In this document: one piece after another, positions 1 through 64,000 of the stretch
How positions within the stretch are numbered: position 1 is the first letter of the stretch
Layout: the number at the start of each line of letters is the position of its first letter
NCBI GenBank assembly: GCA_020632555.1
Contig: JACKFI010000002.1
Location: forward strand, 130,621 to 194,620
Origin: Candidatus Omnitrophota bacterium
GTDB lineage: Bacteria; Omnitrophota; Gorgyraeia; Zapsychrales; JANLHA01
Length of the DNA stretch: 64,000 nt
Reading direction: 5' to 3'
Notes under the pieces: model-generated
What the model was told of the DNA's origin: nothing
The model's input: only the letters and a program-made list of their open reading frames with translations
Database searches by the model: none
Made by a program: the position numbers and the translations under genes

Positions 1-37
1 CAATACAAACTTGCCTTCGACGCGGCAACAGCAGAAT

Positions 38-529
38 TTATTGAGAAGAACGAAAAGTAGGAACTGTCCCTACTTCATTATATTCTTGCGCATTAAGCAA
101 GAAATACCTTTCTGACAGGATATTTGTTTTTATAAATTGATTCTTCAGGCGATACGTAATGAAATAAAATAACGGTTTAGTCGGGTTGGTGAATTGGTCA
201 CAAATCAAATGAATTGTTAATCCGAGGGCGATGCCGATAAATATATTGTTGAGGTAAAACACATATATCAAAATCCATAAAATAAACAAATACTCATACC
301 CATGAAAGAATAAATACAGTTTCTTATCTTTGTGCGAGGTACAAAAATCCAGCAAATCTTTATACCGGAAAGGAATTCGTCGCTTCGAAATGTAATATTC
401 CAAATAATGATCCAGATCAATGAGAACCCCGCTGACAAAACACCCCAAAGAAGCCGGCCACGAGTGCAGCATCGCCTGTAATCCTAACGCTACTCCTGCC
501 GAAACAACAATATGATAACTCGCCTTCAT
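38..529 (-). CDS. membrane-bound metal-dependent hydrolase, YdjM/DUF457-like
   Basis: 163-aa ORF with an ATG start. It has several hydrophobic segments and His/Asp-rich motifs ('IDLDHYLEYY', 'FFHGYEY') resembling the DUF457 family. The call is motif-level only. Confidence 0.5.
   Translation of the reverse strand: MKASYHIVVSAGVALGLQAMLHSWPASLGCFVSGVLIDLDHYLEYYISKRRIPFRYKDLLDFCTSHKDKKLYLFFHGYEYLFILWILIYVFYLNNIFIGIALGLTIHLICDQFTNPTKPLFYFITYRLKNQFIKTNILSERYFLLNAQEYNEVGTVPTFRSSQ
41..75 (-). terminator. intrinsic-terminator-like hairpin (paralog of the one at 578-605)
   Basis: Minus-sense AAGTAGG-gacagtt-CCTACTT (7-bp stem) followed by TTTCGTTCTTCTC. It lies inside the last ~14 codons of ORF 38..529, which is unusual. 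Confidence 0.35.
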
Positions 530-577
530 CGCAATCCTGTTCTGTGAAAAATATTATTTAATCTTATTTAAAGCATT

Positions 578-605
578 TTTTATAAAAAGTAGAAGCTGTC
601 CCTAC
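578..605 (-). terminator. intrinsic terminator after the SNase-fusion gene
   Basis: Minus-sense GTAGGG-acagc-TTCTAC (4 Watson-Crick plus 2 G.U pairs) followed by TTTTTATAAAAAA. The stem overlaps the TAG stop codon at 602-604. Confidence 0.45.
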
Positions 606-1681
606 ATTCGCACGGCGTGGCCGGTTTGCAGCAGCAAATTGTTTAAGAAAATATCCTCGTCGGGCAGAGCTTTTGTTTTATCCTCATCTTTCCCTAGCCT
701 GCTCTTTAACAAAAGCGTGGGAATAAAAACATCCGCCAGATAACGAGCGTATTTCTCAGGGCGGCTGCTGCGCACAATGATGCGGTCGGCTTGTTTAATA
801 TAGGACAAAACAAAATCTCTTGCCGCAACACCTTCCTTGGTATTCATCTCCGGACAATCAATGCCGCGTAATCGCAAGGTTTCAATGCGTTCAAAATTAA
901 AACCTTGGTCAAAACGCACTTTCAAGGTGTCACCATCGATTACCTTCTCGACAATCGCCTCGTAAGTAAAAAGAATACTGTCGCCGGCACCCACGACTTT
1001 TGTAAAATGATACCCTCCGTCTTTGGGATACGAAGTCACAATATCACCGACCACAAATTGTGCGGCTGTTCTGACCGATAATTTTTCAAGATTACCAAAT
1101 CCTAAATCCAATCGCAAACCGCTGTCTGTTTTATTGGCACGAGCATCCGGACGACGAATAATTTTGTAATGATACAATTCTCCCCGCAAAGGTTTAAGCG
1201 GCTCTCTTGAAATCGGTTGAATAGGCTCAGGGTAAATTTGTGTCGTAGACTTTATTTTTTCCGCTTTGATGCGGGCCATCAGCTGATCGCTGGTCCAGCC
1301 ATTGCGTTGGGCTTGCGTTTCCAAACGCTTGCGCAGTTTATCGTCGGGGATTCTTGCCAAAACGCGAAAATGCCGCCATTCCAATTGTACACCGCGGTGT
1401 ACAATTGGAAACTTAGGATACGCTTTTGCAAAACTAACACATTCGTGCAAAGTCGTTTTATCAACTTTCAGATCCAGCGCCAAACGATTGATCACCTGTC
1501 TGCCGTAATCGGCACGTTTAGCATATTGCAAAATGTGTTTGTCAATGTCCGTTCCTGTCTGCCAATAGGTGCGCACCTTCGCTTGTTCGACGCGTCGCTG
1601 GCCTTGCATTAATGTCGTGCGGACTTGGGTCAAAAGAATCGTGTACGGGGATTTAGCTGTTTGCAAACTTTTGGATATCAT
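602..1681 (-). CDS. DUF1016/YhcG-N-terminal-like domain fused to a staphylococcal-nuclease (SNase/thermonuclease) domain
   Basis: 359 aa with an ATG start. The N-terminal ~140 aa resembles the YhcG N-terminal helical domain ('RTYWQTGTDI', 'LEWRHFRVLARI', 'NGWTSDQLMARI'). The C-terminal part carries SNase hallmarks ('VIDGDTLKV', 'LRLRGIDCPE', 'YARYLADVF'). Confidence 0.65.
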   Translation of the reverse strand: MISKSLQTAKSPYTILLTQVRTTLMQGQRRVEQAKVRTYWQTGTDIDKHILQYAKRADYGRQVINRLALDLKVDKTTLHECVSFAKAYPKFPIVHRGVQLEWRHFRVLARIPDDKLRKRLETQAQRNGWTSDQLMARIKAEKIKSTTQIYPEPIQPISREPLKPLRGELYHYKIIRRPDARANKTDSGLRLDLGFGNLEKLSVRTAAQFVVGDIVTSYPKDGGYHFTKVVGAGDSILFTYEAIVEKVIDGDTLKVRFDQGFNFERIETLRLRGIDCPEMNTKEGVAARDFVLSYIKQADRIIVRSSRPEKYARYLADVFIPTLLLKSRLGKDEDKTKALPDEDIFLNNLLLQTGHAVRM

Positions 1682-1707
1682 AAACAGGTTATCTTCTGAA
1701 ACAAGAA

Positions 1708-3426
1708 TTATCCTTCATCAAAAAAACTCTCTTCACTCGCAACATGCCGCAATCCACGGTTAATAATATCTATATCGAATTGCTCTGGATCAAAATCTCC
1801 GCCAAGCCACTCTCTCTTCTCTGCATATTCAGGATGGTCGGGATCGCGGATAATCTCTAGAAATCTTTCATACCCCCCAGGACCGCCGCAATCATCAGGC
1901 GGGCAACTGCGCTCACCGGCAAGACACAAAGGATATCTGGTGCCCTTCTGCGGGGCTAATACTTTTTCCAAAAAGACAGCATGTTCCCACCCATCACCAA
2001 AATCATATTCAAAAACAAACTGCCGAAGCTCGTCGACAGAGAAATCACCCAAACGAAACTCACCCTCATCCTCAAAATCATCAAGCTCTGAATAATCTTC
2101 ACAAGGAATACTATACTTTTTCTTACCTATACAGAATTGATGCAAATGACAATTATCCCACTCCATCACAAGAATCAGTGTCGCCGCCAAACGCTTTAGA
2201 GTGATGCCGCTTTTAACCTGAAACCTGCGCCAAATTGCAGGTTGGATATTATTTAAGACGACCTTAAACTCTAACACTTTACTCTGCCCCAATAACGACG
2301 GATTCTTTTTACTGACAACTTTTGATTTCTTCACTTTACGTTTGGATTTGCTAGAAGAATCCTTGAAAGGACCGCCTTCTTTTTTAAATGCCTTGTTAAG
2401 CTCGTCACGCGCATAATCAAGCATGGGAAGTTCTTGAACCACTTGGGTTGTAATACCAAAAACGGCCAATGGCGCAAAAACAGATGCCAAATGCGCCTGC
2501 CGAATACAGATCATTTTTGGAAAAACCCGATTCTTTCTGACAGCCTCACATATTTGATTTAGAAAGTCCGCACCATGATCCACAGCATCAGCCAAATTCA
2601 TATGAAGAATAAACCCAGACTCTTGATCTGCCATCATATAACAAAAAGGAAACCGTGGACGTTCGTCTGAGTTTCTAATAGGCATCTCCCCCATAAAACA
2701 GTCCGCCTCCCAAACCATTTCAGTTTTCTGAGCTTTGCTAAATACCTGTTCAAGTAAAACTTCATCAAATTTGGGAATAATTTGAATAACACGTTTTAAT
2801 GGTTGAGGTGAAATAAATGCCTCTTGCCAAATTGTCCCTTGAGTTGTTTGAACAGGCGTGCGGGCTAAAAAAGTATAATAATCGCCCGGGCCCAGAATAT
2901 CCGGATTATCTTTCGCGCGACGGGCAACATCCACAACCTGCTCAAGACAAACACTCATAAACACCGCATCATTTTCTTGAAATAACCACGGAAAAAATCC
3001 AGGCTCAAATCTACGAAACTGCGGCCAACCCTGTAAGGTCGGATATGACACGCCTGCCGCTTTACAAAAAGCTAAATCTTCTGGATTAAGCATGTTTTTA
3101 TTTTCTAGAAATACCGTCAAGGAGTCTTTCTGATATAAAAAATCTATATCTGGCTCTTCAATATCATTTAAAACGGCTTCATGATAAGCAACAAGCCCCC
3201 GATCACCCAACATTGCGTCAAGCCCGCAACAAATACCCTCAGCACCCATCACAATACAATAAGCAATTTGTTCTGACTGCGGATCACGTACAGCAACAAC
3301 CTCCCGATCTCCCATCCAACGCCACGGTTCCAATGCCACAAACGCATCCAGCGCGGCCAAGAGCCGCCGGGCAGTATTCTCAGACGGAAACAAGAACTTC
3401 TTATTGAGCTGATTTTGTCGAGCCAT
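1708..3426 (-). CDS. pRiA4b ORF-3-like (PF07929-type) domain protein with a large uncharacterised N-terminal region
   Basis: 572 aa with an ATG start and an AGAGGTG Shine-Dalgarno. The C-terminal ~180 aa carries 'LEFKVVLNNIQPAIWRRFQV', 'HLHQF', 'YDFGDGWEH' and 'CPPDDCGGPGGYERFLE', the signature of the plasmid pRiA4b ORF-3 / IS1096 TnpR-passenger family. Confidence 0.7.
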   Translation of the reverse strand: MARQNQLNKKFLFPSENTARRLLAALDAFVALEPWRWMGDREVVAVRDPQSEQIAYCIVMGAEGICCGLDAMLGDRGLVAYHEAVLNDIEEPDIDFLYQKDSLTVFLENKNMLNPEDLAFCKAAGVSYPTLQGWPQFRRFEPGFFPWLFQENDAVFMSVCLEQVVDVARRAKDNPDILGPGDYYTFLARTPVQTTQGTIWQEAFISPQPLKRVIQIIPKFDEVLLEQVFSKAQKTEMVWEADCFMGEMPIRNSDERPRFPFCYMMADQESGFILHMNLADAVDHGADFLNQICEAVRKNRVFPKMICIRQAHLASVFAPLAVFGITTQVVQELPMLDYARDELNKAFKKEGGPFKDSSSKSKRKVKKSKVVSKKNPSLLGQSKVLEFKVVLNNIQPAIWRRFQVKSGITLKRLAATLILVMEWDNCHLHQFCIGKKKYSIPCEDYSELDDFEDEGEFRLGDFSVDELRQFVFEYDFGDGWEHAVFLEKVLAPQKGTRYPLCLAGERSCPPDDCGGPGGYERFLEIIRDPDHPEYAEKREWLGGDFDPEQFDIDIINRGLRHVASEESFFDEG

Positions 3427-3549
3427 AATTCATTACACCTCTAATTTATACATTTATATTTTCACCGCTTCAACAACACCTCTAATAAAAACATTATTTT
3501 AATATAATTAGAATAATTCAAAAAATCTTTTTTCCAGAATCCCAACCTG

Positions 3550-3645
3550 TTGACAATTTAACCCGAATTTTGCATTTCTCTTTTTTATGCGCAACATATC
3601 GTCACGTACTATAGTGTAATGCAAAATTTGGGGTTAATTGTCAAT
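3550..3645. repeat. 96-nt imperfect palindrome: 27-nt arms, 42-nt spacer (repeat copy A)
   Basis: Left arm is ttgacaatttaacccgaattttgcatt (3550-3576). Right arm is aatgcaaaatttggggttaattgtcaa (3619-3645). About 24/27 positions are complementary, with a bulge. Left arm plus spacer (3556-3610) matches 27137-27192. Confidence 0.85.
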
Positions 3646-3653
3646 AATTTTCA

Positions 3654-3693
3654 CAAAAAAACCCGGCTGATTCGCAAATACGAACCAGCCGGG
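3654..3693 (-). terminator. rho-independent terminator downstream of the CxxC gene
   Basis: Minus-sense CCCGGCTG-(16-nt loop)-CAGCCGGG followed by TTTTTTT. Confidence 0.75.
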
Positions 3694-3707
3694 ACAATTT
3701 TACTTCT

Positions 3708-3864
3708 TTATCGGCTATCGCCCTTACGCTTGGAAAAACAATCCTTACAATAGACGGGACGGTCTTCGCGCGGCAAAAGGAACGTCGCATTGTTGTTTAC
3801 AATCTGCGCAAACAGCCTTATGCATTTCGCGCGGTCCACGGTCATATCCACCTTGAAAAGCCAT
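3708..3864 (-). pseudogene. CxxC-x17-CxxC zinc-ribbon small protein, reading frame broken by a 2-nt deficit
   Basis: AGGAGA Shine-Dalgarno 7 nt before the ATG at 3864. Frame 0 reads MAFQGGYDRGPREMHKAVCADCKQQCDVPFAARRPSRLL* (stop at 3745). The +1 frame continues PREDRPVYCKDCFSKRKGDSR* (stop at 3708). Joined with one extra residue, this gives exactly CxxC-x17-CxxC. The break sits in the GC-repeat tract at ~3766-3775. Confidence 0.6.
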
Positions 3865-3917
3865 GTGATTCTCCTGTTGTGGTTTTAGCGTTTCTTATGA
3901 AAACGCCCTGAAATATT

Positions 3918-4313
3918 TTATCGTTCTCTGCTTTTAGAAAAAAACGGTTTCTTTTTACCAGCAAACCCTCGACTGCCGCGGCTGTCGCGATCCCTATAAG
4001 ATCTCTCCCCGGAAGGCGCACGATGACCACTTTCATAACTTCTTTCGCGAGGCGGGCCACTGCGTTCTGCGCGGCTATCCGGCCGGTTACCATGACGTGC
4101 GGCGCCATAAGAGGACGGCCCTGAACGAAAAGACGGCTTAGAAAAAAGTCCTCTCCTTATTAAAAGACGGTTTTTCCTTGGATTGATTAACCAAAATATC
4201 AACTTTGCGTTCCAAAAGGTCAATTGTTCCTGCAGCTTTTTTAATAAAAAAATCACATCCGCCGGTGATCCCGATTCAACAACCTCATCATTCTGCTGAT
4301 CTTGCTGACTCAT
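3918..4313 (-). CDS. hypothetical Arg/Ser/Gly-rich low-complexity protein
   Basis: ATG at 4313 with an AAAGGA Shine-Dalgarno; the track's GTG start at 4391 is less likely. The C-terminal half is RS/RD-rich ('RERSYESG', 'GERSYRDRDSRGSRGF'). The segment 4138-4226 reads more protein-like in another frame, so the frame is uncertain. Confidence 0.4.
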   Translation of the reverse strand: MSQQDQQNDEVVESGSPADVIFLLKKLQEQLTFWNAKLIFWLINPRKNRLLIRRGLFSKPSFRSGPSSYGAARHGNRPDSRAERSGPPRERSYESGHRAPSGERSYRDRDSRGSRGFAGKKKPFFSKSRER

Positions 4314-4577
4314 GTCTATGTCCTTTCGTTGATAAATCTTTTTGCCCAATAATATTTTTAGAAAACCAACTGCCTGCCTGACGCAAATCACACAGGGCTT
4401 TGACAGCCTTTAGTAAATTTTAACGATGGAGAAGATCTGGATTGATTGTCGTGATGAGTTCTCGGATATGAAAAATTACAAAATAATATTAAAAACCTGC
4501 TCCTTTAGAAACTTCAAAGAAAAGCATCATACAGGATACCCTTAAAAAAGCAATAAGCATTTTTTGTGGCTGTCCAG

Positions 4578-4624
4578 CCAAATTAAAAATGTCCTAGTTT
4601 AACCAAATTAAAAATGTCCTAATT
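4578..4624. repeat. tandem direct repeat, 2 copies, period 25
   Basis: ccaaattaaaaatgtcctagtt (4578-4599) and ccaaattaaaaatgtcctaatt (4603-4624). The pair abuts the 3' end of the ISNCY-like transposase remnant. Confidence 0.85.
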
Positions 4625-5850
4625 TTAGAAGTTTCGTAAGCTCCCTTTGAGCTTAAACCCGTTGCGCCAATATGACCCCCTAGGCGGCACATATCGCGGC
4701 AATCTTTTGACCTTTTTGACAACGGCAACCTTAACCTCTGGCTGCGGCCGTTGGTCTATCGGTTTAAACGCTAATGGCTGCTTCCCATACTTGATCGCCA
4801 GCCGGCCATTTAAATACTCAAAAACTACCACCTGCCGAGCCCGCGTTTTATCTGTCACCTGATACAACCGGCGTTCATGCAACACGGTTCGGTCATTGCG
4901 TAACACATGCCCTGTCTGTACGGACAATATCTCGTCGAGTTTAACGCTCTTATCAATCGGCCGATGCATATCACCCAACAACCGCGCTACTACCTAAAGC
5001 GCTTATTAAACTTCGGCAAATACGTTTTTAAGAATGCGTTGGCTTCTTCACAACTCTTAATCCCGGCCAACCGCATCTCTTTAACCAACCGGTCTTGCAA
5101 TGTCTTAAAAACACGCTCGATGCGTCCCTTGGCCTGCGGACTATGCGCATGAATAACTTCGATCCCAAGTTGCTTACATGCTCGCTCAAACTGCGTCAGC
5201 TCTTCTTTGTCCTCAAAATCCCAATTCGCATAGCGATATCTTTTTTTAGCATTGCTTTTTATACGTCGCATGCTTATCAAGATACAATTGCACCGGCAAT
5301 CCATACTTCTGGGCGTAAGACTTTAACCCGCCATCGCCGGTTTGGTCCCCTCATACTCAAGAACAACCCATCAAAAATTACTCGTTGCGTCGTCGATAAA
5401 TCCCATCAAGACCAACTTCGGTCCTCGGTCTTCCAGCCAAAGATGATGACTCCCGTCCATCTGCACCATTTGCCCAAACCGTTCCCTTACGGGCTCGCCA
5501 ACTGCGCTCTTTAACTTTTCGACGCTTGCCCTCATGCCATAATCCTTCTGCTATCAGCCACAGCCGCAATGTCTCATCACTAATCTTAATATGATCTAAT
5601 TCCCAAAGTTTTTTCGCTGGCTAAAAAGTGGACCAAATCCCTTGTATCGCTCACGGTACAAACCCAAAATCCTTTCACGTACCGCTTTGGCAACACTACG
5701 CCGTCCTTTGCATCCTCGCGATCGGTGGATGACTCCGCGTTCTCCTTCCTTGCGTACCCGTCGGACAATCCGCCTGATCTGTCGATCACTTAATTCTATG
5801 GGAATGATACCATTGATCCTTACCCCTGATCCCAGCGGAGGCGATGAAAA
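4625..5850 (-). mobile_element. decayed ISNCY-family IS: DDE transposase pseudogene split by several frameshifts and stops, N-terminus truncated
   Basis: Fragments in three frames. The HTH region reads 'LSDRQIRRIVRRVRKEGERGVIH...YKGFGPLFSQRKL' (5590-5800). Next comes 'ISDETLRLWLIAEGLW...KRRKVK' followed by 'MVQMDGSHHLWLEDRGPKLVLMGFIDDATS'. The rve core is 'LTQFERACKQLGIEVIHAHSPQAKGRIERVFKTLQDRLVKEMRLAGI' (4990-5304). The C-terminus is 'GDMHRPID...RTVLHERRLYQV' (4625-4981). Confidence 0.7.
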
Positions 5851-6179
5851 TTTTATGTATTACGGATGAAGCATTTAAAAATATTAAAGAGGCTTACCAG
5901 GCCTTTTGCCAGGGCCTTAGAGGTCGATTACCCAAAAGATCGTTGAACCCTAGCCCCATTAGGGGGGAGAGTTTATTAGTACAAAAACAACCCGTCCTTA
6001 AGAAAAAACATTTTTCGGATTATGAACCCAGCAAAGCGATTTACCTCAACGAATGTGATTATCGCCGCTGGTGCCGCGTTAAGCGAATGGTTTAACCAAT
6101 ATGGATCTGATTCTGAATATTAAAAATCTATGAATTAAATAAAAATGGACACATAATAGCTCCTAAAATCCTTGGCGGG

Positions 6180-7300
6180 ATGAAAGGAGTGAAAAAACTT
6201 ATGTGTCCGTACAAATATTATCATGTTATGAGACAAAGCAAAGATAAAAAAATCTTACGTTACCAGATGGTTCTAAAGGCTCTAGCGCTGGGCGTCAAGC
6301 CCACAGCCAGACTTTTTAATACCAGCGCGCCTGTGGTCCGTAAATGGTCCAAGCGTTTTAAGACTGACGGTTATCTTGGATTAAACGACCGCTCCCACAA
6401 ACCCCACTATTCTCCCGGTGCCACACCCGAGCCTATAAAAAGTTTATCATCGATCTAAAGGGCAAATATAAGCGTTTGGGCGCAGAACACATTCGAAACT
6501 TAGAAGGTTTAACTTATGCCCCTAAAACCATGCGCAAAATCTGGAAAGAGGCGGGTATCCCGTCGAGAAAGAGACCCAAGAAACATGTCACAAAGAACAA
6601 CCTGCGCGCCGTAAAAATGCTCTTTAAATTATTCGAGCAATCCATGGAGGACACCAAAGACCTCATGGATATCCCCGAATACTATCTCCAAGCTAAAATG
6701 CTTAATCTGCCAAAAGTGCAATATACTTTTTCGGGAAGTCTCCTGCGGAATTCTTTTTACCGGCTTTGCCAATAATCTTTCGCTAACACATTCACAATTA
6801 TTTGCCGTCTATATCAACCACTTCCTCAAGAAATTTAGCGCTCTGCCGAAATCGGCTATGCGACAAACTGATAATGGCAGCGAATTCATCGGCGCTTGGA
6901 ATGCTAAAAAATCTTCTGCCTACACCAAGACCATCGAATCTGTGCCCGGCCAATGGCACAACACAATTTTCCCGGTGCACATCGCATGCAATCTGACGTC
7001 GAGACGATTCACAATCTCATGGAGATGGAATTCTTTGAGATTGAACAATTCAAGAATCAATAGGGCGGACTTCTTTAACAAAGCCACGTCCTATCAATTA
7101 TTCTTCAACCTGCATCGCACAAACTCTTACAAAGAACACAAAACACCTTGGCAATTAGCCCAAGAAAAGAAACCAGATTTGGACAAACGCTTACTGATGG
7201 TTCCTCCAGTCGATCTCGACAAACTACTCAACTGGAAATTATCACTTACTCATTCGAAGGGGGGTAACGATCACTTGACCGTTCCCTCATTTTTTGTGGC
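6180..7300 (+). mobile_element. decayed IS481-like IS: integrase-core transposase pseudogene, at least 3 frame breaks
   Basis: N-terminal HTH is 'ARLFNTSAPVVRKWSKRFKTDGYLGLNDRSHKPHYSPGATP' (6180-6458). The middle fragment spans 6476-6775. The DDE core is 'RQTDNGSEFIGAW' with the tail 'SYKEHKTPWQLAQE...PPVDLD' (6858-~7290). Frames differ between the pieces. This is the only plus-strand coding remnant in the window. Confidence 0.65.
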
Positions 7301-7329
7301 GGTTTTTTGCCCCAATCGCAACAGCACGC

Positions 7330-9726
7330 TCACCCTAAGCGTGTTTGAATATCCTCCGCCGAAATCGCCTTTGAAAAAAAGAACCCTTGTCCGGCATCAC
7401 AGCCATAACGTGTCAAAAAGTCCAGCTGAGCTTGTGTTTCAATACCCTCACCGGTCACCGAATACCCCAAACTGTGCGCCATCACAATAATCGCTTTGAC
7501 AATCGCCGCTTTATCAGGATTCTCAATAATGTCGTGAATAAAACTGCGGTCAATTTTCAATTCATCAATCGGAAAAAGCTTCAAACTGTTCAAAGAAGAA
7601 TACCCAATGCCAAAATCATCAATCGAAATCTTGATGCCCATCGAACGAAATTCATTGAGAACCGCGATGCTCAAAGAAACATCCTTCATCGCGATCGATT
7701 CAGTGATTTCAACCGCCAGCATATTGCCGTCGCCTTGACTTTCCTTCAGAAAGTTTTTAATCGTCCCCACAAAATTCTTTTGCTCAAACTGCTTGGCTGA
7801 AAAATTAACCGCCACGGGAACAACCGCTCGCCCCTGATCACGCCAGAGCTTGACCTGCTGACAAACCGTGCCCACCACCCAATTGCCAATGGTTGAAATC
7901 AACCCCGCTTCTTCCGCCAAGGGAATAAATTCAGCGGGAGTCACAAGTCCACGACGAGGATGATGCCAGCGCATCAGGGCTTCCAAACGAACAATTTTTT
8001 TGGTTGCCAAAGAAACAATGGGTTGATAATAAATAACAAATTCTTGCTTTTCCAAAGCATTGCGCAATTCCGCCTCCATTTGCAAAGAAGCCATCGCGTT
8101 TTTATGCATGGTCGTGTCAAAGACTTGATACCGCGCTTTTCCCAAAGCTTTGGCGCGATACATCGCAGTGTCCGTATCCCGCAAATAATCCGCCGGCTGA
8201 TTGGCTGTTGGATTGCTCAAAACAATCCCGATGCTGGCGGAAATATAAATTTCTTGGCCGGCAATCAAAAACACCGGCTTTAATGCGTTTAATATTCTCT
8301 CTGCCAACTCGGTCGCGTCACTGACATCGGTAATTTCATCCATCAAAATAATAAATTCATCGCCACCCAAACGGGCAACGGTATCCATCGTGCGCAAGCA
8401 CATTTGCAAGCGATGACTGATCGCCACCAAAAGCTCATCGCCTTTGGCATGCCCGAGGCTGTCATTGACATTTTTAAAACGATCCAAATCAACAAAAAGC
8501 ACCGCGAATCGATGCTCATGATGACGACGATTGCGTTCAATCAAACGTTCCAAACGGTCTAATAATAACGAACGATTAGGCAAAGCGGTTAGAACATCAT
8601 GAAACGCTTCATACTGCAGCCGTTCCTCAGACTGGCGCAGACTGTCCATCATTTCATTAAAACTGCGGCTCAATTGACCGATTTCATCGTCAGAAAAAAT
8701 CTCTGCCTTGGTCGTCAAATCTCCTGCTGAAACCCGTCGGGTGGTATTGACCAAACGTTTGATCGGGCGAGTGATATTGTGCGCCACAAAAAACGCGCTG
8801 ATCATGACACTACCCAAAATCAACAAAGAAATCCAAATCGAATGCATCAGCGTCATTTGCAATTCTTTGACAAAAAGCACCTGCGGAATACGCATGGTCA
8901 AATGAAACAATACCGCGCCGCCCTTGCCGACATTCATCCCATGTTCAAACGAATACCACTGCGCTGCGTCATCTTTCGAATCATCAGCTGCCGTTACCGT
9001 AAGCGACTCTTCACTGTTTCCCGAATACAATAAGGTCTTGCGATCAACACTATAAACAGAAGAAATCGACGTCCCGCGGAATCGGATTGTTGAAAGATAC
9101 CGAAAATACGGGGTCAAATCACAATGAAAAATCACCGCTCCGCCAAAACCGCCGGCGTCTGGATCGCGCTTGGACACACCAATCAAGAATGTTGTCTTAT
9201 TCTTATCTTGAAACGGACCTTCAAAAAGCATCAACCCCGAGGGCATATGTTCCAGCCGTTTAAACAAAGAATACAAACGGTCATAAAACTCACTGGGAGG
9301 ATGACTGAGCATCGAAGTATACTGATGAATGCGCCGATTCCCTTCAACAACAATTTCTTCCTTGCCTTGGCTGTTGATAAAACGCGCGGACAAATATTTG
9401 GTGCCGGCACTTTTTGTAAAATGCAAAAACAATTTTTCCGCATTAGGCTGGGTCAGATAAACTTCATTATTTTCCGACATCAAAAAATTATTTAACAGCG
9501 GTGTCGTCGTGATCAACTCCAAATCATTGCTGATTGTCTGGCTATAAAATTCTTCAAAATACCCTATCGCCTTGCCAAACGAATGCGCCACCTGGCCTTT
9601 GACATCCTTTTCAACCCATGTGCGGGATAATTCATAATGACTAATGGCCGAACAAAAAACCGCCACGATCCCGACGCCCAAAAATGCAATCAAAAGCTTT
9701 TTAAAAACAGTCAGTTGTATTTTCAT
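7330..9726 (-). CDS. membrane sensor diguanylate cyclase/phosphodiesterase (periplasmic sensor-HAMP-GGDEF-EAL)
   Basis: 798 aa with two TM segments flanking a ~270-aa periplasmic region. HAMP is 'ITRPIKRLVNTTRRVSAGDL'. GGDEF motif is 'RLGGDEFIIL'. EAL motifs are 'RLEALMRW' and 'DDFGIGYSSL'. Confidence 0.9.
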   Translation of the reverse strand: MKIQLTVFKKLLIAFLGVGIVAVFCSAISHYELSRTWVEKDVKGQVAHSFGKAIGYFEEFYSQTISNDLELITTTPLLNNFLMSENNEVYLTQPNAEKLFLHFTKSAGTKYLSARFINSQGKEEIVVEGNRRIHQYTSMLSHPPSEFYDRLYSLFKRLEHMPSGLMLFEGPFQDKNKTTFLIGVSKRDPDAGGFGGAVIFHCDLTPYFRYLSTIRFRGTSISSVYSVDRKTLLYSGNSEESLTVTAADDSKDDAAQWYSFEHGMNVGKGGAVLFHLTMRIPQVLFVKELQMTLMHSIWISLLILGSVMISAFFVAHNITRPIKRLVNTTRRVSAGDLTTKAEIFSDDEIGQLSRSFNEMMDSLRQSEERLQYEAFHDVLTALPNRSLLLDRLERLIERNRRHHEHRFAVLFVDLDRFKNVNDSLGHAKGDELLVAISHRLQMCLRTMDTVARLGGDEFIILMDEITDVSDATELAERILNALKPVFLIAGQEIYISASIGIVLSNPTANQPADYLRDTDTAMYRAKALGKARYQVFDTTMHKNAMASLQMEAELRNALEKQEFVIYYQPIVSLATKKIVRLEALMRWHHPRRGLVTPAEFIPLAEEAGLISTIGNWVVGTVCQQVKLWRDQGRAVVPVAVNFSAKQFEQKNFVGTIKNFLKESQGDGNMLAVEITESIAMKDVSLSIAVLNEFRSMGIKISIDDFGIGYSSLNSLKLFPIDELKIDRSFIHDIIENPDKAAIVKAIIVMAHSLGYSVTGEGIETQAQLDFLTRYGCDAGQGFFFSKAISAEDIQTRLG

Positions 9727-9727
9727 T

Positions 9728-10861
9728 TTATTTTTTAGATTCCCCGGCTTGCAACGCTAAAGAATAATCCACAAACTCTTCAATAAAATTAACTTGGTCC
9801 AGCGCAATGCCCAACTGCGCCGCCCGAACCCGATTGACGATAATCGCTCCGCGAGAGGTCATGGTCACCGGCATTTGCCCCGGCGGCTTATTGCGCCTGA
9901 GGATTTCATTGGCATAACGCATCGCTTCATAGCCTTGCTTATATCCCGAATCATCCACAACCAAGAGAATACCCTCAAGCACAAATTGTTTCACATCCGA
10001 ACAATCTGGCTTTTGAATATGTTGCAAATACCACGACCCCGCCTCCATTTGTTCAATTAGGCGGCCTTTTCTATCTTTCAAAGTATTGTGATTAAAAACA
10101 ACAAAAGCGTCATTATGCTGGGCAAAACGCAAAGCCTTCTGTTGCCACTCTTCATAAGAATTCGTCATCACGGTATCATTGATATCGACCGGCAGTTTGC
10201 CTTGCGCTGCCAAAATCATCAAACCCTTGACTTTCGCCCGGCTCGTCGGTGAATCATCCGAAAGCACCGCAACCGTTTTAATCGTTGGCACCAACCCCAA
10301 CAAATACTCAAGGCTTTCTTTGATAAACCCCGCCTGATAAACACCGGTGATATTGTGTCCCGGACGCTCAACCGAATCAATCAAGCCATATTTCAAAGGC
10401 AAACCGTTGATGCCCCAAAAAACAACCGGCACCTCACTATCCACAAAGTAATTGCCGATATAATTCACCGCGCTATCATCCCCTAAAACAATGAGATCCG
10501 GACGAAAAATCTTGATATCATTGACAATACGCGCAATGGTATCAGCAATTTGGATTTTAGAATGCTTGCGTTTGGAATCCATCCAGGATTTTTTGATAAC
10601 CGCGCTGGAACTTTCGATATAAAATCTTGTGTTTAATTCTTCGACCTGTTTTTGATTATCCAAAAATTTAAAGTCCAGCAACGCCTGTCCAACGCCTTTG
10701 GCCGTGTCCTGCGACCACAGATAATCGGCACTGTAACTGCTGACAATATACAAACGAAGACGCGAACCCGCGGCGTGCCCGACCGATGCCAAGAGAACAA
10801 ACATCACGTTCACACCGGCAAACAGCAAAATACTTTTTATAATAAATTTCCGCACACTCAT
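9728..10861 (-). CDS. periplasmic substrate-binding protein (ABC_sub_bind/PF04392-like), probable partner of the adjacent GGDEF-EAL sensor
   Basis: Start trimmed to the ATG at 10861 (MSVRKFIIKSILLFAGVNVMFVLLASVGHA signal peptide). The longer ORF would overlap the RNase gene. The stop lies 1 nt before the sensor gene's start. Confidence 0.65.
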   Translation of the reverse strand: MSVRKFIIKSILLFAGVNVMFVLLASVGHAAGSRLRLYIVSSYSADYLWSQDTAKGVGQALLDFKFLDNQKQVEELNTRFYIESSSAVIKKSWMDSKRKHSKIQIADTIARIVNDIKIFRPDLIVLGDDSAVNYIGNYFVDSEVPVVFWGINGLPLKYGLIDSVERPGHNITGVYQAGFIKESLEYLLGLVPTIKTVAVLSDDSPTSRAKVKGLMILAAQGKLPVDINDTVMTNSYEEWQQKALRFAQHNDAFVVFNHNTLKDRKGRLIEQMEAGSWYLQHIQKPDCSDVKQFVLEGILLVVDDSGYKQGYEAMRYANEILRRNKPPGQMPVTMTSRGAIIVNRVRAAQLGIALDQVNFIEEFVDYSLALQAGESKK

Positions 10862-10862
10862 A

Positions 10863-12392
10863 TTAAGATCGGTCAGAACGATTATTTTTTTTATTATGCC
10901 GCGGATAACGATAATCGCGAGCCATTTGCCCAATGCCTTCAAAATCAATAAACCCTTGTTGAATATCCATGGCCGCCAAACGCACCCGCACCTTGGAGCC
11001 AACCTGCAAGCCTGCCTCCCCGCGAATCACCCGACCCTCGACGGGCGGATGGAATAAACGAACATACGTTCCTTTAAAAGACGCGCCAGTCACAATACCT
11101 TCAAAAACTTCACCAATGCGCCCATTCAGCAGAACCGCGGCCGCGACTTTGCGCATATACCGCTCAACTTTTTTCGCGGCTTTGTCCCGTTGCGTGCAAT
11201 TAAACGCGATGCTTTCTAATTCTCCATTGCCATAAGGTGACGACTCTTTGGCTAAAATGGCTTTTAATAAACGCTGAATAATAATATCCACGTACCGGCG
11301 ATTGGGTGCTGTCGAATGGGTGTAATCCTGCACCGCCAAACCAAAATGCCCATAAGCAATCCCCCCGGGCTGGGCCATGACATACTCCCCGGAACCCAAT
11401 AATTTGATAATGGTCAAACACAGATCAGGAAAACGGTCTTGATCTGCTTTTCTTTGCCGAACCAAAAACTCCGCCAAAGCTGGCGCATCAGGCTCTAGCG
11501 GCAAATCATCACCCAGAGAAGCGGCAATCTCACGAATCTGCGGCCAACGCTCTGGTCGACGGACAATACGATGAATATGCGACCGTCCATTCTTGGTCAA
11601 AAACGCCACCATGCTGCCGTTGGCGGCAATCATAAAGTTTTCAATCACATAACGCGCGCGATTTTTGTGCACCAAAACCAAATCCTTGATAGCACCATCT
11701 TGCATCACTGTCCGCGGCTCAATGGTTTCCAACTCTAAAGCCCCCCGTTCCATTCGAAAATCATGCAAACGGCAAGCGGCTTCATCCTGCAAACGCAATT
11801 GCGCTTCTAACCCCTCTATCTGCTTAACTTCCGACGGCATATCCCGATCACCGGAGAGCCATTCGCCGATTTCTTCATAAACCAATTTGGCTTGATTATG
11901 AACAATCGCGCGGAAAATTTCTCCCGGACGAATGTCCCCATCGCGCAAAACAAAAAATTCCGTTACAACCGCCAACCGATCCTCATGAGGATTTAATGAA
12001 GAAATATCCGTGCACAAACGCTCCGGCAACATTGGAAACGTCTCTACCCCCGTGTACACCGACGCGCCATTATGAGCGGCATGTTGATCCGTCAAACAGC
12101 CTTTGTGGACATAATGATCCACATCGGCAATCGCCACCCAAACCCGTATCTCCCGATTGGGCGCACGCTGACAAAACTCAATTTGATCAAGATCGCGAGA
12201 ATCGACATTATCAATCGACGACCACAGCACATCCCGCAAATCCCGAATAGATGTATCAGAAAGGTTGACTTCATATTTGTTAAAGAATTGAGCTTCGTGT
12301 AAAACGGCAGGTGAAAAAGAGGCGGTAAAGCCATAATTGGCCATCGCTTGACGAGCAATAGCGTTCAAGTCATAAGGAAGATCAGAGGGCAT
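10863..12392 (-). CDS. RNase II/R-family 3'-5' exoribonuclease (RNB domain plus C-terminal S1)
   Basis: RNB-type core ('HFGLAVQDYTHSTAPNRRYVDIIIQR') and a C-terminal S1-like region ('GIVTGASFKGTYVRLFHPPVEGRV'). The track start at 12434 is TTG; the ATG at 12392 is preferred. Confidence 0.8.
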   Translation of the reverse strand: MPSDLPYDLNAIARQAMANYGFTASFSPAVLHEAQFFNKYEVNLSDTSIRDLRDVLWSSIDNVDSRDLDQIEFCQRAPNREIRVWVAIADVDHYVHKGCLTDQHAAHNGASVYTGVETFPMLPERLCTDISSLNPHEDRLAVVTEFFVLRDGDIRPGEIFRAIVHNQAKLVYEEIGEWLSGDRDMPSEVKQIEGLEAQLRLQDEAACRLHDFRMERGALELETIEPRTVMQDGAIKDLVLVHKNRARYVIENFMIAANGSMVAFLTKNGRSHIHRIVRRPERWPQIREIAASLGDDLPLEPDAPALAEFLVRQRKADQDRFPDLCLTIIKLLGSGEYVMAQPGGIAYGHFGLAVQDYTHSTAPNRRYVDIIIQRLLKAILAKESSPYGNGELESIAFNCTQRDKAAKKVERYMRKVAAAVLLNGRIGEVFEGIVTGASFKGTYVRLFHPPVEGRVIRGEAGLQVGSKVRVRLAAMDIQQGFIDFEGIGQMARDYRYPRHNKKNNRSDRS

Positions 12393-12447
12393 CTTTATTC
12401 TTTCGTTTAAACTTCGTTTAACAGAATAAACCAAATCAACGAAACCA

Positions 12448-13461
12448 TCAAGCTAACAAACCAGCTTTTCGATTTTTCTCCCACGCCCACGCTGAAGCAA
12501 TCATCTTTTCCAAACTGCGCTGAGGTTTCCAGCCCAAAATTTCCTTGGCTTTGCAAAAATCGGCAATCAATTTGGGGTTGTCTCCCGCTCGCGGTGGACA
12601 AATCTGGACTTTAAAATCTTGCCCAGTAACTTTCTTAACCGCATCAATCACTTGTTTAACTGAAAACCCTTTTTGATTTCCCAAATTAAAAGTTTGATTG
12701 CGCGCGCTTTTTGTCAAATTCTTTAAAGCCAAAAAATGAGCATCACACACATCATCGACATGAATAAAATCGCGAATACACGTCCCATCAACCGTCGGAT
12801 AATCATCACCAAAAACCTGCACAGATTTCTTCTCGCCTAATGCGGCTTTCAAAATCAATGGAATCAAATGAGTTTCCGGATCATGATTCTCACCGATGCC
12901 GCCCTGATCATAAGCACCGGCAACATTAAAATAGCGAAATACAACAAATGAAAAGTCTTTATGTGCTGCCGCCACATCACGCAAAATTTGTTCACACATC
13001 AGCTTGCTGTGTCCATAAGCAGTATTGGGGCCCAAAAGAGCATCTTCGGCAATCGGAAGTTTCTTAGGCGCAGCATAAACCGCGGCCGACGAAGAGAAAA
13101 TCATTTGCTGAACATCAGCCTCTCGCATTGCCTGAATCAGATTGATGAAAGATAGCACATTGTTTTCATAATATCGGCCCGGATCACTGACCGATTCAGA
13201 AACAACAATCGCGCTAGCAAAATGCAAAATACAGTCAATTTTAAATTTCTTTAAAACCTTACGAATATCCGCGAGCTGACGAAGATCCCCTTTAACAAAA
13301 GGGACACCCTTAGGAATGAACCGTCGAAAACCACTGCTCAAATTATCAAAAACAATCGGTGTGATCCCACAAGTTAACAAATTGCGCAGCATATGCGAGC
13401 CAACATAACCCGCACCGCCAATGAGCAAAACACGAGAGCCTAAAGAATTAGTTTCAGACAT
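12448..13461 (-). CDS. galE: UDP-glucose 4-epimerase
   Basis: 337 aa. It carries the 'GGAGYVGSH' Rossmann motif, 'FDNLSSG', 'YGHSK' (YxxxK) and 'RYFNVAG'. Confidence 0.85.
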   Translation of the reverse strand: MSETNSLGSRVLLIGGAGYVGSHMLRNLLTCGITPIVFDNLSSGFRRFIPKGVPFVKGDLRQLADIRKVLKKFKIDCILHFASAIVVSESVSDPGRYYENNVLSFINLIQAMREADVQQMIFSSSAAVYAAPKKLPIAEDALLGPNTAYGHSKLMCEQILRDVAAAHKDFSFVVFRYFNVAGAYDQGGIGENHDPETHLIPLILKAALGEKKSVQVFGDDYPTVDGTCIRDFIHVDDVCDAHFLALKNLTKSARNQTFNLGNQKGFSVKQVIDAVKKVTGQDFKVQICPPRAGDNPKLIADFCKAKEILGWKPQRSLEKMIASAWAWEKNRKAGLLA

Positions 13462-13516
13462 AAGATGACTTTAAAAGGCAGGAACTTCACAAGCACTTAA
13501 TGCGTCGCAAAAGCCA

Positions 13517-13753
13517 TTAAGGCTGACTTTGTAAATTTTCTTTTAATTCCGCAAGCAGACGTTCCCGGCGAGCAGGACTGGCAACAACAAAATTAAATTT
13601 CTCACGCACTGTTCGCGCCGGTTCCGCACTCAACTTGCTAAAAAAAAGTGCAGATGTTAAATGACGATTTAACAGCGGGATTTGATAATCACCTTCGGCA
13701 ATATGTTCTTCAATATTTTTGGTCAAACGCCCCTTTTGAATCATGTTTCGCAT
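13517..13753 (-). CDS. hypothetical small protein
   Basis: 78 aa with an ATG start preceded by GGAGAAGGA. No motif recognised. Confidence 0.4.
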   Translation of the reverse strand: MRNMIQKGRLTKNIEEHIAEGDYQIPLLNRHLTSALFFSKLSAEPARTVREKFNFVVASPARRERLLAELKENLQSQP

Positions 13754-13944
13754 GGTCCTTCTCCGAGATCAAACTATGTTATGGATATAATATTTAGTAA
13801 GAACGATAAATTTAGAATATTTGTTCATCATTGCGGCAACTTCCATACTGCTATTTATCTGGATATTAAATTAGCATAACTTATTTAAAATGTATAGATA
13901 ACAAAATAAATTTATATTCATAGATCCTGGTCCGTCAAACAACA

Positions 13945-15612
13945 TCAAAAGCGGCTGGCAACCAAACGCTGATATTCCCTATGAGCAATCAGATTTTGCG
14001 GGTCAATTTCTAAAGCTTTGGCCAAAGCGTCCAATGCGTGCACCCTCATTCGCAAGTCCAGATACACCATCGCTTGCGTGATATACACAGCAACCTTCTG
14101 CTGATTAAACAAATGCGGCAAAGCTTTATCATAATAAAAAATGGCTTTCTCTAAATGCTGTCTGCGCTGGGTCTTGGTCAAATTCTGATTTTCTATGCGA
14201 AAAAGATACGCGCTGGCCATATTCGAATAATCAATCCCGCGAACACCCCCATTAAAATAACGCTGCATAATGCCTTTGTCAGGAAACGTGAAAAGAAACA
14301 CAAGCAGCAATAAAGCAGACGCCAAACTCAGCGGGCGATACAATTTTCTCTGCAGCATTTGGCCAAGCCAAAACAAACTATAACCCGCGGCTAAGATATA
14401 AAAAGGAATAAATGCCAGACGATAACGACTTTGAATATGAAAAATAAAAACAAAAACAGTCAAAGCAAAGACGAAACTATAGAGGATACCAATAAAAGGA
14501 TATTTACGAAAAAACAAAAGCAATCCCAATAAAGCCAAGGGCGAAATCAAAGTGAAATTGAGAAAAGCAATTTTCAAAATCACCGATTGTTCTTTAAAAA
14601 GGTCATAACTCAAATTCGCCGGAATTTCGAAACCATTAAATAACATTTTAAATTTCCGGCTCCACAAACCGAGATACTCCAGAGGATGAAGAAAAACCTC
14701 ACGTCCCAACACTTTGAGTATTGGCCCAATGCGGCCTTGAGTTTCTGCCGTTAATTTCTTTTGTGTATCCGTATAAGTTAAACCAATGCCCGGAGAATCA
14801 AAACTATTTCCCAACCAGAATAGCGTCGGTCCAGATGTTTCGGTCAAAGCTTTAAAGCCTGAACAATAATTACGAATCGTCAATGGCGCAATCACAATGA
14901 CCATACCCGCCAATACCCAGAGCACTCTCTTCCATTTCTTTTTCCAATGCTCTTCCAAAACCACAAGATAGCCCAAAACAAAAACCGGTAAAATCCCAGC
15001 ACGCAAGATCAGCGATAAAGCCGTGGTCATGCCCGCAAAGAAGTAATTTCTACTTTTGCCTTTGCGCAAAGCCAATAAAAAAAAATACAAAGCCATAACA
15101 TTCACATAAGCAATCATCGATTCGCGCAATAAGGCGCATTCATAAAAAATAAACGGCGAATACACCGCGGCCATACCAGCCGTCATCAGAGCTAAATTCT
15201 TGTTTTGGAATAACAAAACCGCGCAACGGTACAATACATAAACAGCCAAAACTCCCAAAACAATCTGAAAAGCAAACACAACATTCATATCATTGCCAAA
15301 AATATTAAATAGCGAAGCAATCACATAAGAATACACCGGAGAATGACCCGGATGCTGTGAACCAACCCACTGATGACGCACAATATCCTGCGCCATGGTG
15401 ACATAATTGTATTGATCAAAAGCCGGGTCAAGGCTGACCATCGCCGGCATTGGATTAGCCTGCAATTCAATCAAAAAGGAAAATCGCAAAACAGCGGCGA
15501 GGATAAGGATAACTATCAAAACCGGTCGAGTATACGACCGATCTTGTGCATCAACCGAAATTGCCGGAAATACCACATTGCCCATATCAACCCTAACTCT
15601 TAACAACCTCAT
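13945..15612 (-). CDS. GT-C fold membrane glycosyltransferase (GT39/ArnT/PMT-like) with C-terminal TPR
   Basis: 555 aa with more than 10 TM segments. The C-terminus is TPR-like ('ALAKALEIDPQNLIAHREY'). An alternative start exists at 15585. Confidence 0.65.
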   Translation of the reverse strand: MRLLRVRVDMGNVVFPAISVDAQDRSYTRPVLIVILILAAVLRFSFLIELQANPMPAMVSLDPAFDQYNYVTMAQDIVRHQWVGSQHPGHSPVYSYVIASLFNIFGNDMNVVFAFQIVLGVLAVYVLYRCAVLLFQNKNLALMTAGMAAVYSPFIFYECALLRESMIAYVNVMALYFFLLALRKGKSRNYFFAGMTTALSLILRAGILPVFVLGYLVVLEEHWKKKWKRVLWVLAGMVIVIAPLTIRNYCSGFKALTETSGPTLFWLGNSFDSPGIGLTYTDTQKKLTAETQGRIGPILKVLGREVFLHPLEYLGLWSRKFKMLFNGFEIPANLSYDLFKEQSVILKIAFLNFTLISPLALLGLLLFFRKYPFIGILYSFVFALTVFVFIFHIQSRYRLAFIPFYILAAGYSLFWLGQMLQRKLYRPLSLASALLLLVFLFTFPDKGIMQRYFNGGVRGIDYSNMASAYLFRIENQNLTKTQRRQHLEKAIFYYDKALPHLFNQQKVAVYITQAMVYLDLRMRVHALDALAKALEIDPQNLIAHREYQRLVASRF

Positions 15613-16102
15613 CTAAGAAGTCCGCAAAAAGTTTTTCTATAGCAGGCATCGCACTGATTAACCGATGGTCACTCACAACCAGATCCAAACGAACTTTGTG
15701 CTCTTTGGCATAACGGACAATATCATCCGCCGCAATCAATTCATCGTCCCATCCGTGCACAATCATCGTCATGCCGGCCACCGGCTGCGGATTTTGCATA
15801 TCATACTCGGCACGAAAAAAAGCAGGCGCCAATAAAAAAAGCCCGGCTGGTTTTAAATCCTGAGAGGCCACGGTAGAAACATATCCCCCCATGCTTGAGC
15901 CTACCAACACCAAGCATTGCGCGGCAGCCGGTTTTAATTCTAATAATTTCTCAACCCGCGCTTCCGGATCCACCATCCCGGAATAATCCGGACTCTCGAC
16001 GTGAAAACCCTTAGACTTAGCAATCTGGGCTAACTGTGTAATTTTGGTTCCCCACGGTCCGCTTTCCTTGCCATGCGCGAAATACACAACTTTATCTTGC
16101 AT
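15593..16102 (-). CDS. small alpha/beta-fold hydrolase (esterase-like)
   Basis: ATG at 16102 with an AAGGAG Shine-Dalgarno; the track's TTG at 16156 is rejected. It carries a 'GSSMGG' nucleophile elbow and 'HGWDD'. Confidence 0.6.
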   Translation of the reverse strand: MQDKVVYFAHGKESGPWGTKITQLAQIAKSKGFHVESPDYSGMVDPEARVEKLLELKPAAAQCLVLVGSSMGGYVSTVASQDLKPAGLFLLAPAFFRAEYDMQNPQPVAGMTMIVHGWDDELIAADDIVRYAKEHKVRLDLVVSDHRLISAMPAIEKLFADFLDEVVKS

Positions 16103-17555
16103 CCTCAACTCCTTTTTTAAAATTAAAAACTTTTCTAAAAAACCCAACTTCAACAATCAAAGCAATCAGAACAATAAACAATGCCGCAATCGGCAACGAA
16201 AACCGAGGCACAGTAAAAAACAAAGCGTGCAGCAAGGTGTGACAAAGAATCATATACGACACAAACAAAATAGAAACAAAAATTTTGTCTTCTTGGTTTC
16301 GACTATCCCGCAGCAATTTACGCCGTCTCCAAAGAACAATCCCCGAACATAACCAAGCTGTTAAAGACGCAGCACCCGCAAGAAATCGCAAACCGCGAGC
16401 CAAAATCGGCTGATCATACACTTTGTCCAGCCAATCCGGATAAGCCACAAAACCAATGCGTGTGGATTCCCAAAAAAACAAATGCACCCAATCCACAGCC
16501 ATCAGCACCACGTATTGAAAGGGATTCTCTAAAATCTTAGCCAATGACAAACGCAATAATTCCTGATTTTGCTGCTGCCGAGGGAAGTTGGCGCTGACCT
16601 GATAATTCTTTTCTTCCGCAAGTTTATCCGAGGCAGCGACATCCCATGCGCGGCATTCTTGCGCGCTAAAGAAAATTCGGCAACCTTCGTCTTCGAAAAG
16701 ATTATATGCCGCCGCTGCCCCGAAACCACGCGGTGTTAAAGGTTGTTGACGTCGAGCAGCGCTGCCATACAAGGCCCACGCGGCACGATCCGTCATAACA
16801 TAAAGTCCATTGTATTTATAATTCAAATACTTGTAACCGCCAACACCCATTTGCACAACGACGATAGCGGTTAATAAAAAGGCTGCTGCCTTTCTAACAC
16901 CACTGACATCTTTCTGTTGCCACGCTCGCCACAGCAACACGCCAAATGGAATCAAACACAAAAAAGAAATCACTTCATACGCTGATTTGACCAAAATAGC
17001 CAAAAGAAAAAGAACAGCCCAAACAAACCCGCTCCAGAAAAAATTCTTGTCTTCGCGCCTTTGCAAAGAATAAAAAACCTCACTGCTCCACCATGCAATT
17101 CCCAAAATAAAAGCATGGGCCGCGATTTCAGAATAAACACTCAAGGCTGTATTGATCATCGCCGGAGAAAGGCCAATATACACCATGGCCAAACACGCAA
17201 GCCAACGGGAAACCCCGCAGCGTGATAAAAAAGCGAATACCAAAAACGTCGTCGTGCCTAATAAAAAAATCTGGAAGATTTTCAAAACCGCTAAAAATGA
17301 TTCCGGCGCGGTCAACCACATAGAGAATGCGACCAAAAAAGGATAAATCGGCTCTCGATTAGGGCCAGAAGTAAAATAGGTCAACCACCCCTGTTGAGTA
17401 ATCATCCTCGCCAAATCGTAATACCCTTGAGCATCGTTCACCAAAACCGGCTGTGTCACAAAAGCCAAATACACCCAATAGGCCATCAAACCAGCACAAA
17501 TAACAAAAAATAATGTTCTGCCATTAAAACCAGGAAAAAAACGAAATCCCAACAT
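16092..17555 (-). CDS. polytopic membrane protein, GT-C/PMT_2-like glycosyltransferase candidate
   Basis: 487 aa with many TM segments. The N-terminus resembles ArnT-like enzymes ('NDAQGYYDLARMI', 'GPNREPIYPFLVA'). Confidence 0.5.
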   Translation of the reverse strand: MLGFRFFPGFNGRTLFFVICAGLMAYWVYLAFVTQPVLVNDAQGYYDLARMITQQGWLTYFTSGPNREPIYPFLVAFSMWLTAPESFLAVLKIFQIFLLGTTTFLVFAFLSRCGVSRWLACLAMVYIGLSPAMINTALSVYSEIAAHAFILGIAWWSSEVFYSLQRREDKNFFWSGFVWAVLFLLAILVKSAYEVISFLCLIPFGVLLWRAWQQKDVSGVRKAAAFLLTAIVVVQMGVGGYKYLNYKYNGLYVMTDRAAWALYGSAARRQQPLTPRGFGAAAAYNLFEDEGCRIFFSAQECRAWDVAASDKLAEEKNYQVSANFPRQQQNQELLRLSLAKILENPFQYVVLMAVDWVHLFFWESTRIGFVAYPDWLDKVYDQPILARGLRFLAGAASLTAWLCSGIVLWRRRKLLRDSRNQEDKIFVSILFVSYMILCHTLLHALFFTVPRFSLPIAALFIVLIALIVEVGFFRKVFNFKKGVEDAR

Positions 17556-17571
17556 AACCCATCCTCACGCC

Positions 17572-19764
17572 TTAATGAAAACTCCCAAAATCTTTTAAAG
17601 AATTTAAAAGCTCCTCATACTTAACAACCGTTAGCATATTCGAATATTGATCTGTCCACAATCGATTACCCGCCGCAGCCGCTGTATCCTTTTGACTCCA
17701 TTGAAATCGCCAAAGCAATTCTTTAAAACGCTGCTCATCCCACGTCACCGCCGCCCAATCCGAAACCAGCTCATAAGAATTGACTTGCTGTGTTGACTTA
17801 AAACAAAAATGCGCGTTCAAAGCTTGCGCGCTGCGCCCGACAACCAAGCCCGCTTTTAAATACCGATTGGTCACATGAAATAAAATAATTCCGTTTTTCG
17901 AAAGCCGCTCGCGATATTTCGCCATCATTTCAACCGTCAATAAGTGCGCGGGAATAGAATCCCCACTAAAAGCATCAACAATAATAACATCATACTGAGC
18001 TTGTTGATTATGTTCCAACATCAAACGCGCGTCACCCATAAAATATTGAATATCCGCCAAAGATTCTTTTGTGAATGAAAAAAACTGATTCGCAATTTTA
18101 TACACATCTTTATCCAATTCATAAAAATCAATGATTTGCCCAACCCGCCCATAAGCGGCCAACGTTCCCGCCCCTAAACCAACAATCGCCATACGCTGAG
18201 CCGCAAAAGAATCCTCACCCAAAACTTGTCCCACCGGCGAATGCTCACCAAAATAGCTGGTTGGTTGCTGCTGCATCTGTTTGTCCAAAAGCTGCATCCC
18301 GTGCAAAGTTGTCCCATGCATAAAAGAGCGCACCCCGCCATAATCAAAAACACGACAAATCCCATAGTAATTTCGTTTCTGATACAAGTACACTTTGGGA
18401 CTCCAAAGCGCTTCTAAAGGCGGCGTTAACAGCAAAGTTAAAATCATCATTAAAGCAAAAGCATTCTTTGTTGCATTTAATCGATTAAACAAAATCATTG
18501 TTAAAATAATAATCAGACCCAAGCCCAACCAACTATTTTCTTTAAAGGCTAATGGCCACATAAATAAAGACACAATCAAGACCGCCATAGCCCCCAAAGA
18601 AAGCCAGCTGGATTCTTTTTTCTGCTGGCCAAAACACGGGATAACAGCTAAAGCAACAATGGTCAAACCCAAGACATATTCCAAAATAGAAGTTGAAACC
18701 AAAGGCACAATCCAAGTTGCCGCCAAACCGCCAACAAAGCCACCCAAAGAAAGCAATAAATAAAACACCGTTAAATTTCTACTTCCCGACGGCCGAGTGC
18801 GAACCAATTGATTCTGACAATACATACACACAATAAAAAGCAAAACAACCAAAACTAACATTTCAAAAATAACCGGAAATATCCTCCGCTCCAATAATAA
18901 ATAAAACACAACACCGATCCCAATTGTCAGGTGAATACTCTGACTGATCCAACGCGGGCACCATGGGTTTTGTTTAAAATTAAGAACAAAAGCTAAAAGA
19001 TAAATCCCCAAAGGAATGATCCACAACAAGGGAAAAGGCGCGATTGCCATCGTCACAATATTGGTCACCGCTAAAAACAAAATAACCGCACCGGAACTTA
19101 AGAAAAACCAGCGCAACAGCTCTTGCTTTTTTAAAGCAACCGATTGTTCTGTTGGAATCATTGTGACCTGGCCGACCGGAATCAACCAAAAAACCAATCC
19201 ATTGAGCACAATCAAAACCAAATAACTCAACCGCCACATTAACAGTTGCGACGATAAATCAAAAAAGAATTCAAAAACAAAAGGATAAGTCAGCAAAGCA
19301 GCAAAAGAACCCAAGTTTGACCACGCATAAAGCGCATAGGGGTTTTTGCGTTGCGGCAAATCAGATTCCAAAAGCCAAACTTGCGCGACAATGCTGATCG
19401 TCGATAAAACAAAGAAAACGGGGCCAATAGTTAACGTCAACTGACGAAAAACATCGACCGCTAATAAAACATTCATCTGCACATTGCCAACGGTCAAATC
19501 CCGACCAGGAAAAAACAATAAAGGAATCAGCAAAAACCCCAGATGAATAATTCGATACCGCGACATTCCCACCCGACTTAAAAATAGATGGGAACACAAA
19601 TAGCCGGCAAATAAAACCGCCTGAAAGAACACAATGCAGGCGCCCCAAACCATATAGCTGCCGCCGTAATGCGGCAACAAAATTTTCGCGGCAATCAATT
19701 CAATTTGGAATAAAAGAAAAGCAGAAAGAAAAACCAACAGATTAAGAAGAGAGATTTTTTTCAT
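17572..19764 (-). CDS. fused polytopic membrane domain / spermidine-synthase-like (class I MTase fold) protein
   Basis: ~730 aa. The N-terminal ~480 aa is all TM. The C-terminal part carries 'IVGLGAGTLAAY', 'DVIIVDAFSGDSIPAHLLT' and 'NGIILFHV'. The ATG at 19764 is preferred; the TTG at 19767 is not. Confidence 0.7.
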   Translation of the reverse strand: MKKISLLNLLVFLSAFLLFQIELIAAKILLPHYGGSYMVWGACIVFFQAVLFAGYLCSHLFLSRVGMSRYRIIHLGFLLIPLLFFPGRDLTVGNVQMNVLLAVDVFRQLTLTIGPVFFVLSTISIVAQVWLLESDLPQRKNPYALYAWSNLGSFAALLTYPFVFEFFFDLSSQLLMWRLSYLVLIVLNGLVFWLIPVGQVTMIPTEQSVALKKQELLRWFFLSSGAVILFLAVTNIVTMAIAPFPLLWIIPLGIYLLAFVLNFKQNPWCPRWISQSIHLTIGIGVVFYLLLERRIFPVIFEMLVLVVLLFIVCMYCQNQLVRTRPSGSRNLTVFYLLLSLGGFVGGLAATWIVPLVSTSILEYVLGLTIVALAVIPCFGQQKKESSWLSLGAMAVLIVSLFMWPLAFKENSWLGLGLIIILTMILFNRLNATKNAFALMMILTLLLTPPLEALWSPKVYLYQKRNYYGICRVFDYGGVRSFMHGTTLHGMQLLDKQMQQQPTSYFGEHSPVGQVLGEDSFAAQRMAIVGLGAGTLAAYGRVGQIIDFYELDKDVYKIANQFFSFTKESLADIQYFMGDARLMLEHNQQAQYDVIIVDAFSGDSIPAHLLTVEMMAKYRERLSKNGIILFHVTNRYLKAGLVVGRSAQALNAHFCFKSTQQVNSYELVSDWAAVTWDEQRFKELLWRFQWSQKDTAAAAGNRLWTDQYSNMLTVVKYEELLNSLKDFGSFH

Positions 19765-19783
19765 CAAAGACTGGCACCACTGA

Positions 19784-20536
19784 CTAACCCATAACCAACA
19801 AAATCGCCATTAGGCCAATGCCCAAAACAATACACGTAAATTGCCCCAGCGCCGCGCGAACACTGACTTCATGCCCATGATGCAATTCCGGAATAAGATC
19901 CGATCCGGCAATATACAAAAATCCACCCGCGGTAATCGGCAAAAGATAAATACTAAAGAGAGCCGCCTGCGAACCGACCAGAAAAACAATAAATGCCCCC
20001 AAAAAAGACGTCAACGCCGAGAAAAAATTTAACAACAAGGCTCGTCGAACCGGAACCCCCCCATGAACAAGAATGCCAAAATGCCCAATTTCCTGAGGAA
20101 TTTCATGCAGAATCACGGCAACGGTGGTTGTGATGCCAATCGGCACACTGGCCAAAAAGCTAGCCGCGATCAACATTCCGTCAATCATATTATGAAACCC
20201 ATCGCCCACAATATTAAGCGCCACCACCGGATGCACATGATCACTGGATGCCGGAATGTGGCAATGCTGCCAGCGTAAAAACTTTTCCAAAATAAAAAAG
20301 ATCAGGATCCCGCCTAAAATACAAAAAGAAGCAATCGGCGCCGGAGAAATCACCGCAAATGACTCCGGAATCAAATGAATCAGCGCGTCCCCAAAAAGCC
20401 CGCCGACGGCAAAGCTCACCAAATACAATAACATCTTTCGTAGAACTTCTTTATTCAGCGCCAAAGTAAAAACACCGATTAATGAAATCAAACTCACAAT
20501 CAAAACACTGACAAAAATATAAATCCAAATATTCAT
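19784..20536 (-). CDS. ZIP-family divalent metal transporter (ZupT-like)
   Basis: 250 aa with 8 TM segments. It carries the 'HNMIDG' and 'LHEIPQEIGHFGILV' signatures. Confidence 0.85.
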   Translation of the reverse strand: MNIWIYIFVSVLIVSLISLIGVFTLALNKEVLRKMLLYLVSFAVGGLFGDALIHLIPESFAVISPAPIASFCILGGILIFFILEKFLRWQHCHIPASSDHVHPVVALNIVGDGFHNMIDGMLIAASFLASVPIGITTTVAVILHEIPQEIGHFGILVHGGVPVRRALLLNFFSALTSFLGAFIVFLVGSQAALFSIYLLPITAGGFLYIAGSDLIPELHHGHEVSVRAALGQFTCIVLGIGLMAILLVMG

Positions 20537-20561
20537 GAATAATCCTTACTCTCCCATACCG

Positions 20562-23500
20562 TTAATGAGCTTGATTCGTATTGACCCAACCGCCGCCAAT
20601 CGCTTTAATCAACTGCACCGCGGCGATCAAAGTTTCGGACTGAATTTTAATCGCGTCCCGCTCTGAATCCAAACGTGAACGCTCGGCGTCAATCACCTCC
20701 AAGAAACTCACCAACCCTTCCTTATACCGTTGTATCGAAAGATCCGCCGCTTGTTGGGCAGAATCACGCACAGCACTTTGCGCAGCATATTCTTCTTTGC
20801 GCAACCGAATATTTACCAAAGCATTTTCCACTTCGCTCAAAGCCGTCAAAACACGCTTTTTATATTGCGCCTGTGCTTTTTTATATTCCGCTTGCTGAAC
20901 TTTCACTTTGGCATTTAACCGTCCGCCATTAAATAATGGCAGGGTTATTGACGGATTAATAGACCACACCCGGCTTTCCCAATTGAGCAAATCACCCGAC
21001 GAAATGCTCGAGTATCCGGCGCTGCCCATCAATGTCACCGCTGGAAAAAAAGCCGCTTGTGCCACACCTATCCGATCGCTGGCTGCTGACAATAAACGTT
21101 CAGCCTCCACAATATCCGGCCGCTCCATCAAAACACTCGATGGCAACTTCACCGGAATTTCTGGCGTGATATTTTGCAAAAATAGCGGCGCCAAGCTAAA
21201 ATCACTGGCATTTTGCCCGCACAAAACCGCTAAGACATTAACCAAATTTTCCCGCCGCCGACGGCCATCCACCAAATCAGCTTGGGCTTGCGACAATTGC
21301 GTTTGCGCTTGAAAGAAAGTTAATTCGCTGTTCATCCCTTCCTGAAAACGCAATTTGAGCATATCCACCGCGCGCTGCCGCAATTCCACTGCTTTTTCTA
21401 AAGCAATAATCTCCGCGTCCACCGCGCCAATTTGAAAATACGTCCGTGCCACATCCGCTGTCAATGTCAAATACACCGTTCCATACGCGGCCACTTGCGC
21501 CTGCGCATCCGCCCGACCTGCCGCAAATGCCTTGCGCACCTTGCCCCAAATATCAATTTCATAACTCACATCCAACGGCAAGTGATAAGAATTACTGATC
21601 GCCGCCGGGAAATGGCTGCTGGCCGCCGAACGCGTCCGCCCAAACGACGGCTGCGCCTCAATCTCTGGCCAAAGAGCAGCCCCATCAACACGCGCTAAAG
21701 CCCGCGCTCGGTCCACATTGGCCATCGCGATCACCAAATCCTGATTGTTCGCTAAAGCTTTTTTTTGTAAATCATTTAATGTGCCATCACCAAACAATTC
21801 CCACCACGTCGATGTCACAGCCAAACCTGTATTCGTCGCTTGCGTATTTTTCCATCTGAGCTTTTGATCCATTGGCGGCTTTTGATAATGCGGTCCGACG
21901 CTGCAACCATTTAAAGTCAGAAAGAAAAACAAAACAATAATACTTACGGTTGTCGAATTTTTTAAACTCAAATCCTTCTGTTCCTTTTGCGCCAACTTGC
22001 TAAAAAACACATATACAACCGGAATAACAAATAAAGTCAAAAACGTGCTGGTCAACATCCCAAAAACCGCGGCAATACCCAGCGGCCGGCGCGCCTCGCC
22101 GCTGGCACCAAAACCAATAGCAATGGGCAGAATACCGACGATGGTAGCGGTCGCTGTCATCAAAATCGGGCGCAGCCGAATCAAGCCCGCCGCCAAAATC
22201 GCTTCGGTGGCCGTCTTGCCCTCAGCCATTTTTTGATTGGCAAACTCCACTAAAAGAATACCGTTCTTAGTCACCAAACCAAACAAGAGAATCATACCAA
22301 TCTGACTGTACAAATTAATATTCATGCCCGCCACAACACCCACGACTCCTGTTTTGCTGATCAAATTCATCAACCACAACCCCCCCAAAGCCCCAAACGT
22401 CGCCAATGGCAAAGTGAACATCACCGTCAAAGGATGAACCAAGCTTTCAAACTGCGCCGCCAAAACCATATAAATAATCAAAATCGATAAAATCATGACA
22501 AAATAAATACCCTTATTCGACTCATTGAGATCCCGCGCTTCTCCTGCCCATTCATAACGAAATCCGTCGGGTAAATCTGTCTTTAAAAGCGCCGTCGCTT
22601 GATCAACCGCAGTGCCCAAAGGAATACCCATTGGCGTCGCTTCAATGGTCGCGCTGCGCCAGCGATTATAATGATTAATCGCGCTGGGTCCAGCCCCGGT
22701 CTGCGTGTTAATCACATTATTCAAACCAATCAATTCGCCGCGATTATTACGAACATAAATCTTTTCCAAATCCGACGGCAACAAACGCGACGCGCGTTCC
22801 AATTGAACAATGACCTCATACTCTTTTCCCTTGATATTGACCTTCGAAAGGTCCAATCCGCCAAACAAAATTTGCATCGTCCGCGAAATATCTTCAACAT
22901 TAACACCAACCGCCGCGGCCCGATTGCGATCCACATCGATGCGCAGTTCTGGTTTATTCATTTCAAAGGTCGTGCGAACATTCAACAAAAAACCGGTTTG
23001 TCGTAATTTATTGGTCAAATCTTGAGCGTAATCATTGAGCGCGTTCAAATCTTGGCTTTGAATAACCAATTGAAACGGCTGGCTAAACCCACGGCCAATC
23101 GCTTTAGGAATAATCGGAATCACAAAAGCGCCCTCAACATTATTAAAGAACTGCGCTCCCAAGCCCGTCGGGCCGCCAATAATATCGCGCAAATGCCGCT
23201 TGCGTTTATCTTTCAAACGAATAAACGCCAAGCCTTGCGATGTTTGTCCCGGACTGCCGCGCGACAAAGCCACCGCGGAAAAATAACCTTCGACCTCCGG
23301 CACCTTCGAAATAATTCCTTCCATTTTTTTGATCATCCGATCCGTGTATTCGCTGGTCGAACCTTCCGGAGCCAAAGCAAAACACAACAATCGCCCTTTA
23401 TCTTCGTCAGGCAGAAATTCTTTTTCCAATTGCGTAAAAAAGAACACCGTCAAGCCAATAGCCACCACAACCACTGAAGCCATCAGCTTAGGATGCGACA

Positions 23501-25067
23501 GTGCCCAGCGCAAACCACGGCCATAACGCTCATTGATCTTGGTCAAAAACCGTTCAAACATGCCCAAAAAACTTCCCTTGGGACTATGCCCAATCGGTTT
23601 TAAAATCCGTGAAGACAACATTGGGCTTAACGTCAAAGCAACAAATGAGGAAATGATCACCGACATGCACAAAGCGACAGAGAATTCCACAAACAACCGG
23701 CCCGTGACACTGGTTTGAAAAGCCATCGGCAAAAACACGGCGATCAAGGCAATCGTCGTCGCGATAATGACAAAACCAATTTCCTGCATGCCCTTAAACG
23801 CGGCCGCCCGCGGATCCATGCCGTCCTCAATATGCCGATAAATATTTTCCAAAACAATAATAGAGTCGTCCACAACCAAACCAATCGCCAAAACAAAAGC
23901 CAACATGCTGACAATATTGATAGAATAGCCAAATAACTGCAACACGCCAAAGGTCGCGACAATAGACACCGGAATGGTCAAAGCTGGAATCAGCGTCGAC
24001 CGGCCATCATGCAAAAAAAGATAAATCGAAAGCACAACCAAACCAAAAGCAAGAAAAAGCGTTTCCCAAACTTCTTTGATCGCGCGATCCACATAAATGG
24101 ATTCATCATAGGGAAAAGCCGTTTCAATCCCTTTGGGCAAAGTGGGGATAATTTTAGCCACTTCGGCCTTAACCCGACGGGTAACGTCAATGGTATTGGC
24201 TTTAGACTGACGCACAATGCCAATGCCCAAAGCCGGTTTGCCATTAAAACGGGCAATGGCTTTTTCATCCTCAACACCGACTGTGGCATGCCCGATATCC
24301 GACAAACGGATGAAGGTCGCCCCGTCTTGTTTGATAACCAAATTATTATATTCTGCGGGCGTTTTCATTTCCCCGCGGGTTTCAATGGATAAAACCCGGC
24401 TCCAACTTTCCACCAAGCCGCTGGGCAATTCCACATTTTGCGTCTTAAGCGCCCGTTCGACATCCAAAACCGTCACGCCGCGCGCGGCCATTTTTTGCGC
24501 GTCTAACCACAACCGAATCGCGAAACGTTTTTCTCCGCCCAAAATCACCGAGCTGACACCCGTGATGGTTTGCAAACGATCTTTAAAAGTTGTTTCCGCA
24601 ATCGATGTTAGCTCCAGCGTCGAGTAACGATCACTGAACAAAGCCACCCACAACACCGGCTGAGCATTGGAATCCTGCTTGGCCACAATCGGTTCTTTGA
24701 TATCATCCGGCAAACGGCCCCGCACCCGAGCCACGCGGTCACGCACATCCTGCGCGGCCAAATCAATATCACGCGAAAGATCAAATTCAACCGTTACCGA
24801 GCTGACTTGTTGACGGGATTCGCTGGTGAGATTTTTAATACCCTCGACCGACGTGATGGATTCTTCCAAGATTTCAGTAACCTGCGTCTCAACCACACTG
24901 GCGCTGGCACCGGGATAAACAGTGGTGATATTGATAATCGGCGGGTCAATGTCGGGAAGTTCACGCACCGGCAGACGGGAAATACCGATGATGCCAAACA
25001 AAATGAGCCCTAAGCTCATCATTGTGGCCAAAACCGGCCGTTTAATACTGATTTCGGAAAGTTTCAT
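20562..25067 (-). CDS. RND efflux permease (AcrB/HAE1-like, codons 1-1032) in frame with a NodT-family outer-membrane-factor lipoprotein (codons 1033-1501)
   Basis: One uninterrupted 1501-codon ORF. The AcrB-like N-terminus is 'MKLSEISIKRPVLATMMSLGLILFG'. From TTG codon 1033 (21971) a lipoprotein signal begins (SLKNSTTVSIIVLFFFLTLNGC, lipobox LNGC), followed by an OMF body ('GPHYQKP', 'WWELFGD'). See the finding on the T6 run at 22002-22007. Confidence 0.85.
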   Translation of the reverse strand: MKLSEISIKRPVLATMMSLGLILFGIIGISRLPVRELPDIDPPIINITTVYPGASASVVETQVTEILEESITSVEGIKNLTSESRQQVSSVTVEFDLSRDIDLAAQDVRDRVARVRGRLPDDIKEPIVAKQDSNAQPVLWVALFSDRYSTLELTSIAETTFKDRLQTITGVSSVILGGEKRFAIRLWLDAQKMAARGVTVLDVERALKTQNVELPSGLVESWSRVLSIETRGEMKTPAEYNNLVIKQDGATFIRLSDIGHATVGVEDEKAIARFNGKPALGIGIVRQSKANTIDVTRRVKAEVAKIIPTLPKGIETAFPYDESIYVDRAIKEVWETLFLAFGLVVLSIYLFLHDGRSTLIPALTIPVSIVATFGVLQLFGYSINIVSMLAFVLAIGLVVDDSIIVLENIYRHIEDGMDPRAAAFKGMQEIGFVIIATTIALIAVFLPMAFQTSVTGRLFVEFSVALCMSVIISSFVALTLSPMLSSRILKPIGHSPKGSFLGMFERFLTKINERYGRGLRWALSHPKLMASVVVVAIGLTVFFFTQLEKEFLPDEDKGRLLCFALAPEGSTSEYTDRMIKKMEGIISKVPEVEGYFSAVALSRGSPGQTSQGLAFIRLKDKRKRHLRDIIGGPTGLGAQFFNNVEGAFVIPIIPKAIGRGFSQPFQLVIQSQDLNALNDYAQDLTNKLRQTGFLLNVRTTFEMNKPELRIDVDRNRAAAVGVNVEDISRTMQILFGGLDLSKVNIKGKEYEVIVQLERASRLLPSDLEKIYVRNNRGELIGLNNVINTQTGAGPSAINHYNRWRSATIEATPMGIPLGTAVDQATALLKTDLPDGFRYEWAGEARDLNESNKGIYFVMILSILIIYMVLAAQFESLVHPLTVMFTLPLATFGALGGLWLMNLISKTGVVGVVAGMNINLYSQIGMILLFGLVTKNGILLVEFANQKMAEGKTATEAILAAGLIRLRPILMTATATIVGILPIAIGFGASGEARRPLGIAAVFGMLTSTFLTLFVIPVVYVFFSKLAQKEQKDLSLKNSTTVSIIVLFFFLTLNGCSVGPHYQKPPMDQKLRWKNTQATNTGLAVTSTWWELFGDGTLNDLQKKALANNQDLVIAMANVDRARALARVDGAALWPEIEAQPSFGRTRSAASSHFPAAISNSYHLPLDVSYEIDIWGKVRKAFAAGRADAQAQVAAYGTVYLTLTADVARTYFQIGAVDAEIIALEKAVELRQRAVDMLKLRFQEGMNSELTFFQAQTQLSQAQADLVDGRRRRENLVNVLAVLCGQNASDFSLAPLFLQNITPEIPVKLPSSVLMERPDIVEAERLLSAASDRIGVAQAAFFPAVTLMGSAGYSSISSGDLLNWESRVWSINPSITLPLFNGGRLNAKVKVQQAEYKKAQAQYKKRVLTALSEVENALVNIRLRKEEYAAQSAVRDSAQQAADLSIQRYKEGLVSFLEVIDAERSRLDSERDAIKIQSETLIAAVQLIKAIGGGWVNTNQAH

Positions 25068-25089
25068 TTATTCACTGACCAAAGCACGC

Positions 25090-26187
25090 CTAAGGTTTTG
25101 ATTCTTCGGACGGCTTATCACTCTTATCTGTTTTGATTTTGACCAAAGACCCCGGGCCAATTTTTTGATATCCTTCGACAATCACATTCTCACCGGCAGT
25201 TAAACCTTCAAGAATCTCAACTTGACCGACCATACGAATACCGACTTTCACTTTTTTCATTTGCGCTTTATTCTCACTGTCCACCACAAAAACAAAAACA
25301 TCATCACTTTTCATCATCAGCGCCGTTTCCGGAACCACCAAAGCCTGTTGACGAATGCTCACAATCAAATTCAAATTCGCGAACATTCCGCGAACCAATC
25401 GGCCGTCGACATTGGGCAGTTTTGCTTTGATCAAAGCGGTACGAGTCAATTCATCAACCTGCGAATCAATAAAATAAACTTCCCCTTTAAAGGTTTCATC
25501 TGGATACGCCGCGACCGTAACTTCAATACCTTGGCCCTCTTTGAGTTGCCCCAAAAAACGTTCAGGAATACGAAACTCCGCTTTCATCGGATCTTGCTTG
25601 ATCAAAGTCGTTAACAAAGTCCCTTGATTTACAAATTGGCCAATGCTGACCTTGCGGTCACCGGTAATGCCGGCAAAACTCGCGGTAATCTGCGTTTCTT
25701 TCAACTGCGCATTAATCAAATCTATCTGCGCTTTGCACGCCTCTAAATCAGAGGTCGCCTGATCAAACTCCTGTTGAGAAATGGCATTGGCTTTTATGAG
25801 GGTCGACAGCCGCGCGAAAGTTGTTTGCGCCAAACCCAAACTCGCTTGAGCCTGCGCCAAAGATGCTTTGAGTTTGCCCGCGTCAATCACAAACAACATT
25901 TGACCTTGCTCAACGGCTTGTCCTTCGGAAAAACCAATTTCTTCAATCACGCCGGCAATTTGATTCTTGATTTCAATCGATTCATCGGCCTGCAAATTTC
26001 CCACCAAGGAAATTTTTTCCTCGATCTTCTGAATCTTAACGGGTACAGCCACCACATTCATCGCAAAACCGCCCATCGCCCCGCCGGGATGACCACCCTT
26101 TTTATCCGAACCGCAACCCGATACAACAAATGTGGAAATCAAAACGGCACAACCGCACAAAACAAAAAGACTATTTTTAAAGCGCAT
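25090..26187 (-). CDS. RND efflux periplasmic adaptor (MFP/HlyD_D23 family) lipoprotein
   Basis: ATG at 26187 with an AAGGA Shine-Dalgarno 6 nt upstream; the track's TTG at 26220 is rejected. The signal ends in a 'VVSGC' lipobox. It has coiled-coil and beta-barrel regions typical of AcrA-like adaptors. Confidence 0.85.
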   Translation of the reverse strand: MRFKNSLFVLCGCAVLISTFVVSGCGSDKKGGHPGGAMGGFAMNVVAVPVKIQKIEEKISLVGNLQADESIEIKNQIAGVIEEIGFSEGQAVEQGQMLFVIDAGKLKASLAQAQASLGLAQTTFARLSTLIKANAISQQEFDQATSDLEACKAQIDLINAQLKETQITASFAGITGDRKVSIGQFVNQGTLLTTLIKQDPMKAEFRIPERFLGQLKEGQGIEVTVAAYPDETFKGEVYFIDSQVDELTRTALIKAKLPNVDGRLVRGMFANLNLIVSIRQQALVVPETALMMKSDDVFVFVVDSENKAQMKKVKVGIRMVGQVEILEGLTAGENVIVEGYQKIGPGSLVKIKTDKSDKPSEESKP

Positions 26188-26337
26188 ACGCATTCCTTTT
26201 TTTATCGCCGCCAAAGCCAAAATACGGCAATAATCTTAACACATTTTTCAGAAAAGTTGACGTTGAAATTCCCTATCACCGTCCCGTAGTATTACTACGC
26301 TCAATCTCCATATTTACTTCAAAAACAAAGCTTCAAC

Positions 26338-27003
26338 TTAGCTCGACGTCCATTCCCATCCGCATTTAGAACAACGGTGTTCATGAGCATAAATAATAGC
26401 CCCACAGGCAAGGCAATCCGTTGAACCCAGTTCTTCTAATTGAGAATTTAATTCATTAATCATATCTTCTATATTTGCTTGGGTCATTTCTCTTTCAGAA
26501 GAACTTTGTCTCTTATATTCATTAAGGATACGCATAAAATCTTTTATAAATGCCCCCCATTCAATATCCACGACTGTTCCATTTGAATCTTTAATAAATT
26601 TATCATCAGATCCGTATCTGTTTGGCATTTTAAAGTGCGATTCCAAAGATTTAAAAAGCCTATATGAAACATCAATGTCACCGTCTTTAATAGCCTGATA
26701 TAAATCTTTGATTTTTTGATTAATATACTTTTGTGGCGATAAGCAATACGTCAACCTATCTTTAAGCAACCAAACCGTAGCCGCAATACCAAGTCCCAAT
26801 AAAATCGCATGAATAAGAATTCCCAAGTAAAAAACCTCAGGCGTGTCTTTCAGCGAATACTCACCAGGGGCAACAAATAAACGCAAAGGATCACGATAAT
26901 AATCCATAACATGAACCTTACCCGCAAGAATTTCATTGCCGACGAAATATAAAAGAAAGAAAATAGTAAAGATAAAAAGCACCAGGATCACATTCTTTTT
27001 CAT
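26338..27003 (-). CDS. hypothetical membrane protein with C-terminal CxxC...CxxC zinc ribbon
   Basis: ATG at 27003 with an AGGAGA Shine-Dalgarno. It has two TM segments and the C-terminus 'CLACGAIIYAHEHRCSKCGWEW'. The region is visibly AT-rich. Confidence 0.5.
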   Translation of the reverse strand: MKKNVILVLFIFTIFFLLYFVGNEILAGKVHVMDYYRDPLRLFVAPGEYSLKDTPEVFYLGILIHAILLGLGIAATVWLLKDRLTYCLSPQKYINQKIKDLYQAIKDGDIDVSYRLFKSLESHFKMPNRYGSDDKFIKDSNGTVVDIEWGAFIKDFMRILNEYKRQSSSEREMTQANIEDMINELNSQLEELGSTDCLACGAIIYAHEHRCSKCGWEWTSS

Positions 27004-27050
27004 TGTGCATATCTCCTGTAGAAATTTGAAAAATTCAAAACAGACCAAAC

Positions 27051-27128
27051 TTACGTAAAATAATTCCCCACCGGCAATCTTTGTCCAACGGCAAAGGCGT
27101 GAGCAGACATGGGCTTAACGGATTGCAA
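27051..27128 (-). pseudogene. orphan duplicate of the fmt C-terminal 25 codons
   Basis: Reads LQSVKPMSAHAFAVGQRLPVGNYFT*, against fmt's PQSGKEMPAYAFAVGQRLSVGSCFG*. The 24-nt core 27075-27098 matches 28505-28528 at 23/24. There is no upstream coding continuation. Confidence 0.8.
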
Positions 27129-27136
27129 ATAAAGTA

Positions 27137-27192
27137 TTTTAAACTCGGATTTTGCATTTCACTTTTTTGTGCGCAACGTATCGTCGCGCACT
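27137..27192. repeat. 55-nt dispersed repeat, copy B (homolog of 3556-3610)
   Basis: My hand alignment gives 47/55 identities with copy A (tttaaactcggattttgcatttcacttttttgtgcgcaacgtatcgtcgcgcact). It lies directly between the orphan fmt fragment and the Fic stop codon. Confidence 0.85.
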
Positions 27193-27232
27193 GTTAAGAA
27201 CCCACCAAAACATTAACGAAAAGCGACTTGAA

Positions 27233-28261
27233 TTATTTTTTACGATCCAAACTTGCGATATGCTCCGCCATATCATGAACACGAACATACCAGAGCTTTC
27301 CCTTCTTCTTGGCCTTGAGCACTCCACGATTGATCAGATTACGCAAATAATCTTGAGAATAATCATATAGCCGCGCCAGATCGCGCAAAGGAATAATAGC
27401 ATCCTTATCCAAACTATTTGTCGTTGTCCTATTCATACGCTTAAAACTTTCAGCCAATCGATCCAACACGATTTTTTTAAGCCCTTTTAACGGGACATCC
27501 GTAACGATCCCATCCGCCTGCTCTAACGAAATCTTCTTTCCCTGCTCAAGCCTTCGATTGATCGCTTCAAAACAATCATCTCCTTGTTCTAAAGCATTAT
27601 AATATTGATCTCGATCTGTCTTAGAAAAACCCTTGATCGCAATATTAAGATGCCCCGTACCAATAAGAATATAATTCAAAAGAATACGTCCGCAACGTCC
27701 ATTCCCATCTCTGAAAGGATGAATTGTTTCAAACCAAGTGTGTGCCAAGGTTGCCAATGTAATAGAAGAATACTTAGATCGCTTCAAATGCTTATTGACC
27801 CAACGAACCATCAAGTCCATCGCTGCTCGAAGATAAAAATGATCAATCGGTTTAAAACGAGATTGTGTAACTTCAACGGTTAATTCACGAAAGTCCCCGA
27901 TCTGCCCAATATAACTGCCCAACTCTTTCTCATACCGCATGAGAATCGTGTGAATCTGCTTAACATCTGACATCCTTAAAACAAACTCCCCCTCCTGCCA
28001 CTGATTGTAAGCATAGTCATACATAGCGCTAGCGGATTCAAAATACCCCAAAATCGCAGCCGCCTTTTCCTTATTGGTCCGACTATTATGTTCAAGGACA
28101 TCAATCAGTTCTTGACGATTAGCAAAAACTCCCTCAATCGCAATAGAGTTGCGAATCTCTTCACGGAAAAGCGAATACCACTCCACATTCTGAACCGTAA
28201 CAAGCCGTCTTTTGTCGGAATGTAGTGTGGCAATGGCTTTTTTTAGACTTTTTTCATCCAT
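27233..28261 (-). CDS. Fic-family protein (class II, N-terminal inhibitory helix) with C-terminal excisionase/MerR-type HTH
   Basis: 342 aa with an ATG start. The canonical active site is 'HPFRDGNGRCGRILLNY' (HxFx[DE]GNGRxxR). The inhibitory motif 'SIAIEG' ([ST]xxxE[GN]) lies upstream in the same chain. The C-terminal HTH is 'LRDLARLYDYSQDYLRNLINRGVLKAKKKGKLWYV'. Confidence 0.9.
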   Translation of the reverse strand: MDEKSLKKAIATLHSDKRRLVTVQNVEWYSLFREEIRNSIAIEGVFANRQELIDVLEHNSRTNKEKAAAILGYFESASAMYDYAYNQWQEGEFVLRMSDVKQIHTILMRYEKELGSYIGQIGDFRELTVEVTQSRFKPIDHFYLRAAMDLMVRWVNKHLKRSKYSSITLATLAHTWFETIHPFRDGNGRCGRILLNYILIGTGHLNIAIKGFSKTDRDQYYNALEQGDDCFEAINRRLEQGKKISLEQADGIVTDVPLKGLKKIVLDRLAESFKRMNRTTTNSLDKDAIIPLRDLARLYDYSQDYLRNLINRGVLKAKKKGKLWYVRVHDMAEHIASLDRKK

Positions 28262-28277
28262 AACAGCTCTCCCATCT

Positions 28278-28373
28278 ATTTTCGAACCACCTCACATGGT
28301 TCGGAAATAGTATACTGAATTATCGACGATATGCAATAAATAATGTCTCATATATTCCGAACTTTCCGAACCA
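28278..28373 (-). promoter_or_regulatory. Fic promoter with repeated TTCCGAACCA-type operator half-sites
   Basis: Minus-sense TTGCAT-16 nt-TATACT is followed at once by the inverted repeat TTTCCGAACCA-tgtgagg-TGGTTCGAAA, then the GGGAGA Shine-Dalgarno and the ATG. A second pair, GGTTCGGAAAGTTCGGAA, lies ~70 nt upstream (28355-28373). Confidence 0.55.
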
Positions 28374-28480
28374 TACCTCCTGCCAGCACGGCAGAACTCC
28401 GTTGAAATACACCAACAGCTGAATAATACCATCCTGTGATTTAACAAACTCTGACAAGAATAAAAACAAACCCTACCTCA

Positions 28481-29410
28481 CTATCCAAAGCAACTACCAA
28501 CGGACAATCTTTGTCCGACGGCAAAGGCATATGCCGGCATCTCCTTGCCGGATTGCGGATGAACTGTTTTTAACACCAACGCATCTTTGCTGGTCGCAAC
28601 AATAATGCCCTCTTTGGTGATCGTAAGGATTGTTCCCGGCGTTTGTGAAAACTCTTGAGGAACAACCGCACTGCTAAGAACCTTAAATATTTTGCCTTGA
28701 TATGAAGTATACGCGCCCGGCCAAGGAACAAGCCCGCGAATCACATTATGAATATCACCTGCCGGCTTATTCCAATTGATATGCCCTAACTCTTTGCTCA
28801 ACTTGGGCGCCAAGCTCACATCGTTCTGATTTTGTGCTGTTAATGAAAATTGTCCGTCGGCAATATTTTTTATCGTAGGACACAAACATTGCGCGCTGGC
28901 TTTGGCCATACGACTACGCAAACTTTGCGCTGTTTCATCAGCGGCAATACTCATCTTCCCTTGTACAATAATTTCACCGGCATCCATTTTCGAATTCATT
29001 TTAATCAAAGAAAACCCCGTCTGTGTTTCTCCCCGAATAATAGCCCAATTGATCGGCGCCGCTCCCCGATACTTTGGCAAAAGCGAACCGTGCACATTAA
29101 CACAAAATATTTTAGGAATTTGCAGCACACAAGCTGGAAGAATTTTACCATAAGCAATCACCACAAACAGATCCGCAGCAAAATTTCGTAAAGACTCTAA
29201 AAAGGCTGAATCCCGCACATCATCCGGTTGTAAAACCGGAATCTGCTGCTTCAAAGCGATCTGCTTAATCGGTGAAGCGACCACCTGCAAACCTCGTCCG
29301 CTGGGCCGATCTGGCTGAGTCACGCAAGCAACAATCGAAAACTTTTCCGACAATAATTGCCGCAAGCTCTCTGCCGCGAAATCATCACTGCCAAAAAAAA
29401 TAATTTTCAT
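28481..29410 (-). CDS. fmt: methionyl-tRNA formyltransferase
   Basis: Motifs seen are 'IIFFGSDDFA', 'PDRPSGRG', 'NVHGSLLPKYRGAAPINWAII' and a C-terminal beta-barrel domain. The ATG at 29410 is preferred; the track's TTG at 29431 is not. Confidence 0.9.
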   Translation of the reverse strand: MKIIFFGSDDFAAESLRQLLSEKFSIVACVTQPDRPSGRGLQVVASPIKQIALKQQIPVLQPDDVRDSAFLESLRNFAADLFVVIAYGKILPACVLQIPKIFCVNVHGSLLPKYRGAAPINWAIIRGETQTGFSLIKMNSKMDAGEIIVQGKMSIAADETAQSLRSRMAKASAQCLCPTIKNIADGQFSLTAQNQNDVSLAPKLSKELGHINWNKPAGDIHNVIRGLVPWPGAYTSYQGKIFKVLSSAVVPQEFSQTPGTILTITKEGIIVATSKDALVLKTVHPQSGKEMPAYAFAVGQRLSVGSCFG

Positions 29411-29434
29411 AGCCACCACTCTATCTTTCAATAA

Positions 29435-31270
29435 TTAAGGGTTCACATCAACGGTTAGAATAACACCTTTACGTTTATGATAATCCGATAGAACAGGTTC
29501 AACCTGAGCCAACATCTTTTTAACAATCTTACCCTTGAGCATTATAGTGTAGCGAAACTTATCCCGCAATTTTGGTATCACATCTGGCTGCGGCAAAGCA
29601 ATTTCAAAGCCCTTACCCTTGATTCCTTTGAGCTGCTCATACAATTCTTGCGCCTGTGTCAAAACACTTTCTTCCACCGTCCCCCGCAAAGCCAATGCCA
29701 TGACCTGCGCATACGGCGGCAAATTCAATTCCCGACGAACTTTAAGTTCTTTCCGATAAAATGTATCGGCATCCAGTGAGGCCGCAGCGACAATCGACTC
29801 GTGCTTTGGACTACGTGTTTGCACCAGCAATTTTTCGCCAGCCGCTTGCCGCAAACGAATTAACAATGAAAACACGCGGCTGCTGGCACGAAAATCAATA
29901 CGGTTGATTTCACCATCAAAATCCAAAACAGCAATCAGCGAAAAATGCGCCCGATGCAAAAACGGCATCACCGCCGCTGTCGCGATCATCAGATTGGATT
30001 GCTTCGAAAAAGTTTTGGCCCCCCGGTCAAATGTGGCCACCTGCGCCTGCGGATAAATCCGCGCCAATTCACTTTCCAATTTTTCTATGCCTGTTCCCGT
30101 TGATCGTAAATACGAACCATTGCACTGCGGACACATTTTAGGCAAATCCGATGAAAAGCCGCAACGATGACACATTAATTTCTTTTTAGAATACATAAAA
30201 CTTAAGTTTGTGTTACACCGTTGACATTTGAGCACCAGCCCGCATTGATTGCATTTGGTCGAAGTGCTAAACCCTCGGCGATTCAAAAACAACAAAACCT
30301 TACCGTTTTTGACCAATGTTTCTAGAATCATATTCTGCAGGGGAAAAGACACCAGCATGTTCTGATATTTATAATTCGCTAAATCAATCACCTGAAAATC
30401 CGCCAAATGTTTTTCGGCACAAATCTCTGGGACAACTTTTTTATCTTTAAGAATTTTCCACAATTCCGCGCTGGGCGCCGGACTGACAAATAAAACATCA
30501 CACTGTTCATTTTTGTGCCGCCACAAAGCCACCTGCCGCGCGTGATAAAAAGGCGAAGGCTCTTGTTTATACGAAGGATTTTCTTCATCAACCATCACAA
30601 TCAAACCCACATCCGGCATCATGGCAAAAACAGCTGAACGCGTTCCCAACACCACGCGCGCCCGTCCTTCTTTGACCGCCAACCACTGGGTCAACTCGTG
30701 CTTAACACCCTGATAACGATCTAAAACACATACATCAACAGCACAAACTTTTTCTAAAAACTCTTTGACCACCATGATCTGGCCAATCTCAGGAACAAGA
30801 AAAATAATCCCCCCTCCTTGAGCCAAAATACTTTTTAGTTTTTGCGCGACCGTTTTTGCCGCAGCTTGCAATGAACCTTGGTAAAAAAGAATCTTGGGCT
30901 CTGTCGGTCGCATGATCTGTGGCTGAGGCGTCCAAACAATTTCTCTTTTATCTCGCAAAATCGCAGGCAAAGCCACTTCAATGGCCTCACCCCACGAACA
31001 GGCATAATATTGAGCTAAATCCCAAGTCAATTTTAGAAAATGTTCATCAAGTGTCGGAATATTATCTAAAACAGTGCTCAACGGTTTGATTCGTGGAAAT
31101 TGGGTTTCGGTCAACAAACCAATGACAAAACCTACGCGAAACTTGGATCGGAAAGAAACAACCACGCGCGAACCCACACGAATATGTTCCCGCAGATGAT
31201 GCGGAATTGAATAATCAAACGGACCGGCAACGGGAAGCCCGACAACAATTTGGGCAATCGAATGACACAT
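29435..31270 (-). CDS. priA: primosomal protein N' (PriA) homolog with degenerate ATPase motifs
   Basis: 611 aa. The N-terminal 3'-DNA-binding/WH region ('VGLPVAGPFDYSIP') and the Cys-rich zinc region (CNQCG...CQRCN...CHRCG...CPQCN) are present. The Walker A position reads 'GSLQAAAKT', Walker B reads 'DEEN', and 'AGRAGR' reads 'RQAAGE'. Confidence 0.8.
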   Translation of the reverse strand: MCHSIAQIVVGLPVAGPFDYSIPHHLREHIRVGSRVVVSFRSKFRVGFVIGLLTETQFPRIKPLSTVLDNIPTLDEHFLKLTWDLAQYYACSWGEAIEVALPAILRDKREIVWTPQPQIMRPTEPKILFYQGSLQAAAKTVAQKLKSILAQGGGIIFLVPEIGQIMVVKEFLEKVCAVDVCVLDRYQGVKHELTQWLAVKEGRARVVLGTRSAVFAMMPDVGLIVMVDEENPSYKQEPSPFYHARQVALWRHKNEQCDVLFVSPAPSAELWKILKDKKVVPEICAEKHLADFQVIDLANYKYQNMLVSFPLQNMILETLVKNGKVLLFLNRRGFSTSTKCNQCGLVLKCQRCNTNLSFMYSKKKLMCHRCGFSSDLPKMCPQCNGSYLRSTGTGIEKLESELARIYPQAQVATFDRGAKTFSKQSNLMIATAAVMPFLHRAHFSLIAVLDFDGEINRIDFRASSRVFSLLIRLRQAAGEKLLVQTRSPKHESIVAAASLDADTFYRKELKVRRELNLPPYAQVMALALRGTVEESVLTQAQELYEQLKGIKGKGFEIALPQPDVIPKLRDKFRYTIMLKGKIVKKMLAQVEPVLSDYHKRKGVILTVDVNP

Positions 31271-31309
31271 GAGGTATTGTATCTCTTATTTCAAAAACCT
31301 AAACTTTAA

Positions 31310-32398
31310 TTATTTGATCAAGGCTACAATATCAGAAACAGCTTGCGGACGAGCCAAGGCTTTGATTTTTGCTTTCACATCAGATAATTCTTGCTGAGAA
31401 CTCTGCAAACGTTTTAACTCCGCGGCCATTTGAATCATGCTGCAATCACTGATCCCGACGCCATAGCTCGCCAAGACCTTAACATTATTGGTTTCCTGTC
31501 CGGGAATCGCATTAAAAAAAATCATCGGCAAACCACGAACCAAAGCTTCAGTAATGGATAGCCCGCCGGGTTTGGTGATCATCGCATCCGAAAGCCCCAT
31601 CATTTCATCCATATTCTGAACTAAACCAAAAACTTTGACATGATCCCCGGCCGCCATCCGCAAACGTTCATACAGTTTTTTATTATGCCCGCAAATCACC
31701 ACCACTTGAAAATCCTGCAAATGTTGAATAATTTCTTCAATCGGCCCGATCCCAAAAGAACCAGTGGCAATCAAAACCGTAAACCGATCTGCCGGTAAAT
31801 TCATTTTCGCCCGCAATTGCTCAACATCAACAGGGCGAGAAAAATTCTTATGCGTCGGTATACCGGTCAACTTCACCTGTTGAGGATCAACTCCCAAAGA
31901 TATGATTTTGCGCTGTGTCCAATCACTGGCAACGGCATAATAATCGATGCCTTGTGCCAACCAAATGCTATGCACATCATAATCCGTAACAACCGAAATA
32001 ATGGTTGAGCGAATCTTGCCAGCTCTTTTTAAAGCGGCAGAAACTTCATTGCCCAGAAAATGCGTCGAAATAATATAATCAAAATTTTCTTTTTGCAAAT
32101 ACGCGTGAAATTTCGGCGTATTGATAAAATTATAAACTCTTCGGATCACTCGCACCGCCGGCCGCAAAAATGGAATATCCAGCAGAGCAAAGAAAAATCC
32201 CCACACAGCCGGAGTCCGCGTGATCAAAAAGGTATACACTCCGCTATACGACTTTCTAAAAAGCGCATTGGCATATTGCAAAGAGTCAATCAAAACAACT
32301 TCATGCACTGAACCAGACGCTTTAAACCCATGATAAATTGCCTCAGCGGCTTTACGATGACCAGCGCCAGCTGTGGCGTAAACAATTAAAATTCGCAT
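31310..32398 (-). CDS. GT28 glycolipid synthase (MGDG synthase / UgtP-like diacylglycerol glycosyltransferase)
   Basis: 362 aa. It carries 'ILIVYATAGAGHRKAAEAI', 'HFLGNE' and 'ITKPGGLSITEAL'. Confidence 0.75.
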   Translation of the reverse strand: MRILIVYATAGAGHRKAAEAIYHGFKASGSVHEVVLIDSLQYANALFRKSYSGVYTFLITRTPAVWGFFFALLDIPFLRPAVRVIRRVYNFINTPKFHAYLQKENFDYIISTHFLGNEVSAALKRAGKIRSTIISVVTDYDVHSIWLAQGIDYYAVASDWTQRKIISLGVDPQQVKLTGIPTHKNFSRPVDVEQLRAKMNLPADRFTVLIATGSFGIGPIEEIIQHLQDFQVVVICGHNKKLYERLRMAAGDHVKVFGLVQNMDEMMGLSDAMITKPGGLSITEALVRGLPMIFFNAIPGQETNNVKVLASYGVGISDCSMIQMAAELKRLQSSQQELSDVKAKIKALARPQAVSDIVALIK

Positions 32399-32458
32399 AA
32401 TAAATTCCTTAAATGACAGCGGCTCTTAGATTGAAACTTAAAACGGCAAAAGAATTGA

Positions 32459-33022
32459 TCACTCACCATTGGCAAGAATAATATCCGTCGCGGCGGCCAA
32501 ATCTTCCACCGTATAATCCGGCCGGACTTTCCACGTACGCACCATATTGCGATCACTCATTCCCGAAAGCACAAAAATCGTTTGGCAACCAGCTGTCTTG
32601 CCAGCTGTCACATCCACTTCGGTATCACCAACAAAATACGCATGCACCGCATGACTAATGGGTTTTTTCATCAAAGTCAAAGCCGCTCGAATCGAGCCGA
32701 TTCCCGGCTTGCGGCAATCACACCCCTGTTGGGTAGTGTGCGTACAATAATAAACTTTTTTAATTTCCCCGCCATTGCGGAGAACTTCCTTGTTCATCAG
32801 ACGAGTAATCCGATCAAGCTTATTCTGACTATAAATTTTTTTACCAACCCCCGCCTGATTGGAAACCACAAACACCGTATAGCCATGTTCTTTCAAGCGC
32901 CGCAAAGCATCCAACGCGCCGGGTATAAAATGAAATTCCTTAACCTTGGTCACATAATTGCCATGACCGGGAAATTCATTGATCACCCCATCACGATCCA
33001 AAAAAACAATTTTTTTACTCAT
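32459..33022 (-). CDS. gmhB: D-glycero-D-manno-heptose 1,7-bisphosphate phosphatase (HAD-IIIA)
   Basis: It carries 'FLDRDGVIN', the zinc motif 'CTHTTQQGCDCRKP' and 'VGDTEVD'. The ATG is at 33022. Confidence 0.8.
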   Translation of the reverse strand: MSKKIVFLDRDGVINEFPGHGNYVTKVKEFHFIPGALDALRRLKEHGYTVFVVSNQAGVGKKIYSQNKLDRITRLMNKEVLRNGGEIKKVYYCTHTTQQGCDCRKPGIGSIRAALTLMKKPISHAVHAYFVGDTEVDVTAGKTAGCQTIFVLSGMSDRNMVRTWKVRPDYTVEDLAAATDIILANGE

Positions 33023-33153
33023 CAAATCACCCGAATTGTTTTAAAAACGCGTTTGCGAGCCATCAGTATACTGGACACTATCCGCCCTAATCAACACGAA
33101 AGGCAGAAATTTTCATTTCTGCCTTTTGCAAAAAACCCAACAATTTAAATCGG

Positions 33154-34272
33154 CTACACGCCAACTTTTGAACTGACAATCATTTTCAAACTATCACAAA
33201 CATACTGCACTTGCTCTTTAGTGATATGAGGAAACATCGGCAAGGATAAAATTTCCGACGCCACTTGCTCAGAAACCGGAAAATCCCCCGTCTTATGACC
33301 CAATTCTTGATAAGCCTGCTGCAAATGCAGAGGAATTGGATAATGAATCAAAACACCAATCCTTTTTTCTTTGAGCGCATCTACTACGTGATCACGATTC
33401 TTGGTCCGTATCGCATAGGTTTGATAAACATGCGTCCGATCTGATTTCAAAACCGGCGTAACAATATCCGCAACAGCGGCTAACTCTTGACGATAAACAT
33501 CAGCCATACCCGCACGCATCTGATTCCATTGATCCAGGCGTTTTAATTTTGCCGACAGAATAACCGCCTGCACTGTATCCAAGCGTGAATTATACCCTTT
33601 AATTTTATGCTCATACCGGCCTTCACGGCCATAATCACGCAACATCAAAGAATTTTTATATATGGTTTCATCACTGGTCACAATCATCCCTCCGTCGCCA
33701 AAAGCACCCAAAGCCTTGGTCGGATAAAAACTAAAACACGCCACATCGCCCAAAGACCCCACCCGCCGGCCTTGATAGCGAGCGCCGTGAGCCTGCGCGG
33801 CATCTTCAATCACTTTCAACTTATGTTCTTTGGCAATGGCACAAATTTCCTGCATATTCGCCGCTTGACCATAAATATGAACCGGAATAATCGCCTTGGT
33901 TTTGGAAGTAATCGCTTGCTTTAACTTTTTAGGGTCTAAATTATACGTATCGGGTTCAATATCAACAAAAACCGGCTTGGCGCCACCGTAAGAAATGCAC
34001 AAAGCCGTCGCGATAAACGTGTACGGCGGCAAAATTACTTCATCCCCTTCCTTAATATCCAGCGCCGCCAAAGCCAAATACAAAGCATCTGTTCCCGAAT
34101 TTACCCCGACCGCGTATTTCGCATCACAATACTTAGCAAAACTGGCCTCAAAATCTTTTTCTTCCTGACCCAAAATAAAATTACCGGCTTCAAAAACTTT
34201 ATTCAAGCCCGGTTCAATTTCATCTTTAATGATCTGATATTGTTCACTAAAATCTACAAATGGAACGTCCAT
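33154..34272 (-). CDS. DegT/DnrJ/EryC1/StrS-family PLP aminotransferase (nucleotide-sugar)
   Basis: 372 aa. It carries 'AVGVNSGTDALYLAL', 'EDAAQAHGA' and 'SFYPTKALGAFGDGG' (PLP lysine). Confidence 0.85.
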   Translation of the reverse strand: MDVPFVDFSEQYQIIKDEIEPGLNKVFEAGNFILGQEEKDFEASFAKYCDAKYAVGVNSGTDALYLALAALDIKEGDEVILPPYTFIATALCISYGGAKPVFVDIEPDTYNLDPKKLKQAITSKTKAIIPVHIYGQAANMQEICAIAKEHKLKVIEDAAQAHGARYQGRRVGSLGDVACFSFYPTKALGAFGDGGMIVTSDETIYKNSLMLRDYGREGRYEHKIKGYNSRLDTVQAVILSAKLKRLDQWNQMRAGMADVYRQELAAVADIVTPVLKSDRTHVYQTYAIRTKNRDHVVDALKEKRIGVLIHYPIPLHLQQAYQELGHKTGDFPVSEQVASEILSLPMFPHITKEQVQYVCDSLKMIVSSKVGV

Positions 34273-34297
34273 GAATAAAACCTTTCGTAATAATGTT

Positions 34298-35374
34298 TTA
34301 TGTTAATGAATTCTGAACCGCATTAAAAACGTCGCCAACTTCAACATTCTTGACACAACTGATATGTTCACACGCCGCCCGACGAAAATTTCGATAACAC
34401 GGTCGGCAAGCTATCGAACTTGTGACAACACGATGTTGTCCGGGCACACCCGCATAAGGGCCATAAACCTTTTCATCAACCGGGCCGAAAACAGAAACTG
34501 TTTTGATACCTGCCGCCACCGCCATATGCAAAGGCCCGCCGTCATTGACCAATGCCAAAAAACTTTTCTTGAGAATCGCCAGCGTCTGCAATAAACTCGT
34601 TTTTCCACAAGCGTTAAACAGCGGGCATTTTACTAAACTTTGAATCTCTTTGCAAAGAGATTCCTCTGCGTGATTGCCCAGCAAAATGATATTCACATTA
34701 AAATCAGCCATTATTTTTGTAATCAGCTGCGCATATTTTTCAGCCGGCCAACGTTTAAATTTCGCGTCCGGCCCCCAGCTTTCACCGCCCCCCGGGAAAA
34801 CAGCAATCCATCGGGCTTGCAAAGAATTAGCATCCTGCAAAAATTTCTCCGCCCATAAACAACCCTCCGGGGCAACAGCAATATCCATCGATTGCGGACT
34901 AATATGAAAATTCACGGCGCTCAAAAGCCCCTGATAATATTGCGCCACATGCCGACCTTCATAACCAGAAAGCAAAACCTTTTTTGTTAAGAAAATACTG
35001 CGATTTTTATAATTAAGACCAACCCGTTGTTTAATTCCGGCCAGCCAACAATAAAATCCGGCATACCATGTCATCGAAAGATCAAAAACCGCGTCATATT
35101 GTCCTTGCTGAATCTGGTTCTTAGTTCTTTTGATTAACTGCAAAAACTCAAACCGGGAACGGTCAGAAACAACTTTAAACTCACTGCGGTCATAAACAAT
35201 CACCTGATTAATCTGCGGCAAACTCTCCAAAAGCGGCGCAGTGCGTCGATTGGAAATATACCCAATATAGGCATCAGGAACATTGGCTTTGATGTTCTTC
35301 ATCAACGGAACTGTAAATAAAACATCGCCTATACCAAAAGTATTAATAATCAAAAACCGTTGAGCTCTGCGCAT
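34298..35374 (-). CDS. glycosyltransferase family 9 (heptosyltransferase-like)
   Basis: 358 aa. It carries 'RFLIINTFGIGDVLFTVPL' and 'VNDGGPLHMAVAAG'. Confidence 0.8.
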   Translation of the reverse strand: MRRAQRFLIINTFGIGDVLFTVPLMKNIKANVPDAYIGYISNRRTAPLLESLPQINQVIVYDRSEFKVVSDRSRFEFLQLIKRTKNQIQQGQYDAVFDLSMTWYAGFYCWLAGIKQRVGLNYKNRSIFLTKKVLLSGYEGRHVAQYYQGLLSAVNFHISPQSMDIAVAPEGCLWAEKFLQDANSLQARWIAVFPGGGESWGPDAKFKRWPAEKYAQLITKIMADFNVNIILLGNHAEESLCKEIQSLVKCPLFNACGKTSLLQTLAILKKSFLALVNDGGPLHMAVAAGIKTVSVFGPVDEKVYGPYAGVPGQHRVVTSSIACRPCYRNFRRAACEHISCVKNVEVGDVFNAVQNSLT

Positions 35375-35406
35375 TACAATTTCCCATGGATCTTATGTTA
35401 ATAAAC

Positions 35407-36252
35407 TTAATGAATCCGCAGCTTTTCACGCCGCGAAGTTTTAAAACGCGGGCGCAAATACGTGCAAGGATTAAACATATTCCTTCGCTTGATATCTTGC
35501 CAATCCTGCTGACTGATAGCATGCCGCGCAATCTTCTCCTGCATCACCAATGGATGTGACCCAAAATAAACCGGGAAACGATTCAAATCCCCAAACGAAT
35601 ATTCTTGCGTCTTTTCTGATTCTGTGAGCGTCGTAATCCCCATCATCTCTGCGTTAACGCGACGCTGGGTCATCACATCCTGCGGTTGGACCCAACCATA
35701 ATGATACAAAAAACAGCCTGTATGCTGGCGCCGCATAGGTCGGTCATCGCAGCGTTTAAAACCGTACGCGTCGCCCATCGACTCAACAGACCCATTATTG
35801 CGAATAATCCGATCCTGCTTCTGATACCAGCCGCGGTCAATGCGGTAACGATAATAACTGCCATAAAAATGCAGCCACGCAAAACGCAAAGCGTCAACGT
35901 CTTGATGCAAATATTTTTCCATACACCGTCGAAGTTTTGGCAAATCCGTTTGATGAATCACTTCATCCGATTGCAAATAAAAAGCCCAGTCGCCTCGGCA
36001 TTCTTGCAAAGCCATATTCGTTTGCCGTGATAGCTCAATATTGCCTTCTGAAAAATCCCAATCTGTTTGAAAAATGCGAATCTTAGGACTTCTTAAAGAT
36101 TCAATCAAAGCCAGCGTGCCATCCTGAGATTTTCCAACATTAACAATAAACTCATCGCATATCGGCAGAAGGGATTGAATTGACTCTAAAGCTGGGTAGT
36201 TAAATTGAATGGCATTGCGGACAATTGTAAATCCACTGATTTTCATCGTCAT
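35407..36252 (-). CDS. glycosyltransferase family 2
   Basis: 281 aa. The N-terminal 'ISGFTIVRNAIQFNYPALESIQS' and 'YLQSDEV' (DxD-like) fit a GT-A fold. Confidence 0.65.
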   Translation of the reverse strand: MTMKISGFTIVRNAIQFNYPALESIQSLLPICDEFIVNVGKSQDGTLALIESLRSPKIRIFQTDWDFSEGNIELSRQTNMALQECRGDWAFYLQSDEVIHQTDLPKLRRCMEKYLHQDVDALRFAWLHFYGSYYRYRIDRGWYQKQDRIIRNNGSVESMGDAYGFKRCDDRPMRRQHTGCFLYHYGWVQPQDVMTQRRVNAEMMGITTLTESEKTQEYSFGDLNRFPVYFGSHPLVMQEKIARHAISQQDWQDIKRRNMFNPCTYLRPRFKTSRREKLRIH

Positions 36253-36264
36253 AGCCAGCCGCCT

Positions 36265-37371
36265 TTAAGCAAACTCCTGATAAACAGCCAAGGTTTCCTG
36301 CGCGGTCTTATCAAAAGAAAAACTCACAGCACGATTCAAAGCTTTCGCTTGCAACTGGCTTTTGAAATCCGCGTCTTCCAAAAGACGCAATACCGCACCC
36401 GCGATTTCATCAGGGTTATAAGGATTAACCACCAACGCTCCATCAGCGGCAATCTCCGGGCAAGAAGAAACATCAGAAGTCACCACCGCTGCCCCGCACG
36501 AAAAAGCTTCCACAATCGGAAAGCCAAACCCTTCATAAAAAGACGGGAACACAAAGACATCACACAAATTGTACAAAGCCCGAAGCTGTTCATCCGAAAC
36601 ATAGCCGGGAAAAATCACATCATCTGTCAAATCAAATTTCTTAATCACATCCGCCAAACCCTCAACCATCCACCCTTTCATTCCGCTGACCACCAATTTG
36701 CTTTTAAATGCCTTATTTTTCTTTAAAATGGACAAAGCGAGCAATAAATTCTGCAAATTCTTGCGCGGCTCAATGGTCCCAACAAAAAGCAAGAACGATT
36801 GCGGGATTCCTCGTCGTGTTAAATCTGCCCGTGCCTGCGCTCGCGCCAAATCTTTGAGCGGATAAAAAACATTTTTATCCACCCCCTGATAAACCAAACG
36901 CATTTGTTCTGGCTTAACTGGAAAATATTGCTGCAAATCATGTATCGTGCTTTGCGAACAACAAATAATACGGTCGGCCCGCTCGACAATTTGGGTCAGC
37001 TGTTTCTGCGCTGTTTCGCAAGTTTGTGCGGTATGCCCGGCGGGATAGGTTTTATAAACCAAATCGTGCACTGTCACAACAATTTTAGCTTTTTCAAAAG
37101 TCAATGTTTCAATCGTTGGCGTATGGTACAAATCCACCGGACCTAAAATCTTGTTTAAACCTTGTCCGAACCAATCAACTTTGACGTGAAAATTCTCAGC
37201 CTGCACGCGGGGAATGGTGCGCTTAAAATCAAAATATTTTTTTTGCGCGTAAAGCCAATATTCATTTTTTTGATCAATTTCACTCAATGATTTAACAAGA
37301 TTATACGCATAGCGACCAATCCCTGTATAATTTTTGAGAAGAAACGAACGGCAATTGATCGCAATCCGCAT
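36265..37371 (-). CDS. glycosyltransferase family 4 (GT-B, GT1 clan)
   Basis: The ATG at 37371 (MRIAINCRSF) lies 5 nt after the upstream stop; the track's TTG at 37425 is rejected. It carries the 'FVFPSFYEGFGFPIVEA' EX7E motif. Confidence 0.85.
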   Translation of the reverse strand: MRIAINCRSFLLKNYTGIGRYAYNLVKSLSEIDQKNEYWLYAQKKYFDFKRTIPRVQAENFHVKVDWFGQGLNKILGPVDLYHTPTIETLTFEKAKIVVTVHDLVYKTYPAGHTAQTCETAQKQLTQIVERADRIICCSQSTIHDLQQYFPVKPEQMRLVYQGVDKNVFYPLKDLARAQARADLTRRGIPQSFLLFVGTIEPRKNLQNLLLALSILKKNKAFKSKLVVSGMKGWMVEGLADVIKKFDLTDDVIFPGYVSDEQLRALYNLCDVFVFPSFYEGFGFPIVEAFSCGAAVVTSDVSSCPEIAADGALVVNPYNPDEIAGAVLRLLEDADFKSQLQAKALNRAVSFSFDKTAQETLAVYQEFA

Positions 37372-37375
37372 GACG

Positions 37376-38551
37376 TTAAACTCTCTTGCCGTGAAGGCTA
37401 AGAAATTTCTCAACGGTTTGCACAATATAATCTAATTGCGTTAAATCAATGTCTTGATGAATGCCAAAATGAAAACCATGGTCACCGCAATATTCAGCTT
37501 GCGGAAAATCACCCAGCTGATACCCTAAGAAAGCATAACTTTCACATTGCGTCGGAATGGAATTAAAAAGGTTACGGGAATCCACCCCGGCCTGATCAAG
37601 ATACTGCACCAATTCATCTTTGGTGAAATTAAGACCTTCCCGTAAAATCACAGAATACGCATGCGGTCCAATCTTTTCGCCGGTGTCTTCCTTGATCGTT
37701 ATAAAATAAGCTTCAAATTTCTTAAACTGTTCGATCAAATGCAATAAATTCCGGCGGCGACGGCCAAGAATATCTTGATAAATTTTAATATTCCCTAAAC
37801 CAACCGCCGCCTCCAACTCATTCATCTTGGCCGAAAAACCAATCCGTTTAAAATCAAATTTATTAACCATGCCATGATTGCGCAATGACCGTAAAGCTTC
37901 AGCCATCGCCGCATCATTGGTGGTTACAATTCCCCCTTCAATGGTCGTAATAATATGCGCCGCGTAAAGACTATACGCTGTCATATGGCCAAACGTCCCC
38001 ACCAGCTGACCATGAAGCTCGGCGCCATGCGCTTCGGCCGCATCTTCAATAACATATAACTTATGTTTTCTCGCCAAATCCATAATCGGCCCCATGGCCG
38101 CGGGTTTGCCCATCAAATGCACCGGCATAATGGCGCGAGTGCGCGATGTGATCACTGCTTCAATCTTATTCGGATCAATGTTTAACGTTTCCCGATTCAC
38201 GTCAACAAAAACAGGTTTAAATCCCGCCTGAAAAACCGCATTGGCTGTCGCCACAAAAGTCAAAGCCGGAATAATCACTTCATCCCCGCGCTGAGCGCCA
38301 TAATCATAAAGCACCGCGCACGCCAAAGCATCCGCGTCTGTGCCGCTGGACACCGCCACAGCTTCTTGTGCACCAAACAAATGCGCGAATTGTTTTTCAA
38401 ACTCCGCGACATATTTGCCGCGCGTCACAAACTTAGAATCCAGCGCCATATCAATCAATCGACGAGCTTCCTCTGTAATCGAAACAGTTCCAAAAGGAAC
38501 ACGATATCGTGCCTTGACTTCCACGCTTTGATTCTTAATTTTTGTGTCCAC
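37376..38551 (-). CDS. DegT/DnrJ/EryC1/StrS-family PLP enzyme (aminotransferase or 3-dehydrase-like)
   Basis: It carries 'AVSSGTDADALA', 'EDAAEAHGA' and 'SLYAAHIITTIEGG'. The start is uncertain: the track's TTG is at 38608, and I prefer the GTG at 38551, which has an upstream GAAAGG. Confidence 0.8.
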   Translation of the reverse strand: MDTKIKNQSVEVKARYRVPFGTVSITEEARRLIDMALDSKFVTRGKYVAEFEKQFAHLFGAQEAVAVSSGTDADALACAVLYDYGAQRGDEVIIPALTFVATANAVFQAGFKPVFVDVNRETLNIDPNKIEAVITSRTRAIMPVHLMGKPAAMGPIMDLARKHKLYVIEDAAEAHGAELHGQLVGTFGHMTAYSLYAAHIITTIEGGIVTTNDAAMAEALRSLRNHGMVNKFDFKRIGFSAKMNELEAAVGLGNIKIYQDILGRRRRNLLHLIEQFKKFEAYFITIKEDTGEKIGPHAYSVILREGLNFTKDELVQYLDQAGVDSRNLFNSIPTQCESYAFLGYQLGDFPQAEYCGDHGFHFGIHQDIDLTQLDYIVQTVEKFLSLHGKRV

Positions 38552-39269
38552 GATCTTTGACCTTTCGTATTGTTTCCTGCGCGCTCGAATAACGCTCTGG
38601 CGTGCCAATATCTAAAAACTCTTGATCAACAACAAAACTCCTAAACCGCTCGCCCAACTTCACCGGCAAAACAGGGAAAAAATCAAGTTCAATCGAAAAC
38701 TTGCCTGCCGGCATTAACTCTAATACTTCTTTGTTAAAGCAATACGCACCAATATTAACAAACCCTCCGCCCGCGACATCTTTCTTTTCTTCAAAGCCAA
38801 CAATCACATCATGAGCTCCCAAAAGAACTGTGCCATAATCCCGGCACTCAGCAATTTTCGCAACCGAGAGGGTCACCGCGCTTTTTTGGGCTAAATGAAA
38901 TTTCAAGAATTCCTGATAATTCAAAGAACAAAAACAATCCCCATTCATGGCAAAAAACTGATCTGACTCAATTAAGGATTGCGCATTCTTAATCGCGCCG
39001 CCCGTCCCCAAAGGAAGCTCTTCTCTTGAGAACTCAATGATTAGCCCCATATCATGCGCGCGATAATACTGCTCGACTTGTTGAGCTTGATAACCAACGG
39101 CTAAAATAATCCGACGAAATCCTTGCTCCTGCAAATGCCTTAACACTTTGTTCAAAAAAGGTTCTTCTCCAACAGCAGCCATGATTTTTTGTGACTGGCC
39201 AATGGTCGAGCGCAATCTGGTCCCCAAGCCGCCGCAAAGAATCACCATATCTGTTTTTGATAAATTCAT
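38535..39269 (-). CDS. sugar-1-phosphate nucleotidyltransferase (HddC-like heptose-1-P guanylyltransferase candidate)
   Basis: 244 aa with 'MVILCGGLGTRLRS' (the GxGxRL signature). It is adjacent to an HddA-like kinase. Confidence 0.75.
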   Translation of the reverse strand: MNLSKTDMVILCGGLGTRLRSTIGQSQKIMAAVGEEPFLNKVLRHLQEQGFRRIILAVGYQAQQVEQYYRAHDMGLIIEFSREELPLGTGGAIKNAQSLIESDQFFAMNGDCFCSLNYQEFLKFHLAQKSAVTLSVAKIAECRDYGTVLLGAHDVIVGFEEKKDVAGGGFVNIGAYCFNKEVLELMPAGKFSIELDFFPVLPVKLGERFRSFVVDQEFLDIGTPERYSSAQETIRKVKDRGHKN

Positions 39270-39298
39270 AAAACCCTCGTCAACATATTGCTATTTAA

Positions 39299-40297
39299 TT
39301 AAGCCACCAAACCTGTATTGGGCTGATAAAAAATAATTTGACTGCCCAGTGATTCAAATTTAAATGGGATTTCTAATAAATTCTTAAGCCGTGCGCGAAC
39401 TTTCGGCTGGACTTGTGGCGCCGCAAAAATAAGGACAAATCCACCACCGCCCGCCCCCAAAAGTTTTCCGCCCTGCGCCCCAGCATCTCGCGCAGCTTGA
39501 TAAATTTCATCAATGTGCGGCGTTGAAATTTTCTCCGAAAGACTACGCTTTAATTGCCAAGCTTCATGCAATAAATGGCCAAAATCCAAAATATCGCCAT
39601 TTTTAAGAACACCCAAAGCCTGCGTCGTTAAACCAAAGATTTCATTTAATTCCTTAATCTTATTGGGAGTATTCTTAATTTGATGCGCCGCAATCTCAGA
39701 AGCTGTCCGCGAAAATCCGGTAAAAAATATCATCAAGTGGGACTGTAATTCTTTGAGTCTATCAGGCCCGACCGTCACCATCCGAACTTGCAAATGATTA
39801 GGTCCGCCAAACTCAATATAGTTAAACCCGCCGTAAGCGGCCAGCGTTTGATCCTGACAACCCACATTTTCTTTAATCAAATCCTGTTCAATATGAACAG
39901 CCTCGCGAGCCAATTGCTCCTTAGTGGTCATTATGCCTTTAAGCGCGTATAAGCTATTGAGCAAACCAACCGTAAAAGATGAACTTGAGCCCAAACCGGT
40001 CCGCGCTGGCAAATCACCGTCGTGATGAATTTCGATACCTTCATGAATATTCAAAAATTTTAAAACCTCGCGCACCGAAGGGTGATCGATTTCCTCAACA
40101 TTTTGCACATGCTCTGTGACCGAATAAATAATTCGCGACTTGTGTTCAAAAAACGGCGGCAAATAGCGGCAGGTGATGTAACAATACTTGTCTATTGTTG
40201 TCGCCAAAACCGCGCCTTTGTGTTCTTGATACCACGCTGGATAATCAGTGCCGCCACCAAAAAAAGACACGCGAAAGGGTGTCCGTGAAATAATCAT
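39299..40297 (-). CDS. GHMP-family sugar kinase (HddA-like D-glycero-alpha-D-manno-heptose 7-phosphate kinase candidate)
   Basis: 332 aa. It carries 'RTPFRVSFFGGGTDYPAWY', 'PARTGLGSSSSF' and 'GAQGGKLLGAGGGGF'. Confidence 0.75.
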   Translation of the reverse strand: MIISRTPFRVSFFGGGTDYPAWYQEHKGAVLATTIDKYCYITCRYLPPFFEHKSRIIYSVTEHVQNVEEIDHPSVREVLKFLNIHEGIEIHHDGDLPARTGLGSSSSFTVGLLNSLYALKGIMTTKEQLAREAVHIEQDLIKENVGCQDQTLAAYGGFNYIEFGGPNHLQVRMVTVGPDRLKELQSHLMIFFTGFSRTASEIAAHQIKNTPNKIKELNEIFGLTTQALGVLKNGDILDFGHLLHEAWQLKRSLSEKISTPHIDEIYQAARDAGAQGGKLLGAGGGGFVLIFAAPQVQPKVRARLKNLLEIPFKFESLGSQIIFYQPNTGLVA

Positions 40298-41814
40298 AAG
40301 CGCACCTGCTCTTCAAGGATTTTTCTTTTCAATTTGATTTTCGTGGACCGCAATGTTTCCTCAACTGCTAAATTCCCAAACTTTCTTTCCAGCAAACTTA
40401 AAAATTGAGGATTGGTATGATATTGCATCCAAGCTTTATCCCGAAATTCTAAAACTTGCGGCGCCGTTAAATATTTCGTCGGCAAAGGCTGCGCATTATA
40501 CGAATGCTGAGAAAATCCAGAATACGCATCCGGCAGTTTCCAGCCCGCTTTGCGCGCCTGACCGTGCAAAGGACTGCCCGGATAAGCCATCGCGGAATAA
40601 AAATTAGCTTCCTCAGTGTTCATCTCTAACGCCAAATCCAAAGTCATTTGCATACTGGCAATATCATCTTCCGGTAAACCAAAAATATAATTCGCAATCA
40701 CATTAATATCATGAGCTCGAATCTTTTTAACCACATCGCGGATATCGACATCCTCAAAACGTCCTTTGGTCACATCTTTACGAACACGGGTATTACCGCT
40801 TTCAATACCCAAAGCCAGCCAATTGACACCCGCTTTCTTTAAAATATCCAAATACTGTTCTTTGACGGTATCAACCCGAGAGTAACACCAAATATTAAAC
40901 TTGTATCCCCGTTGAATAATCAATTCGCACAACTTGACAAAATGATTGGCATTGAGCACAAAAAGTTCATCCGCGATTTTGATATTGGTAATTCCTTGTT
41001 CCGCAAAGAAATCAAACTGCTTAATAATAAACTCCGGATCCCAATAGCGGAAAACAGCGCTGCCGTCAGAAAATTCATTCTCCTGCCGATTGATGATATT
41101 GATCATACAAAATGAACAACGCATCGGACAACCCAAACTTGTGTATAAAGCGGCAAAAGGCTGACGCTTAACATGATTAGAATACGAATGCCATAAAGAT
41201 GTACGATAGCGCTGCAAGGGCAAATGATCCCAGGCGACACCGGGCAGATCTTGCGGCAGATTTTCTTTGGCCACAATCGGCGAGGGTGGGTTCAAAACAA
41301 TTTGATTTTGATCGCGATAACCCAAGCCCAGCACCTGATCAAGCTTATCCACGAGGTTTGTCTGCAATAAATTAGAAATGGTATAAACCCCTTCATTTTG
41401 GCAAACAAAATCAATACAAGAATGATTTTCCAAAACTTCTCGCGGTAAAGCCGCCACATGCCCGCCGACAAAAAGAATCTTTGTCTCTGGAACATGTTTG
41501 CGAACCAACTGCGCTAAAGCAATCGCCCCCTCCATATTCTGCGAACTAGCACTGGGCTGTTGACCATAAACCACAAAACACACAACTTTGGGATTAATGT
41601 CAGCAATGTATTGTGTTGACTCCGCATCTGAAAATGCCAAAGCTTCGCTGTCCAAAATTGACGCTCGGAAACCTTTTTGCAAACAATGATTGGTCAACAT
41701 TCCCGCCCAAATCGGCGGCTCGATTGCTGAGAAAACCGTACTCAAATCCTGATAAACTTTATAAGCCGCATTGGCTTGAACAAACAAAATATCCAATTGC
41801 TTAAATGTTGGCAT
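40294..41814 (-). CDS. B12-binding-domain radical SAM enzyme
   Basis: 506 aa. The N-terminal part is a cobalamin-binding-type Rossmann region. The 'CPMRCSFC' CxxxCxxC cluster is present. A 4-nt overlap with the next gene indicates translational coupling. Confidence 0.85.
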   Translation of the reverse strand: MPTFKQLDILFVQANAAYKVYQDLSTVFSAIEPPIWAGMLTNHCLQKGFRASILDSEALAFSDAESTQYIADINPKVVCFVVYGQQPSASSQNMEGAIALAQLVRKHVPETKILFVGGHVAALPREVLENHSCIDFVCQNEGVYTISNLLQTNLVDKLDQVLGLGYRDQNQIVLNPPSPIVAKENLPQDLPGVAWDHLPLQRYRTSLWHSYSNHVKRQPFAALYTSLGCPMRCSFCMINIINRQENEFSDGSAVFRYWDPEFIIKQFDFFAEQGITNIKIADELFVLNANHFVKLCELIIQRGYKFNIWCYSRVDTVKEQYLDILKKAGVNWLALGIESGNTRVRKDVTKGRFEDVDIRDVVKKIRAHDINVIANYIFGLPEDDIASMQMTLDLALEMNTEEANFYSAMAYPGSPLHGQARKAGWKLPDAYSGFSQHSYNAQPLPTKYLTAPQVLEFRDKAWMQYHTNPQFLSLLERKFGNLAVEETLRSTKIKLKRKILEEQVRL

Positions 41815-42733
41815 ATTGATTCCTTTTGATCACTTGATACGCTTTAACCAATTCCGCTATTCCCGCCGCCAAAGACACATCCGGTTTAAAACCTGTTTTT
41901 TCAATTTTATCATTACTGACAATATAATCCCGCTTGTCAGGGTCCTCGCCAATAGTCGCTTCCACAAAATAAAAATCTTTGACCTGTTTTTGTATTTCCT
42001 GGCATAACCCCAACTTGCTGATATTCGCATCACTCAAGCCCACGTTATAGGCTTGATTTTTCATTTTCTCAAACTGATTTAAACTGTGACTAAACGCTTT
42101 GGCCACATCGCGCACATGAATAAAATTTCGGTTAAAATGCGCTTCAAACAAAATCACAAACCGATCATACACCGCGCGATAAACAAAGTCATTGACCAAT
42201 AAATCCAAACGCATGCGCGGCGAAACACCAAAAGCCGTCGCTAAGCGCAGCGTAATCCCATTGCCCGCCGCGAGAATGGCGTCTTCGGCTTCCACTTTCA
42301 ACTTGCCATATAGAGAGATGGGACGCAGCGGCGTCTCTTCGGTACAATGTTTGCCCTTTTCACCAACGCCATAACCGCTATTAGTCGTCGGAAAGATAAT
42401 CATTTGATTTTTACTGCGCAATTCCAAAATCAATTCAACCGCATCCAAAAGAATCGATTGTGCTCCAATCGGATCTTTGGCACATAAAGGCGCGCCCGTT
42501 AAACAAGCCAAAGGAAAAATCGCATCCACATCTTTAAGCAATTTTGTCATCAAACTTTTATCGCGCGTATCGCCACGAACAATAGTCAAAGTAGGATAAT
42601 AACAGACATCTAAAAGAGACGTCTGGTTGTACATAAAATTGTCTAAAGCAACAATCTCATGACCTTCAGCCAAGAACCGCGGAATCATCACAGACCCCAA
42701 ATATCCAGCCGCACCGGTGATTAAAATCTTCAT
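41801..42733 (-). CDS. NAD-dependent epimerase/dehydratase (extended SDR)
   Basis: 310 aa. It carries 'ILITGAAGYLGS' and 'YGKLK' (YxxxK). Confidence 0.8.
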   Translation of the reverse strand: MKILITGAAGYLGSVMIPRFLAEGHEIVALDNFMYNQTSLLDVCYYPTLTIVRGDTRDKSLMTKLLKDVDAIFPLACLTGAPLCAKDPIGAQSILLDAVELILELRSKNQMIIFPTTNSGYGVGEKGKHCTEETPLRPISLYGKLKVEAEDAILAAGNGITLRLATAFGVSPRMRLDLLVNDFVYRAVYDRFVILFEAHFNRNFIHVRDVAKAFSHSLNQFEKMKNQAYNVGLSDANISKLGLCQEIQKQVKDFYFVEATIGEDPDKRDYIVSNDKIEKTGFKPDVSLAAGIAELVKAYQVIKRNQYANI

Positions 42734-42782
42734 AAAAGAATTTCCTTTCTTAACATGCCTGCTTTAATCAAAATGTTTTTTG

Positions 42783-42890
42783 TTTTGCCACAAACCCTTC
42801 GGCTCAATGAACGGTCCCTGGTCGATGTCCCGCCTAAAGGCGGGAGAAATTCAGGGCTGCGTTCAATTCGCCGTTGGGCTTGCGGCAAAA
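42783..42890. repeat. 108-nt GC-rich imperfect palindrome / structured intergenic element
   Basis: The 31-nt arms (42783-42813 and 42860-42890) are complementary at 24/31. They enclose a CCCTG...CAGGG helix and a perfect hairpin CCCGCC-taaa-GGCGGG (42829-42844). The element lies between two co-oriented sugar genes. Confidence 0.8.
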
Positions 42891-42901
42891 CAAACACATC
42901 C

Positions 42902-43807
42902 CTAAATCATCTGCTGAATACCTTCTTCTAACCCAATCTTTGGCTGCCAACCCAAATTTTTCATACGAGAACTATCCAAAAGTTTTCGCATCGCTCCGTC
43001 TGGTTTGGAAGCATCAAATTCAATTTGGCCTTGATAACCCACCTGTTTAGCAATCATCTTAGCCAAATCTTTAATCGTAATATCTTCGCCAACACCAACA
43101 TTGATCAATTGATCCTCATTGTAATTTTTCATCAAAAATACACAGGCATCGGCAAAATCTTCACTAAACAAAAACTCACGCTTAGGTTTACCGGTTCCCC
43201 AAAGGGTTACCTTTTTCTGGTTATCCTCCTGAGCTTGAAAAAATTTCCCCAACAATGCACCCAAAACATGCGCATTTTGGCTGTCGGTATCCGCTTGTGG
43301 TCCGTATAATGTTGCAGGAACCATCGCAATCGCGTTAAATCCATATTGCCGTCGATACGCCCGGCACATTTCAATACCAGCAATCTTGGCTACCGCATAC
43401 GGTTGGCTGGTCGGCTCTAAGGCTCCCGTCAAAAGATATTCTTCTTTCATCGGCTGAGGACAAGCTTTGGGATAAACACAAGAACTGGCAATAAAAAGCA
43501 GTTTCTTAACTTTGCTTTTATAGGAGGTATGAATGATATTGTTTTGGCTTTGCAAATTCTCGTAAATAAATTCCGCACAATATCTCTGATTAGCCTCGAT
43601 GCCGCCAGAACACGTTGACGCTAAGAAAACATACTCAGGTTCAATCTCGCCAAAAAACTTTTCAACTTGCTGCTGATTAAAAACATCCCATTTCTCTGGC
43701 CCGGCAGAAATCACATTCTTAAAACCACTTTCAACTAGATGGTCATACAACGAATGTTCGACGATATCATTATGTCCGACGATAAGAATGCGCGATTGTT
43801 TCTTCAT
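42902..43807 (-). CDS. GDP-L-fucose synthase-like 3,5-epimerase/4-reductase (Fcl family) with an atypical dinucleotide-binding loop
   Basis: 301 aa, collinear with E. coli Fcl as I recall it ('SSCVYPK', 'PYAVAKIAG', 'MVPATLYGP', 'FDASKPDG'). The N-terminal GxxGxxG loop instead reads 'GHNDIVE'. Confidence 0.7.
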   Translation of the reverse strand: MKKQSRILIVGHNDIVEHSLYDHLVESGFKNVISAGPEKWDVFNQQQVEKFFGEIEPEYVFLASTCSGGIEANQRYCAEFIYENLQSQNNIIHTSYKSKVKKLLFIASSCVYPKACPQPMKEEYLLTGALEPTSQPYAVAKIAGIEMCRAYRRQYGFNAIAMVPATLYGPQADTDSQNAHVLGALLGKFFQAQEDNQKKVTLWGTGKPKREFLFSEDFADACVFLMKNYNEDQLINVGVGEDITIKDLAKMIAKQVGYQGQIEFDASKPDGAMRKLLDSSRMKNLGWQPKIGLEEGIQQMI

Positions 43808-43899
43808 AAAACTATTCGACTCTCCCCAAAATATCTCTTAAGCACACCCAACACCTTAAAAACTTTTCTCTCTTTTTAAAAAGGGATTCAGGGAAGCTC

Positions 43900-44451
43900 C
43901 TATTTCAGATTATAATAATTCCCGTGCTCAATGAGCATCGTCGAGCGGCCATCAGGCCGCTCAAAAGCATGTTTATACGCAGGGAAGATTTCTTCTGGTT
44001 CATTGAGTTCAATCACATCAATGGTGGTAAATAAATTACGAAAAGCATTGGCGTAATTGCCAACATGCTGATGTCCCGGGTGAACCGGCGCATCAGGTCC
44101 AGCGGCCACGCGAATCAACATCTTGGGCATCACCTGTCCGCCGCTAATGGCTGGGATTTTGTCCAACATATTGGTCATGTCAGATGTCGCCAATAATAAA
44201 AAATTCTGACGCGGATAGACGGAAATAGGAACATAACCCGCCAAAGCCATGCCAATTGAAAACTGCATTTGAAAACTTTCATTAATCGGCATTTCCAATG
44301 CGCGCTCCGGCGGACAATCCCGCAATGTTTGAAACATAAATGTCCCCGGCCCGGCCACAGTTTGTCCCACAAACATCGCTTGCGGCTGAGTCGCCAGCCA
44401 TTCCATCGTGCGCTTTAATTCGTCGAAATATTTCACCTTATCATTCTCCAA
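43900..44451 (-). CDS. ThDP-enzyme pyrimidine-binding subunit (E1-beta-like, truncated to the Pyr domain)
   Basis: 183 aa. 'MFVGQTVAGPGTFMFQTLRD...ALEMPINESFQMQFSIGMALAG' parallels the N-terminal domain of E1-beta or transketolase. The start is the TTG at 44451 or the GTG at 44436 (GGAG upstream). Confidence 0.6.
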   Translation of the reverse strand: MENDKVKYFDELKRTMEWLATQPQAMFVGQTVAGPGTFMFQTLRDCPPERALEMPINESFQMQFSIGMALAGYVPISVYPRQNFLLLATSDMTNMLDKIPAISGGQVMPKMLIRVAAGPDAPVHPGHQHVGNYANAFRNLFTTIDVIELNEPEEIFPAYKHAFERPDGRSTMLIEHGNYYNLK

Positions 44452-44466
44452 TTAAAGAATTCATAT

Positions 44467-44796
44467 TTAAAAAACCTTATTAATCCACTTTCTTAACTGC
44501 GGCAAACGGTTTTTGATAACCATCCAAACGATGACAACATCAACACCCATATAGTCATGGATCAAAACATCCCGCATCCCAGCAATTTTCTGCCATTCAA
44601 TATTGGGATACTGATTTTTAAATTCTTTATCTATCTTCTTCGCGGCTTCGCCAATAACTTCCAAGTTGCGAATGACCGCATCCTGCACCATCTTATTCTT
44701 CAAAAATTCCGACTCTTTTAAACCACGAGTGTAACTTTCAATATCCTTAATCGCATCCGCAATATGATGCAAATAAACCTTATTATCGTGACTCAT
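44467..44796 (-). CDS. hepT: HepT-like (DUF86) RNase toxin of a type VII TA pair
   Basis: 109 aa with 'RDVLIHDY', the Rx4HxY active-site motif. Its ATG overlaps the MntA stop (ATGA). Confidence 0.85.
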   Translation of the reverse strand: MSHDNKVYLHHIADAIKDIESYTRGLKESEFLKNKMVQDAVIRNLEVIGEAAKKIDKEFKNQYPNIEWQKIAGMRDVLIHDYMGVDVVIVWMVIKNRLPQLRKWINKVF

Positions 44797-45086
44797 AAAT
44801 AAACGGCCTCACGCAAAACCTGCGCACGAATATATCGGCTTAAAGATCGCGGCGTTGCGACATCAACCTTTTTCTTCAATAACTTCTCTAAATCCTGCTT
44901 GAGGCCGACCTGATCAAAAAGATCAGCATTTTCTTCAAACTCGACCAAAAAATCCAAATCGCTGCCGCGTGAAAACCGGCCCGTTGCATAGGAACCAAAA
45001 AGTGCTATTCTTTTAACTTTGTTTAATTTAAGGGCACTTTTAAATTTTACTCCGCTAAAAACCACGTCTAAACGCTTTAGAATCAT
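44793..45086 (-). CDS. mntA: MntA-like minimal nucleotidyltransferase antitoxin
   Basis: The ATG at 45086 has a perfect AAGGAG Shine-Dalgarno; the track's TTG at 45101 is rejected. 'ALFGSYATGRFSRGSDLDFLVEF' matches the GSx9-10...DxD nucleotidyltransferase motif. Confidence 0.85.
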   Translation of the reverse strand: MILKRLDVVFSGVKFKSALKLNKVKRIALFGSYATGRFSRGSDLDFLVEFEENADLFDQVGLKQDLEKLLKKKVDVATPRSLSRYIRAQVLREAVYL

Positions 45087-45097
45087 ATAGTTCTCCT

Positions 45098-45718
45098 TCA
45101 AAACTTAATCAATTTACCCAAACCTGAATGGGGATAACCATTCACATACTGAAAATAAATAATCTTGGATTCGTATTTGGTTGCTTTAAACCACGGATCT
45201 TCGCTGCCCCACACATCCCGCGTCTTGGTCATAACGCTCAAACCATTGTCGCAAACAATAAACTTAACCGGCAAATCAAAATTATACGCATATTTTACCG
45301 CTTCGAAAAAAATCCCTGTTTCCGACGACATTTCTCCACAAAACAAAAATGCTCGCCCGGACTTGCCTTGATTCTTCAGCGCCCAAGCAACACCCGTTGC
45401 GGTGCCCATCAAACTGCCAACGATGCCGGAACAAAGAACTTTGTACTTAGGAAAACACAAAGAAATACTTTTGCCATCCAAAATCGCTTGTTTCACTTCT
45501 TCGCGCGGCACACCTTTTAAAAGCGCCAACTCATGCGCATCCCAAAAACCAAAAATATAATCATCATCGCCAATATTTTCTTCACGGAAAATTTTAATCA
45601 ACTGATCCTCGCGCCCCGCACGCAAATGCACCGGAGCCCGAATCGCGCCGGTCGCAAAAACATCCGCAATCTCTTGTTCAAACGTCACCAAATCTTCTTT
45701 AGTCAACTGTGTTTTCAT
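45098..45718 (-). CDS. ThDP-binding subunit (E1-alpha-like, truncated)
   Basis: 206 aa. It carries 'APVHLRAGREDQL', 'GIVGSLMGTATGVAWALK', and the ThDP motif 'CGEMSSETGIFFEAVKYAYNFDLPVKFIVCDNG' (GDG...NN type). Confidence 0.65.
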   Translation of the reverse strand: MKTQLTKEDLVTFEQEIADVFATGAIRAPVHLRAGREDQLIKIFREENIGDDDYIFGFWDAHELALLKGVPREEVKQAILDGKSISLCFPKYKVLCSGIVGSLMGTATGVAWALKNQGKSGRAFLFCGEMSSETGIFFEAVKYAYNFDLPVKFIVCDNGLSVMTKTRDVWGSEDPWFKATKYESKIIYFQYVNGYPHSGLGKLIKF

Positions 45719-45829
45719 AAGACTCTAAACCCTTCACAAAGTAATAATTAATAATCCCCCCGCCAACGAAAGAAATACGTGCCATTATGAAATAATCTCG
45801 AATTATTCGCAACCCCAATTCAATATTTA

Positions 45830-46780
45830 TTACTTCTCGTCGCAACAATTCGCTTTAAACCAAGCCAAGGTTTCTTGCAATCCTTGTTGAAGACTAACCT
45901 TTGGCTGCCATTGCAAATGTTTCTTTGCCAAAGTGATATCCGGACACCGTTGTTTGGGATCATCCACCGGCAAATCACGATAAACCAATTTGCTGTGTGC
46001 CCCTGAAAATTTCAAAACCATGTTCGCAAATTCCAAAATGGTGAATTCTTTGGGATTACCGATATTCACCGGTTGATGCAAATTTGAATACAATAAACGC
46101 ACAATCCCATCAATCAAATCTGAATAATAACAAAAAGACCGTGTTTGTTGGCCATCGCCATAAATCGTCAGCGGCTGATTATGCAAAGCTTGATCAATAA
46201 AATTAGGAACAACGCGGCCGTCATTGACTTGCATGCGCGGCCCGTAGGTGTTGAAAATGCGCACAATCGCCGTATTAACGTCATACGAACGATGATAAGC
46301 CATGGTGAGCGCTTCAGCAAAACGCTTGGCTTCATCATAAACACTGCGCGGCCCAATAGAGTTGACATGCCCCCAATAGGATTCTTTTTGCGGATGTTCC
46401 AGCGGATCACCATAAATTTCAGAAGTCGATGCAACCAAAAAACGCGCTTTTTTCAATTGAGCCAATTTTAAACAATGTTCTGTTCCCTGTGATCCAACCT
46501 TCAAAGTCGCTAAAGGGTGTCGCAAATAATCCACTGGACTGGCCGGTGAAGCAAAATGCAAAACATAATCCACCTTCCCCGTTATGGTCCAAGGCCGGCA
46601 CACGTCTTTTTTGATAAACTCAAAGTTTTTATTTTTTCGCAAATGCGCGATATTGCGCAAACTCCCCGTTATCAAATTATCGGCCGCAATCACCCGGCAA
46701 CCATCAGCCAATAAACGATCGCACAAATGACTGCCTAAAAATCCCGCGCCACCGGTAACAACAGCTATTTTCTTTTTCAT
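45830..46780 (-). CDS. UDP-glucuronate decarboxylase (UXS/ArnA-C-terminal-like SDR)
   Basis: 316 aa. It carries '[16 protein letters not shown]', 'STSEIYG', 'YDEAKR' and '[10 protein letters not shown]'. Confidence 0.8.
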
Positions 46781-46801
46781 TTCAACGATCCTTAATCAAA
46801 T

Positions 46802-48103
46802 TTACAACTTTACAATTTTTTTATGATTCAAAGCCCCGTACACATTACGGGTATCAAAAATCATTTTCGCCGACTTTAGAATCAATTGATAATTGACCTG
46901 ACTATGATCGGTGGCAATCACCACACAATCAAACTCGGCCACATTTTTTCCTGTCAAATCAGTCGCCGCCAGATCAATGGCGCCGATTTTCAAATACGGA
47001 ATAATCGGATCATAATATTCAACCTTAGTTCCCTTACCTTGCAATAATTCAATCAAGCGCAAAGGCGGAGATTTACGCAAATCTTTAACATCTTTTTTAT
47101 ACGTCACGCCAATAATTAAAATTTTTGCGTTCTCAAGAACCTTATTATGCGATTTAAGAATAGCTTGAATGCGCCCAACCGCATAAGCCGGCATCGACGA
47201 ATTGGTATCCGCGGACAAGCGAATGTATTTCGAATTAAAACCATACTTGCGCGCTTTCCAATGCAAATACAAAGGGTCATCGGGAATACAATGACCGCCT
47301 ACCCCCAGCCCCGGATAAAAAGGCATGAAGCCAAATGGCTTTGTTTTGGCTGCCTCAATCACTTCCCAAATATCAATATTCAATTTATGGCACATCATGG
47401 CCAATTCATTGATCCATCCGATATTGACAATTCGAAATGAATTCTCCAGAAGCTTGGTCATTTCCGCGGCATCTGCGGAAGAAACCAAATGTACTTCTTT
47501 GATAATCGTTTGATAAAACAACTGGCTCAACTGCCCGCTTTTCTGATCAATCCCGCCGACAATTTTAGGAATACGGGTCACATCATATTTTTTGTTGCCC
47601 GGATCAATGCGTTCCGGCGAAAAAGACAAATACAATTCTTTGCCAACCATCATGCCCGATTTTTCTAAAACTGGCTTGACCAATTCCCGCGTTGTTCCCG
47701 GATACGTCGTGCTTTCCAGAATAACCAAGGTGTCTTTTTTAATATATTGATCAATCAATTTAACAGCATTAACAATAAAAGAAACATCCGGCGTGTATTT
47801 GCGACGCAACGGAGTAGGAACACAAATCATAATCACATCCGCAAATTTAAGCAAAGAAAAATCTGTTGACGCCATCAAGCGGCCGTTATTGACCACCGTT
47901 GTCAAATCTTTGGCTGTGATATCGGCAATATAATTTTTTTTAGTCTGCACGCGCTGGACACGATCCACATCCATATCCAACCCATAAACTTTAAAACCAA
48001 CCTTGGCAAAACTCACCGCCAAAGGCAGTCCTACATAACCAAGACCCAAGACTGCGACAATGGCTTTTTTATTGTGAATTTTATTTTTTAAAATTTTTGA
48101 CAT
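46802..48103 (-). CDS. nucleotide-sugar 6-dehydrogenase (UDP-N-acetyl-hexosamine dehydrogenase type, WecC/TviB-like)
   Basis: The ATG at 48103 is preferred; the track's TTG at 48136 is rejected. It carries 'VLGLGYVGLPLA' and 'GLGVGGHCIPDDP' (catalytic Cys). Confidence 0.8.
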   Translation of the reverse strand: MSKILKNKIHNKKAIVAVLGLGYVGLPLAVSFAKVGFKVYGLDMDVDRVQRVQTKKNYIADITAKDLTTVVNNGRLMASTDFSLLKFADVIMICVPTPLRRKYTPDVSFIVNAVKLIDQYIKKDTLVILESTTYPGTTRELVKPVLEKSGMMVGKELYLSFSPERIDPGNKKYDVTRIPKIVGGIDQKSGQLSQLFYQTIIKEVHLVSSADAAEMTKLLENSFRIVNIGWINELAMMCHKLNIDIWEVIEAAKTKPFGFMPFYPGLGVGGHCIPDDPLYLHWKARKYGFNSKYIRLSADTNSSMPAYAVGRIQAILKSHNKVLENAKILIIGVTYKKDVKDLRKSPPLRLIELLQGKGTKVEYYDPIIPYLKIGAIDLAATDLTGKNVAEFDCVVIATDHSQVNYQLILKSAKMIFDTRNVYGALNHKKIVKL

Positions 48104-48142
48104 CGATAAACCTTTAAGCTCTATTTTGTAAATCAACTCACC

Positions 48143-49462
48143 TTAAACAACTCCGCGGCCGATTCCAAAATATTCAAATCCTAAATCATCCAAATGATCA
48201 TTCTTATATAAATTTCGTCCATCAAAAATCATCGGTTGGCGCATCACATTTTTTAAACGTTTAAAATCAACCTGCCGAAATTCATCCCACTCGGTCAAAA
48301 CAACCAGACAATCTGAATCTTTGGCAACGGCATAAACATTCTGACAAAATGTCATCCCCTTAAATATTTTCTTCGCTTGATCCATCGCTTGCGGATCATA
48401 CGCCTTAATCTTGGCCCCTTCGGCTTGCAAACGTGTAATAATATCAACTGACGGAGCATTGCGCATATCATCGGTATTGGGCTTAAAAGCCAGCCCCAAA
48501 ACGCCAATCTTTTTTCCCTTGATGATCCACAACTTGTCTTCAATCAAACGAACAAACGCCGCTTTTTGTTCTTCATTGGTCAAACGAACCGCTTTTAAAA
48601 GATTAAAATCGTAACCACTTTTTTCACTCAAACGAATAAACGCGTCCACATCTTTAGGAAAACAACTGCCGCCAAACCCAATGCCCGCATTTAAAAAACT
48701 CGGGCCAATCCTTTTGTCATAGCCCATGCCCTCAGTCACTTTGAGAATATCAGCTCCAACTTTATCGCAAATCTGTGACAAAGCATTGGCAAAAGAAATC
48801 TTGGTTGCTAAAAATGAATTCGACGCATGCTTGATGATTTCAGCTGACGTGATGTTGGTCACAACAATGCGCGTCTTAAGCGGCTTATAAATTTCCTTGA
48901 GTAATTCTTCCGCCTTCTTGGACTCCACGCCAATCACCACCCGGTCAGGATTCATAAAATCCGCAATGGCCGAACCTTCGCGCAAAAATTCTGGATTCGA
49001 CGCGACATCAAAAGGAACATTGTGCCCGCGTTCTTTAAACTTTTTAGGTAAATTCACCTTAATGGTATTTTCAATCCGCCGGCCGGTTGCCGCCGGTACC
49101 GTAGATTTCTCGACAATCAATTTATAGGAATCCATACTCAAAGCAATTTGCCGCGCGACATTTTCCACATAGGTCAAATCCGCGTCGCCATTTTTTTTGG
49201 ATGGAGTTCCAACCGCGATAAAAATCACCAAAGACTTTTTAGAAGCCTCTTTAATCGTTTCACAAAAAAAGAGTTTTTTCTTTTTGATTTGCTTGGTCAT
49301 CAATTCTTGCAAACCCGGCTCATAAATCGTCGCAATCCCTTTGCGCAATGTCTTTAATTTTTCACGATCATTATCCACACAATACACCGTGTGTCCAATA
49401 GCTGAAAGACAAACCCCCGTGACTAAACCAACATATCCGGTTCCCACAATACCAATATTCAT
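48143..49462 (-). CDS. ugd: UDP-glucose 6-dehydrogenase
   Basis: 439 aa. It carries 'IVGTGYVGLVTG', 'NPEFLREGSA' and 'GFGGSCFPKD'. Confidence 0.85.
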   Translation of the reverse strand: MNIGIVGTGYVGLVTGVCLSAIGHTVYCVDNDREKLKTLRKGIATIYEPGLQELMTKQIKKKKLFFCETIKEASKKSLVIFIAVGTPSKKNGDADLTYVENVARQIALSMDSYKLIVEKSTVPAATGRRIENTIKVNLPKKFKERGHNVPFDVASNPEFLREGSAIADFMNPDRVVIGVESKKAEELLKEIYKPLKTRIVVTNITSAEIIKHASNSFLATKISFANALSQICDKVGADILKVTEGMGYDKRIGPSFLNAGIGFGGSCFPKDVDAFIRLSEKSGYDFNLLKAVRLTNEEQKAAFVRLIEDKLWIIKGKKIGVLGLAFKPNTDDMRNAPSVDIITRLQAEGAKIKAYDPQAMDQAKKIFKGMTFCQNVYAVAKDSDCLVVLTEWDEFRQVDFKRLKNVMRQPMIFDGRNLYKNDHLDDLGFEYFGIGRGVV

Positions 49463-49486
49463 AAAAATTCACCTTTCCTAGAATTT

Positions 49487-51595
49487 CTAACGATTTGCTC
49501 CCGCTTTGCTGCGATTAAATCCTGTTCCAAAATTAATTGCTAAATCAGGAAATTCTTTCAATGTAAAGATAACCCATACCGCGTCACCATCATTATCTTT
49601 GTGATTAAAACTGATTCGTCCCTCCCACTCGTGCAAATCACGCACAATCGCATATTGCTGTTCTTTATTAATCCCGCGATCAACATCCCAGCGCTGATAC
49701 ACTTCCCCATACCATTTTTGATTAATACGATAATTCAATTGGCTGGTGATCTGATCATCAACCGCGCGGTCGTAGCGTTTACCAAAACCCATGGACCATC
49801 GGCTCTGTTGGGGATCGTGAAAATAAACATCAAAATTTGCCACACTCAAATGCTCTTCTATAGTGTCATAGGTCGATTCCGCATACAACGTCATCCAGCG
49901 GTTTGGAATAAAATCCGTTTTCGTCGTTACATTATTAAATCCACCTTTATGCGAGTCCTCTTTTAAATAAAAATCTGATGAAACAAGAAAACGCAACAAA
50001 TCCTCGCTTTTATTAGAACGCTTGGTCTGCAATTTGTTTTCTAAACCAAAGGTTATGCCGTGACCACGCACCACACTATCAATCCCATCAAACTGAACCA
50101 GTTTTGAGGACTCCAAACTTGGATCATGCGTATAAAAATACGCCACCGAAGGGGTCACCACATGTCGCAAACGATGAATATCCAAATTCAACCAATTGGT
50201 TTGCGCATCATACACACGAAAGAACCTGGTGCTGACATCCGCGCCGGTTTTAAAAACACCCCGCAAAGTGTTATTATCAGTTTTCTCCAATGTTTTAGAA
50301 TAAAAAGTTTCTTGTCCTCCGACAAAAGGCCGCAATTCAATAAATTTGACTTTAAACGGATAAGAAATTTCATTATCAGCATCAAAACGCATTGTTTCAT
50401 AACGATGCGCACTGGGACTGGCCTCTAACTTGGCCAAATTGGAAAATGTCGTATTGCTTTTCCAATAAAATCCACTGTCCAAGATCTTGTTTCCCGGTAA
50501 AAGATAATTGATCTCCGGCAATCGATTGACCGCCGCATTGAAGCGATTGACCCGAACATCACTGCGTAAACTCAAAGTCCCGGCCGTCTCAAATCCTTTG
50601 CTTAATAAGAAATACGTCGCAGGATTAACATCTTCCTCATATTCACGAGGAAAAAAATCTTTAACAAACTCCGCGTCACTTAATTTATAATACTGCCAAA
50701 CAGCTTTGGTATGATCATCAATATCCCATTTATGCCGCCACTCCCCTTTATACCGTTCCCGTTCAATAACCGCTTTATTATTACTCGAATTAAAATCAAA
50801 AAAGAATTTCTCATCGCTCAAACGTTCTTGTGTGTAATAGGCCTTCATAAAGCCATTACCAAAACGCTCATTTTGATAATTCAAATCCGCACCTTCACCA
50901 AAACCTCTTTTGCTGCGATAGTCCACATGGACCACCGTATTAACGCGATCATTCCAATAATGGCGCCATTGAGACAAAGCAAAACTCCCCCAACCTTTGT
51001 AATAACCCGGAGTGATGGTAAACATCGGTTTTTGATGTCGTAAATCCTGAGTATAACGAGGCAAATAAAAAATGGGCACTTTGCCCAACACCACGGTCAT
51101 ATTGCGGGCTACAGCTTTATCTCCTTGATAAATATCCACGCGGGGAGCTCTCAACTTAAAATGCGGATGATCCAAATCGCAGGTGGTGATATATCCATCT
51201 TTTAAAACAATATGCTTATCATCTTCTTTAGATATTTCCTTGCCAGAACCATAAAAAGGCTTTGACGTGATCTTTGCGTCAATAAATTCCCCTTTCATTG
51301 TTGCAAAGTTGTAAATCATTTTGTCGCCAGTCAAACGAGCACCATCCCGCTCCAAAACAACATGTCCTTGCGCTATCCCCACATTTTGTGTCCGATCAAA
51401 CTCCATGCGGTCAGAAGACAAAGTCACCCCCAAACGCTTAACCACAACATGCCCGATAGCGCTCACCTTATTGCCAGTTACCGAATATTGAACTTCATCC
51501 CCATTGATCTCGACCGGCACAATGTTTTCTTGAGCAAAACTCACCGCCGCGCAGCTGATCATTAAAACACCCAATAGGATTTGAAAATACTTCAT
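49487..51595 (-). CDS. lptD: LPS-assembly outer-membrane protein LptD (OstA family)
   Basis: 702 aa with a signal peptide. The N-terminal OstA-like domain ('EINGDEVQY...VVKRLGVTLSSDRMEFD') is followed by a large beta-barrel-type C-terminal part. Confidence 0.75.
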   Translation of the reverse strand: MKYFQILLGVLMISCAAVSFAQENIVPVEINGDEVQYSVTGNKVSAIGHVVVKRLGVTLSSDRMEFDRTQNVGIAQGHVVLERDGARLTGDKMIYNFATMKGEFIDAKITSKPFYGSGKEISKEDDKHIVLKDGYITTCDLDHPHFKLRAPRVDIYQGDKAVARNMTVVLGKVPIFYLPRYTQDLRHQKPMFTITPGYYKGWGSFALSQWRHYWNDRVNTVVHVDYRSKRGFGEGADLNYQNERFGNGFMKAYYTQERLSDEKFFFDFNSSNNKAVIERERYKGEWRHKWDIDDHTKAVWQYYKLSDAEFVKDFFPREYEEDVNPATYFLLSKGFETAGTLSLRSDVRVNRFNAAVNRLPEINYLLPGNKILDSGFYWKSNTTFSNLAKLEASPSAHRYETMRFDADNEISYPFKVKFIELRPFVGGQETFYSKTLEKTDNNTLRGVFKTGADVSTRFFRVYDAQTNWLNLDIHRLRHVVTPSVAYFYTHDPSLESSKLVQFDGIDSVVRGHGITFGLENKLQTKRSNKSEDLLRFLVSSDFYLKEDSHKGGFNNVTTKTDFIPNRWMTLYAESTYDTIEEHLSVANFDVYFHDPQQSRWSMGFGKRYDRAVDDQITSQLNYRINQKWYGEVYQRWDVDRGINKEQQYAIVRDLHEWEGRISFNHKDNDGDAVWVIFTLKEFPDLAINFGTGFNRSKAGANR

Positions 51596-52527
51596 GCGTG
51601 CTTTCCTAAACCTTCTGCCAATAAAACACGAGCCCCAAAAATACCGGCATCATGACCCAATTTGGCATGAACAATTTTCACCATCTTCGCCTGCACTTTC
51701 ATCGCCCGTTCTTGAATCACCCGATGAATAGTCGGAAAAAGAAACCGATAATTACTAGAAACACCGCCCCCGATAATGATCAACGGCGGATTTAAAAGAT
51801 TCACCACTGCCACCAAACCATTACCAATGTGAATAGCGACTTCCTCAAAAAATCGCAATGCTCTTTTATCTGCCTTTAAAGCCAAAGCATGAACATCTGG
51901 AATGCTTAAATTTTTATCACCAAAAATACGGGCAATCTTTTTTAATAACTGCGCATTTCCAACATGCCCTTCAAAACAGCCATAACCGCCGCAATTGCAA
52001 GAATGCCCTTTTTCATTAATCGGCATATGTCCAATTTCACCAGCGACAAACCCCGCTCCGCGATACAGTTTTCCATTCAAAATTAATCCACCGCCAACAC
52101 CTGTACCCAAAGTCATACAAACCAGATTGTCCTGACCTTTGCCTGCACCAAACTTCCACTCTCCTAAGGTGATCATTTTAGCATCATTATCAATACACAC
52201 TGGCTTGCCAAATTCTTTCTCAAAAATTCTTTGCAAAGGAACATTCTCCCATTTTGGAATATTAGGCAAAGAAATAACCAATCCTTTAAAAGGATCAATG
52301 GCCCCCGGCAAACCAATGCCAATGCCAGAAATTTGCGATAAAGTGATTTGAGAATCTTTGAGCAGTGCACGAACGTGCGCAAAAATGGCCTGAATTAAAT
52401 CATTTTTATTACGATTGTAAAGCTTTGTAGATAGAGAACTTCTAACTAAAACGCAACCTTTGGCATCGACAATGCCAAGCTTGACCTTTGTCCCGCCGAC
52501 ATCAATGCCTAAAACCAAGTTTTTCAT
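51592..52527 (-). CDS. ROK-family sugar kinase (glucokinase-like)
   Basis: 311 aa. It carries 'GIDVGGTKVK', 'LGTGVGGG' and the ROK zinc motif 'CNCGGYGCFE'. Confidence 0.85.
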   Translation of the reverse strand: MKNLVLGIDVGGTKVKLGIVDAKGCVLVRSSLSTKLYNRNKNDLIQAIFAHVRALLKDSQITLSQISGIGIGLPGAIDPFKGLVISLPNIPKWENVPLQRIFEKEFGKPVCIDNDAKMITLGEWKFGAGKGQDNLVCMTLGTGVGGGLILNGKLYRGAGFVAGEIGHMPINEKGHSCNCGGYGCFEGHVGNAQLLKKIARIFGDKNLSIPDVHALALKADKRALRFFEEVAIHIGNGLVAVVNLLNPPLIIIGGGVSSNYRFLFPTIHRVIQERAMKVQAKMVKIVHAKLGHDAGIFGARVLLAEGLGKHA

Positions 52528-52661
52528 GGGGAAAGACGATAATTATGGATTATAAAATACTCACACTGCCGGTAAAAACGTTTGATTCTACCTGAAAAGA
52601 GAAACTGTTTCAAGCTGAATTATCGACGATTTTTCGTCTAAATTTGCTTCAAAAGAAAGCT

Positions 52662-53678
52662 TCACTTATGATAAACACCAAAAGCACAAACCCGATTACG
52701 ACCCTCTTTTTTGGCGCGATACAAAGCCCAGTCTGCTTTATCAATCAATTCATTAATTTCTTTGCCATCTTGAGTATACACCGCAATGCCAATGCTGACC
52801 GTCGCCTTGGTCATCGTATCATAAGCTTTAATGGTCGCCGCTTCCACAGCCGCCCGAATACGCTCTGCAACATACACAGCTGCTTCATAATCCGTATCCG
52901 GTAAAACCACGCAAAACTCTTCACCGCCATAACGCCCAATAATATCAATTTCACGAATATTCGCTTTGATAATCAAAGAAATCTCACGCAAAATCTGATC
53001 ACCGGTTAAATGGCCATACTGATCGTTAAAGTTTTTGAAGAAATCAATATCAATCATTAAAAATGACATATTGGTCTTATGAAGCTGAGCCCGGCTACGC
53101 TCTTCTTCCAAACGCTCCATCACATGCCGGCGCGTATGAACCTCCGTCAAACTATCGGTAATCGCCAACTGTTCGATATCCTGATAAAGCCGCACCCGCC
53201 GAAGAGCCAAAGCAAATTGATTAGCTAAAATCGTCATCTTGGCTTGTTGATCATCGGCAACCCCGCTGACAGCCAAAACCCCCAGCGCTCGTCTTTGCCC
53301 GGTCAAAGTCCACAACAAATACCCTTGCGATTGTTTCTCCTCAATCTCCCGCTGAGCCAACGGGTCCAATAAAAGACAATCGTCAAAACTGACACTTTCA
53401 CTCAACTTGGTTTTAAAAGTCTGAAATGTTTTATTTTCGGAAAAAGTTCTGGTCATTTCGCGCGTCAAATTATATAGCGTAAAAATCTGAGACACCTGCT
53501 CTTCCAAAACTTTCTGTTCAAGATCCAAGCTTTTTTTGATATCCAAAAATTCTTTTTGTTGATCTTGAATCACACCAACCGCATGGATTTCTTGACGAAT
53601 AAGAATAGCAATGGTTCGCTTCACCACAAAAATCGCGACCAAAGTAAAAATGATTAAACCAATGGTAATAAAAATCAT
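52662..53678 (-). CDS. membrane-anchored GAF-like/GGDEF diguanylate cyclase
   Basis: 338 aa with one N-terminal TM segment. It carries 'RYGGEEFCVVLPD' and 'YRAKKEGRNRV'. Confidence 0.85.
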   Translation of the reverse strand: MIFITIGLIIFTLVAIFVVKRTIAILIRQEIHAVGVIQDQQKEFLDIKKSLDLEQKVLEEQVSQIFTLYNLTREMTRTFSENKTFQTFKTKLSESVSFDDCLLLDPLAQREIEEKQSQGYLLWTLTGQRRALGVLAVSGVADDQQAKMTILANQFALALRRVRLYQDIEQLAITDSLTEVHTRRHVMERLEEERSRAQLHKTNMSFLMIDIDFFKNFNDQYGHLTGDQILREISLIIKANIREIDIIGRYGGEEFCVVLPDTDYEAAVYVAERIRAAVEAATIKAYDTMTKATVSIGIAVYTQDGKEINELIDKADWALYRAKKEGRNRVCAFGVYHK

Positions 53679-54979
53679 TTGCCCTCTTTGGCTAAAACAA
53701 CTCGATTGCGCCCAGAAGCCTTCGCCGCGTACAAAGCCATATCTGCTTTTTGCACCAATTCCTCTTTGGTATGCGCGTCAACTGGAAAAGTCGCTACCCC
53801 CACTGAAACCGTAATGCACGTCTTCTCTCGACGCAGGATAATCGTCTGCGTTTCAATGCGCCGACGCACGTCTTCAGCAAGCTGACCAGCCCTTGTTTTC
53901 GAACAATCCGGCAAAAGAATACAAAATTCCTCGCCACCATAACGGCAAACAATTTCTCCCGGTTGAACAAACATATCTGAAAGAATCATCGCGACCGTCT
54001 TTAACACAATGTCTCCTGCCATATGGCCAAAACGATCATTGTATTTTTTAAAAAAATCCAAATCAATCATCAAAAATGACAATTCGCTCTCGGCACGTAA
54101 ATGACGTCCAATTTCAGTTCCTAGCCGTTCTCGCAAATGACGTCGCAAATACAAGCCTGTCAAACTATCACGAATAGCCAAATCCTCAACATGTTCATAA
54201 AGCCGGGCATTTTCTAAAGCCACCGCGCTAATATTACCCACTGTATTTAAAAACCTTAAGTCTTCCGTAGAAAAGTGATGCTCTTGGCTGCTATCAACTC
54301 GCAAAACACCCACCATAACCTCCCCGACCGCCAAAGGGACAATCATCAAAGACCGTATCGCGCGACCATCTTCCGTTTGAATTTGTTCCAAATCAAAGCG
54401 AAAATCCATTTCTGTATCTGCAACCAACAATGGCTTGGCATTTTTAACAACCCACTGATCATACAAATCACCTTTTTTGGCTTTTAGATTCAACGAATTC
54501 TTATTCTTCAAAGATGCCGTCAAAGCTAAATCGCCAGTGCCATTTTCCAAGAAATAAACAATCACCGTCATCGCTTCATGACCATACACATCATTGACCT
54601 GCGCGGCAATAATCTGCGCCGTTTCACTCATCGTAAAAGACGCGCATAACTTCTCGGTCAAATCTTTTAACCGCGAATAATTTGTAATTTTATTTTTTAA
54701 AGCAATATTTGTCAGCCTCTGGCGGGCAATGTCTGCTTGCAACAAATTCAATTGTTCTTCACATTCTCCACGATTCAAGGACAATTCCGTTTGGCGGTTT
54801 GTCAAAAAAACATAAGAATACACCAAATAACTAATAATCAAAGTCAATGACCCTGCCAATAAAATAAAAAATTGCGCTTCAAAATACCGAGCATAAAGAA
54901 AAAACCCGGCCAGAGGAAAGACCAAGAGACTAGCTAGAAAATAAGGTGATTGAAGAATTCGGTGAAATAAATTTTTCAT
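53675..54979 (-). CDS. membrane GAF-GGDEF diguanylate cyclase (paralog of the downstream gene)
   Basis: It carries 'RYGGEEFCILLPD' and 'YAAKASGRNRV'. The start is uncertain: the ATG at 54979 avoids overlap with the ABC gene, whereas the track's TTG at 55066 overlaps it. The stop overlaps the next start (ATGA-type, 4 nt). Confidence 0.8.
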   Translation of the reverse strand: MKNLFHRILQSPYFLASLLVFPLAGFFLYARYFEAQFFILLAGSLTLIISYLVYSYVFLTNRQTELSLNRGECEEQLNLLQADIARQRLTNIALKNKITNYSRLKDLTEKLCASFTMSETAQIIAAQVNDVYGHEAMTVIVYFLENGTGDLALTASLKNKNSLNLKAKKGDLYDQWVVKNAKPLLVADTEMDFRFDLEQIQTEDGRAIRSLMIVPLAVGEVMVGVLRVDSSQEHHFSTEDLRFLNTVGNISAVALENARLYEHVEDLAIRDSLTGLYLRRHLRERLGTEIGRHLRAESELSFLMIDLDFFKKYNDRFGHMAGDIVLKTVAMILSDMFVQPGEIVCRYGGEEFCILLPDCSKTRAGQLAEDVRRRIETQTIILRREKTCITVSVGVATFPVDAHTKEELVQKADMALYAAKASGRNRVVLAKEGK

Positions 54980-55034
54980 ACTATGAAACTCAAAACAAAA
55001 TGAGAGGAATAACTTGACGATGGCATGAGTGCCG

Positions 55035-56138
55035 CTAAATAATTCTGTTTTCCGTTTTTTTATCAAAAAAATGCACCTTGCTCATGTCCAGAACAAGCTC
55101 CATGTCCCGATTGATCTGAGGACGATCATGAGCACCAACACGGGCAATAAAATTGTGGCGTCCGGTATTCAAATAAACAAAAACTTCTGATCCTATCGGT
55201 TCAACAACTTCACAAGTGGCCTGTATCGTATTATCCGGCGTAGCTTGCGAAACAACCAATTTGTCATAAATGTCTTCCGCCCGGACCCCAAAGATAACCT
55301 CTTGCCCTTCATACGCGCTTATTTTAGAATACATTTCCTCGACGATTTTCACATGAAATTTTCCTTCATCAAAATAATACTTTCGCTCTTTCTTAATAAC
55401 TCGGCCTTCCATGAAATTGATCGGCGGAGATCCAATAAAACTGGCCACAAACTTATTGACCGGTCGATCATACGTCTGAATTGGATCGTCACATTGCAAA
55501 ATCCGGCCATCTTTCATAACCGCGATACGATCTCCCAAAGTCATCGCTTCAATCTGATCATGAGTGACATAAATAAAAGTAGTTTGCAGACGCAAGCGGA
55601 GCTTGTGAATTTCTGTGCGCATTTGAACCCGCAATTTCGCATCTAAATTACTCAGCGGCTCGTCAAAAAGAAACACAGCCGGTTTACGAACAATGGCGCG
55701 GCCTAAAGCAACACGTTGCTGTTCCCCTCCAGAAATCTCCCGCGGACGGCGATCTAAATATTTCTTAATTCCGAGAATTTCAGCGGCTTCATGAACACGA
55801 CGAAAAATTTCCACCTTAGGCAGCTTGCGCAACTTCAGGCCAAAAGCCATATTTTCAAAAACCGTCATGTGGGGATAGAGAGCGTAATTCTGAAAAACCA
55901 TCGCGATATTGCGATCTTTGGCGGGCACGTCATTAACTCGTCGATCTCCAATCCAAATGTCTCCGGATGGAATCTCTTCAAGGCCGGCAATCATTCGCAG
56001 AGTGGTGGATTTACCGCACCCGGAGGGACCAACCAAAACCAAAAACTCTTTATTCTTAATTTCTAAGCTAACTTGATCAACAGCCTTGGCCCCATTGCGG
56101 TAGACCTTGCTAACATTTTTTAAGCTGATCTGCACCAT
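55035..56138 (-). CDS. ABC transporter ATP-binding protein, MalK/UgpC/MsmX type (no permease adjacent)
   Basis: ATG at 56138. Walker A is 'GPSGCGKST', the signature is 'ISGGEQQRVALGRA', and Walker B is 'FLFDEPLSNLD'. A C-terminal TOBE-like regulatory domain is present. Confidence 0.9.
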   Translation of the reverse strand: MVQISLKNVSKVYRNGAKAVDQVSLEIKNKEFLVLVGPSGCGKSTTLRMIAGLEEIPSGDIWIGDRRVNDVPAKDRNIAMVFQNYALYPHMTVFENMAFGLKLRKLPKVEIFRRVHEAAEILGIKKYLDRRPREISGGEQQRVALGRAIVRKPAVFLFDEPLSNLDAKLRVQMRTEIHKLRLRLQTTFIYVTHDQIEAMTLGDRIAVMKDGRILQCDDPIQTYDRPVNKFVASFIGSPPINFMEGRVIKKERKYYFDEGKFHVKIVEEMYSKISAYEGQEVIFGVRAEDIYDKLVVSQATPDNTIQATCEVVEPIGSEVFVYLNTGRHNFIARVGAHDRPQINRDMELVLDMSKVHFFDKKTENRII

Positions 56139-56202
56139 AAACAAAACCGTCGCTGTCGATTTTTATTCTAGCCAAAGCTCTGCAACAAAAAAATGAATTT
56201 CA

Positions 56203-57144
56203 TTATAACCCCAAGAGGGCCCGCAGTGTGGTACGAGCTGTATCCATAATCCCTTTTGATTTGCTGTAAAGCTTATCGTATTCATCGCTAAAAACGGTAT
56301 ATTGATGCTCAAAGGCTTTATCACTTTGCGAATCCAATTTTTGAGGCTCTTTAATCTCCCGCCACAATAAAGAAAGCATGCGTTCAATACGCTCAATCTG
56401 GTCAACACACCCTCGATAACGTCGGAAAGATCTATTATCAGACAATGTTCCTAAAAAAGCCTTGGAAATATCATAACGCCATTTGGCCTCTTCATAATTC
56501 CAAGACCTGATCAAGAAATTTAAGGTCTGCTCATAAGCAAAACTTCGATTCTTGATAATCAACTCACGCAAGACCGATGTCTTAATATTCAAAAACTCCG
56601 ATCGCGCCCTATTCAACGGAAAAGAACGAATACTTTTTGAAATTTCCGGAAACCAATTAGCCAAAAGAGAATACGTTCCATAAGTATCGACCAAGCTTTT
56701 CGCGCTGTATTGATTACCAGTGCGAAAATCCCCAATCACAATATCTGAAGTTGTGGTTTTGATAAACTCCGTCAGATTATTATAAAAACCAACATCCTCC
56801 TCCACATAATCAATATCACCCGGGATTTGCACAATGCGCTCAGCGTCGGGATAATGATCAAGAATATGTCCCCAGCCGGAAAGCCACGTCTGGCAAGTAT
56901 CGACCGACCAAGCTTGCACAACCTCCAGCGTCTGATAGCGGGGGTCTTTCAAAAAAGAAACCGCATCTTTGCGGATAATAGTCTCCCGTGGGATAACAAC
57001 AACCGGTTTGGGATCAATCTCTTTACAGCGGTCAACCGTCCACCAAAAATACCATTCACACTGCTTATTATGCTCATATCCCATGTAGGGAAAAATGATC
57101 AATGGTTTTGAATTCATAGCTTTTTCAGTTGATTGCCTATGCAT
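56203..57144 (-). CDS. hypothetical protein (no recognisable motif; weak GT-A-like feel)
   Basis: 313-aa ORF with ATG candidates at 57144 or 57117. It is co-oriented between the MFS transporter and the ATPase. The ORF at 56163..56408 overlapping it is rejected. Confidence 0.4.
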   Translation of the reverse strand: MHRQSTEKAMNSKPLIIFPYMGYEHNKQCEWYFWWTVDRCKEIDPKPVVVIPRETIIRKDAVSFLKDPRYQTLEVVQAWSVDTCQTWLSGWGHILDHYPDAERIVQIPGDIDYVEEDVGFYNNLTEFIKTTTSDIVIGDFRTGNQYSAKSLVDTYGTYSLLANWFPEISKSIRSFPLNRARSEFLNIKTSVLRELIIKNRSFAYEQTLNFLIRSWNYEEAKWRYDISKAFLGTLSDNRSFRRYRGCVDQIERIERMLSLLWREIKEPQKLDSQSDKAFEHQYTVFSDEYDKLYSKSKGIMDTARTTLRALLGL

Positions 57145-57182
57145 GATTTATCAAAATTTATCGTAAACGTTCGAAGAATTCC

Positions 57183-58883
57183 TTAAGTCTTGCCTCGTCT
57201 GGCTTCCAATTGTTGACGAATTTCGTAAGCCTTATCTTCAGAAATATCAAAAGTCATAATAATATAAATCGCGATCAAAGACGTAACTATCGGAATCCCA
57301 ACATCACAAACTCTCATATAAAATAAAGCATGCGCGGTCTGATTTAAACCCGATTTAATATCAAAACCCGTCGCATTCAACAAAACTCCAGACAGCATCG
57401 ACGCACCGGCTATCCCCAGTTTTTGTATCCACCAATAAATACCACTAAACATTCCCTCGCGGCGCGTACCAGTTTGCAATTCATCCAAATCACAAACATC
57501 CGCGATCATCGAGCAGACAATCGTAAAAAGTGACCCCAAATGAAAGGCTAAGAATGGCGTGGCAACCAAAAGCAAGTAAGGTTGCGCGGCATTATATCCG
57601 ACCCACTTTAGAATATACCCAAAGATAGCCAACGACATTGTGATCAAAAAAGTTTTCCTTTTTCCAAGCATCGACGATATCGATGTGGTTAAGGGGATTG
57701 CAATGAAAGCTGTGCAAATTGAACTAAGCGTTCCAAAAGCGCCCAGTAAGGCTCCCCCATTTTGGTACATCAAGTCCATCGTCGGTTGTCCACCAAAAAC
57801 ATAGAAAAAAACAACATAAGCAGTGAACGCCGAGGCGAGCATAAACCCATTAAAAATAAGAAATGTCACTACAACAAGCTTAACAAATGGACCACATTTA
57901 AACGAAGTGGCACAATTATGCAAAATATCTTTAATCACGCTTATATTTCCAAGTCTTGCGAGGAATAAAAAGACACCAGCAAAAATCGCCAACAAAAAAC
58001 AAAATTTCACTAATGCCCCATGATTAAAAAATGTTCCAGTAAGGATAGGATGAATCGATAAAAATATCGCAAACAAAAGCATGACCCGAGCAAAAATTTT
58101 AGAAGAGACCATCGGCGCACTCAAAAATTCACGAATTGGATTACTTTTCTCCTTAATAGCCTTGGGCAAGTTGGCATAAATCTCTTTATTAAAAATCGCC
58201 GGAAGCACCCCAAACATCGTAATAAGTACCCCAACGACAATAGAAATAACCCGAACCGCATGAGTAATATCTGTAAATGGGGAATTAAAATGAACGATCG
58301 TCCATTTCCATATTTTGAGATCAACAATTTTGGATGTCATAATCAAGGGAATCCAAGGGGCGATCATCCAAGCTGGTTGAGCAAAAAAACTGGCATACGC
58401 TTGCAAGCGGGTGCGTTCATGATAATCCGGGGTCATTTCATAACCCAAAGCAAGCCATGGAATTGAATAACAAGTAAAAGCCACAACAAAAAGACACTGA
58501 ATGATTAATATATACCAAAAATAGTAATTCTCGCTGCGTCCAGGATACAGCTGAAACATGGCGGCTAATAAAATCCCTGAGGTGACCGCTCCAAAAAGAA
58601 TCCATGGCTTACGACGTCCAAAACGAGTACGCGTATTATCCGAACTATATCCAATCAAAGGATCTGAAAATGCATCGAGAAAGCGCGGAACAGCACCAAT
58701 GACCCCAACCAAGGCCGGATTGACACCTAACCCAAGGTTCAAAACAAGAATTAACTGTCCCGTCGCGGCCGCCGCAAACTGATTAACAAATGATCCAATC
58801 CCATAAACAACCTTTTGAAAAAATGGAATGCGATCCGCAATGGCTGTCTGATGATGAGTTGACTGATCCTTAACTTGCGACAT
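57183..58883 (-). CDS. MFS transporter, glycoside-pentoside-hexuronide (GPH/MelB-like) family
   Basis: 566 aa with ~12-14 TM segments. It carries the GPH N-terminal signature 'PRFLDAFSDPLIGYSSDNTRTRFGRRKPW'. Confidence 0.8.
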   Translation of the reverse strand: MSQVKDQSTHHQTAIADRIPFFQKVVYGIGSFVNQFAAAATGQLILVLNLGLGVNPALVGVIGAVPRFLDAFSDPLIGYSSDNTRTRFGRRKPWILFGAVTSGILLAAMFQLYPGRSENYYFWYILIIQCLFVVAFTCYSIPWLALGYEMTPDYHERTRLQAYASFFAQPAWMIAPWIPLIMTSKIVDLKIWKWTIVHFNSPFTDITHAVRVISIVVGVLITMFGVLPAIFNKEIYANLPKAIKEKSNPIREFLSAPMVSSKIFARVMLLFAIFLSIHPILTGTFFNHGALVKFCFLLAIFAGVFLFLARLGNISVIKDILHNCATSFKCGPFVKLVVVTFLIFNGFMLASAFTAYVVFFYVFGGQPTMDLMYQNGGALLGAFGTLSSICTAFIAIPLTTSISSMLGKRKTFLITMSLAIFGYILKWVGYNAAQPYLLLVATPFLAFHLGSLFTIVCSMIADVCDLDELQTGTRREGMFSGIYWWIQKLGIAGASMLSGVLLNATGFDIKSGLNQTAHALFYMRVCDVGIPIVTSLIAIYIIMTFDISEDKAYEIRQQLEARRGKT

Positions 58884-59000
58884 GTACGACCTCCAGATTA
58901 TATAAGGACAGCCAAGTGTCCGATTTCAATTAAGTGGCGCATTATAACAAACAATATTAAACGGTGCAAGAATTCGGCTGCTCGATCAAAACAAATTAAA

Positions 59001-59867
59001 TTACTTTTCAGATTTGGCCACAAGAGGGGATTGCGAATAGCTAATCAAATGTCCAATGGTGCTTTTCATTTCTTTGCGTTCAACAATCATATCAATCAAG
59101 CCATGCGCCAAGAGAAATTCCGCTCGCTGAAATCCTTCGGGAAGTTTTTTACGAATTGTTTGCTCGACCACACGCGGACCAGCAAAACCAACCAAGGCTT
59201 TAGGCTCAGCCATTATAATATCCCCGACACCAGCAAAAGAAGCCATAATCCCGCCCATCGTTGGATCAGTCAAAACAGAAATATATAATAATCCCGCTTG
59301 ATGATGCCGCGCTAAAGCCGCGCACGTCTTGGCCATTTGCATCAGGGAAAACATCCCTTCATACATACGCGCCCCGCCGCCAGACCCCGAAACAATAATC
59401 ACCGGAAGTTTCTTCTTAATCGCATATTCAATCATCCGCGTAATCCGCTCACCAACAACAGATCCCATCGAACCCATAATAAAACGAGAATCCGTCACCG
59501 CGATTCCCACCAATTTCCCCTCGATCTTACCAACACCAGTAATCACCGCGTCTTTGAGTCCAGTGATTTTCTGATCAGCGGCTATTTTGTCCTTATAAGT
59601 CTTTAACCCCTTAAAATCCAATGGATCTTGCGACATCAAGTCAGCATCATGTTCTTCAAAAGTTCCTTCATCAATTAAAAGTTCCACACGTTCTAAAGCG
59701 GTCAATGGAAAATGATATCCACAATTCGTGCAAACATTTTTATTATTCTTTAAACCCTTAACGTAAGACGGCGATTCACACTCCGGACATTTGGACCAGA
59801 TGCCTTCCGGAATATTACGCTTGCGCAAACTCACCAAAGTGTATTTATTTCTTCCAAATAGTGTCAT
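59001..59867 (-). CDS. accD: acetyl-CoA carboxylase carboxyltransferase beta subunit
   Basis: 288 aa. It carries the N-terminal zinc ribbon 'CPECESP...CTNCGYH', plus 'GGSMGSVVGE' and 'SGGARMYEG'. Confidence 0.9.
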   Translation of the reverse strand: MTLFGRNKYTLVSLRKRNIPEGIWSKCPECESPSYVKGLKNNKNVCTNCGYHFPLTALERVELLIDEGTFEEHDADLMSQDPLDFKGLKTYKDKIAADQKITGLKDAVITGVGKIEGKLVGIAVTDSRFIMGSMGSVVGERITRMIEYAIKKKLPVIIVSGSGGGARMYEGMFSLMQMAKTCAALARHHQAGLLYISVLTDPTMGGIMASFAGVGDIIMAEPKALVGFAGPRVVEQTIRKKLPEGFQRAEFLLAHGLIDMIVERKEMKSTIGHLISYSQSPLVAKSEK

Positions 59868-59891
59868 AGAAAATTTTTCTGTTTAAAGATT

Positions 59892-61157
59892 TTATGCAAT
59901 CCGATGAGAAACCAGCCCTGAAAGAACTTTGGGATAAAAATATGTAGTCTTAGGCGGCATACGCTCACCATTTAAGGCAACAGCTTTCAACTGCTGAATC
60001 CTCACAGGATTCATAATAAATCCCGCATCGGCAATACCCTCATCAACTTGAGAAATGACCTCCAGCGCGTCCTTGGTGTAAATGATATCTTCTGACTGAA
60101 CACCCATCTTATCAAAAACAAAATATTTGAGAATCGTCGCGTCCAACCGACGATAATCCTTAGAACCTTCCTGAATCGTTTTATCAATCAAAGCTTTATT
60201 TTTCAGCCGCAATAATAGATATCCGTCCTTGGTATACAAACCAAAGGCATGTTCATTTTGACCAGCTTTCGTCAATAAAACCATAAAGTCATTTTTATTT
60301 TTAACGCGGTCCATACGAAAGAATTCTTCCAAAAAAGAAAGTTGGCCGGGAAGCTTGGTGACAATGCGATGCATCGGAAAGATTTTTAAATCTTTCGAAT
60401 CAATATTTGTAAAATACGTCATTACATAATTAAAAGGCTCTTTGCCGGTTGGCTTGGTAATCTGCGCTAATTTATGGCGGCGAACTTCACAAGCCACTTC
60501 ATAACGATGATGCCCATCGGCGATAAACAGCGATTGACTGGCTAAAGTCGCAACAATTTGATTGGTTAACTGAGGATCATCTAATTTCCAAAACAAATGC
60601 TTAACCCCGTCATCATCCGTTACTTCAAATAACGGTTTGGTAATCGCCAAATGAGTAATAAAAATCTTTTCAATTTTTCTTTCCCGATCAGAAAAACATA
60701 CAAAAATCGGACTCAAATTCGCGTCCACACTGGTCCACAACTTAAAACGATCTTGTTTGGCAGCGGTATGAGTCTTTTCATGCGGAAAAATCTTGGAATC
60801 TTTATCATCCTGAATTTTCATTGCGGCAATAAAACCCAACCGGCTATGACGTTCCCCTTGAATTTTATATTCTTGCCGATAATAATAAATCGCCGGCTGC
60901 TCATCTTGAATGAAAATACCGCTATCCAGCCACTGATTTAAGAACTCTTTAGCCCGGCTATACTTATTCTGCCCATCATGATCACCCGGCTTATCTTTGC
61001 CATGCTCAAGTCGAATGAAATTATATTCACTTTTTGCGTAAAAACCATCCTGCTGCACTGATGAAATCACATCATACGGCGGACACATCACCTTTGAAAG
61101 ATTACTAATTTTCTCCGGATTATAACGAATACCTTGAAAAGCTTTGATTTCAGTCAT
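59892..61157 (-). CDS. DUF1015 domain protein
   Basis: 421 aa. It carries 'IKAFQGIRYNPEK', 'IADGHHRYE' and 'PPKTTYFYPK', typical of DUF1015. Confidence 0.75.
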   Translation of the reverse strand: MTEIKAFQGIRYNPEKISNLSKVMCPPYDVISSVQQDGFYAKSEYNFIRLEHGKDKPGDHDGQNKYSRAKEFLNQWLDSGIFIQDEQPAIYYYRQEYKIQGERHSRLGFIAAMKIQDDKDSKIFPHEKTHTAAKQDRFKLWTSVDANLSPIFVCFSDRERKIEKIFITHLAITKPLFEVTDDDGVKHLFWKLDDPQLTNQIVATLASQSLFIADGHHRYEVACEVRRHKLAQITKPTGKEPFNYVMTYFTNIDSKDLKIFPMHRIVTKLPGQLSFLEEFFRMDRVKNKNDFMVLLTKAGQNEHAFGLYTKDGYLLLRLKNKALIDKTIQEGSKDYRRLDATILKYFVFDKMGVQSEDIIYTKDALEVISQVDEGIADAGFIMNPVRIQQLKAVALNGERMPPKTTYFYPKVLSGLVSHRIA

Positions 61158-61301
61158 AATTAAAAAATCTGCTCACCGCAGATTCATCACTTTCTCATTT
61201 ATCATATTAAATTTAGAAATTCAGTAGACCAGACGAAGGTCATAATAGCAAAAGAGCAAAAAAAAGGTACCAAATTCTTAAAAATCTTTGCCACTATTTG
61301 G

Positions 61302-61589
61302 TTATGATTTGCTGGCTGTTTTGGCGGGAGTCGAAGTACCAGCGCAACCGCAACCGCCCGAGTGACAATGTCCGCTGCTTTGGGCAGGTTTCGATTCCGC
61401 GGGCTTATTTTTATAATCCGTTTCGTAAAACCCAGATCCCTTAAAAATAATGCCACTGCCACCACCAATATGACGAACCAAAGACATTTTGGCGCATTTA
61501 GGACATTTTCTTAACTTCTTATCCGTCATCGACTGCAAGGCTTCAAAAAGATACGAACATGATTCACATTCATATTGATACGTTGGCAT
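61302..61589 (-). CDS. FmdB-family (CxxC_CxxC_SSSS) zinc-ribbon protein
   Basis: It starts 'MPTYQYECESCSYLFE...CPKCAK' and has a Gly/Cys/His-rich tail 'GHCHSGGCGC'. Confidence 0.85.
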   Translation of the reverse strand: MPTYQYECESCSYLFEALQSMTDKKLRKCPKCAKMSLVRHIGGGSGIIFKGSGFYETDYKNKPAESKPAQSSGHCHSGGCGCAGTSTPAKTASKS

Positions 61590-61623
61590 GATTTTCTCCG
61601 TTTTAAACTTTTTTGTTTCTTTT

Positions 61624-61702
61624 CAATTTTGGGAACCGTTTTTAGACTCAATTGTTTGGCGCCTCTATGGCGCTATTCGCCTTAAAACGGTTCCCAAAAT
61701 TG
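61624..61702. repeat. perfect 19-bp inverted repeat with 41-nt spacer
   Basis: caattttgggaaccgtttt (61624-61642) pairs with aaaacggttcccaaaattg (61684-61702). The spacer holds an inner hairpin GCGCC-tctat-GGCGC. The element lies between the dnaJ stop and the fmdB-like start. Confidence 0.9.
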
Positions 61703-61708
61703 ACAAAC

Positions 61709-62845
61709 TTATTTAAACACATTCTTCAGCTTATCCGCCAAAGAATCAGTGCCTGTTGAAATTTTATCACCACTGCTCTTAGCAAATTCTTCCAACAATG
61801 TGCGTTGTTCTGCTGTCAAATGTTGTGGCACACTAATCATCACTTTAACATATTGTTCGCCATGCCCGCCCTGATGCAAATCCACCATCCCCTTGCCTTT
61901 TAAACGGAAAACTTTACCGCTTTGCGTCCCAGCAGGAATTTTCATCGCGACATTACCACTTAAAGTCGGCACCGAAACTTCTCCACCTAAGGCAGCAATC
62001 ACAAAACTCACTGGAAGTTCAAAATGCAAATCTTTGCCATTGCGTTCATACAAAGAATGCCGACGGACAAGAATATAAAGGTACAAATCTCCCGGACCAG
62101 CCGCGCCAACTTCCCCTTCACCTTTAACCCGCAAACGCGTGTCATTATCAACACCCGCTGGAATATTGACATCAATATTGCGGGTAACCTTGACAACCCC
62201 TTGGCCATGACACGCCGGACAATACTCAGTAATGATTTTACCTTGACCGCCGCACGCCGAACAGGTCTGCGCCATACGAAAAAATCCATTGGACATCACA
62301 ACTTGTCCTTGCCCTTTACAGGTCGTACACGTCTTTGCCTTACTGCCCGGCTTAGCTCCATCCCCATTGCAGGTTATGCAATGCTCATGACGAGGCACTT
62401 TGATTTTCTTCTTCACACCGGCATAAGCATCTTCTAGTGTGATTTCAACTTCATATTGAATATCCCGACCTCGACGCGCACGGTTCGAACGGCCAGAACC
62501 TGCCCCGCCCATCACCGATTCACCAAAAAAACTACCCAAAATATCTCCCAGACCGGATTCCCCAAAAATACTGCTAAAATCCGCACCCTTGAAAATATCT
62601 TCAGATGTGTAGCGCTGATCAATGCCCGAATGGCCATATTGATCATACATTTGCCGCTTTTGCGCATCGGATAAAACACCGTAAGCTTCCGAAATTTCTT
62701 TAAATTTCTCCTCAGCTGCCTTCTTTTCCGCTTCCGGCACGCGATCAGGATGAAATTTCAAGGCCATCGAACGATACGCTTTTTTAATAGCCGCGGCATC
62801 CGCGTCCTTGGCAATCCCGAGAATTTCGTAATAATCTTTTTTCAT
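61709..62845 (-). CDS. dnaJ: molecular chaperone DnaJ
   Basis: 378 aa. It has a J domain ('DYYEILGI...KFHPDR'), a G/F region and four CxxCxGxG zinc motifs. Confidence 0.95.
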
Positions 62846-64000
62846 TTTGTATCGCTATCCGCTTTAAAATCCGCGTCAATAACATCTTCGTCCTTACCGG
62901 CTGGCTTTTCAGCTGATTGCTCTGTTTGAGCTCCAGCTTCAGGCTGTTGTTGATCAGCGCCGCCCTGAGCAGCTTGTTGACTGGCCGTTGACTTATAAAC
63001 TTCTTCAGCTAATTTATGGCTCACCTTTTGCAAAGCTTCCATACTGGACTTGATTTTAACCTGATCTTTAGCCTTAACCGCTTCTTTTAAAAGACCCAAT
63101 TCTTTCTCAATATTTTCTTTGTCCGACGCAGAAACTTTATCACCATAATCTTTAAGCGATTTCTCCGTTGAATAAACCAAAGTGTTGGCCTGATTGACCA
63201 ATTCAATTTCCTCACGCTGTTTTTTATCCTCTTGCGCGAACTTTTCCGCGTCCTTGATCATTTTATCAATGTCTTCTTGCGATAACTTGGTTGGTGCAGT
63301 AATTTTGATTGTTTGTTCTTTGCCGGTACCGGTATCTTTTGCCGTCACATGCACAATCCCATTAGAATCAATGTCAAAAGTAACTTCAATTTTAGGAACA
63401 CCGCGCGGCGCTGGCGGAATGCCAACTAAATCAAAACGTCCCAATTCCGTATTGGCGCTGGCCAATTCCCGTTCTCCCTGCAAAACACGAATCGTCACCG
63501 CTGGTTGATTATCCGCGGCGGTTGAATACACTTGCGACTTTTTGGTTGGAATCGTTGTATTTCGCTCAATCAATTTATTAAACAATCCACCTTCAACTTC
63601 AATACCCAAAGACAATGGCGTAACATCCAAAAGAAGAACTTCCTTGGCATCACCCTTAATGATACCCGCTTGAATAGCCGCTCCCATCGCCACACATTCC
63701 ATCGGATCAATACCGCGTTCAATAGTTTGGCCAACTTCTTTTTCCACAAAAGTTTGAACAATCGGCATACGCGTTGGACCGCCAACTAAAATAATTTTAT
63801 CAACCTTAACTTCACTGCCTAATTTTGTTGAAGCATCTTTCATCGCCTGAACAATTGGTCCCCGGCAACGATCAATCAAAGGCGAAACCAATTGCTCTAA
63901 TTTGGCGCGATCCAAAGGCATTGTCAAATGTTTCGGCCCGCTGGCATCCGCAGTAATAAAGGGAAGATTAATTTCCGTCGATACTGTGCTGGAAAGCTCA
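62842..64000 (-). CDS. dnaK: molecular chaperone DnaK, C-terminal part (5' end outside the window)
   Basis: The frame stays open to the window edge. It carries '[11 protein letters not shown]', '[10 protein letters not shown]' and '[19 protein letters not shown]'. The Met at 63927 in the track is internal. The stop overlaps the dnaJ start. Confidence 0.95.

Follow-up and report, generated by a model that had tools for sequence, protein, structure and literature searches.

We propose that a gene cluster in the Omnitrophota DNA analysed here (the window, 64,000 nt in length) directs the conversion of GDP-heptose to a 3-deoxy, C-branched sugar for a surface glycan, the branch being added by a miniature E1-type ThDP enzyme (mini-E1). 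On balance we favour this reading as a whole, with confidence slightly better than even. Its early steps (activation, C4 oxidation and C3 dehydration) are well supported; we infer from context the ThDP step (its acceptor, donor and product), the radical SAM reaction and the final glycan. The region consists of two modules, a conserved mobile cassette and an Omnitrophota-specific module of sugar and glycosyltransferase (GT) genes. An earlier, sequence-only reading had tentatively assigned the whole cluster to one pathway; this holds for the heptose, SDR, ThDP and radical SAM genes of the cassette, but Ugd, UXS, a second NDP-sugar dehydrogenase, DegT#1 and the GTs belong to the separate module.

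Genes were located by ORF calling and identified by Pfam and NCBIfam scans of the window. All of the genes listed in the sequence-only reading were recovered, co-oriented and tightly packed: those between 32459 and 49462 are all encoded on the minus strand, with a spacing of -74 to +168 bp between ORF calls. The listed GT28 gene is real, but lies just outside this interval (31310-32398, minus strand).

The core cassette encodes an HddA-like kinase, an HddC-like transferase, a Cj1427-like SDR, a DegT-family protein (DegT#2), the mini-E1 alpha and beta subunits and a B12-binding radical SAM enzyme, and often an Fcl-like SDR. At least 526 species genomes, spread over several phyla, encode relatives of mini-E1 alpha, as do at least 568 viral contigs, among them that of cyanophage S-SM2. 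A neighbourhood survey, suggested with the earlier reading, showed that mini-E1 genes recur with kinase, C4-dehydrogenase and 3-dehydratase genes. Among 43 well-flanked loci, whose co-occurrence counts are biased by retrieval with sequence patterns of one mini-E1 subgroup, E1 beta was present in all 43, DegT#2 and the kinase in 42 each, the Cj1427-like SDR in 39, the NTP-transferase and the radical SAM enzyme in 36 each, and the Fcl-like SDR in 24. The genes for E1 alpha, E1 beta and DegT#2 were usually neighbours in these loci, and viral loci carry genes for Cj1427-like and Fcl-like SDRs interspersed with those for alpha and beta. Divergent mini-E1 members have different NDP-sugar neighbourhoods, which lack heptose genes. 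Other Omnitrophota show the same synteny across the cluster, and its core is found again in further phyla; these genes do not stand together by chance. The cassette is evolutionarily mobile and strongly conserved, and our literature search found no paper describing it; it is widely conserved, in hundreds of bacteria and viruses, yet unstudied.

Homology identifies the predicted heptose-activation enzymes. HddA, HddC and GmhB were the top NCBIfam matches of the GHMP sugar kinase (39299-40297), the sugar-1-phosphate guanylyltransferase (38535-39269) and the HAD-IIIA phosphatase (32459-33025), all with scores below the equivalog cut-offs (132 bits versus 600, 153 versus 300, and 157 versus 178 for model NF006506, respectively). 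Given these sub-equivalog scores, the substrate could conceivably be an octose or another higher sugar related to heptose. The closest solved relatives of the kinase are the heptose kinases 3K85, 4USK and 4N3O (E 4e-35 to 4e-31), and the HddC-like transferase also scored 150 bits against the mannose-1-P guanylyltransferase model, versus 153 for HddC. The GmhB orthologue of a Massilia cassette scored 187, above its curated cut-off of 178, and GmhA-like and GmhB genes are also present in the orthologous cassettes of Burkholderiales. GmhA-like SIS isomerases were present in 13 and GmhB in 8 of the 43 well-flanked loci. No gmhA was found in the 64,000-nt window, as the sequence-only reading had stated. 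GDP-sugar enzymes are the nearest characterized relatives of four cassette enzymes, which supports a GDP-linked sugar. The earlier proposal of a modified heptose for a surface glycan is supported by the relatives of the kinase, by the ~60 %-identical C4-dehydrogenase and by the GmhA-like and GmhB genes of Burkholderiales.

The enzymes of C4 oxidation and C3 dehydration can likewise be assigned by sequence homology. The extended SDR (310 aa, 41801-42733) shares 57 % identity with the SDR of the Massilia cassette, and ~60 % over residues 2-309 (E 4.9e-111) with PDB 6VO6/6VO8; we take 6VO6, whose molecule name in the PDB is generic, to be the heptose C4-dehydrogenase Cj1427. The chemistry of Cj1427 has been described, and together with the HS:5 C3-dehydratase the Campylobacter jejuni enzyme produces GDP-D-glycero-4-keto-3-deoxy-heptose in vitro (PMC10680097). 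The sequence-only reading had cited as background the 4,6-dehydratase and Fcl-type enzymes that turn GDP-heptose into 6-deoxy-heptoses; here the predicted source of the 4-keto sugar is a Cj1427-type C4-dehydrogenase instead of a 4,6-dehydratase. For DegT#2 (37376-38608), whose true start probably lies downstream of that of the ORF, the closest solved relative is GDP-perosamine synthase 3BN1 (220 bits). In the alignment, YSLYAAHIITT stands opposite FSFFGNKIITT, with a histidine (His218) in place of the Schiff-base lysine. A histidine occupies this position in all 79 of the 79 orthologues, usually within FSFYYAHHMST. ColD and E1 dehydrases were further strong matches, and the top NCBIfam match of the Massilia orthologue was RfbH. 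DegT#2 is therefore a putative ColD-like, PMP-dependent NDP-4-keto-sugar 3-dehydratase, and would probably leave the heptose 3-deoxygenated, not aminated. Of the two DegT PLP enzymes reported previously, both are indeed DegT proteins, but the replaced lysine speaks against DegT#2 being an aminotransferase.

The Fcl-like GDP-sugar SDR (301 aa, 42902-43807) is an accessory member of the cassette. It scored 393 against the NCBIfam GDP-L-fucose synthase model (cut-off 500), its closest PDB matches are GDP-fucose synthases, and it is 43 % identical to Massilia SDR334. The protein lacks the GxxGxxG motif, with an N-terminal GHNDIVE versus GHxGLIGSA in orthologues; the motif is degenerate in Omnitrophota, and the gene is absent from locus L003. 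The B12-binding radical SAM enzyme (506 aa, 40294-41814; Pfam B12-binding 47 bits, Radical_SAM 63 bits) has a CxxxCxxC motif beginning at C229. Its top NCBIfam matches, all far below their cut-offs, were the non-methyltransferases HpnJ (139), BchE (109) and AprD4 (92), and its PDB matches were AprD4 and TokK.

The mini-E1 pair is a pared-down E1, with an alpha subunit restricted to the PP domain and a beta subunit restricted to the Pyr domain; homology shows the E1 fold and the ThDP motifs, which support a ThDP enzyme. Mini-E1 alpha (206 aa, 45098-45718; Pfam E1_dh 43 bits versus a cut-off of 22) consists of the diphosphate-binding (PP) domain and nothing more, with the ThDP/Mg motif at G128-E129-M130 and D157-N158. 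Its PDB sequence matches were to PDH E1 alpha only and spanned this motif, and the top Foldseek matches of its AF2 model (pLDDT 93) were E1 alpha subunits (TM 0.79 by query, 0.46 by target). The family comprises 278 clusters at 50 % identity (E<1e-10), nearly all of ~200 aa. Mini-E1 beta (43900-44451) is a Pyr domain without the C-terminal domain of E1 beta, and carries its catalytic Glu in P-I-N-E-S. The Pfam Transket_pyr match was weak; PDB sequence matches were to the N-terminal halves of E1 beta, and the AF2 model (pLDDT 76) had E1 beta as its top Foldseek matches (TM 0.76-0.78 by query, ~0.44 by target). Among 81 orthologues, conservation is at least 95 % for Glu53, His119, His124, Arg76 and Arg109. 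Both the G-[DE]-M...D-N motif of alpha and the catalytic Glu of beta are conserved in the family, and natural alpha-beta fusions occur. The beta ORF is 183 aa, the size first reported, but the protein is probably 178 aa with a start near 44436, ~5 codons inside the ORF, because nearly every homologue has a length of 178 aa and spans 97 % of the ORF. The C-terminal region of E1 alpha and the C-terminal domain of E1 beta serve the E2/lipoyl partner. Mini-E1 lacks these parts and therefore fits a free-standing carboligase.

A feature overlooked by the sequence-only reading is a HepT/MntA toxin–antitoxin pair between the alpha and beta genes. The HepT-like RNase toxin of a type VII system (44467-44796; Pfam HepT-like 110 bits, NCBIfam HepT 59.3 versus a cut-off of 60) retains an intact Rx4HxY motif, and the MntA-like nucleotidyltransferase antitoxin (44793-45101; Pfam NTP_transf_2 62 bits, NCBIfam MntA 54 versus 60) an intact GSx10DxD motif. 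No MntA-like gene was found at the matching position in loci L001 to L004. In L172, a 98 %-identical relative, the slot holds MNT and an antisense IS110 transposase.

In the Omnitrophota-specific module, Ugd, the UDP-glucose 6-dehydrogenase (48143-49462), scored 549 bits against NCBIfam TuaD and 469 against the NDP-sugar dehydrogenase subfamily model (cut-off 190). The second NDP-sugar dehydrogenase (46802-48136) scored 429 against the same subfamily model; it resembles UDP-ManNAc/GlcNAc dehydrogenases, the best specific match being UDP-ManNAc dehydrogenase (291 versus 750). The UDP-glucuronate decarboxylase/UDP-xylose synthase (UXS, 45830-46780) matches human UXS1 structures over its full length (E 3e-102), and adjoins mini-E1 alpha in Omnitrophota only. 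DegT#1 (33154-34272; Pfam DegT 432 bits) retains its lysine in FSFYPTK and is a genuine sugar aminotransferase; PseC, dTDP-4-amino-sugar transaminase and ArnB-like models matched, all below cut-offs. With a counterpart in 1 of the 43 cassette loci, it lies outside the conserved cassette. The GTs are a GT9 (34298-35374; Pfam Glyco_transf_9 97 bits, heptosyltransferase II model 124 versus 135), a GT2 (35407-36252; Glycos_transf_2 34 bits), a GT4 (36265-37425; Glycos_transf_1 127 bits) and the UgtP/MurG-like GT28 (diglucosyl-diacylglycerol synthase 208 bits versus 500; MurG match weak). A gene for an LptD-like outer-membrane LPS assembly protein (49487-51595, minus strand; Pfam LptD 46 bits) lies immediately upstream of the cluster, and the ROK-LptD-Ugd order is kept in Omnitrophota loci. 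The lptD and four GT genes in or beside the cluster, and the GT9 genes that border the Nitrospira cassette as well, support reading the region as a biosynthesis cluster for a cell-surface glycan, probably one associated with LPS.

In the proposed pathway, GmhA, encoded elsewhere in the genome, would act with the HddA-like kinase, GmhB-like phosphatase and HddC-like guanylyltransferase of the cluster to yield GDP-heptose, which the Cj1427-like SDR would oxidize at C4. DegT#2 would then remove the C3 oxygen to give GDP-3-deoxy-4-keto-heptose. Mini-E1 may decarboxylate pyruvate and place the two-carbon (acetyl) unit on C4, generating a tertiary-alcohol branched sugar. The Fcl-like SDR, where present and intact, would probably reduce or epimerize this product, and the radical SAM enzyme would tailor it, most likely by C-methylation, with a radical rearrangement as the alternative. 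The Omnitrophota module would supply UDP-GlcA and UDP-xylose, together with an amino sugar and a further uronic acid, for assembly by GT2, GT4, GT9 and GT28.

We weighed this pathway against four other explanations. Mini-E1 of Omnitrophota might instead branch a pentose, with Ugd and UXS providing UDP-4-keto-xylose, acetyl addition to this giving a eurekanate-like sugar, and the heptose genes serving a separate sugar. In every Omnitrophota locus examined, Ugd, UXS and E1 alpha follow one another, with UXS directly preceding E1 alpha and, in L003, its stop overlapping the E1 alpha start; in L001, however, an AsnB-like gene lies between the two. UXS is also very close to human UXS1, an enzyme that releases UDP-xylose and not the 4-keto intermediate. 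Exactly UDP-4-keto-xylose was proposed for the E1-like pair EvdU5/EvdS3 of everninomicin, in a substrate proposal that is itself unvalidated (PMC10338323). Beside mini-E1 in every other phylum Ugd is absent and UXS-like matches are rare, whereas genes of the heptose route, the C4-dehydrogenase and the 3-dehydratase are rarely missing, and we regard a pentose acceptor as unlikely. It is similarly doubtful that mini-E1 works at an early stage, as transketolase or DXP synthase would, in a C2 extension to a higher ketose phosphate that GmhA/HddA/GmhB/HddC-like enzymes would then convert to a GDP-octose or GDP-nonose. This would resemble lincosamide octose activation; in lincomycin biosynthesis homologous enzyme sets activate an octose, and the activation enzymes here score below the heptose cut-offs. 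Some mini-E1 family members also match DXP_synthase_N, and in a divergent marine locus mini-E1 occurs together with a split transketolase. However, the ~60 % identity to a heptose-specific C4-dehydrogenase argues for a heptose, the tightest link of alpha and beta is to the NDP-keto-sugar 3-dehydratase and GDP-sugar SDRs rather than to isomerase or kinase, and mini-E1 is nearer in sequence and fold to E1 than to TK or DXS.

A small 2-oxoacid decarboxylase of the ComDE, phosphonopyruvate-decarboxylase or AzcBC-like type, making an aldehyde or a phosphonate or sulfonate decoration without sugar branching, is highly improbable. Small two-subunit ThDP decarboxylases do exist and AzcB/AzcC were among the weak fold matches of beta (E ~1e-4), but the HMM and structure-prediction searches that had been suggested for the pair returned E1 alpha and E1 beta as all of the significant sequence and fold matches; the genes follow PP-then-Pyr order, and the pair is of E1 and not of ComDE/Ppd type. 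The constant partners of mini-E1 are NDP-sugar enzymes, and no PEP mutase or sulfonate genes were found in the loci examined. We also consider it very unlikely that the co-oriented genes are unrelated operons lying side by side. A promoter and terminator scan cannot define units, gaps of 92-168 bp and a hairpin with a 12-bp stem between DegT#1 and the HAD gene interrupt the cluster, mobile elements insert within it, and the UDP-sugar module is not kept outside Omnitrophota. Against this, the whole ROK-LptD-...-GT arrangement is syntenic in Omnitrophota, and the seven core genes are found together again in several phyla and in viruses, in varying order, a pattern that marks a functional unit.

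The favoured route, in which mini-E1 branches a 3-deoxy-4-keto-heptose, resembles the logic of yersiniose biosynthesis by YerE and the E1-like AviB1/B2, Pau11/12 and KbDH. The acceptors of YerE-like enzymes are 3-deoxy-4-keto NDP-sugars (PMC9306805), and E1-like alpha-KADH2 enzymes add C2 branches from pyruvate (PMC12247030; PMC4425429). The gene order of mini-E1, PP then Pyr, is that of E1, TK and DXS. At 206 and ~178 aa, compared with 325 aa for Pau11 and 345 aa for Pau12, the mini-E1 pair is ~40 % smaller than known sugar-branching E1 pairs; this far shorter length, together with a large family of its own, bears out the earlier suggestion that the pair represents a distinct minimal family.

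Between 31.3 and 52.5 kb, ORF calling identified an unbroken run of co-oriented genes with spacings of -74 to +168 bp. In the order of transcription, the run begins with genes for a ROK kinase, LptD, Ugd, a second NDP-sugar dehydrogenase and UXS, and continues with the 206 aa E1-like alpha subunit (mini-E1 alpha), an MntA-like antitoxin, a HepT toxin and the partner subunit, mini-E1 beta. These are followed by an Fcl-like SDR, a 310 aa SDR, a B12-binding radical SAM enzyme (B12-rSAM), a GHMP kinase, an NTP-transferase and a DegT family protein (DegT#2), then by GT4, GT2 and GT9 glycosyltransferases and a further DegT protein (DegT#1), and finally by a GmhB-like HAD protein, GT28 and PriA. Every gene listed in the sequence-only reading was recovered by ORF calling and Pfam/NCBIfam scans, with some adjustments. 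The GT28 gene is present, but lies 61 bp beyond the start that had been given for the cluster; mini-E1 beta is indeed a short subunit, but probably of 178 aa rather than 183 aa, judging from homologue lengths; and both DegT PLP enzymes were found, although DegT#2 is probably not an aminotransferase, as the Lys is replaced by His. By its match to human UXS1 (E 3e-102), the product of the UXS-like gene is a true UDP-xylose synthase. The HepT/MntA pair located between the two E1 genes had been omitted from the list.

A promoter and terminator scan gave numbers similar to those from shuffled sequence (47 promoters versus 41.8 +/- 7.3; 29 terminators versus 23.8 +/- 4.3), so operon boundaries were not set by that scan. 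On the minus strand at 33099-33126, a hairpin with a 12 bp stem (AAAGGCAGAAAT-GAAA-ATTTCTGCCTTT) and a weak T-tail is situated in the 128 bp that separate DegT#1 from the GmhB-like gene. This hairpin may be a transcript end, in which case gmhB, GT28 and priA would constitute a separate unit. The coding-strand bias of the window (1-64000) is extreme: the minus strand carries nearly all ORFs that reach 150 aa, and all 2 kb bins have a GC skew below zero. Directly upstream of the ROK and LptD genes are two neighbouring GGDEF diguanylate cyclase genes (52662-55066), one with a GAF domain, and this pair is also kept in related Omnitrophota. An ORF of 1501 aa is found at 20562-25067 on the minus strand. 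The PriA homologue (29435-31270) is just 611 aa in length; its matches mostly begin at residue ~143, at profile position ~240-290 of 730-790, with one model matching from residue 25, and the protein may be without part of the usual N-terminal region.

The source of the window is a Candidatus Omnitrophica (Omnitrophota) genome, and mini-E1 alpha is 100 % identical to a MAG protein in NCBI. Mini-E1 alpha passed the Pfam E1_dh model (43 bits), whilst the best match for beta was Transket_pyr. Alpha aligned with PDH E1 alpha across the ThDP-binding region only, and the GDG...NN of E1 reads GEM...DN in the window protein. The motif of the alpha family is G-[D/E]-M...D-N, in which G128, M130 and N158 are invariant; the window protein has Glu at position 129, where Asp is found in at least 90 % of family members. 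For beta, the alignment covered the N-terminal half of E1 beta and took in the Glu that activates the cofactor (P-I-N-E), and residues Glu53, Arg76, Arg109, His119 and His124 of beta are at least 95 % conserved amongst 81 orthologues. The AlphaFold model of alpha was confident (pLDDT 93) and that of beta moderate (pLDDT 76). Foldseek matched these models to E1 alpha subunits (TM 0.79 on query) and E1 beta subunits (0.76-0.78 on query), with TM on target of only 0.42-0.47 (alpha 0.46, beta ~0.44); alpha is thus reduced to the PP domain, and beta to the Pyr domain. Far behind E1 came DXS, split transketolase and AzcBC, the last reaching only E ~1e-4. The sequence-only reading had named a match to ComDE or phosphonopyruvate decarboxylases as a case that would overturn it. 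We rejected this assignment because the sequence and fold matches of the pair are to E1; such decarboxylases are typically encoded near PEP mutase or sulfonate genes, and PEP mutase was absent from all loci examined (the Omnitrophota relatives of the window and the Massilia, peat and TARA loci).

Compared to E1, the mini-E1 pair has neither the alpha C-terminal region nor the beta C-terminal domain, the parts that carry the lipoyl- and E2-interacting elements. This loss fits a free-standing enzyme that would not feed an E2. His31, His62 and a C-terminal Y-P-H-x-G motif are invariant in alpha and, along with His119 and His124 of beta, are candidates for taking the place of the lost E1 loops. 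The view that the pair is far shorter than canonical E1 and forms a distinct minimal family was borne out: at 206 and 178-183 aa, the subunits belong to a large, length-uniform family, with 3063 alpha proteins at E<=1e-3 (90 % database) and 278 alpha clusters at E<1e-10 (50 % library), nearly all ~195-220 aa. No curated family model for the mini pair was found in the Pfam/NCBIfam scans, and database names of these proteins are 'hypothetical', 'thiamine pyrophosphate-dependent enzyme' or 'PDH E1 alpha'. Natural alpha-beta fusions of ~400 aa (P0160, P0226, P0232 and SSM2_198 of cyanophage S-SM2) are evidence that both subunits associate. Amongst other alpha homologues, an intein or LAGLIDADG element interrupts both P0161 and P0150, and P0218 has an APH-type phosphotransferase domain as a fusion partner.

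When each species was represented by one genome, a scan identified close relatives of mini-E1 alpha in at least 526 genomes, the carriers including Verrucomicrobiota, Nitrospira, Cyanobacteria, Planctomycetes, Terriglobia and Burkholderiales, the last with Herbaspirillum lusitanum and Massilia as cultured members. The window proteins were used to search the ORFs of 87 loci, and counts were limited to the 43 non-redundant loci that had 8 kb or more on each side. These 43 loci were retrieved with sequence patterns of one subgroup (alignment A3), and the figures describe that subgroup, to which the sample is biased; the broad family alignments A1 (n=46) and A2 (n=12) contained no stretch conserved enough for locus patterns. 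E1 beta accompanied alpha in all 43 well-flanked loci, and was joined by a DegT#2-type gene and a GHMP kinase (42/43 each), the 310 aa SDR (39/43), the NTP-transferase and the B12-rSAM (36/43 each) and the Fcl-like SDR (24/43). A GmhA-like gene was found within the cassette in 13 loci and a GmhB-like gene in eight, UXS-like matches in nine and GT9 in six, whilst Ugd, LptD, DegT#1, GT2 and GT4 were each seen in three at most. Across the 87 loci, the genes for E1 alpha, E1 beta and the predicted 3-dehydratase (DegT#2) were almost always neighbours.

The stretch from ROK-LptD-Ugd through the glycosyltransferases has the same arrangement in other Omnitrophota, where alpha and beta are directly adjacent. 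Outside Omnitrophota, Ugd, LptD and most glycosyltransferases are gone and UXS-like matches are uncommon, yet the core genes are still together. In Massilia sp. LXY-6, the locus consists of the kinase, Fcl-like SDR, E1 alpha, E1 beta and DegT, followed by the NTP-transferase, GmhA-like SIS, SDR, GmhB and GT4. A peat-metagenome locus comprises SDR, NTP-transferase, kinase, E1 alpha, E1 beta, DegT, B12-rSAM and SDR. Location of the genes in separate, unrelated operons had been proposed as a second refuting case; this applies only insofar as the UDP-sugar/glycosyltransferase module is lineage-specific, whereas the core cassette recurs together. No cassette was found in the plasmid collection, in which the only alpha matches were to canonical full-size E1 alpha at 30-35 % identity.

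The E1 alpha/beta junction, or the position just past beta, is a repeated landing site of mobile modules in Omnitrophota. HepT/MntA lies between alpha and beta in the window (44467-45101), MntA and an antisense IS110 transposase are at the same junction in a 98 %-identical relative (L172, 10633-12125), and a Phd/PIN pair follows beta in another genome (L003, 11253-11923); alpha and beta are intact at all three sites. The window's HepT and MntA are adjacent overlapping genes with intact Rx4HxY and GSx10DxD motifs, respectively, as in type VII toxin-antitoxin systems; the HepT-like Pfam model scored 110 bits, and the NCBIfam scores of 59.3 (HepT) and 54.1 (MntA) are just under the cut-off of 60. 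In one marine locus (TARA scaffold L006, 10001-13689), the mini-E1 pair precedes genes for a short-chain dehydrogenase and for a full-size transketolase that is split into N and C halves, in a neighbourhood of RmlC-like, SDR, DegT and Wzy genes in which no heptose genes were seen; the mini-E1 family is, thus, not confined to heptose pathways.

The best solved relatives of the cassette's GHMP kinase are heptose kinases (3K85, 4USK and 4N3O; E 4e-35 to 4e-31), and its top NCBIfam model is HddA (132 bits; cut-off 600). For the NTP-transferase, HddC was top at 153 bits (cut-off 300), nearly equalled by mannose-1-P guanylyltransferase at 150 bits. The GmhB-like protein of the window scored 157 against the NCBIfam GmhB cut-off of 178, which the Massilia orthologue passes at 187. 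The best matches of the Massilia SIS protein are all GmhA, and a GmhA homologue is also present in phage S-SM2. As had been noted, gmhA is not in the window: no SIS/GmhA homologue was found in the 64 kb, and GmhA may be encoded elsewhere in the source genome. The 310 aa SDR showed ~60 % identity over 308 residues (full length; E 4.9e-111) to PDB entries 6VO6/6VO8, which we take to be Campylobacter jejuni Cj1427. By sequence, this predicted Cj1427-type C4-dehydrogenase would represent a downstream enzyme specific to GDP-heptose.

DegT#2 best matched the GDP-perosamine synthase 3BN1 (220 bits), in which FSFFGN-K-IITT aligns with YSLYAA-H-IITT of DegT#2, putting H218 at the position of the catalytic Lys, a position that is also marked by the K-to-A mutant entry 3DR4. 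His occupies this position in 79 of 79 DegT#2 orthologues, mostly as FSFYYAHHMST; DegT#1 keeps the Lys. Replacement of Lys by His is the hallmark of the PMP-dependent 3-dehydratases ColD and E1, which are also strong matches to DegT#2, and the top NCBIfam model for the Massilia orthologue is RfbH. DegT#2 is, on this evidence, predicted to be a ColD-like 3-dehydratase acting on an NDP-4-keto sugar. A precedent is the C3-dehydratase of C. jejuni HS:5, which acts on the Cj1427 product and, with Cj1427 in vitro, yields GDP-D-glycero-4-keto-3-deoxy-heptose (PMC10680097). The oxidant of Cj1427 is alpha-ketoglutarate (PMC10680097), and, by analogy, a ColD-type step converting glutamate to alpha-ketoglutarate would supply the oxidant for the Cj1427-like step. 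The relatives of four cassette enzymes point to a GDP-linked substrate.

The best matches of the Fcl-like SDR are GDP-fucose synthases. The N-terminus of the Omnitrophota proteins (42902-43807 in the window; 11062-12108 in L001, a relative) has lost the GxxGxxG glycines (GHNDIVE, GHDDIID), AGHxGLIGSA is kept by all orthologues from other phyla, and the gene is absent from L003. The Omnitrophota Fcl-like SDR may be decaying or repurposed.

The B12-rSAM has the B12-binding domain and radical SAM core of class B enzymes (PF02310, 47 bits versus a cut-off of 32; PF04055, 63 bits versus 29.5), with CxxxCxxC from C229. No NCBIfam equivalog cut-off was reached, which places the enzyme in no characterized methyltransferase subfamily; the best score was 139 for HpnJ, against 578. 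The nearest models are HpnJ, BchE and AprD4, so methylation, the commonest outcome of the class, is a candidate reaction here, and we regard the assignment of this enzyme as a C-methyltransferase as possible but doubtful.

The cassette contains exactly the enzymes for making a 3-deoxy-4-keto acceptor from GDP-heptose, and this, together with gene adjacency, led us to propose an acetyl-branching sequence. GmhA, its gene placed elsewhere in the genome, would isomerize sedoheptulose-7-P at the outset; after activation, the Cj1427-like SDR would make the 4-keto sugar, the ColD-like DegT#2 would convert it to the 3-deoxy-4-keto sugar, and mini-E1 with pyruvate would yield a 4-C-acetyl sugar. Optional Fcl-like reduction or epimerization and B12-rSAM tailoring would follow, before a glycosyltransferase moved the product onto the glycan. 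The steps from GmhA through 3-deoxygenation by DegT#2 are strongly suggested by homology, the branching step rests on fold, motifs, context and precedent, and the Fcl-like/B12-rSAM step is the weakest of the pathway. We consider it very probable that the cassette is a GDP-heptose C4-oxidation/C3-deoxygenation pathway, and judge the chances to be about even that mini-E1 adds a carbon branch at the 3-deoxy-4-keto stage.

The adjacency of UXS and E1 alpha in Omnitrophota suggests a pentose acceptor for mini-E1, UDP-4-keto-xylose from UXS, as has been hypothesized for the eurekanate of everninomicin (PMC10338323); however, this leaves the cassette outside Omnitrophota unexplained. It is also possible that mini-E1 acts early, in a transketolase- or DXS-like chain extension, and the scores of the activation enzymes, which fall under equivalog thresholds, would allow for this, but evidence to the contrary comes from the Cj1427-like enzyme and from the linkage of mini-E1 to NDP-sugar enzymes. 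Returning to acetyl branching of the GDP-heptose derivative, we tentatively put forward a fuller reading, to which we give somewhat less than an even chance: mini-E1 would be a new class of free-standing ThDP carboligases that branch GDP-3-deoxy-4-keto-heptose and, with the B12-rSAM, lead to an undescribed branched sugar of nine or ten carbons, conserved in the envelopes of uncultured phyla and captured by viruses. The phyla concerned would be Omnitrophota and many Nitrospira and Verrucomicrobiota, and the viruses would be cyanophages, other phages and giant-virus-like genomes, in which host or virion glycans would be remodelled.

In IMG/VR, at least 568 contigs carry a relative of mini-E1 alpha. 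E1 beta was beside alpha in 72 of 83 viral loci; Fcl-like SDRs were of the type found in Massilia (SDR334) in 45 and of the FclLike type in 15, Cj1427-like SDRs (~320 bits) were present in 34, and DegT#2-like, rSAM, SIS and kinase genes were present in fewer. GDP-sugar SDR genes are, in viral genomes, the usual company of the pair, and heptose genes are there in some cases. A divergent member (L088) is on a virus-like (giant-virus-like) contig with DNA polymerase B, Rad51, ERCC4 and eukaryotic-type topoisomerase IB, and two phage-like contigs (L089 and L090) also carry divergent mini-E1; in all three, the pair is found amid glycosyltransferase, SDR, DegT or radical SAM genes. Two isolated cyanophages, S-SM2 and P-TIM68, have the gene. 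The fusion of the Synechococcus phage S-SM2 (L171, 149421-150629; 402 aa) is annotated as a 'transketolase central region-containing protein', and its gene neighbours encode phosphoheptose isomerases (two genes), a carbohydrate kinase, nucleotidyltransferases and epimerases. This region belongs to the 'LPS gene clusters' whose function was left open by Sullivan et al. (PMC3037559). The heptose-gene neighbourhood in S-SM2 represents independent support for the link between mini-E1 and heptose.

We found no description of the cassette or of the mini-E1 family in the open-access literature. The proposed chemistry is not new in kind, as E1-related enzymes are known that branch a deoxy-keto sugar with ThDP. 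What appears to be new is the enzyme architecture (~40 % smaller, with one domain in each of the two subunits), GDP-heptose as the substrate, the coupling with B12-radical-SAM chemistry and the spread over uncultured phyla, nitrifiers and viruses. ThDP-dependent sugar branching has so far been seen in a few LPS pathways (YerE-like enzymes) and in antibiotic pathways (full-size E1-like pairs); mini-E1 would add a third, much smaller form, apparently tied to GDP-heptose chemistry and very widespread, its carriers including nitrite-oxidizing Nitrospira and cultured Herbaspirillum and Massilia. If the proposal is true, the pathway would yield a common, undescribed bacterial surface sugar of relevance to phage receptors and serotypes, part of the marine cyanophage LPS clusters would be explained, and a minimal carboligase (~385 residues) for tertiary alcohols would become available to biocatalysis. 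Published C. jejuni enzymes already allow the presumed substrate to be prepared, and carriers are in culture.

The C. jejuni capsular GDP-heptose pathways resemble the cassette in their activation enzymes (HddA, HddC, GmhA and GmhB, with HddA-, HddC- and GmhB-like proteins in the window) and in Cj1427, to which the window has a homologue of ~60 % identity. A 3-dehydratase of the PLP/PMP type, predicted for the cassette and known from HS:5 in C. jejuni, and Fcl-like GDP-sugar reductases (Cj1428-type in C. jejuni) are further points in common. Unlike the cassette, they include no ThDP or B12-radical-SAM enzyme, and use cupin C3/C5 epimerases. Class B radical SAM enzymes acting on sugar or nucleotide-linked substrates (GenK, Fom3 and TokK; HpnJ; AprD4 as a relative) have the same N-terminal B12-binding domain and CxxxCxxC core as the cassette enzyme, which is likewise encoded in a sugar pathway, although its identity to characterized members is low and its scores are below every equivalog cut-off.

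Three kinds of ThDP enzyme have been described that branch keto sugars, namely YerE-like enzymes (LPS), E1-like alpha-KADH2 pairs and transketolases (PMC12247030), with a 3-deoxy-4-keto NDP-sugar as the canonical acceptor (PMC9306805). The yersiniose-type systems (YerE/YerF; ErwE, MMAR_2332 and MygE) follow the same logic as that proposed here, in which a 4-keto sugar undergoes PMP-dependent 3-deoxygenation, ThDP-dependent C4 branching and ketoreduction, and their products are likewise surface polysaccharide sugars (LPS, LOS). YerE-like enzymes are single chains of the decarboxylase/acetolactate synthase superfamily, whereas mini-E1 is E1-type; no TPP_enzyme_N or TPP_enzyme_M match was found for the pair in Pfam/NCBIfam, which separates it from the YerE family. 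The yersiniose substrate, CDP-3,6-dideoxy-4-keto-glucose, is reached via a 4,6-dehydratase and E1/E3, whereas the cassette would start from GDP-heptose via a Cj1427-type dehydrogenase and a ColD-type dehydratase, with the 6-OH retained. An erwiniose- or caryophyllose-type sugar arising from C7 methylation and C2 branching was considered and dropped, as such sugars have another origin, from YerE-like enzymes and long hydroxy-keto-acid donors on CDP-3,6-dideoxy-4-keto-glucose (PMC9306805).

The alpha-KADH2 pairs of antibiotic pathways (AviB1/AviB2, Pau11/Pau12, EvdU5/EvdS3, those of aldgamycin, and KbDH-alpha/beta of kibdelomycin) resemble mini-E1 in having PP and Pyr E1-type subunits encoded within NDP-keto-sugar clusters. 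They attach C2 branches from pyruvate (PMC12247030), this acetyl branching of a keto sugar having been proposed or shown. These pairs are full-size E1 enzymes (alpha ~320-370 aa; beta ~325-345 aa with the C-terminal domain; Pau11 and Pau12 are 325 and 345 aa, PMC4425429), compared to 206 and ~178 aa for mini-E1. They belong to actinomycete secondary metabolism, whereas mini-E1 is found in surface-glycan clusters of several phyla (Omnitrophota, Nitrospira, Verrucomicrobiota, Burkholderiales and Cyanobacteria) and of viruses. The presumed acceptor also differs, being a dTDP-/UDP-sugar or glycoside for the alpha-KADH2 pairs and a GDP-heptose derivative for mini-E1.

Follow-up and report, generated by a model that had tools for sequence, protein, structure and literature searches.

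A probable selfish HepT/MntA cassette between the two subunit genes of a truncated E1-type ThDP enzyme in a nucleotide-sugar operon of Omnitrophota

A class I HepT/MntA toxin-antitoxin (TA) pair lies between the genes for the two subunits, alpha and beta, of a predicted ThDP enzyme in the window, that is, the whole 64-kb stretch of Omnitrophota DNA analysed here. The pair is likely to be a selfish, promoter-less cassette that sits in the alpha-beta spacer and is expressed by read-through from the surrounding operon. The host operon is predicted to be an Omnitrophota nucleotide-sugar operon with a conserved mini E1-type ThDP enzyme, and the cassette is best read as a selfish insertion that comes and goes, with several others in this operon, rather than as a working part of the pathway. 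Indeed, the gain of TA modules, the pseudogenisation of their toxins and the lack of any stabilisation of their neighbourhood are the documented norm (PMC13617665).

Gene order and identity of the cassette and its host genes

The four genes follow one another on the minus strand in the order alpha, mntA, hepT and beta, and the features of the locus are as follows:

45098..45718, minus strand: E1-alpha-like ThDP (pyrophosphate-binding) subunit, 206 aa, with the ThDP/Mg motif G128-E129-...-D157-N158-G159
45087..45097, minus strand: alpha-MntA spacer, AGGAGAACTAT, 11 nt, read from the sequence; holds the MntA Shine-Dalgarno; orthologous spacers occur in the related loci L003 and L086
44793..45086, minus strand: MntA minimal nucleotidyltransferase antitoxin, 97 aa, with GSX10DXD at residues 31-45
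44467..44796, minus strand: predicted HepT (HEPN/DUF86) RNase toxin, 109 aa, with R75-X4-H80-X-Y82
44437..44466, minus strand: HepT-beta spacer, 30 nt, with the TGGAGAA Shine-Dalgarno for beta
43900..44436, minus strand: E1-beta-like pyrimidine-binding subunit, 178 aa from GTG 44436, with Glu in P50-I-N-E53
44441..44890, minus strand: block made up of the 3' third of mntA, the whole of hepT and the spacer, with high nucleotide identity to L003

The positions and order given in the preliminary description of this DNA are correct on the minus strand and the spacing is operon-tight, with one exception at the 3' end of the cassette. Direct reading confirms the 11-nt distance from the TGA of alpha to the ATG of MntA at 45086, where the AAGGAG Shine-Dalgarno overlaps the end of alpha and takes in the last base of its stop codon, as well as the ATGA overlap of the MntA stop with the HepT start at 44793-44796. 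The MntA start at ATG 45086 agrees with the orthologues, and the alternative start of this reading frame, TTG 45101, is probably not used. The exception is the distance from HepT to beta, which had been put at 15 nt: the beta frame can be read from TTG 44451, but the protein begins with M-K-Y-F-D-E-L-K in every relative and this conserved start maps to GTG 44436, so that the spacer measures 30 nt. The TGGAGAA ahead of beta is kept in all four cassette-bearing lineages. Two independent Logan assemblies of this strain show the same arrangement, as do three other lineages, which rules out an assembly artefact. No target-site duplication or terminal inverted repeats were found around the window cassette, whose boundaries were read by eye, and no recombinase or mobile-element gene lies near it. 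An integron gene cassette was rejected as well, because the 30 nt from the HepT stop to the beta start leave no room for an attC site (about 55-140 nt) and the neighbourhood holds no integrase-like open reading frame. Searches against Rfam matched no family, either in the region (E up to 1) or in the whole window (gathering threshold).

MntA belongs to PF01909 (E 6.8e-17, 62.1 bits) and HepT to PF01934 (E 4.9e-32, 110.6 bits), both far over the Pfam cut-offs, and the PF01909 gene lies upstream of the adjoining PF01934 gene, which is the layout of class I HepT/MntA, whose toxins are of PF01934 or PF08780. The motifs of this class are RX4HXY in the toxin, comprising the RNase site and the AMP-acceptor Tyr, and GSX10DXD in the antitoxin (PMC7641770). 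In the window, the latter is present as G31-S32-YATGRFSRGS-D43-L-D45, which aligns with Shewanella oneidensis MntA and with 1WOT, and the former as R75-DVLI-H80-D-Y82, which lines up with its counterpart in S. oneidensis HepT and whose R75, H80 and Y82 do not vary among 40 homologues. The NCBIfam equivalogs NF047751 (HepT) and NF047752 (MntA) score 59.3 and 54.3 bits, both slightly under their cut-offs of 60. The AlphaFold2 model of HepT is confident (pLDDT 89.4, pTM 0.83), and its top 13 Foldseek matches in the PDB are all HepT/HEPN toxins (TM 0.63-0.75, probability 1.00), the best being S. oneidensis HepT (5yep/6m6u) and the Aphanizomenon flos-aquae HEPN protein (7ae6/7ae8), with TM 0.70-0.75 and probability 1.00. 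The identification of a nucleotidyltransferase antitoxin and a HepT toxin with their signature motifs stands, both motifs being intact and Pfam and fold in agreement. By family, motifs and modelled fold, the pair is predicted to be an ordinary, intact class I MntA/HepT (type VII TA) module.

The flanking enzyme departs from the textbook form. Alpha matches PF00676 (E1_dh, E 2.7e-11) over only positions 7-179 of the 300-position profile and carries a variant of the GDG-X(24-30)-NN type of ThDP/Mg motif (G128-E129-M...D157-N158-G159), in which 22 homologues all share G128, D157, N158 and G159 and have either D or E at position 129; this region aligns to PDH E1-alpha 1w85. Beta scores 20.7 bits against PF02779, under the 27-bit cut-off, and matches the PDH E1-beta models of NCBIfam at 5e-8 and E1-beta chains in the PDB at 4e-7, with its cofactor-activating Glu in P-I-N-E53 aligned with P-L-N-E of E1-beta 1ik6. 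Full-length subunits would have about 320-370 aa (alpha) and about 325 aa with a transketolase_C domain (beta), whereas the window proteins have 206 and 178 aa and beta lacks transketolase_C. Judged from sequence, alpha/beta is a predicted E1-like enzyme of truncated, "mini" form, not a canonical PDH or BCKDH E1. Beta follows alpha in 140/140 related Omnitrophota loci that hold both genes, nearly always without a TA pair, with a median spacer of 4 nt, and because of this adjacency the two genes can be taken as partners, as had been proposed.

TA pairs commonly form a two-gene operon of their own, with a dedicated promoter. The non-coding DNA upstream of mntA in the window amounts to 11 nt, in keeping with the earlier remark that there is no room for a TA promoter outside coding sequence. 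A consensus scan for promoters and terminators over 42700-47000 gave counts at or below shuffle expectation and is uninformative; it placed no promoter-like site upstream of mntA, its sole nearby site being at 45072-45044 inside mntA, and since the scan is uninformative a promoter might yet lie inside the alpha coding sequence. The cassette would lack a promoter of its own and be transcribed by read-through from the operon. MntA would have AAGGAG as its own translation signal, the ATGA overlap would couple the translation of HepT to that of MntA, and beta would be re-initiated from the TGGAGAA in the 3' flank of the cassette. MntA would oligo-AMPylate HepT at Tyr82 and so silence its RNase activity. 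The cassette would add nothing to the glycan chemistry and would persist through addiction and lateral exchange, as a selfish element that is gained and lost.

Distribution, selection and exchange

The orthologous cassette is confined to a nine-species clade, where it is present in three of the species and in one metagenome contig; its carriers, the window, L003, L009 and L086 only, are scattered across the clade. The remaining six species have no cassette and possess intact alpha and beta genes with short spacers, which in five of them (L004, L005, L007, L008 and L024) measure 10-17 nt and show no scar, while one holds a hairpin element. Outside the clade, the window-type cassette was found in 0/71 more distant species and in 0/70 JGI metagenome loci, the latter scanned with alpha. 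The proposal that the TA pair is an insertion between the subunit genes is borne out, as the alpha-beta spacers of relatives without it range from a few to about 20 nt. The neighbour-joining tree of alpha plus beta is short and unbootstrapped, and such a tree does not fix the counts of gain and loss of the cassette.

Both cassette genes are under purifying selection, with dN/dS of 0.046-0.095 at dS of 0.4-1.5, and selection sustained over a dS of about 1 also fits a benefit to the host. The toxin gene is disrupted in two of the five cassette copies, by a TAA at codon 27 in L009 and by a 1-nt deletion near codon 23 in L086, with mntA intact in both; these disruptions come from MAG or low-coverage contigs (2.6x for L086) and may be errors. 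Parts of the cassette differ in their divergence. In particular, the block at 44441-44890 shares 89-93% nucleotide identity with L003, whereas the flanks and the 5' part of mntA share 67-86%, and the synonymous difference (pS) between the window and L003 is 0.44 +/- 0.045 in the TA genes versus 0.70 +/- 0.03 in alpha plus beta. Flank dS is near saturation (pS 0.70-0.73), which makes flank dS and dN/dS rough, and raw pS and nucleotide identity were relied on instead. Moreover, the hepT genes of the window, L003 and L086 share about 90% identity, although L003 alpha is as distant as L009 alpha. The hepT half of the cassette looks to have recombined between lineages, even if constraint at the nucleotide level might produce the same high-identity block.

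The window cassette is not the only insert in this operon. An unrelated, long MNT/HepT pair lies at the alpha-beta junction of L108 and L158 and an orphan Unstab_antitox at that of L093; MNT/HepT cassettes are found at the beta-epimerase junction in L025, L050 and L065; and L062 has two nucleotidyltransferase-led pairs at the epimerase-epimerase junction, the second a full MNT/HepT pair and the first with only its nucleotidyltransferase confirmed by family. At all three junctions the TA inserts run in the direction of the operon, in some cases with an ATGA overlap to a neighbouring gene. The alpha-beta spacer also takes non-TA inserts, namely a lipocalin-like protein, Zn-ribbon membrane proteins and hairpin elements. 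Inserts at this junction are never pathway genes, whereas most of those between beta and the epimerase gene are a GT2 glycosyltransferase or a methyltransferase. An unusual propensity of the alpha-beta junction for insertion is not supported, inserts of at least 600 nt being present in 5/140 alpha-beta junctions against 14/118 between UXS and alpha and 11/115 between beta and epimerase. Elsewhere in the phylum, related MNT/HepT pairs are flanked by housekeeping genes of the same direction, with positions after dnaN and between fabG and fabZ, and the premise that TA pairs keep away from such sites is weak for Omnitrophota. The literature yielded nothing specific on MNT/HEPN pairs within polysaccharide clusters.

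Alternative explanations

One alternative, that the window pair is a decayed and non-functional remnant, draws on the disrupted orthologous toxins of L009 and L086 and is very improbable, given that both window frames are full length, that R75, H80 and Y82 as well as GSX10DXD are all present, that dN/dS is below 0.1 and that the HepT model is confident (pLDDT 89). It is also unlikely that the pair is an anti-phage abortive-infection module that lies by chance within a surface-glycan operon: MntA does match the PADLOC candidate defence family PDC-S09 (E 1.9e-25), a HepT relative of 62% identity sits in an AbiE/PLD defence island and defence systems often contain HEPN RNases (PMC3710099), but PDC-S09 is a candidate family only, HepT itself has no PADLOC match and no further defence genes are found nearby in the window.

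Two proposals of the preliminary description, stabilisation and co-option, tie the cassette to the operon. Stabilisation can be framed as a locus guard: addiction (post-segregational killing) would keep alpha/beta, or the glycan operon as a whole, from being deleted or replaced, and the cassette would be retained for that reason. Its position between co-dependent genes, where a clean deletion must be precise, its purifying selection and the reported hyper-variability of Omnitrophota polysaccharide cassettes (bioRxiv 10.64898/2026.05.20.726742) would suit such a role, which we nonetheless regard as improbable, as alpha and beta are retained in all 140 loci, almost all of them TA-free, as the six closest species that lack the cassette have kept both genes, five of them with short, scarless spacers, and as experimental and comparative work finds no conserving effect of chromosomal TAs on their neighbourhoods (PMC13617665). 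The proposed stabilisation of the glycan operon is not borne out by these data. The other proposal is co-option. In a fuller form, the TA pair would be slaved to operon transcription and HepT would serve as a sensor or regulator that, for instance, cleaves RNA at operon shut-off or tunes alpha:beta stoichiometry. This would be in line with the absence of non-coding space for a separate promoter, with the conserved translation signals, including a beta Shine-Dalgarno within the cassette flank, with the presence of independent MNT/HepT lineages at three junctions of one operon, always co-oriented and in some cases ATGA-joined on both sides, and with the location of HepT, which is absent from the upstream flanks of the scanned loci (about 1.1 Mb in total) and lies downstream of alpha in eleven loci, the window excluded. 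Co-option is not supported either, and we give it little credence: the cassette is patchy (carried by three of the nine closest species and by none of 71 more distant ones), two of its five toxin copies are disrupted, the same spacer accepts unrelated non-TA inserts, and the alpha-beta junction is not more insertion-prone than its neighbours. Furthermore, nearly all genes of the window are co-directional, so any insert would appear embedded in an operon. A bolder reading starts from the repeated capture, at three adjacent junctions of this surface-glycan operon, of MNT/HepT cassettes from at least three unrelated lineages, all co-oriented, apparently promoter-less and in some cases joined to their neighbours by ATGA. 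Their expression would be slaved to the operon by design, and HepT would sense transcription shut-off or locus loss and so guard a hyper-variable surface-glycan locus. We deem it improbable; if true, such TAs would make up an "operon-embedded" class that has so far gone undescribed.

Significance and comparison with known systems

On the preferred reading of a selfish insertion, a TA module can enter a spacer of a few nt between subunit genes that need co-expression, persist there over long periods (synonymous divergence of about 1) and cleanly leave it, bringing its own ribosome-binding sites and apparently using the promoter of the operon. For TA biology this would be a clean natural case, from a phylum without cultures, of how TA modules cycle through acquisition and erosion, and it raises the hypothesis that promoter-less cassettes parasitise conserved operons; for annotation, it indicates that selfish inserts can mislead inference from gene neighbourhoods. 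The accepted HepT/MntA mechanism is unchanged by this case, and the cassette joins a known kind of TA as a further member.

The prototype of type VII, HepT/MntA of S. oneidensis (SO_3166/SO_3165; PMC7641770; PDB 5yep, 6m6u, 7bxo), has the same order, with MNT upstream and HEPN downstream, and the same families, PF01909 and PF01934; its GSX10DXD and RX4HXY motifs align residue for residue with those of the window pair, and its HepT is the best structural match of the window HepT model (TM 0.70-0.73). The window proteins are shorter (97 and 109 aa versus 139 and 133 aa) and about 22% identical, and their genes, preceded by 11 nt of non-coding DNA, lie within a biosynthetic operon, whereas the S. 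oneidensis pair is a free-standing two-gene operon. The short format is shared with HepT-CL1/MntA-CL1 of Thermococcus cleftensis, a short class I pair of the archaeal/thermophile type that differs in phylum and genomic context. HepT-CL1 is AMPylated at Tyr82 (PMC7641770), and window HepT likewise has its acceptor Tyr at position 82. For MntA, the best sequence match in the PDB is the minimal nucleotidyltransferase 1WOT of Thermus thermophilus (98 aa, E 4e-13). The HEPN/MNT system of A. flos-aquae (7ae2, 7ae6, 7ae8, 7ae9) matches in HEPN fold (TM 0.66-0.75), and by analogy neutralisation by oligo-AMPylation would be expected; its proteins are longer and only 15-17% identical.

For the flanking enzyme only, and by description, a lead is offered by AviB1/AviB2 and Pau11/Pau12, E1-alpha/beta-like pairs proposed to add a two-carbon branch to sugars (PMC4753412), which also belong to a nucleotide-sugar pathway and adjoin a UDP-glucuronate decarboxylase-like gene, and from which the Omnitrophota proteins differ in being truncated mini forms. 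At the level of the locus, the closest parallel is the acquisition-erosion model of chromosomal TA "spots" (Belot et al. 2026, PMC13617665), with which the present case shares a patchy occurrence in close relatives, acquisition at one place on independent occasions, toxin pseudogenisation and no long-term conservation of the neighbourhood. Unlike those spots, however, the site described here is a spacer (median 4 nt) between the subunit genes of one enzyme, with no recombinase or mobile-element gene nearby, and it houses a cassette that is apparently promoter-less.

Gene layout and the alpha/beta pair

In this Candidatus Omnitrophota MAG, an MntA/HepT pair (nucleotidyltransferase antitoxin and HEPN RNase toxin) is located between the genes of two E1-like ThDP enzyme subunits, alpha and beta:

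45098-45718, minus strand: alpha, 206 aa, E1_dh-type (PF00676, E 2.7e-11)
44793-45086, minus strand: MntA, 97 aa, minimal nucleotidyltransferase (PF01909, 62 bits)
44467-44796, minus strand: HepT, 109 aa, HepT-like (PF01934, 111 bits)
43900-44436, minus strand: beta, 178 aa, transketolase-pyrimidine-domain protein (PF02779, 20.7 bits, cut-off 27 bits; PDH E1-beta NCBIfam models, 5e-8; PDB E1-beta 1ik6, 4e-7)

As the preliminary description had stated, the alpha TGA is followed after 11 nt (AGGAGAACTAT) by the MntA ATG, and the two cassette genes share an ATGA overlap; both can be read in the sequence. Its 15-nt gap between HepT and beta has to be revised. Indeed, the beta N-terminus is M-K-Y-F-D-E-L-K in every relative and its window equivalent is the GTG at 44436, not the TTG at 44451, so that the HepT-beta spacer measures 30 nt; it contains a TGGAGAA Shine-Dalgarno sequence.

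The neighbours comprise two UDP-glucose/GDP-mannose dehydrogenase-family genes, a UDP-glucuronate-decarboxylase-like SDR (UXS), two more SDR epimerase/reductases and a B12-binding radical-SAM enzyme, thus identifying the region as a nucleotide-sugar cluster. Of the 52 window ORFs that reach 150 aa, about 48 are encoded on the minus strand and, separated by short gaps, make up a single long co-directional array. The sole stretch of the window devoid of long minus-strand genes, 4600-7500, holds broken rve-type integrase-core and helix-turn-helix ORF fragments on both strands, apparently the remnants of one or two IS elements that have decayed.

That alpha and beta are partners, as had been claimed, is borne out by their adjacency. 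Among the genomes of 80 Omnitrophota species representatives and 70 metagenome contigs, each encoding an alpha homologue, beta is found immediately downstream of alpha in all 140 loci holding both genes (median gap 4 nt). The ThDP/Mg motif of alpha, in the variant form G-[D/E]-M...D-N-G, is invariant in 22 homologues, and the cofactor-activating Glu is retained in beta. Since alpha covers the initial 60% of the Pfam profile only and beta is devoid of the C-terminal domain, these 'mini' forms are E1-heteromer-like, yet not a canonical PDH or BCKDH E1; judged from sequence, they are predicted to act as an E1 heteromer of a mini type. No characterised homologue of equal size was found for the pair, which shows 72-90% protein identity across the 80 Omnitrophota species (L003-L082). 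Alpha and beta have the lowest dN/dS (0.03-0.06) of four genes compared, the others being the UXS-like SDR and the downstream epimerase. AviB1/AviB2 and Pau11/Pau12 are E1-like pairs of sugar pathways for which two-carbon branch addition has been proposed (PMC4753412); by analogy, such chemistry may be taken as a lead only for the Omnitrophota pair. Two Logan contigs from different sequencing runs (L001, L002) carry the exact alpha of the window and both stop about 186 nt into beta, a common end point that suggests a strain-level branch point inside beta.

Identity and distribution of the cassette

The defining signature of class I HepT/MntA systems is an RX4HXY toxin motif together with a GSX10DXD motif in the adjacent antitoxin (PMC7641770). 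The window HepT carries R75-DVLI-H80-D-Y82 and MntA carries G31-S32-X10-D43-L-D45, which align with the motifs of S. oneidensis HepT and MntA; R75, H80 and Y82 show no variation among 40 homologues. The best PDB matches of the HepT AlphaFold2 model (pLDDT 89) are exclusively characterised HepT/HEPN toxins (TM 0.63-0.75), and the NCBIfam equivalog scores, 59.3 and 54.3, are slightly under the cut-off of 60. By motif and predicted fold, the pair is assigned to the ordinary short class I HepT/MntA systems.

The cassette has been inserted here and is distributed patchily. Orthologous copies at the same site are confined to the window strain (L001 and L002 included), L003, L009 and L086, an ENA contig. 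A neighbour-joining tree built from alpha plus beta groups their genomes inside one nine-member clade, where they are mixed among TA-less members. In the nearest TA-less relatives (L004, L005, L007, L008, L024), whose alpha is 87-89% identical, alpha and beta are 10-17 nt apart and beta starts with ATG. No window-type cassette was found among 71 more distant species or 70 JGI loci. HepT homologues more than 73% identical are restricted to the alpha-beta site. The nearest relative elsewhere (73%; L083:1-1397, also L084 and L085) lies just downstream of dnaN, separated from it by the gene of a 110-aa membrane protein; starts and stops overlap there, and it is another TA lodged among housekeeping genes. 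A 62%-identical relative is located in an AbiE/PLD defence island, and in other Omnitrophota related pairs lie between fabG and fabZ/ligA, co-directional and near other variable genes.

Other inserts were also found in the same operon:

L108:3613-4821 and L158:215-1349, alpha-beta: unrelated long MNT (128-132 aa) and HepT (158 aa, RGFRNILVHEY), in two metagenome lineages, with a 65-74-aa Zn-ribbon membrane protein ahead; in L158 the HepT stop and beta start overlap as ATGA
L061 and L132, alpha-beta: the Zn-ribbon protein alone
L093:1963-2199, alpha-beta: lone orphan Unstab_antitox, 78 aa (PF09720, E 1.9e-13), likely a remnant of a different TA type
L078:685-1341, alpha-beta, directly after alpha: DUF5640/lipocalin-like secreted protein with signal peptide
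L092:3619-4021, directly after alpha: signal-peptide protein; the contig ends before beta
L006:6619-6718, L034:6607-6751 and L081:3365-3573, alpha-beta spacers: common MITE- or REP-like two-hairpin repeat element, ATGAGCCC-hairpin-GGGCGAATTAACCCC-hairpin-GGGG
L017, alpha-beta: different element with long inverted repeats
L025: small ORF flanked by inverted repeats
L050:7242-7914, L065:7235-7910 and L025:5068-5743, beta-epimerase: third MNT (107 aa)/HepT (118-120 aa) lineage
L062:6148-7371, between two epimerase genes: two tandem nucleotidyltransferase-led pairs, a 109-aa Pfam-confirmed enzyme with a 56-aa ORF that may be a truncated HEPN, followed by a full pair of 99-aa MNT and 111-aa HepT

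In L050, every junction is an ATGA overlap. Those at the two outer junctions are the same 4-nt overlap by which some TA-less genomes join beta to the epimerase, which may point to insertion through microhomology or to compaction at a later time. The MNT/HepT and other TA cassettes all share the orientation of the operon. Insertions of at least 600 nt occur at 5 of 140 alpha-beta, 14 of 118 UXS-alpha and 11 of 115 beta-epimerase junctions, counts that do not support a greater proneness to insertion at alpha-beta than at its neighbours. Inserts between alpha and beta are never pathway genes; those between beta and the epimerase are mostly a GT2 glycosyltransferase or a methyltransferase.

Selection, probable exchange and persistence

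Compared with the window copies, mntA and hepT show dN/dS of 0.046-0.095 (dS 0.4-1.5), and pathway genes in the same comparison 0.03-0.11; these low values indicate purifying selection on both cassette genes. That the window pair is a dead remnant is most improbable. Two of the five hepT copies are disrupted: codon 27 is TAA in L009, and L086 (coverage 2.6x) has lost 1 nt near codon 23. MntA is undamaged in both. Between the window and L003, synonymous differences are much scarcer in the TA (pS 0.44 +/- 0.045) than in alpha plus beta (pS 0.70 +/- 0.03). In particular, window 44441-44890 shares 89-93% identity with L003 and L086, as against 67-86% elsewhere and about 77% in the flanking genes; it spans the 3' third of mntA, hepT and the stretch up to the beta start. 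Identity of hepT among the three is about 90%, yet the alpha of L003 is as distant as that of L009. The simplest reading of these alignments is that the toxin half was swapped between lineages as a recombined, mosaic segment; nucleotide-level constraint on this block is the alternative.

Taken together, the window pair is probably a selfish cassette. Cassettes functionally subordinated to the glycan operon, sensing its shut-off or loss, appear unlikely, as does co-option or regulatory coupling of the window pair. Protection of the locus by the cassette is similarly doubtful, and an anti-phage function, with which the match of MntA to the PADLOC candidate PDC-S09 agrees, is hardly more probable. 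It is mildly unusual for such a cassette to lie between two subunit genes that depend on each other, with transcription apparently borrowed, and for one operon to have captured MNT/HepT cassettes repeatedly and independently. Since the genes of Omnitrophota are arranged in long co-directional arrays, an insert of any kind will look operon-embedded, and the position of the cassette is therefore less surprising.

As a selfish cassette, the pair would be transcribed by read-through, since the adjacent non-coding DNA is too short to hold a promoter, and no promoter or terminator signal above chance was detected around the pair. MntA would be translated from AAGGAG, HepT would be translationally coupled to it via the ATGA overlap, and beta may be re-initiated from the TGGAGAA in the 3' flank, which all cassette-bearing lineages keep; the beta start has gone from ATG to GTG in three of these four lineages. 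MntA would then oligo-AMPylate Tyr82 of HepT. Over longer times, the module may be gained at a permissive spot, leave its neighbourhood unaffected, and then undergo toxin pseudogenisation and loss. Acquisition, no lasting effect on the neighbourhood, toxin pseudogenisation and loss have been described for chromosomal TAs in general (PMC13617665), and the window cassette behaves like them.
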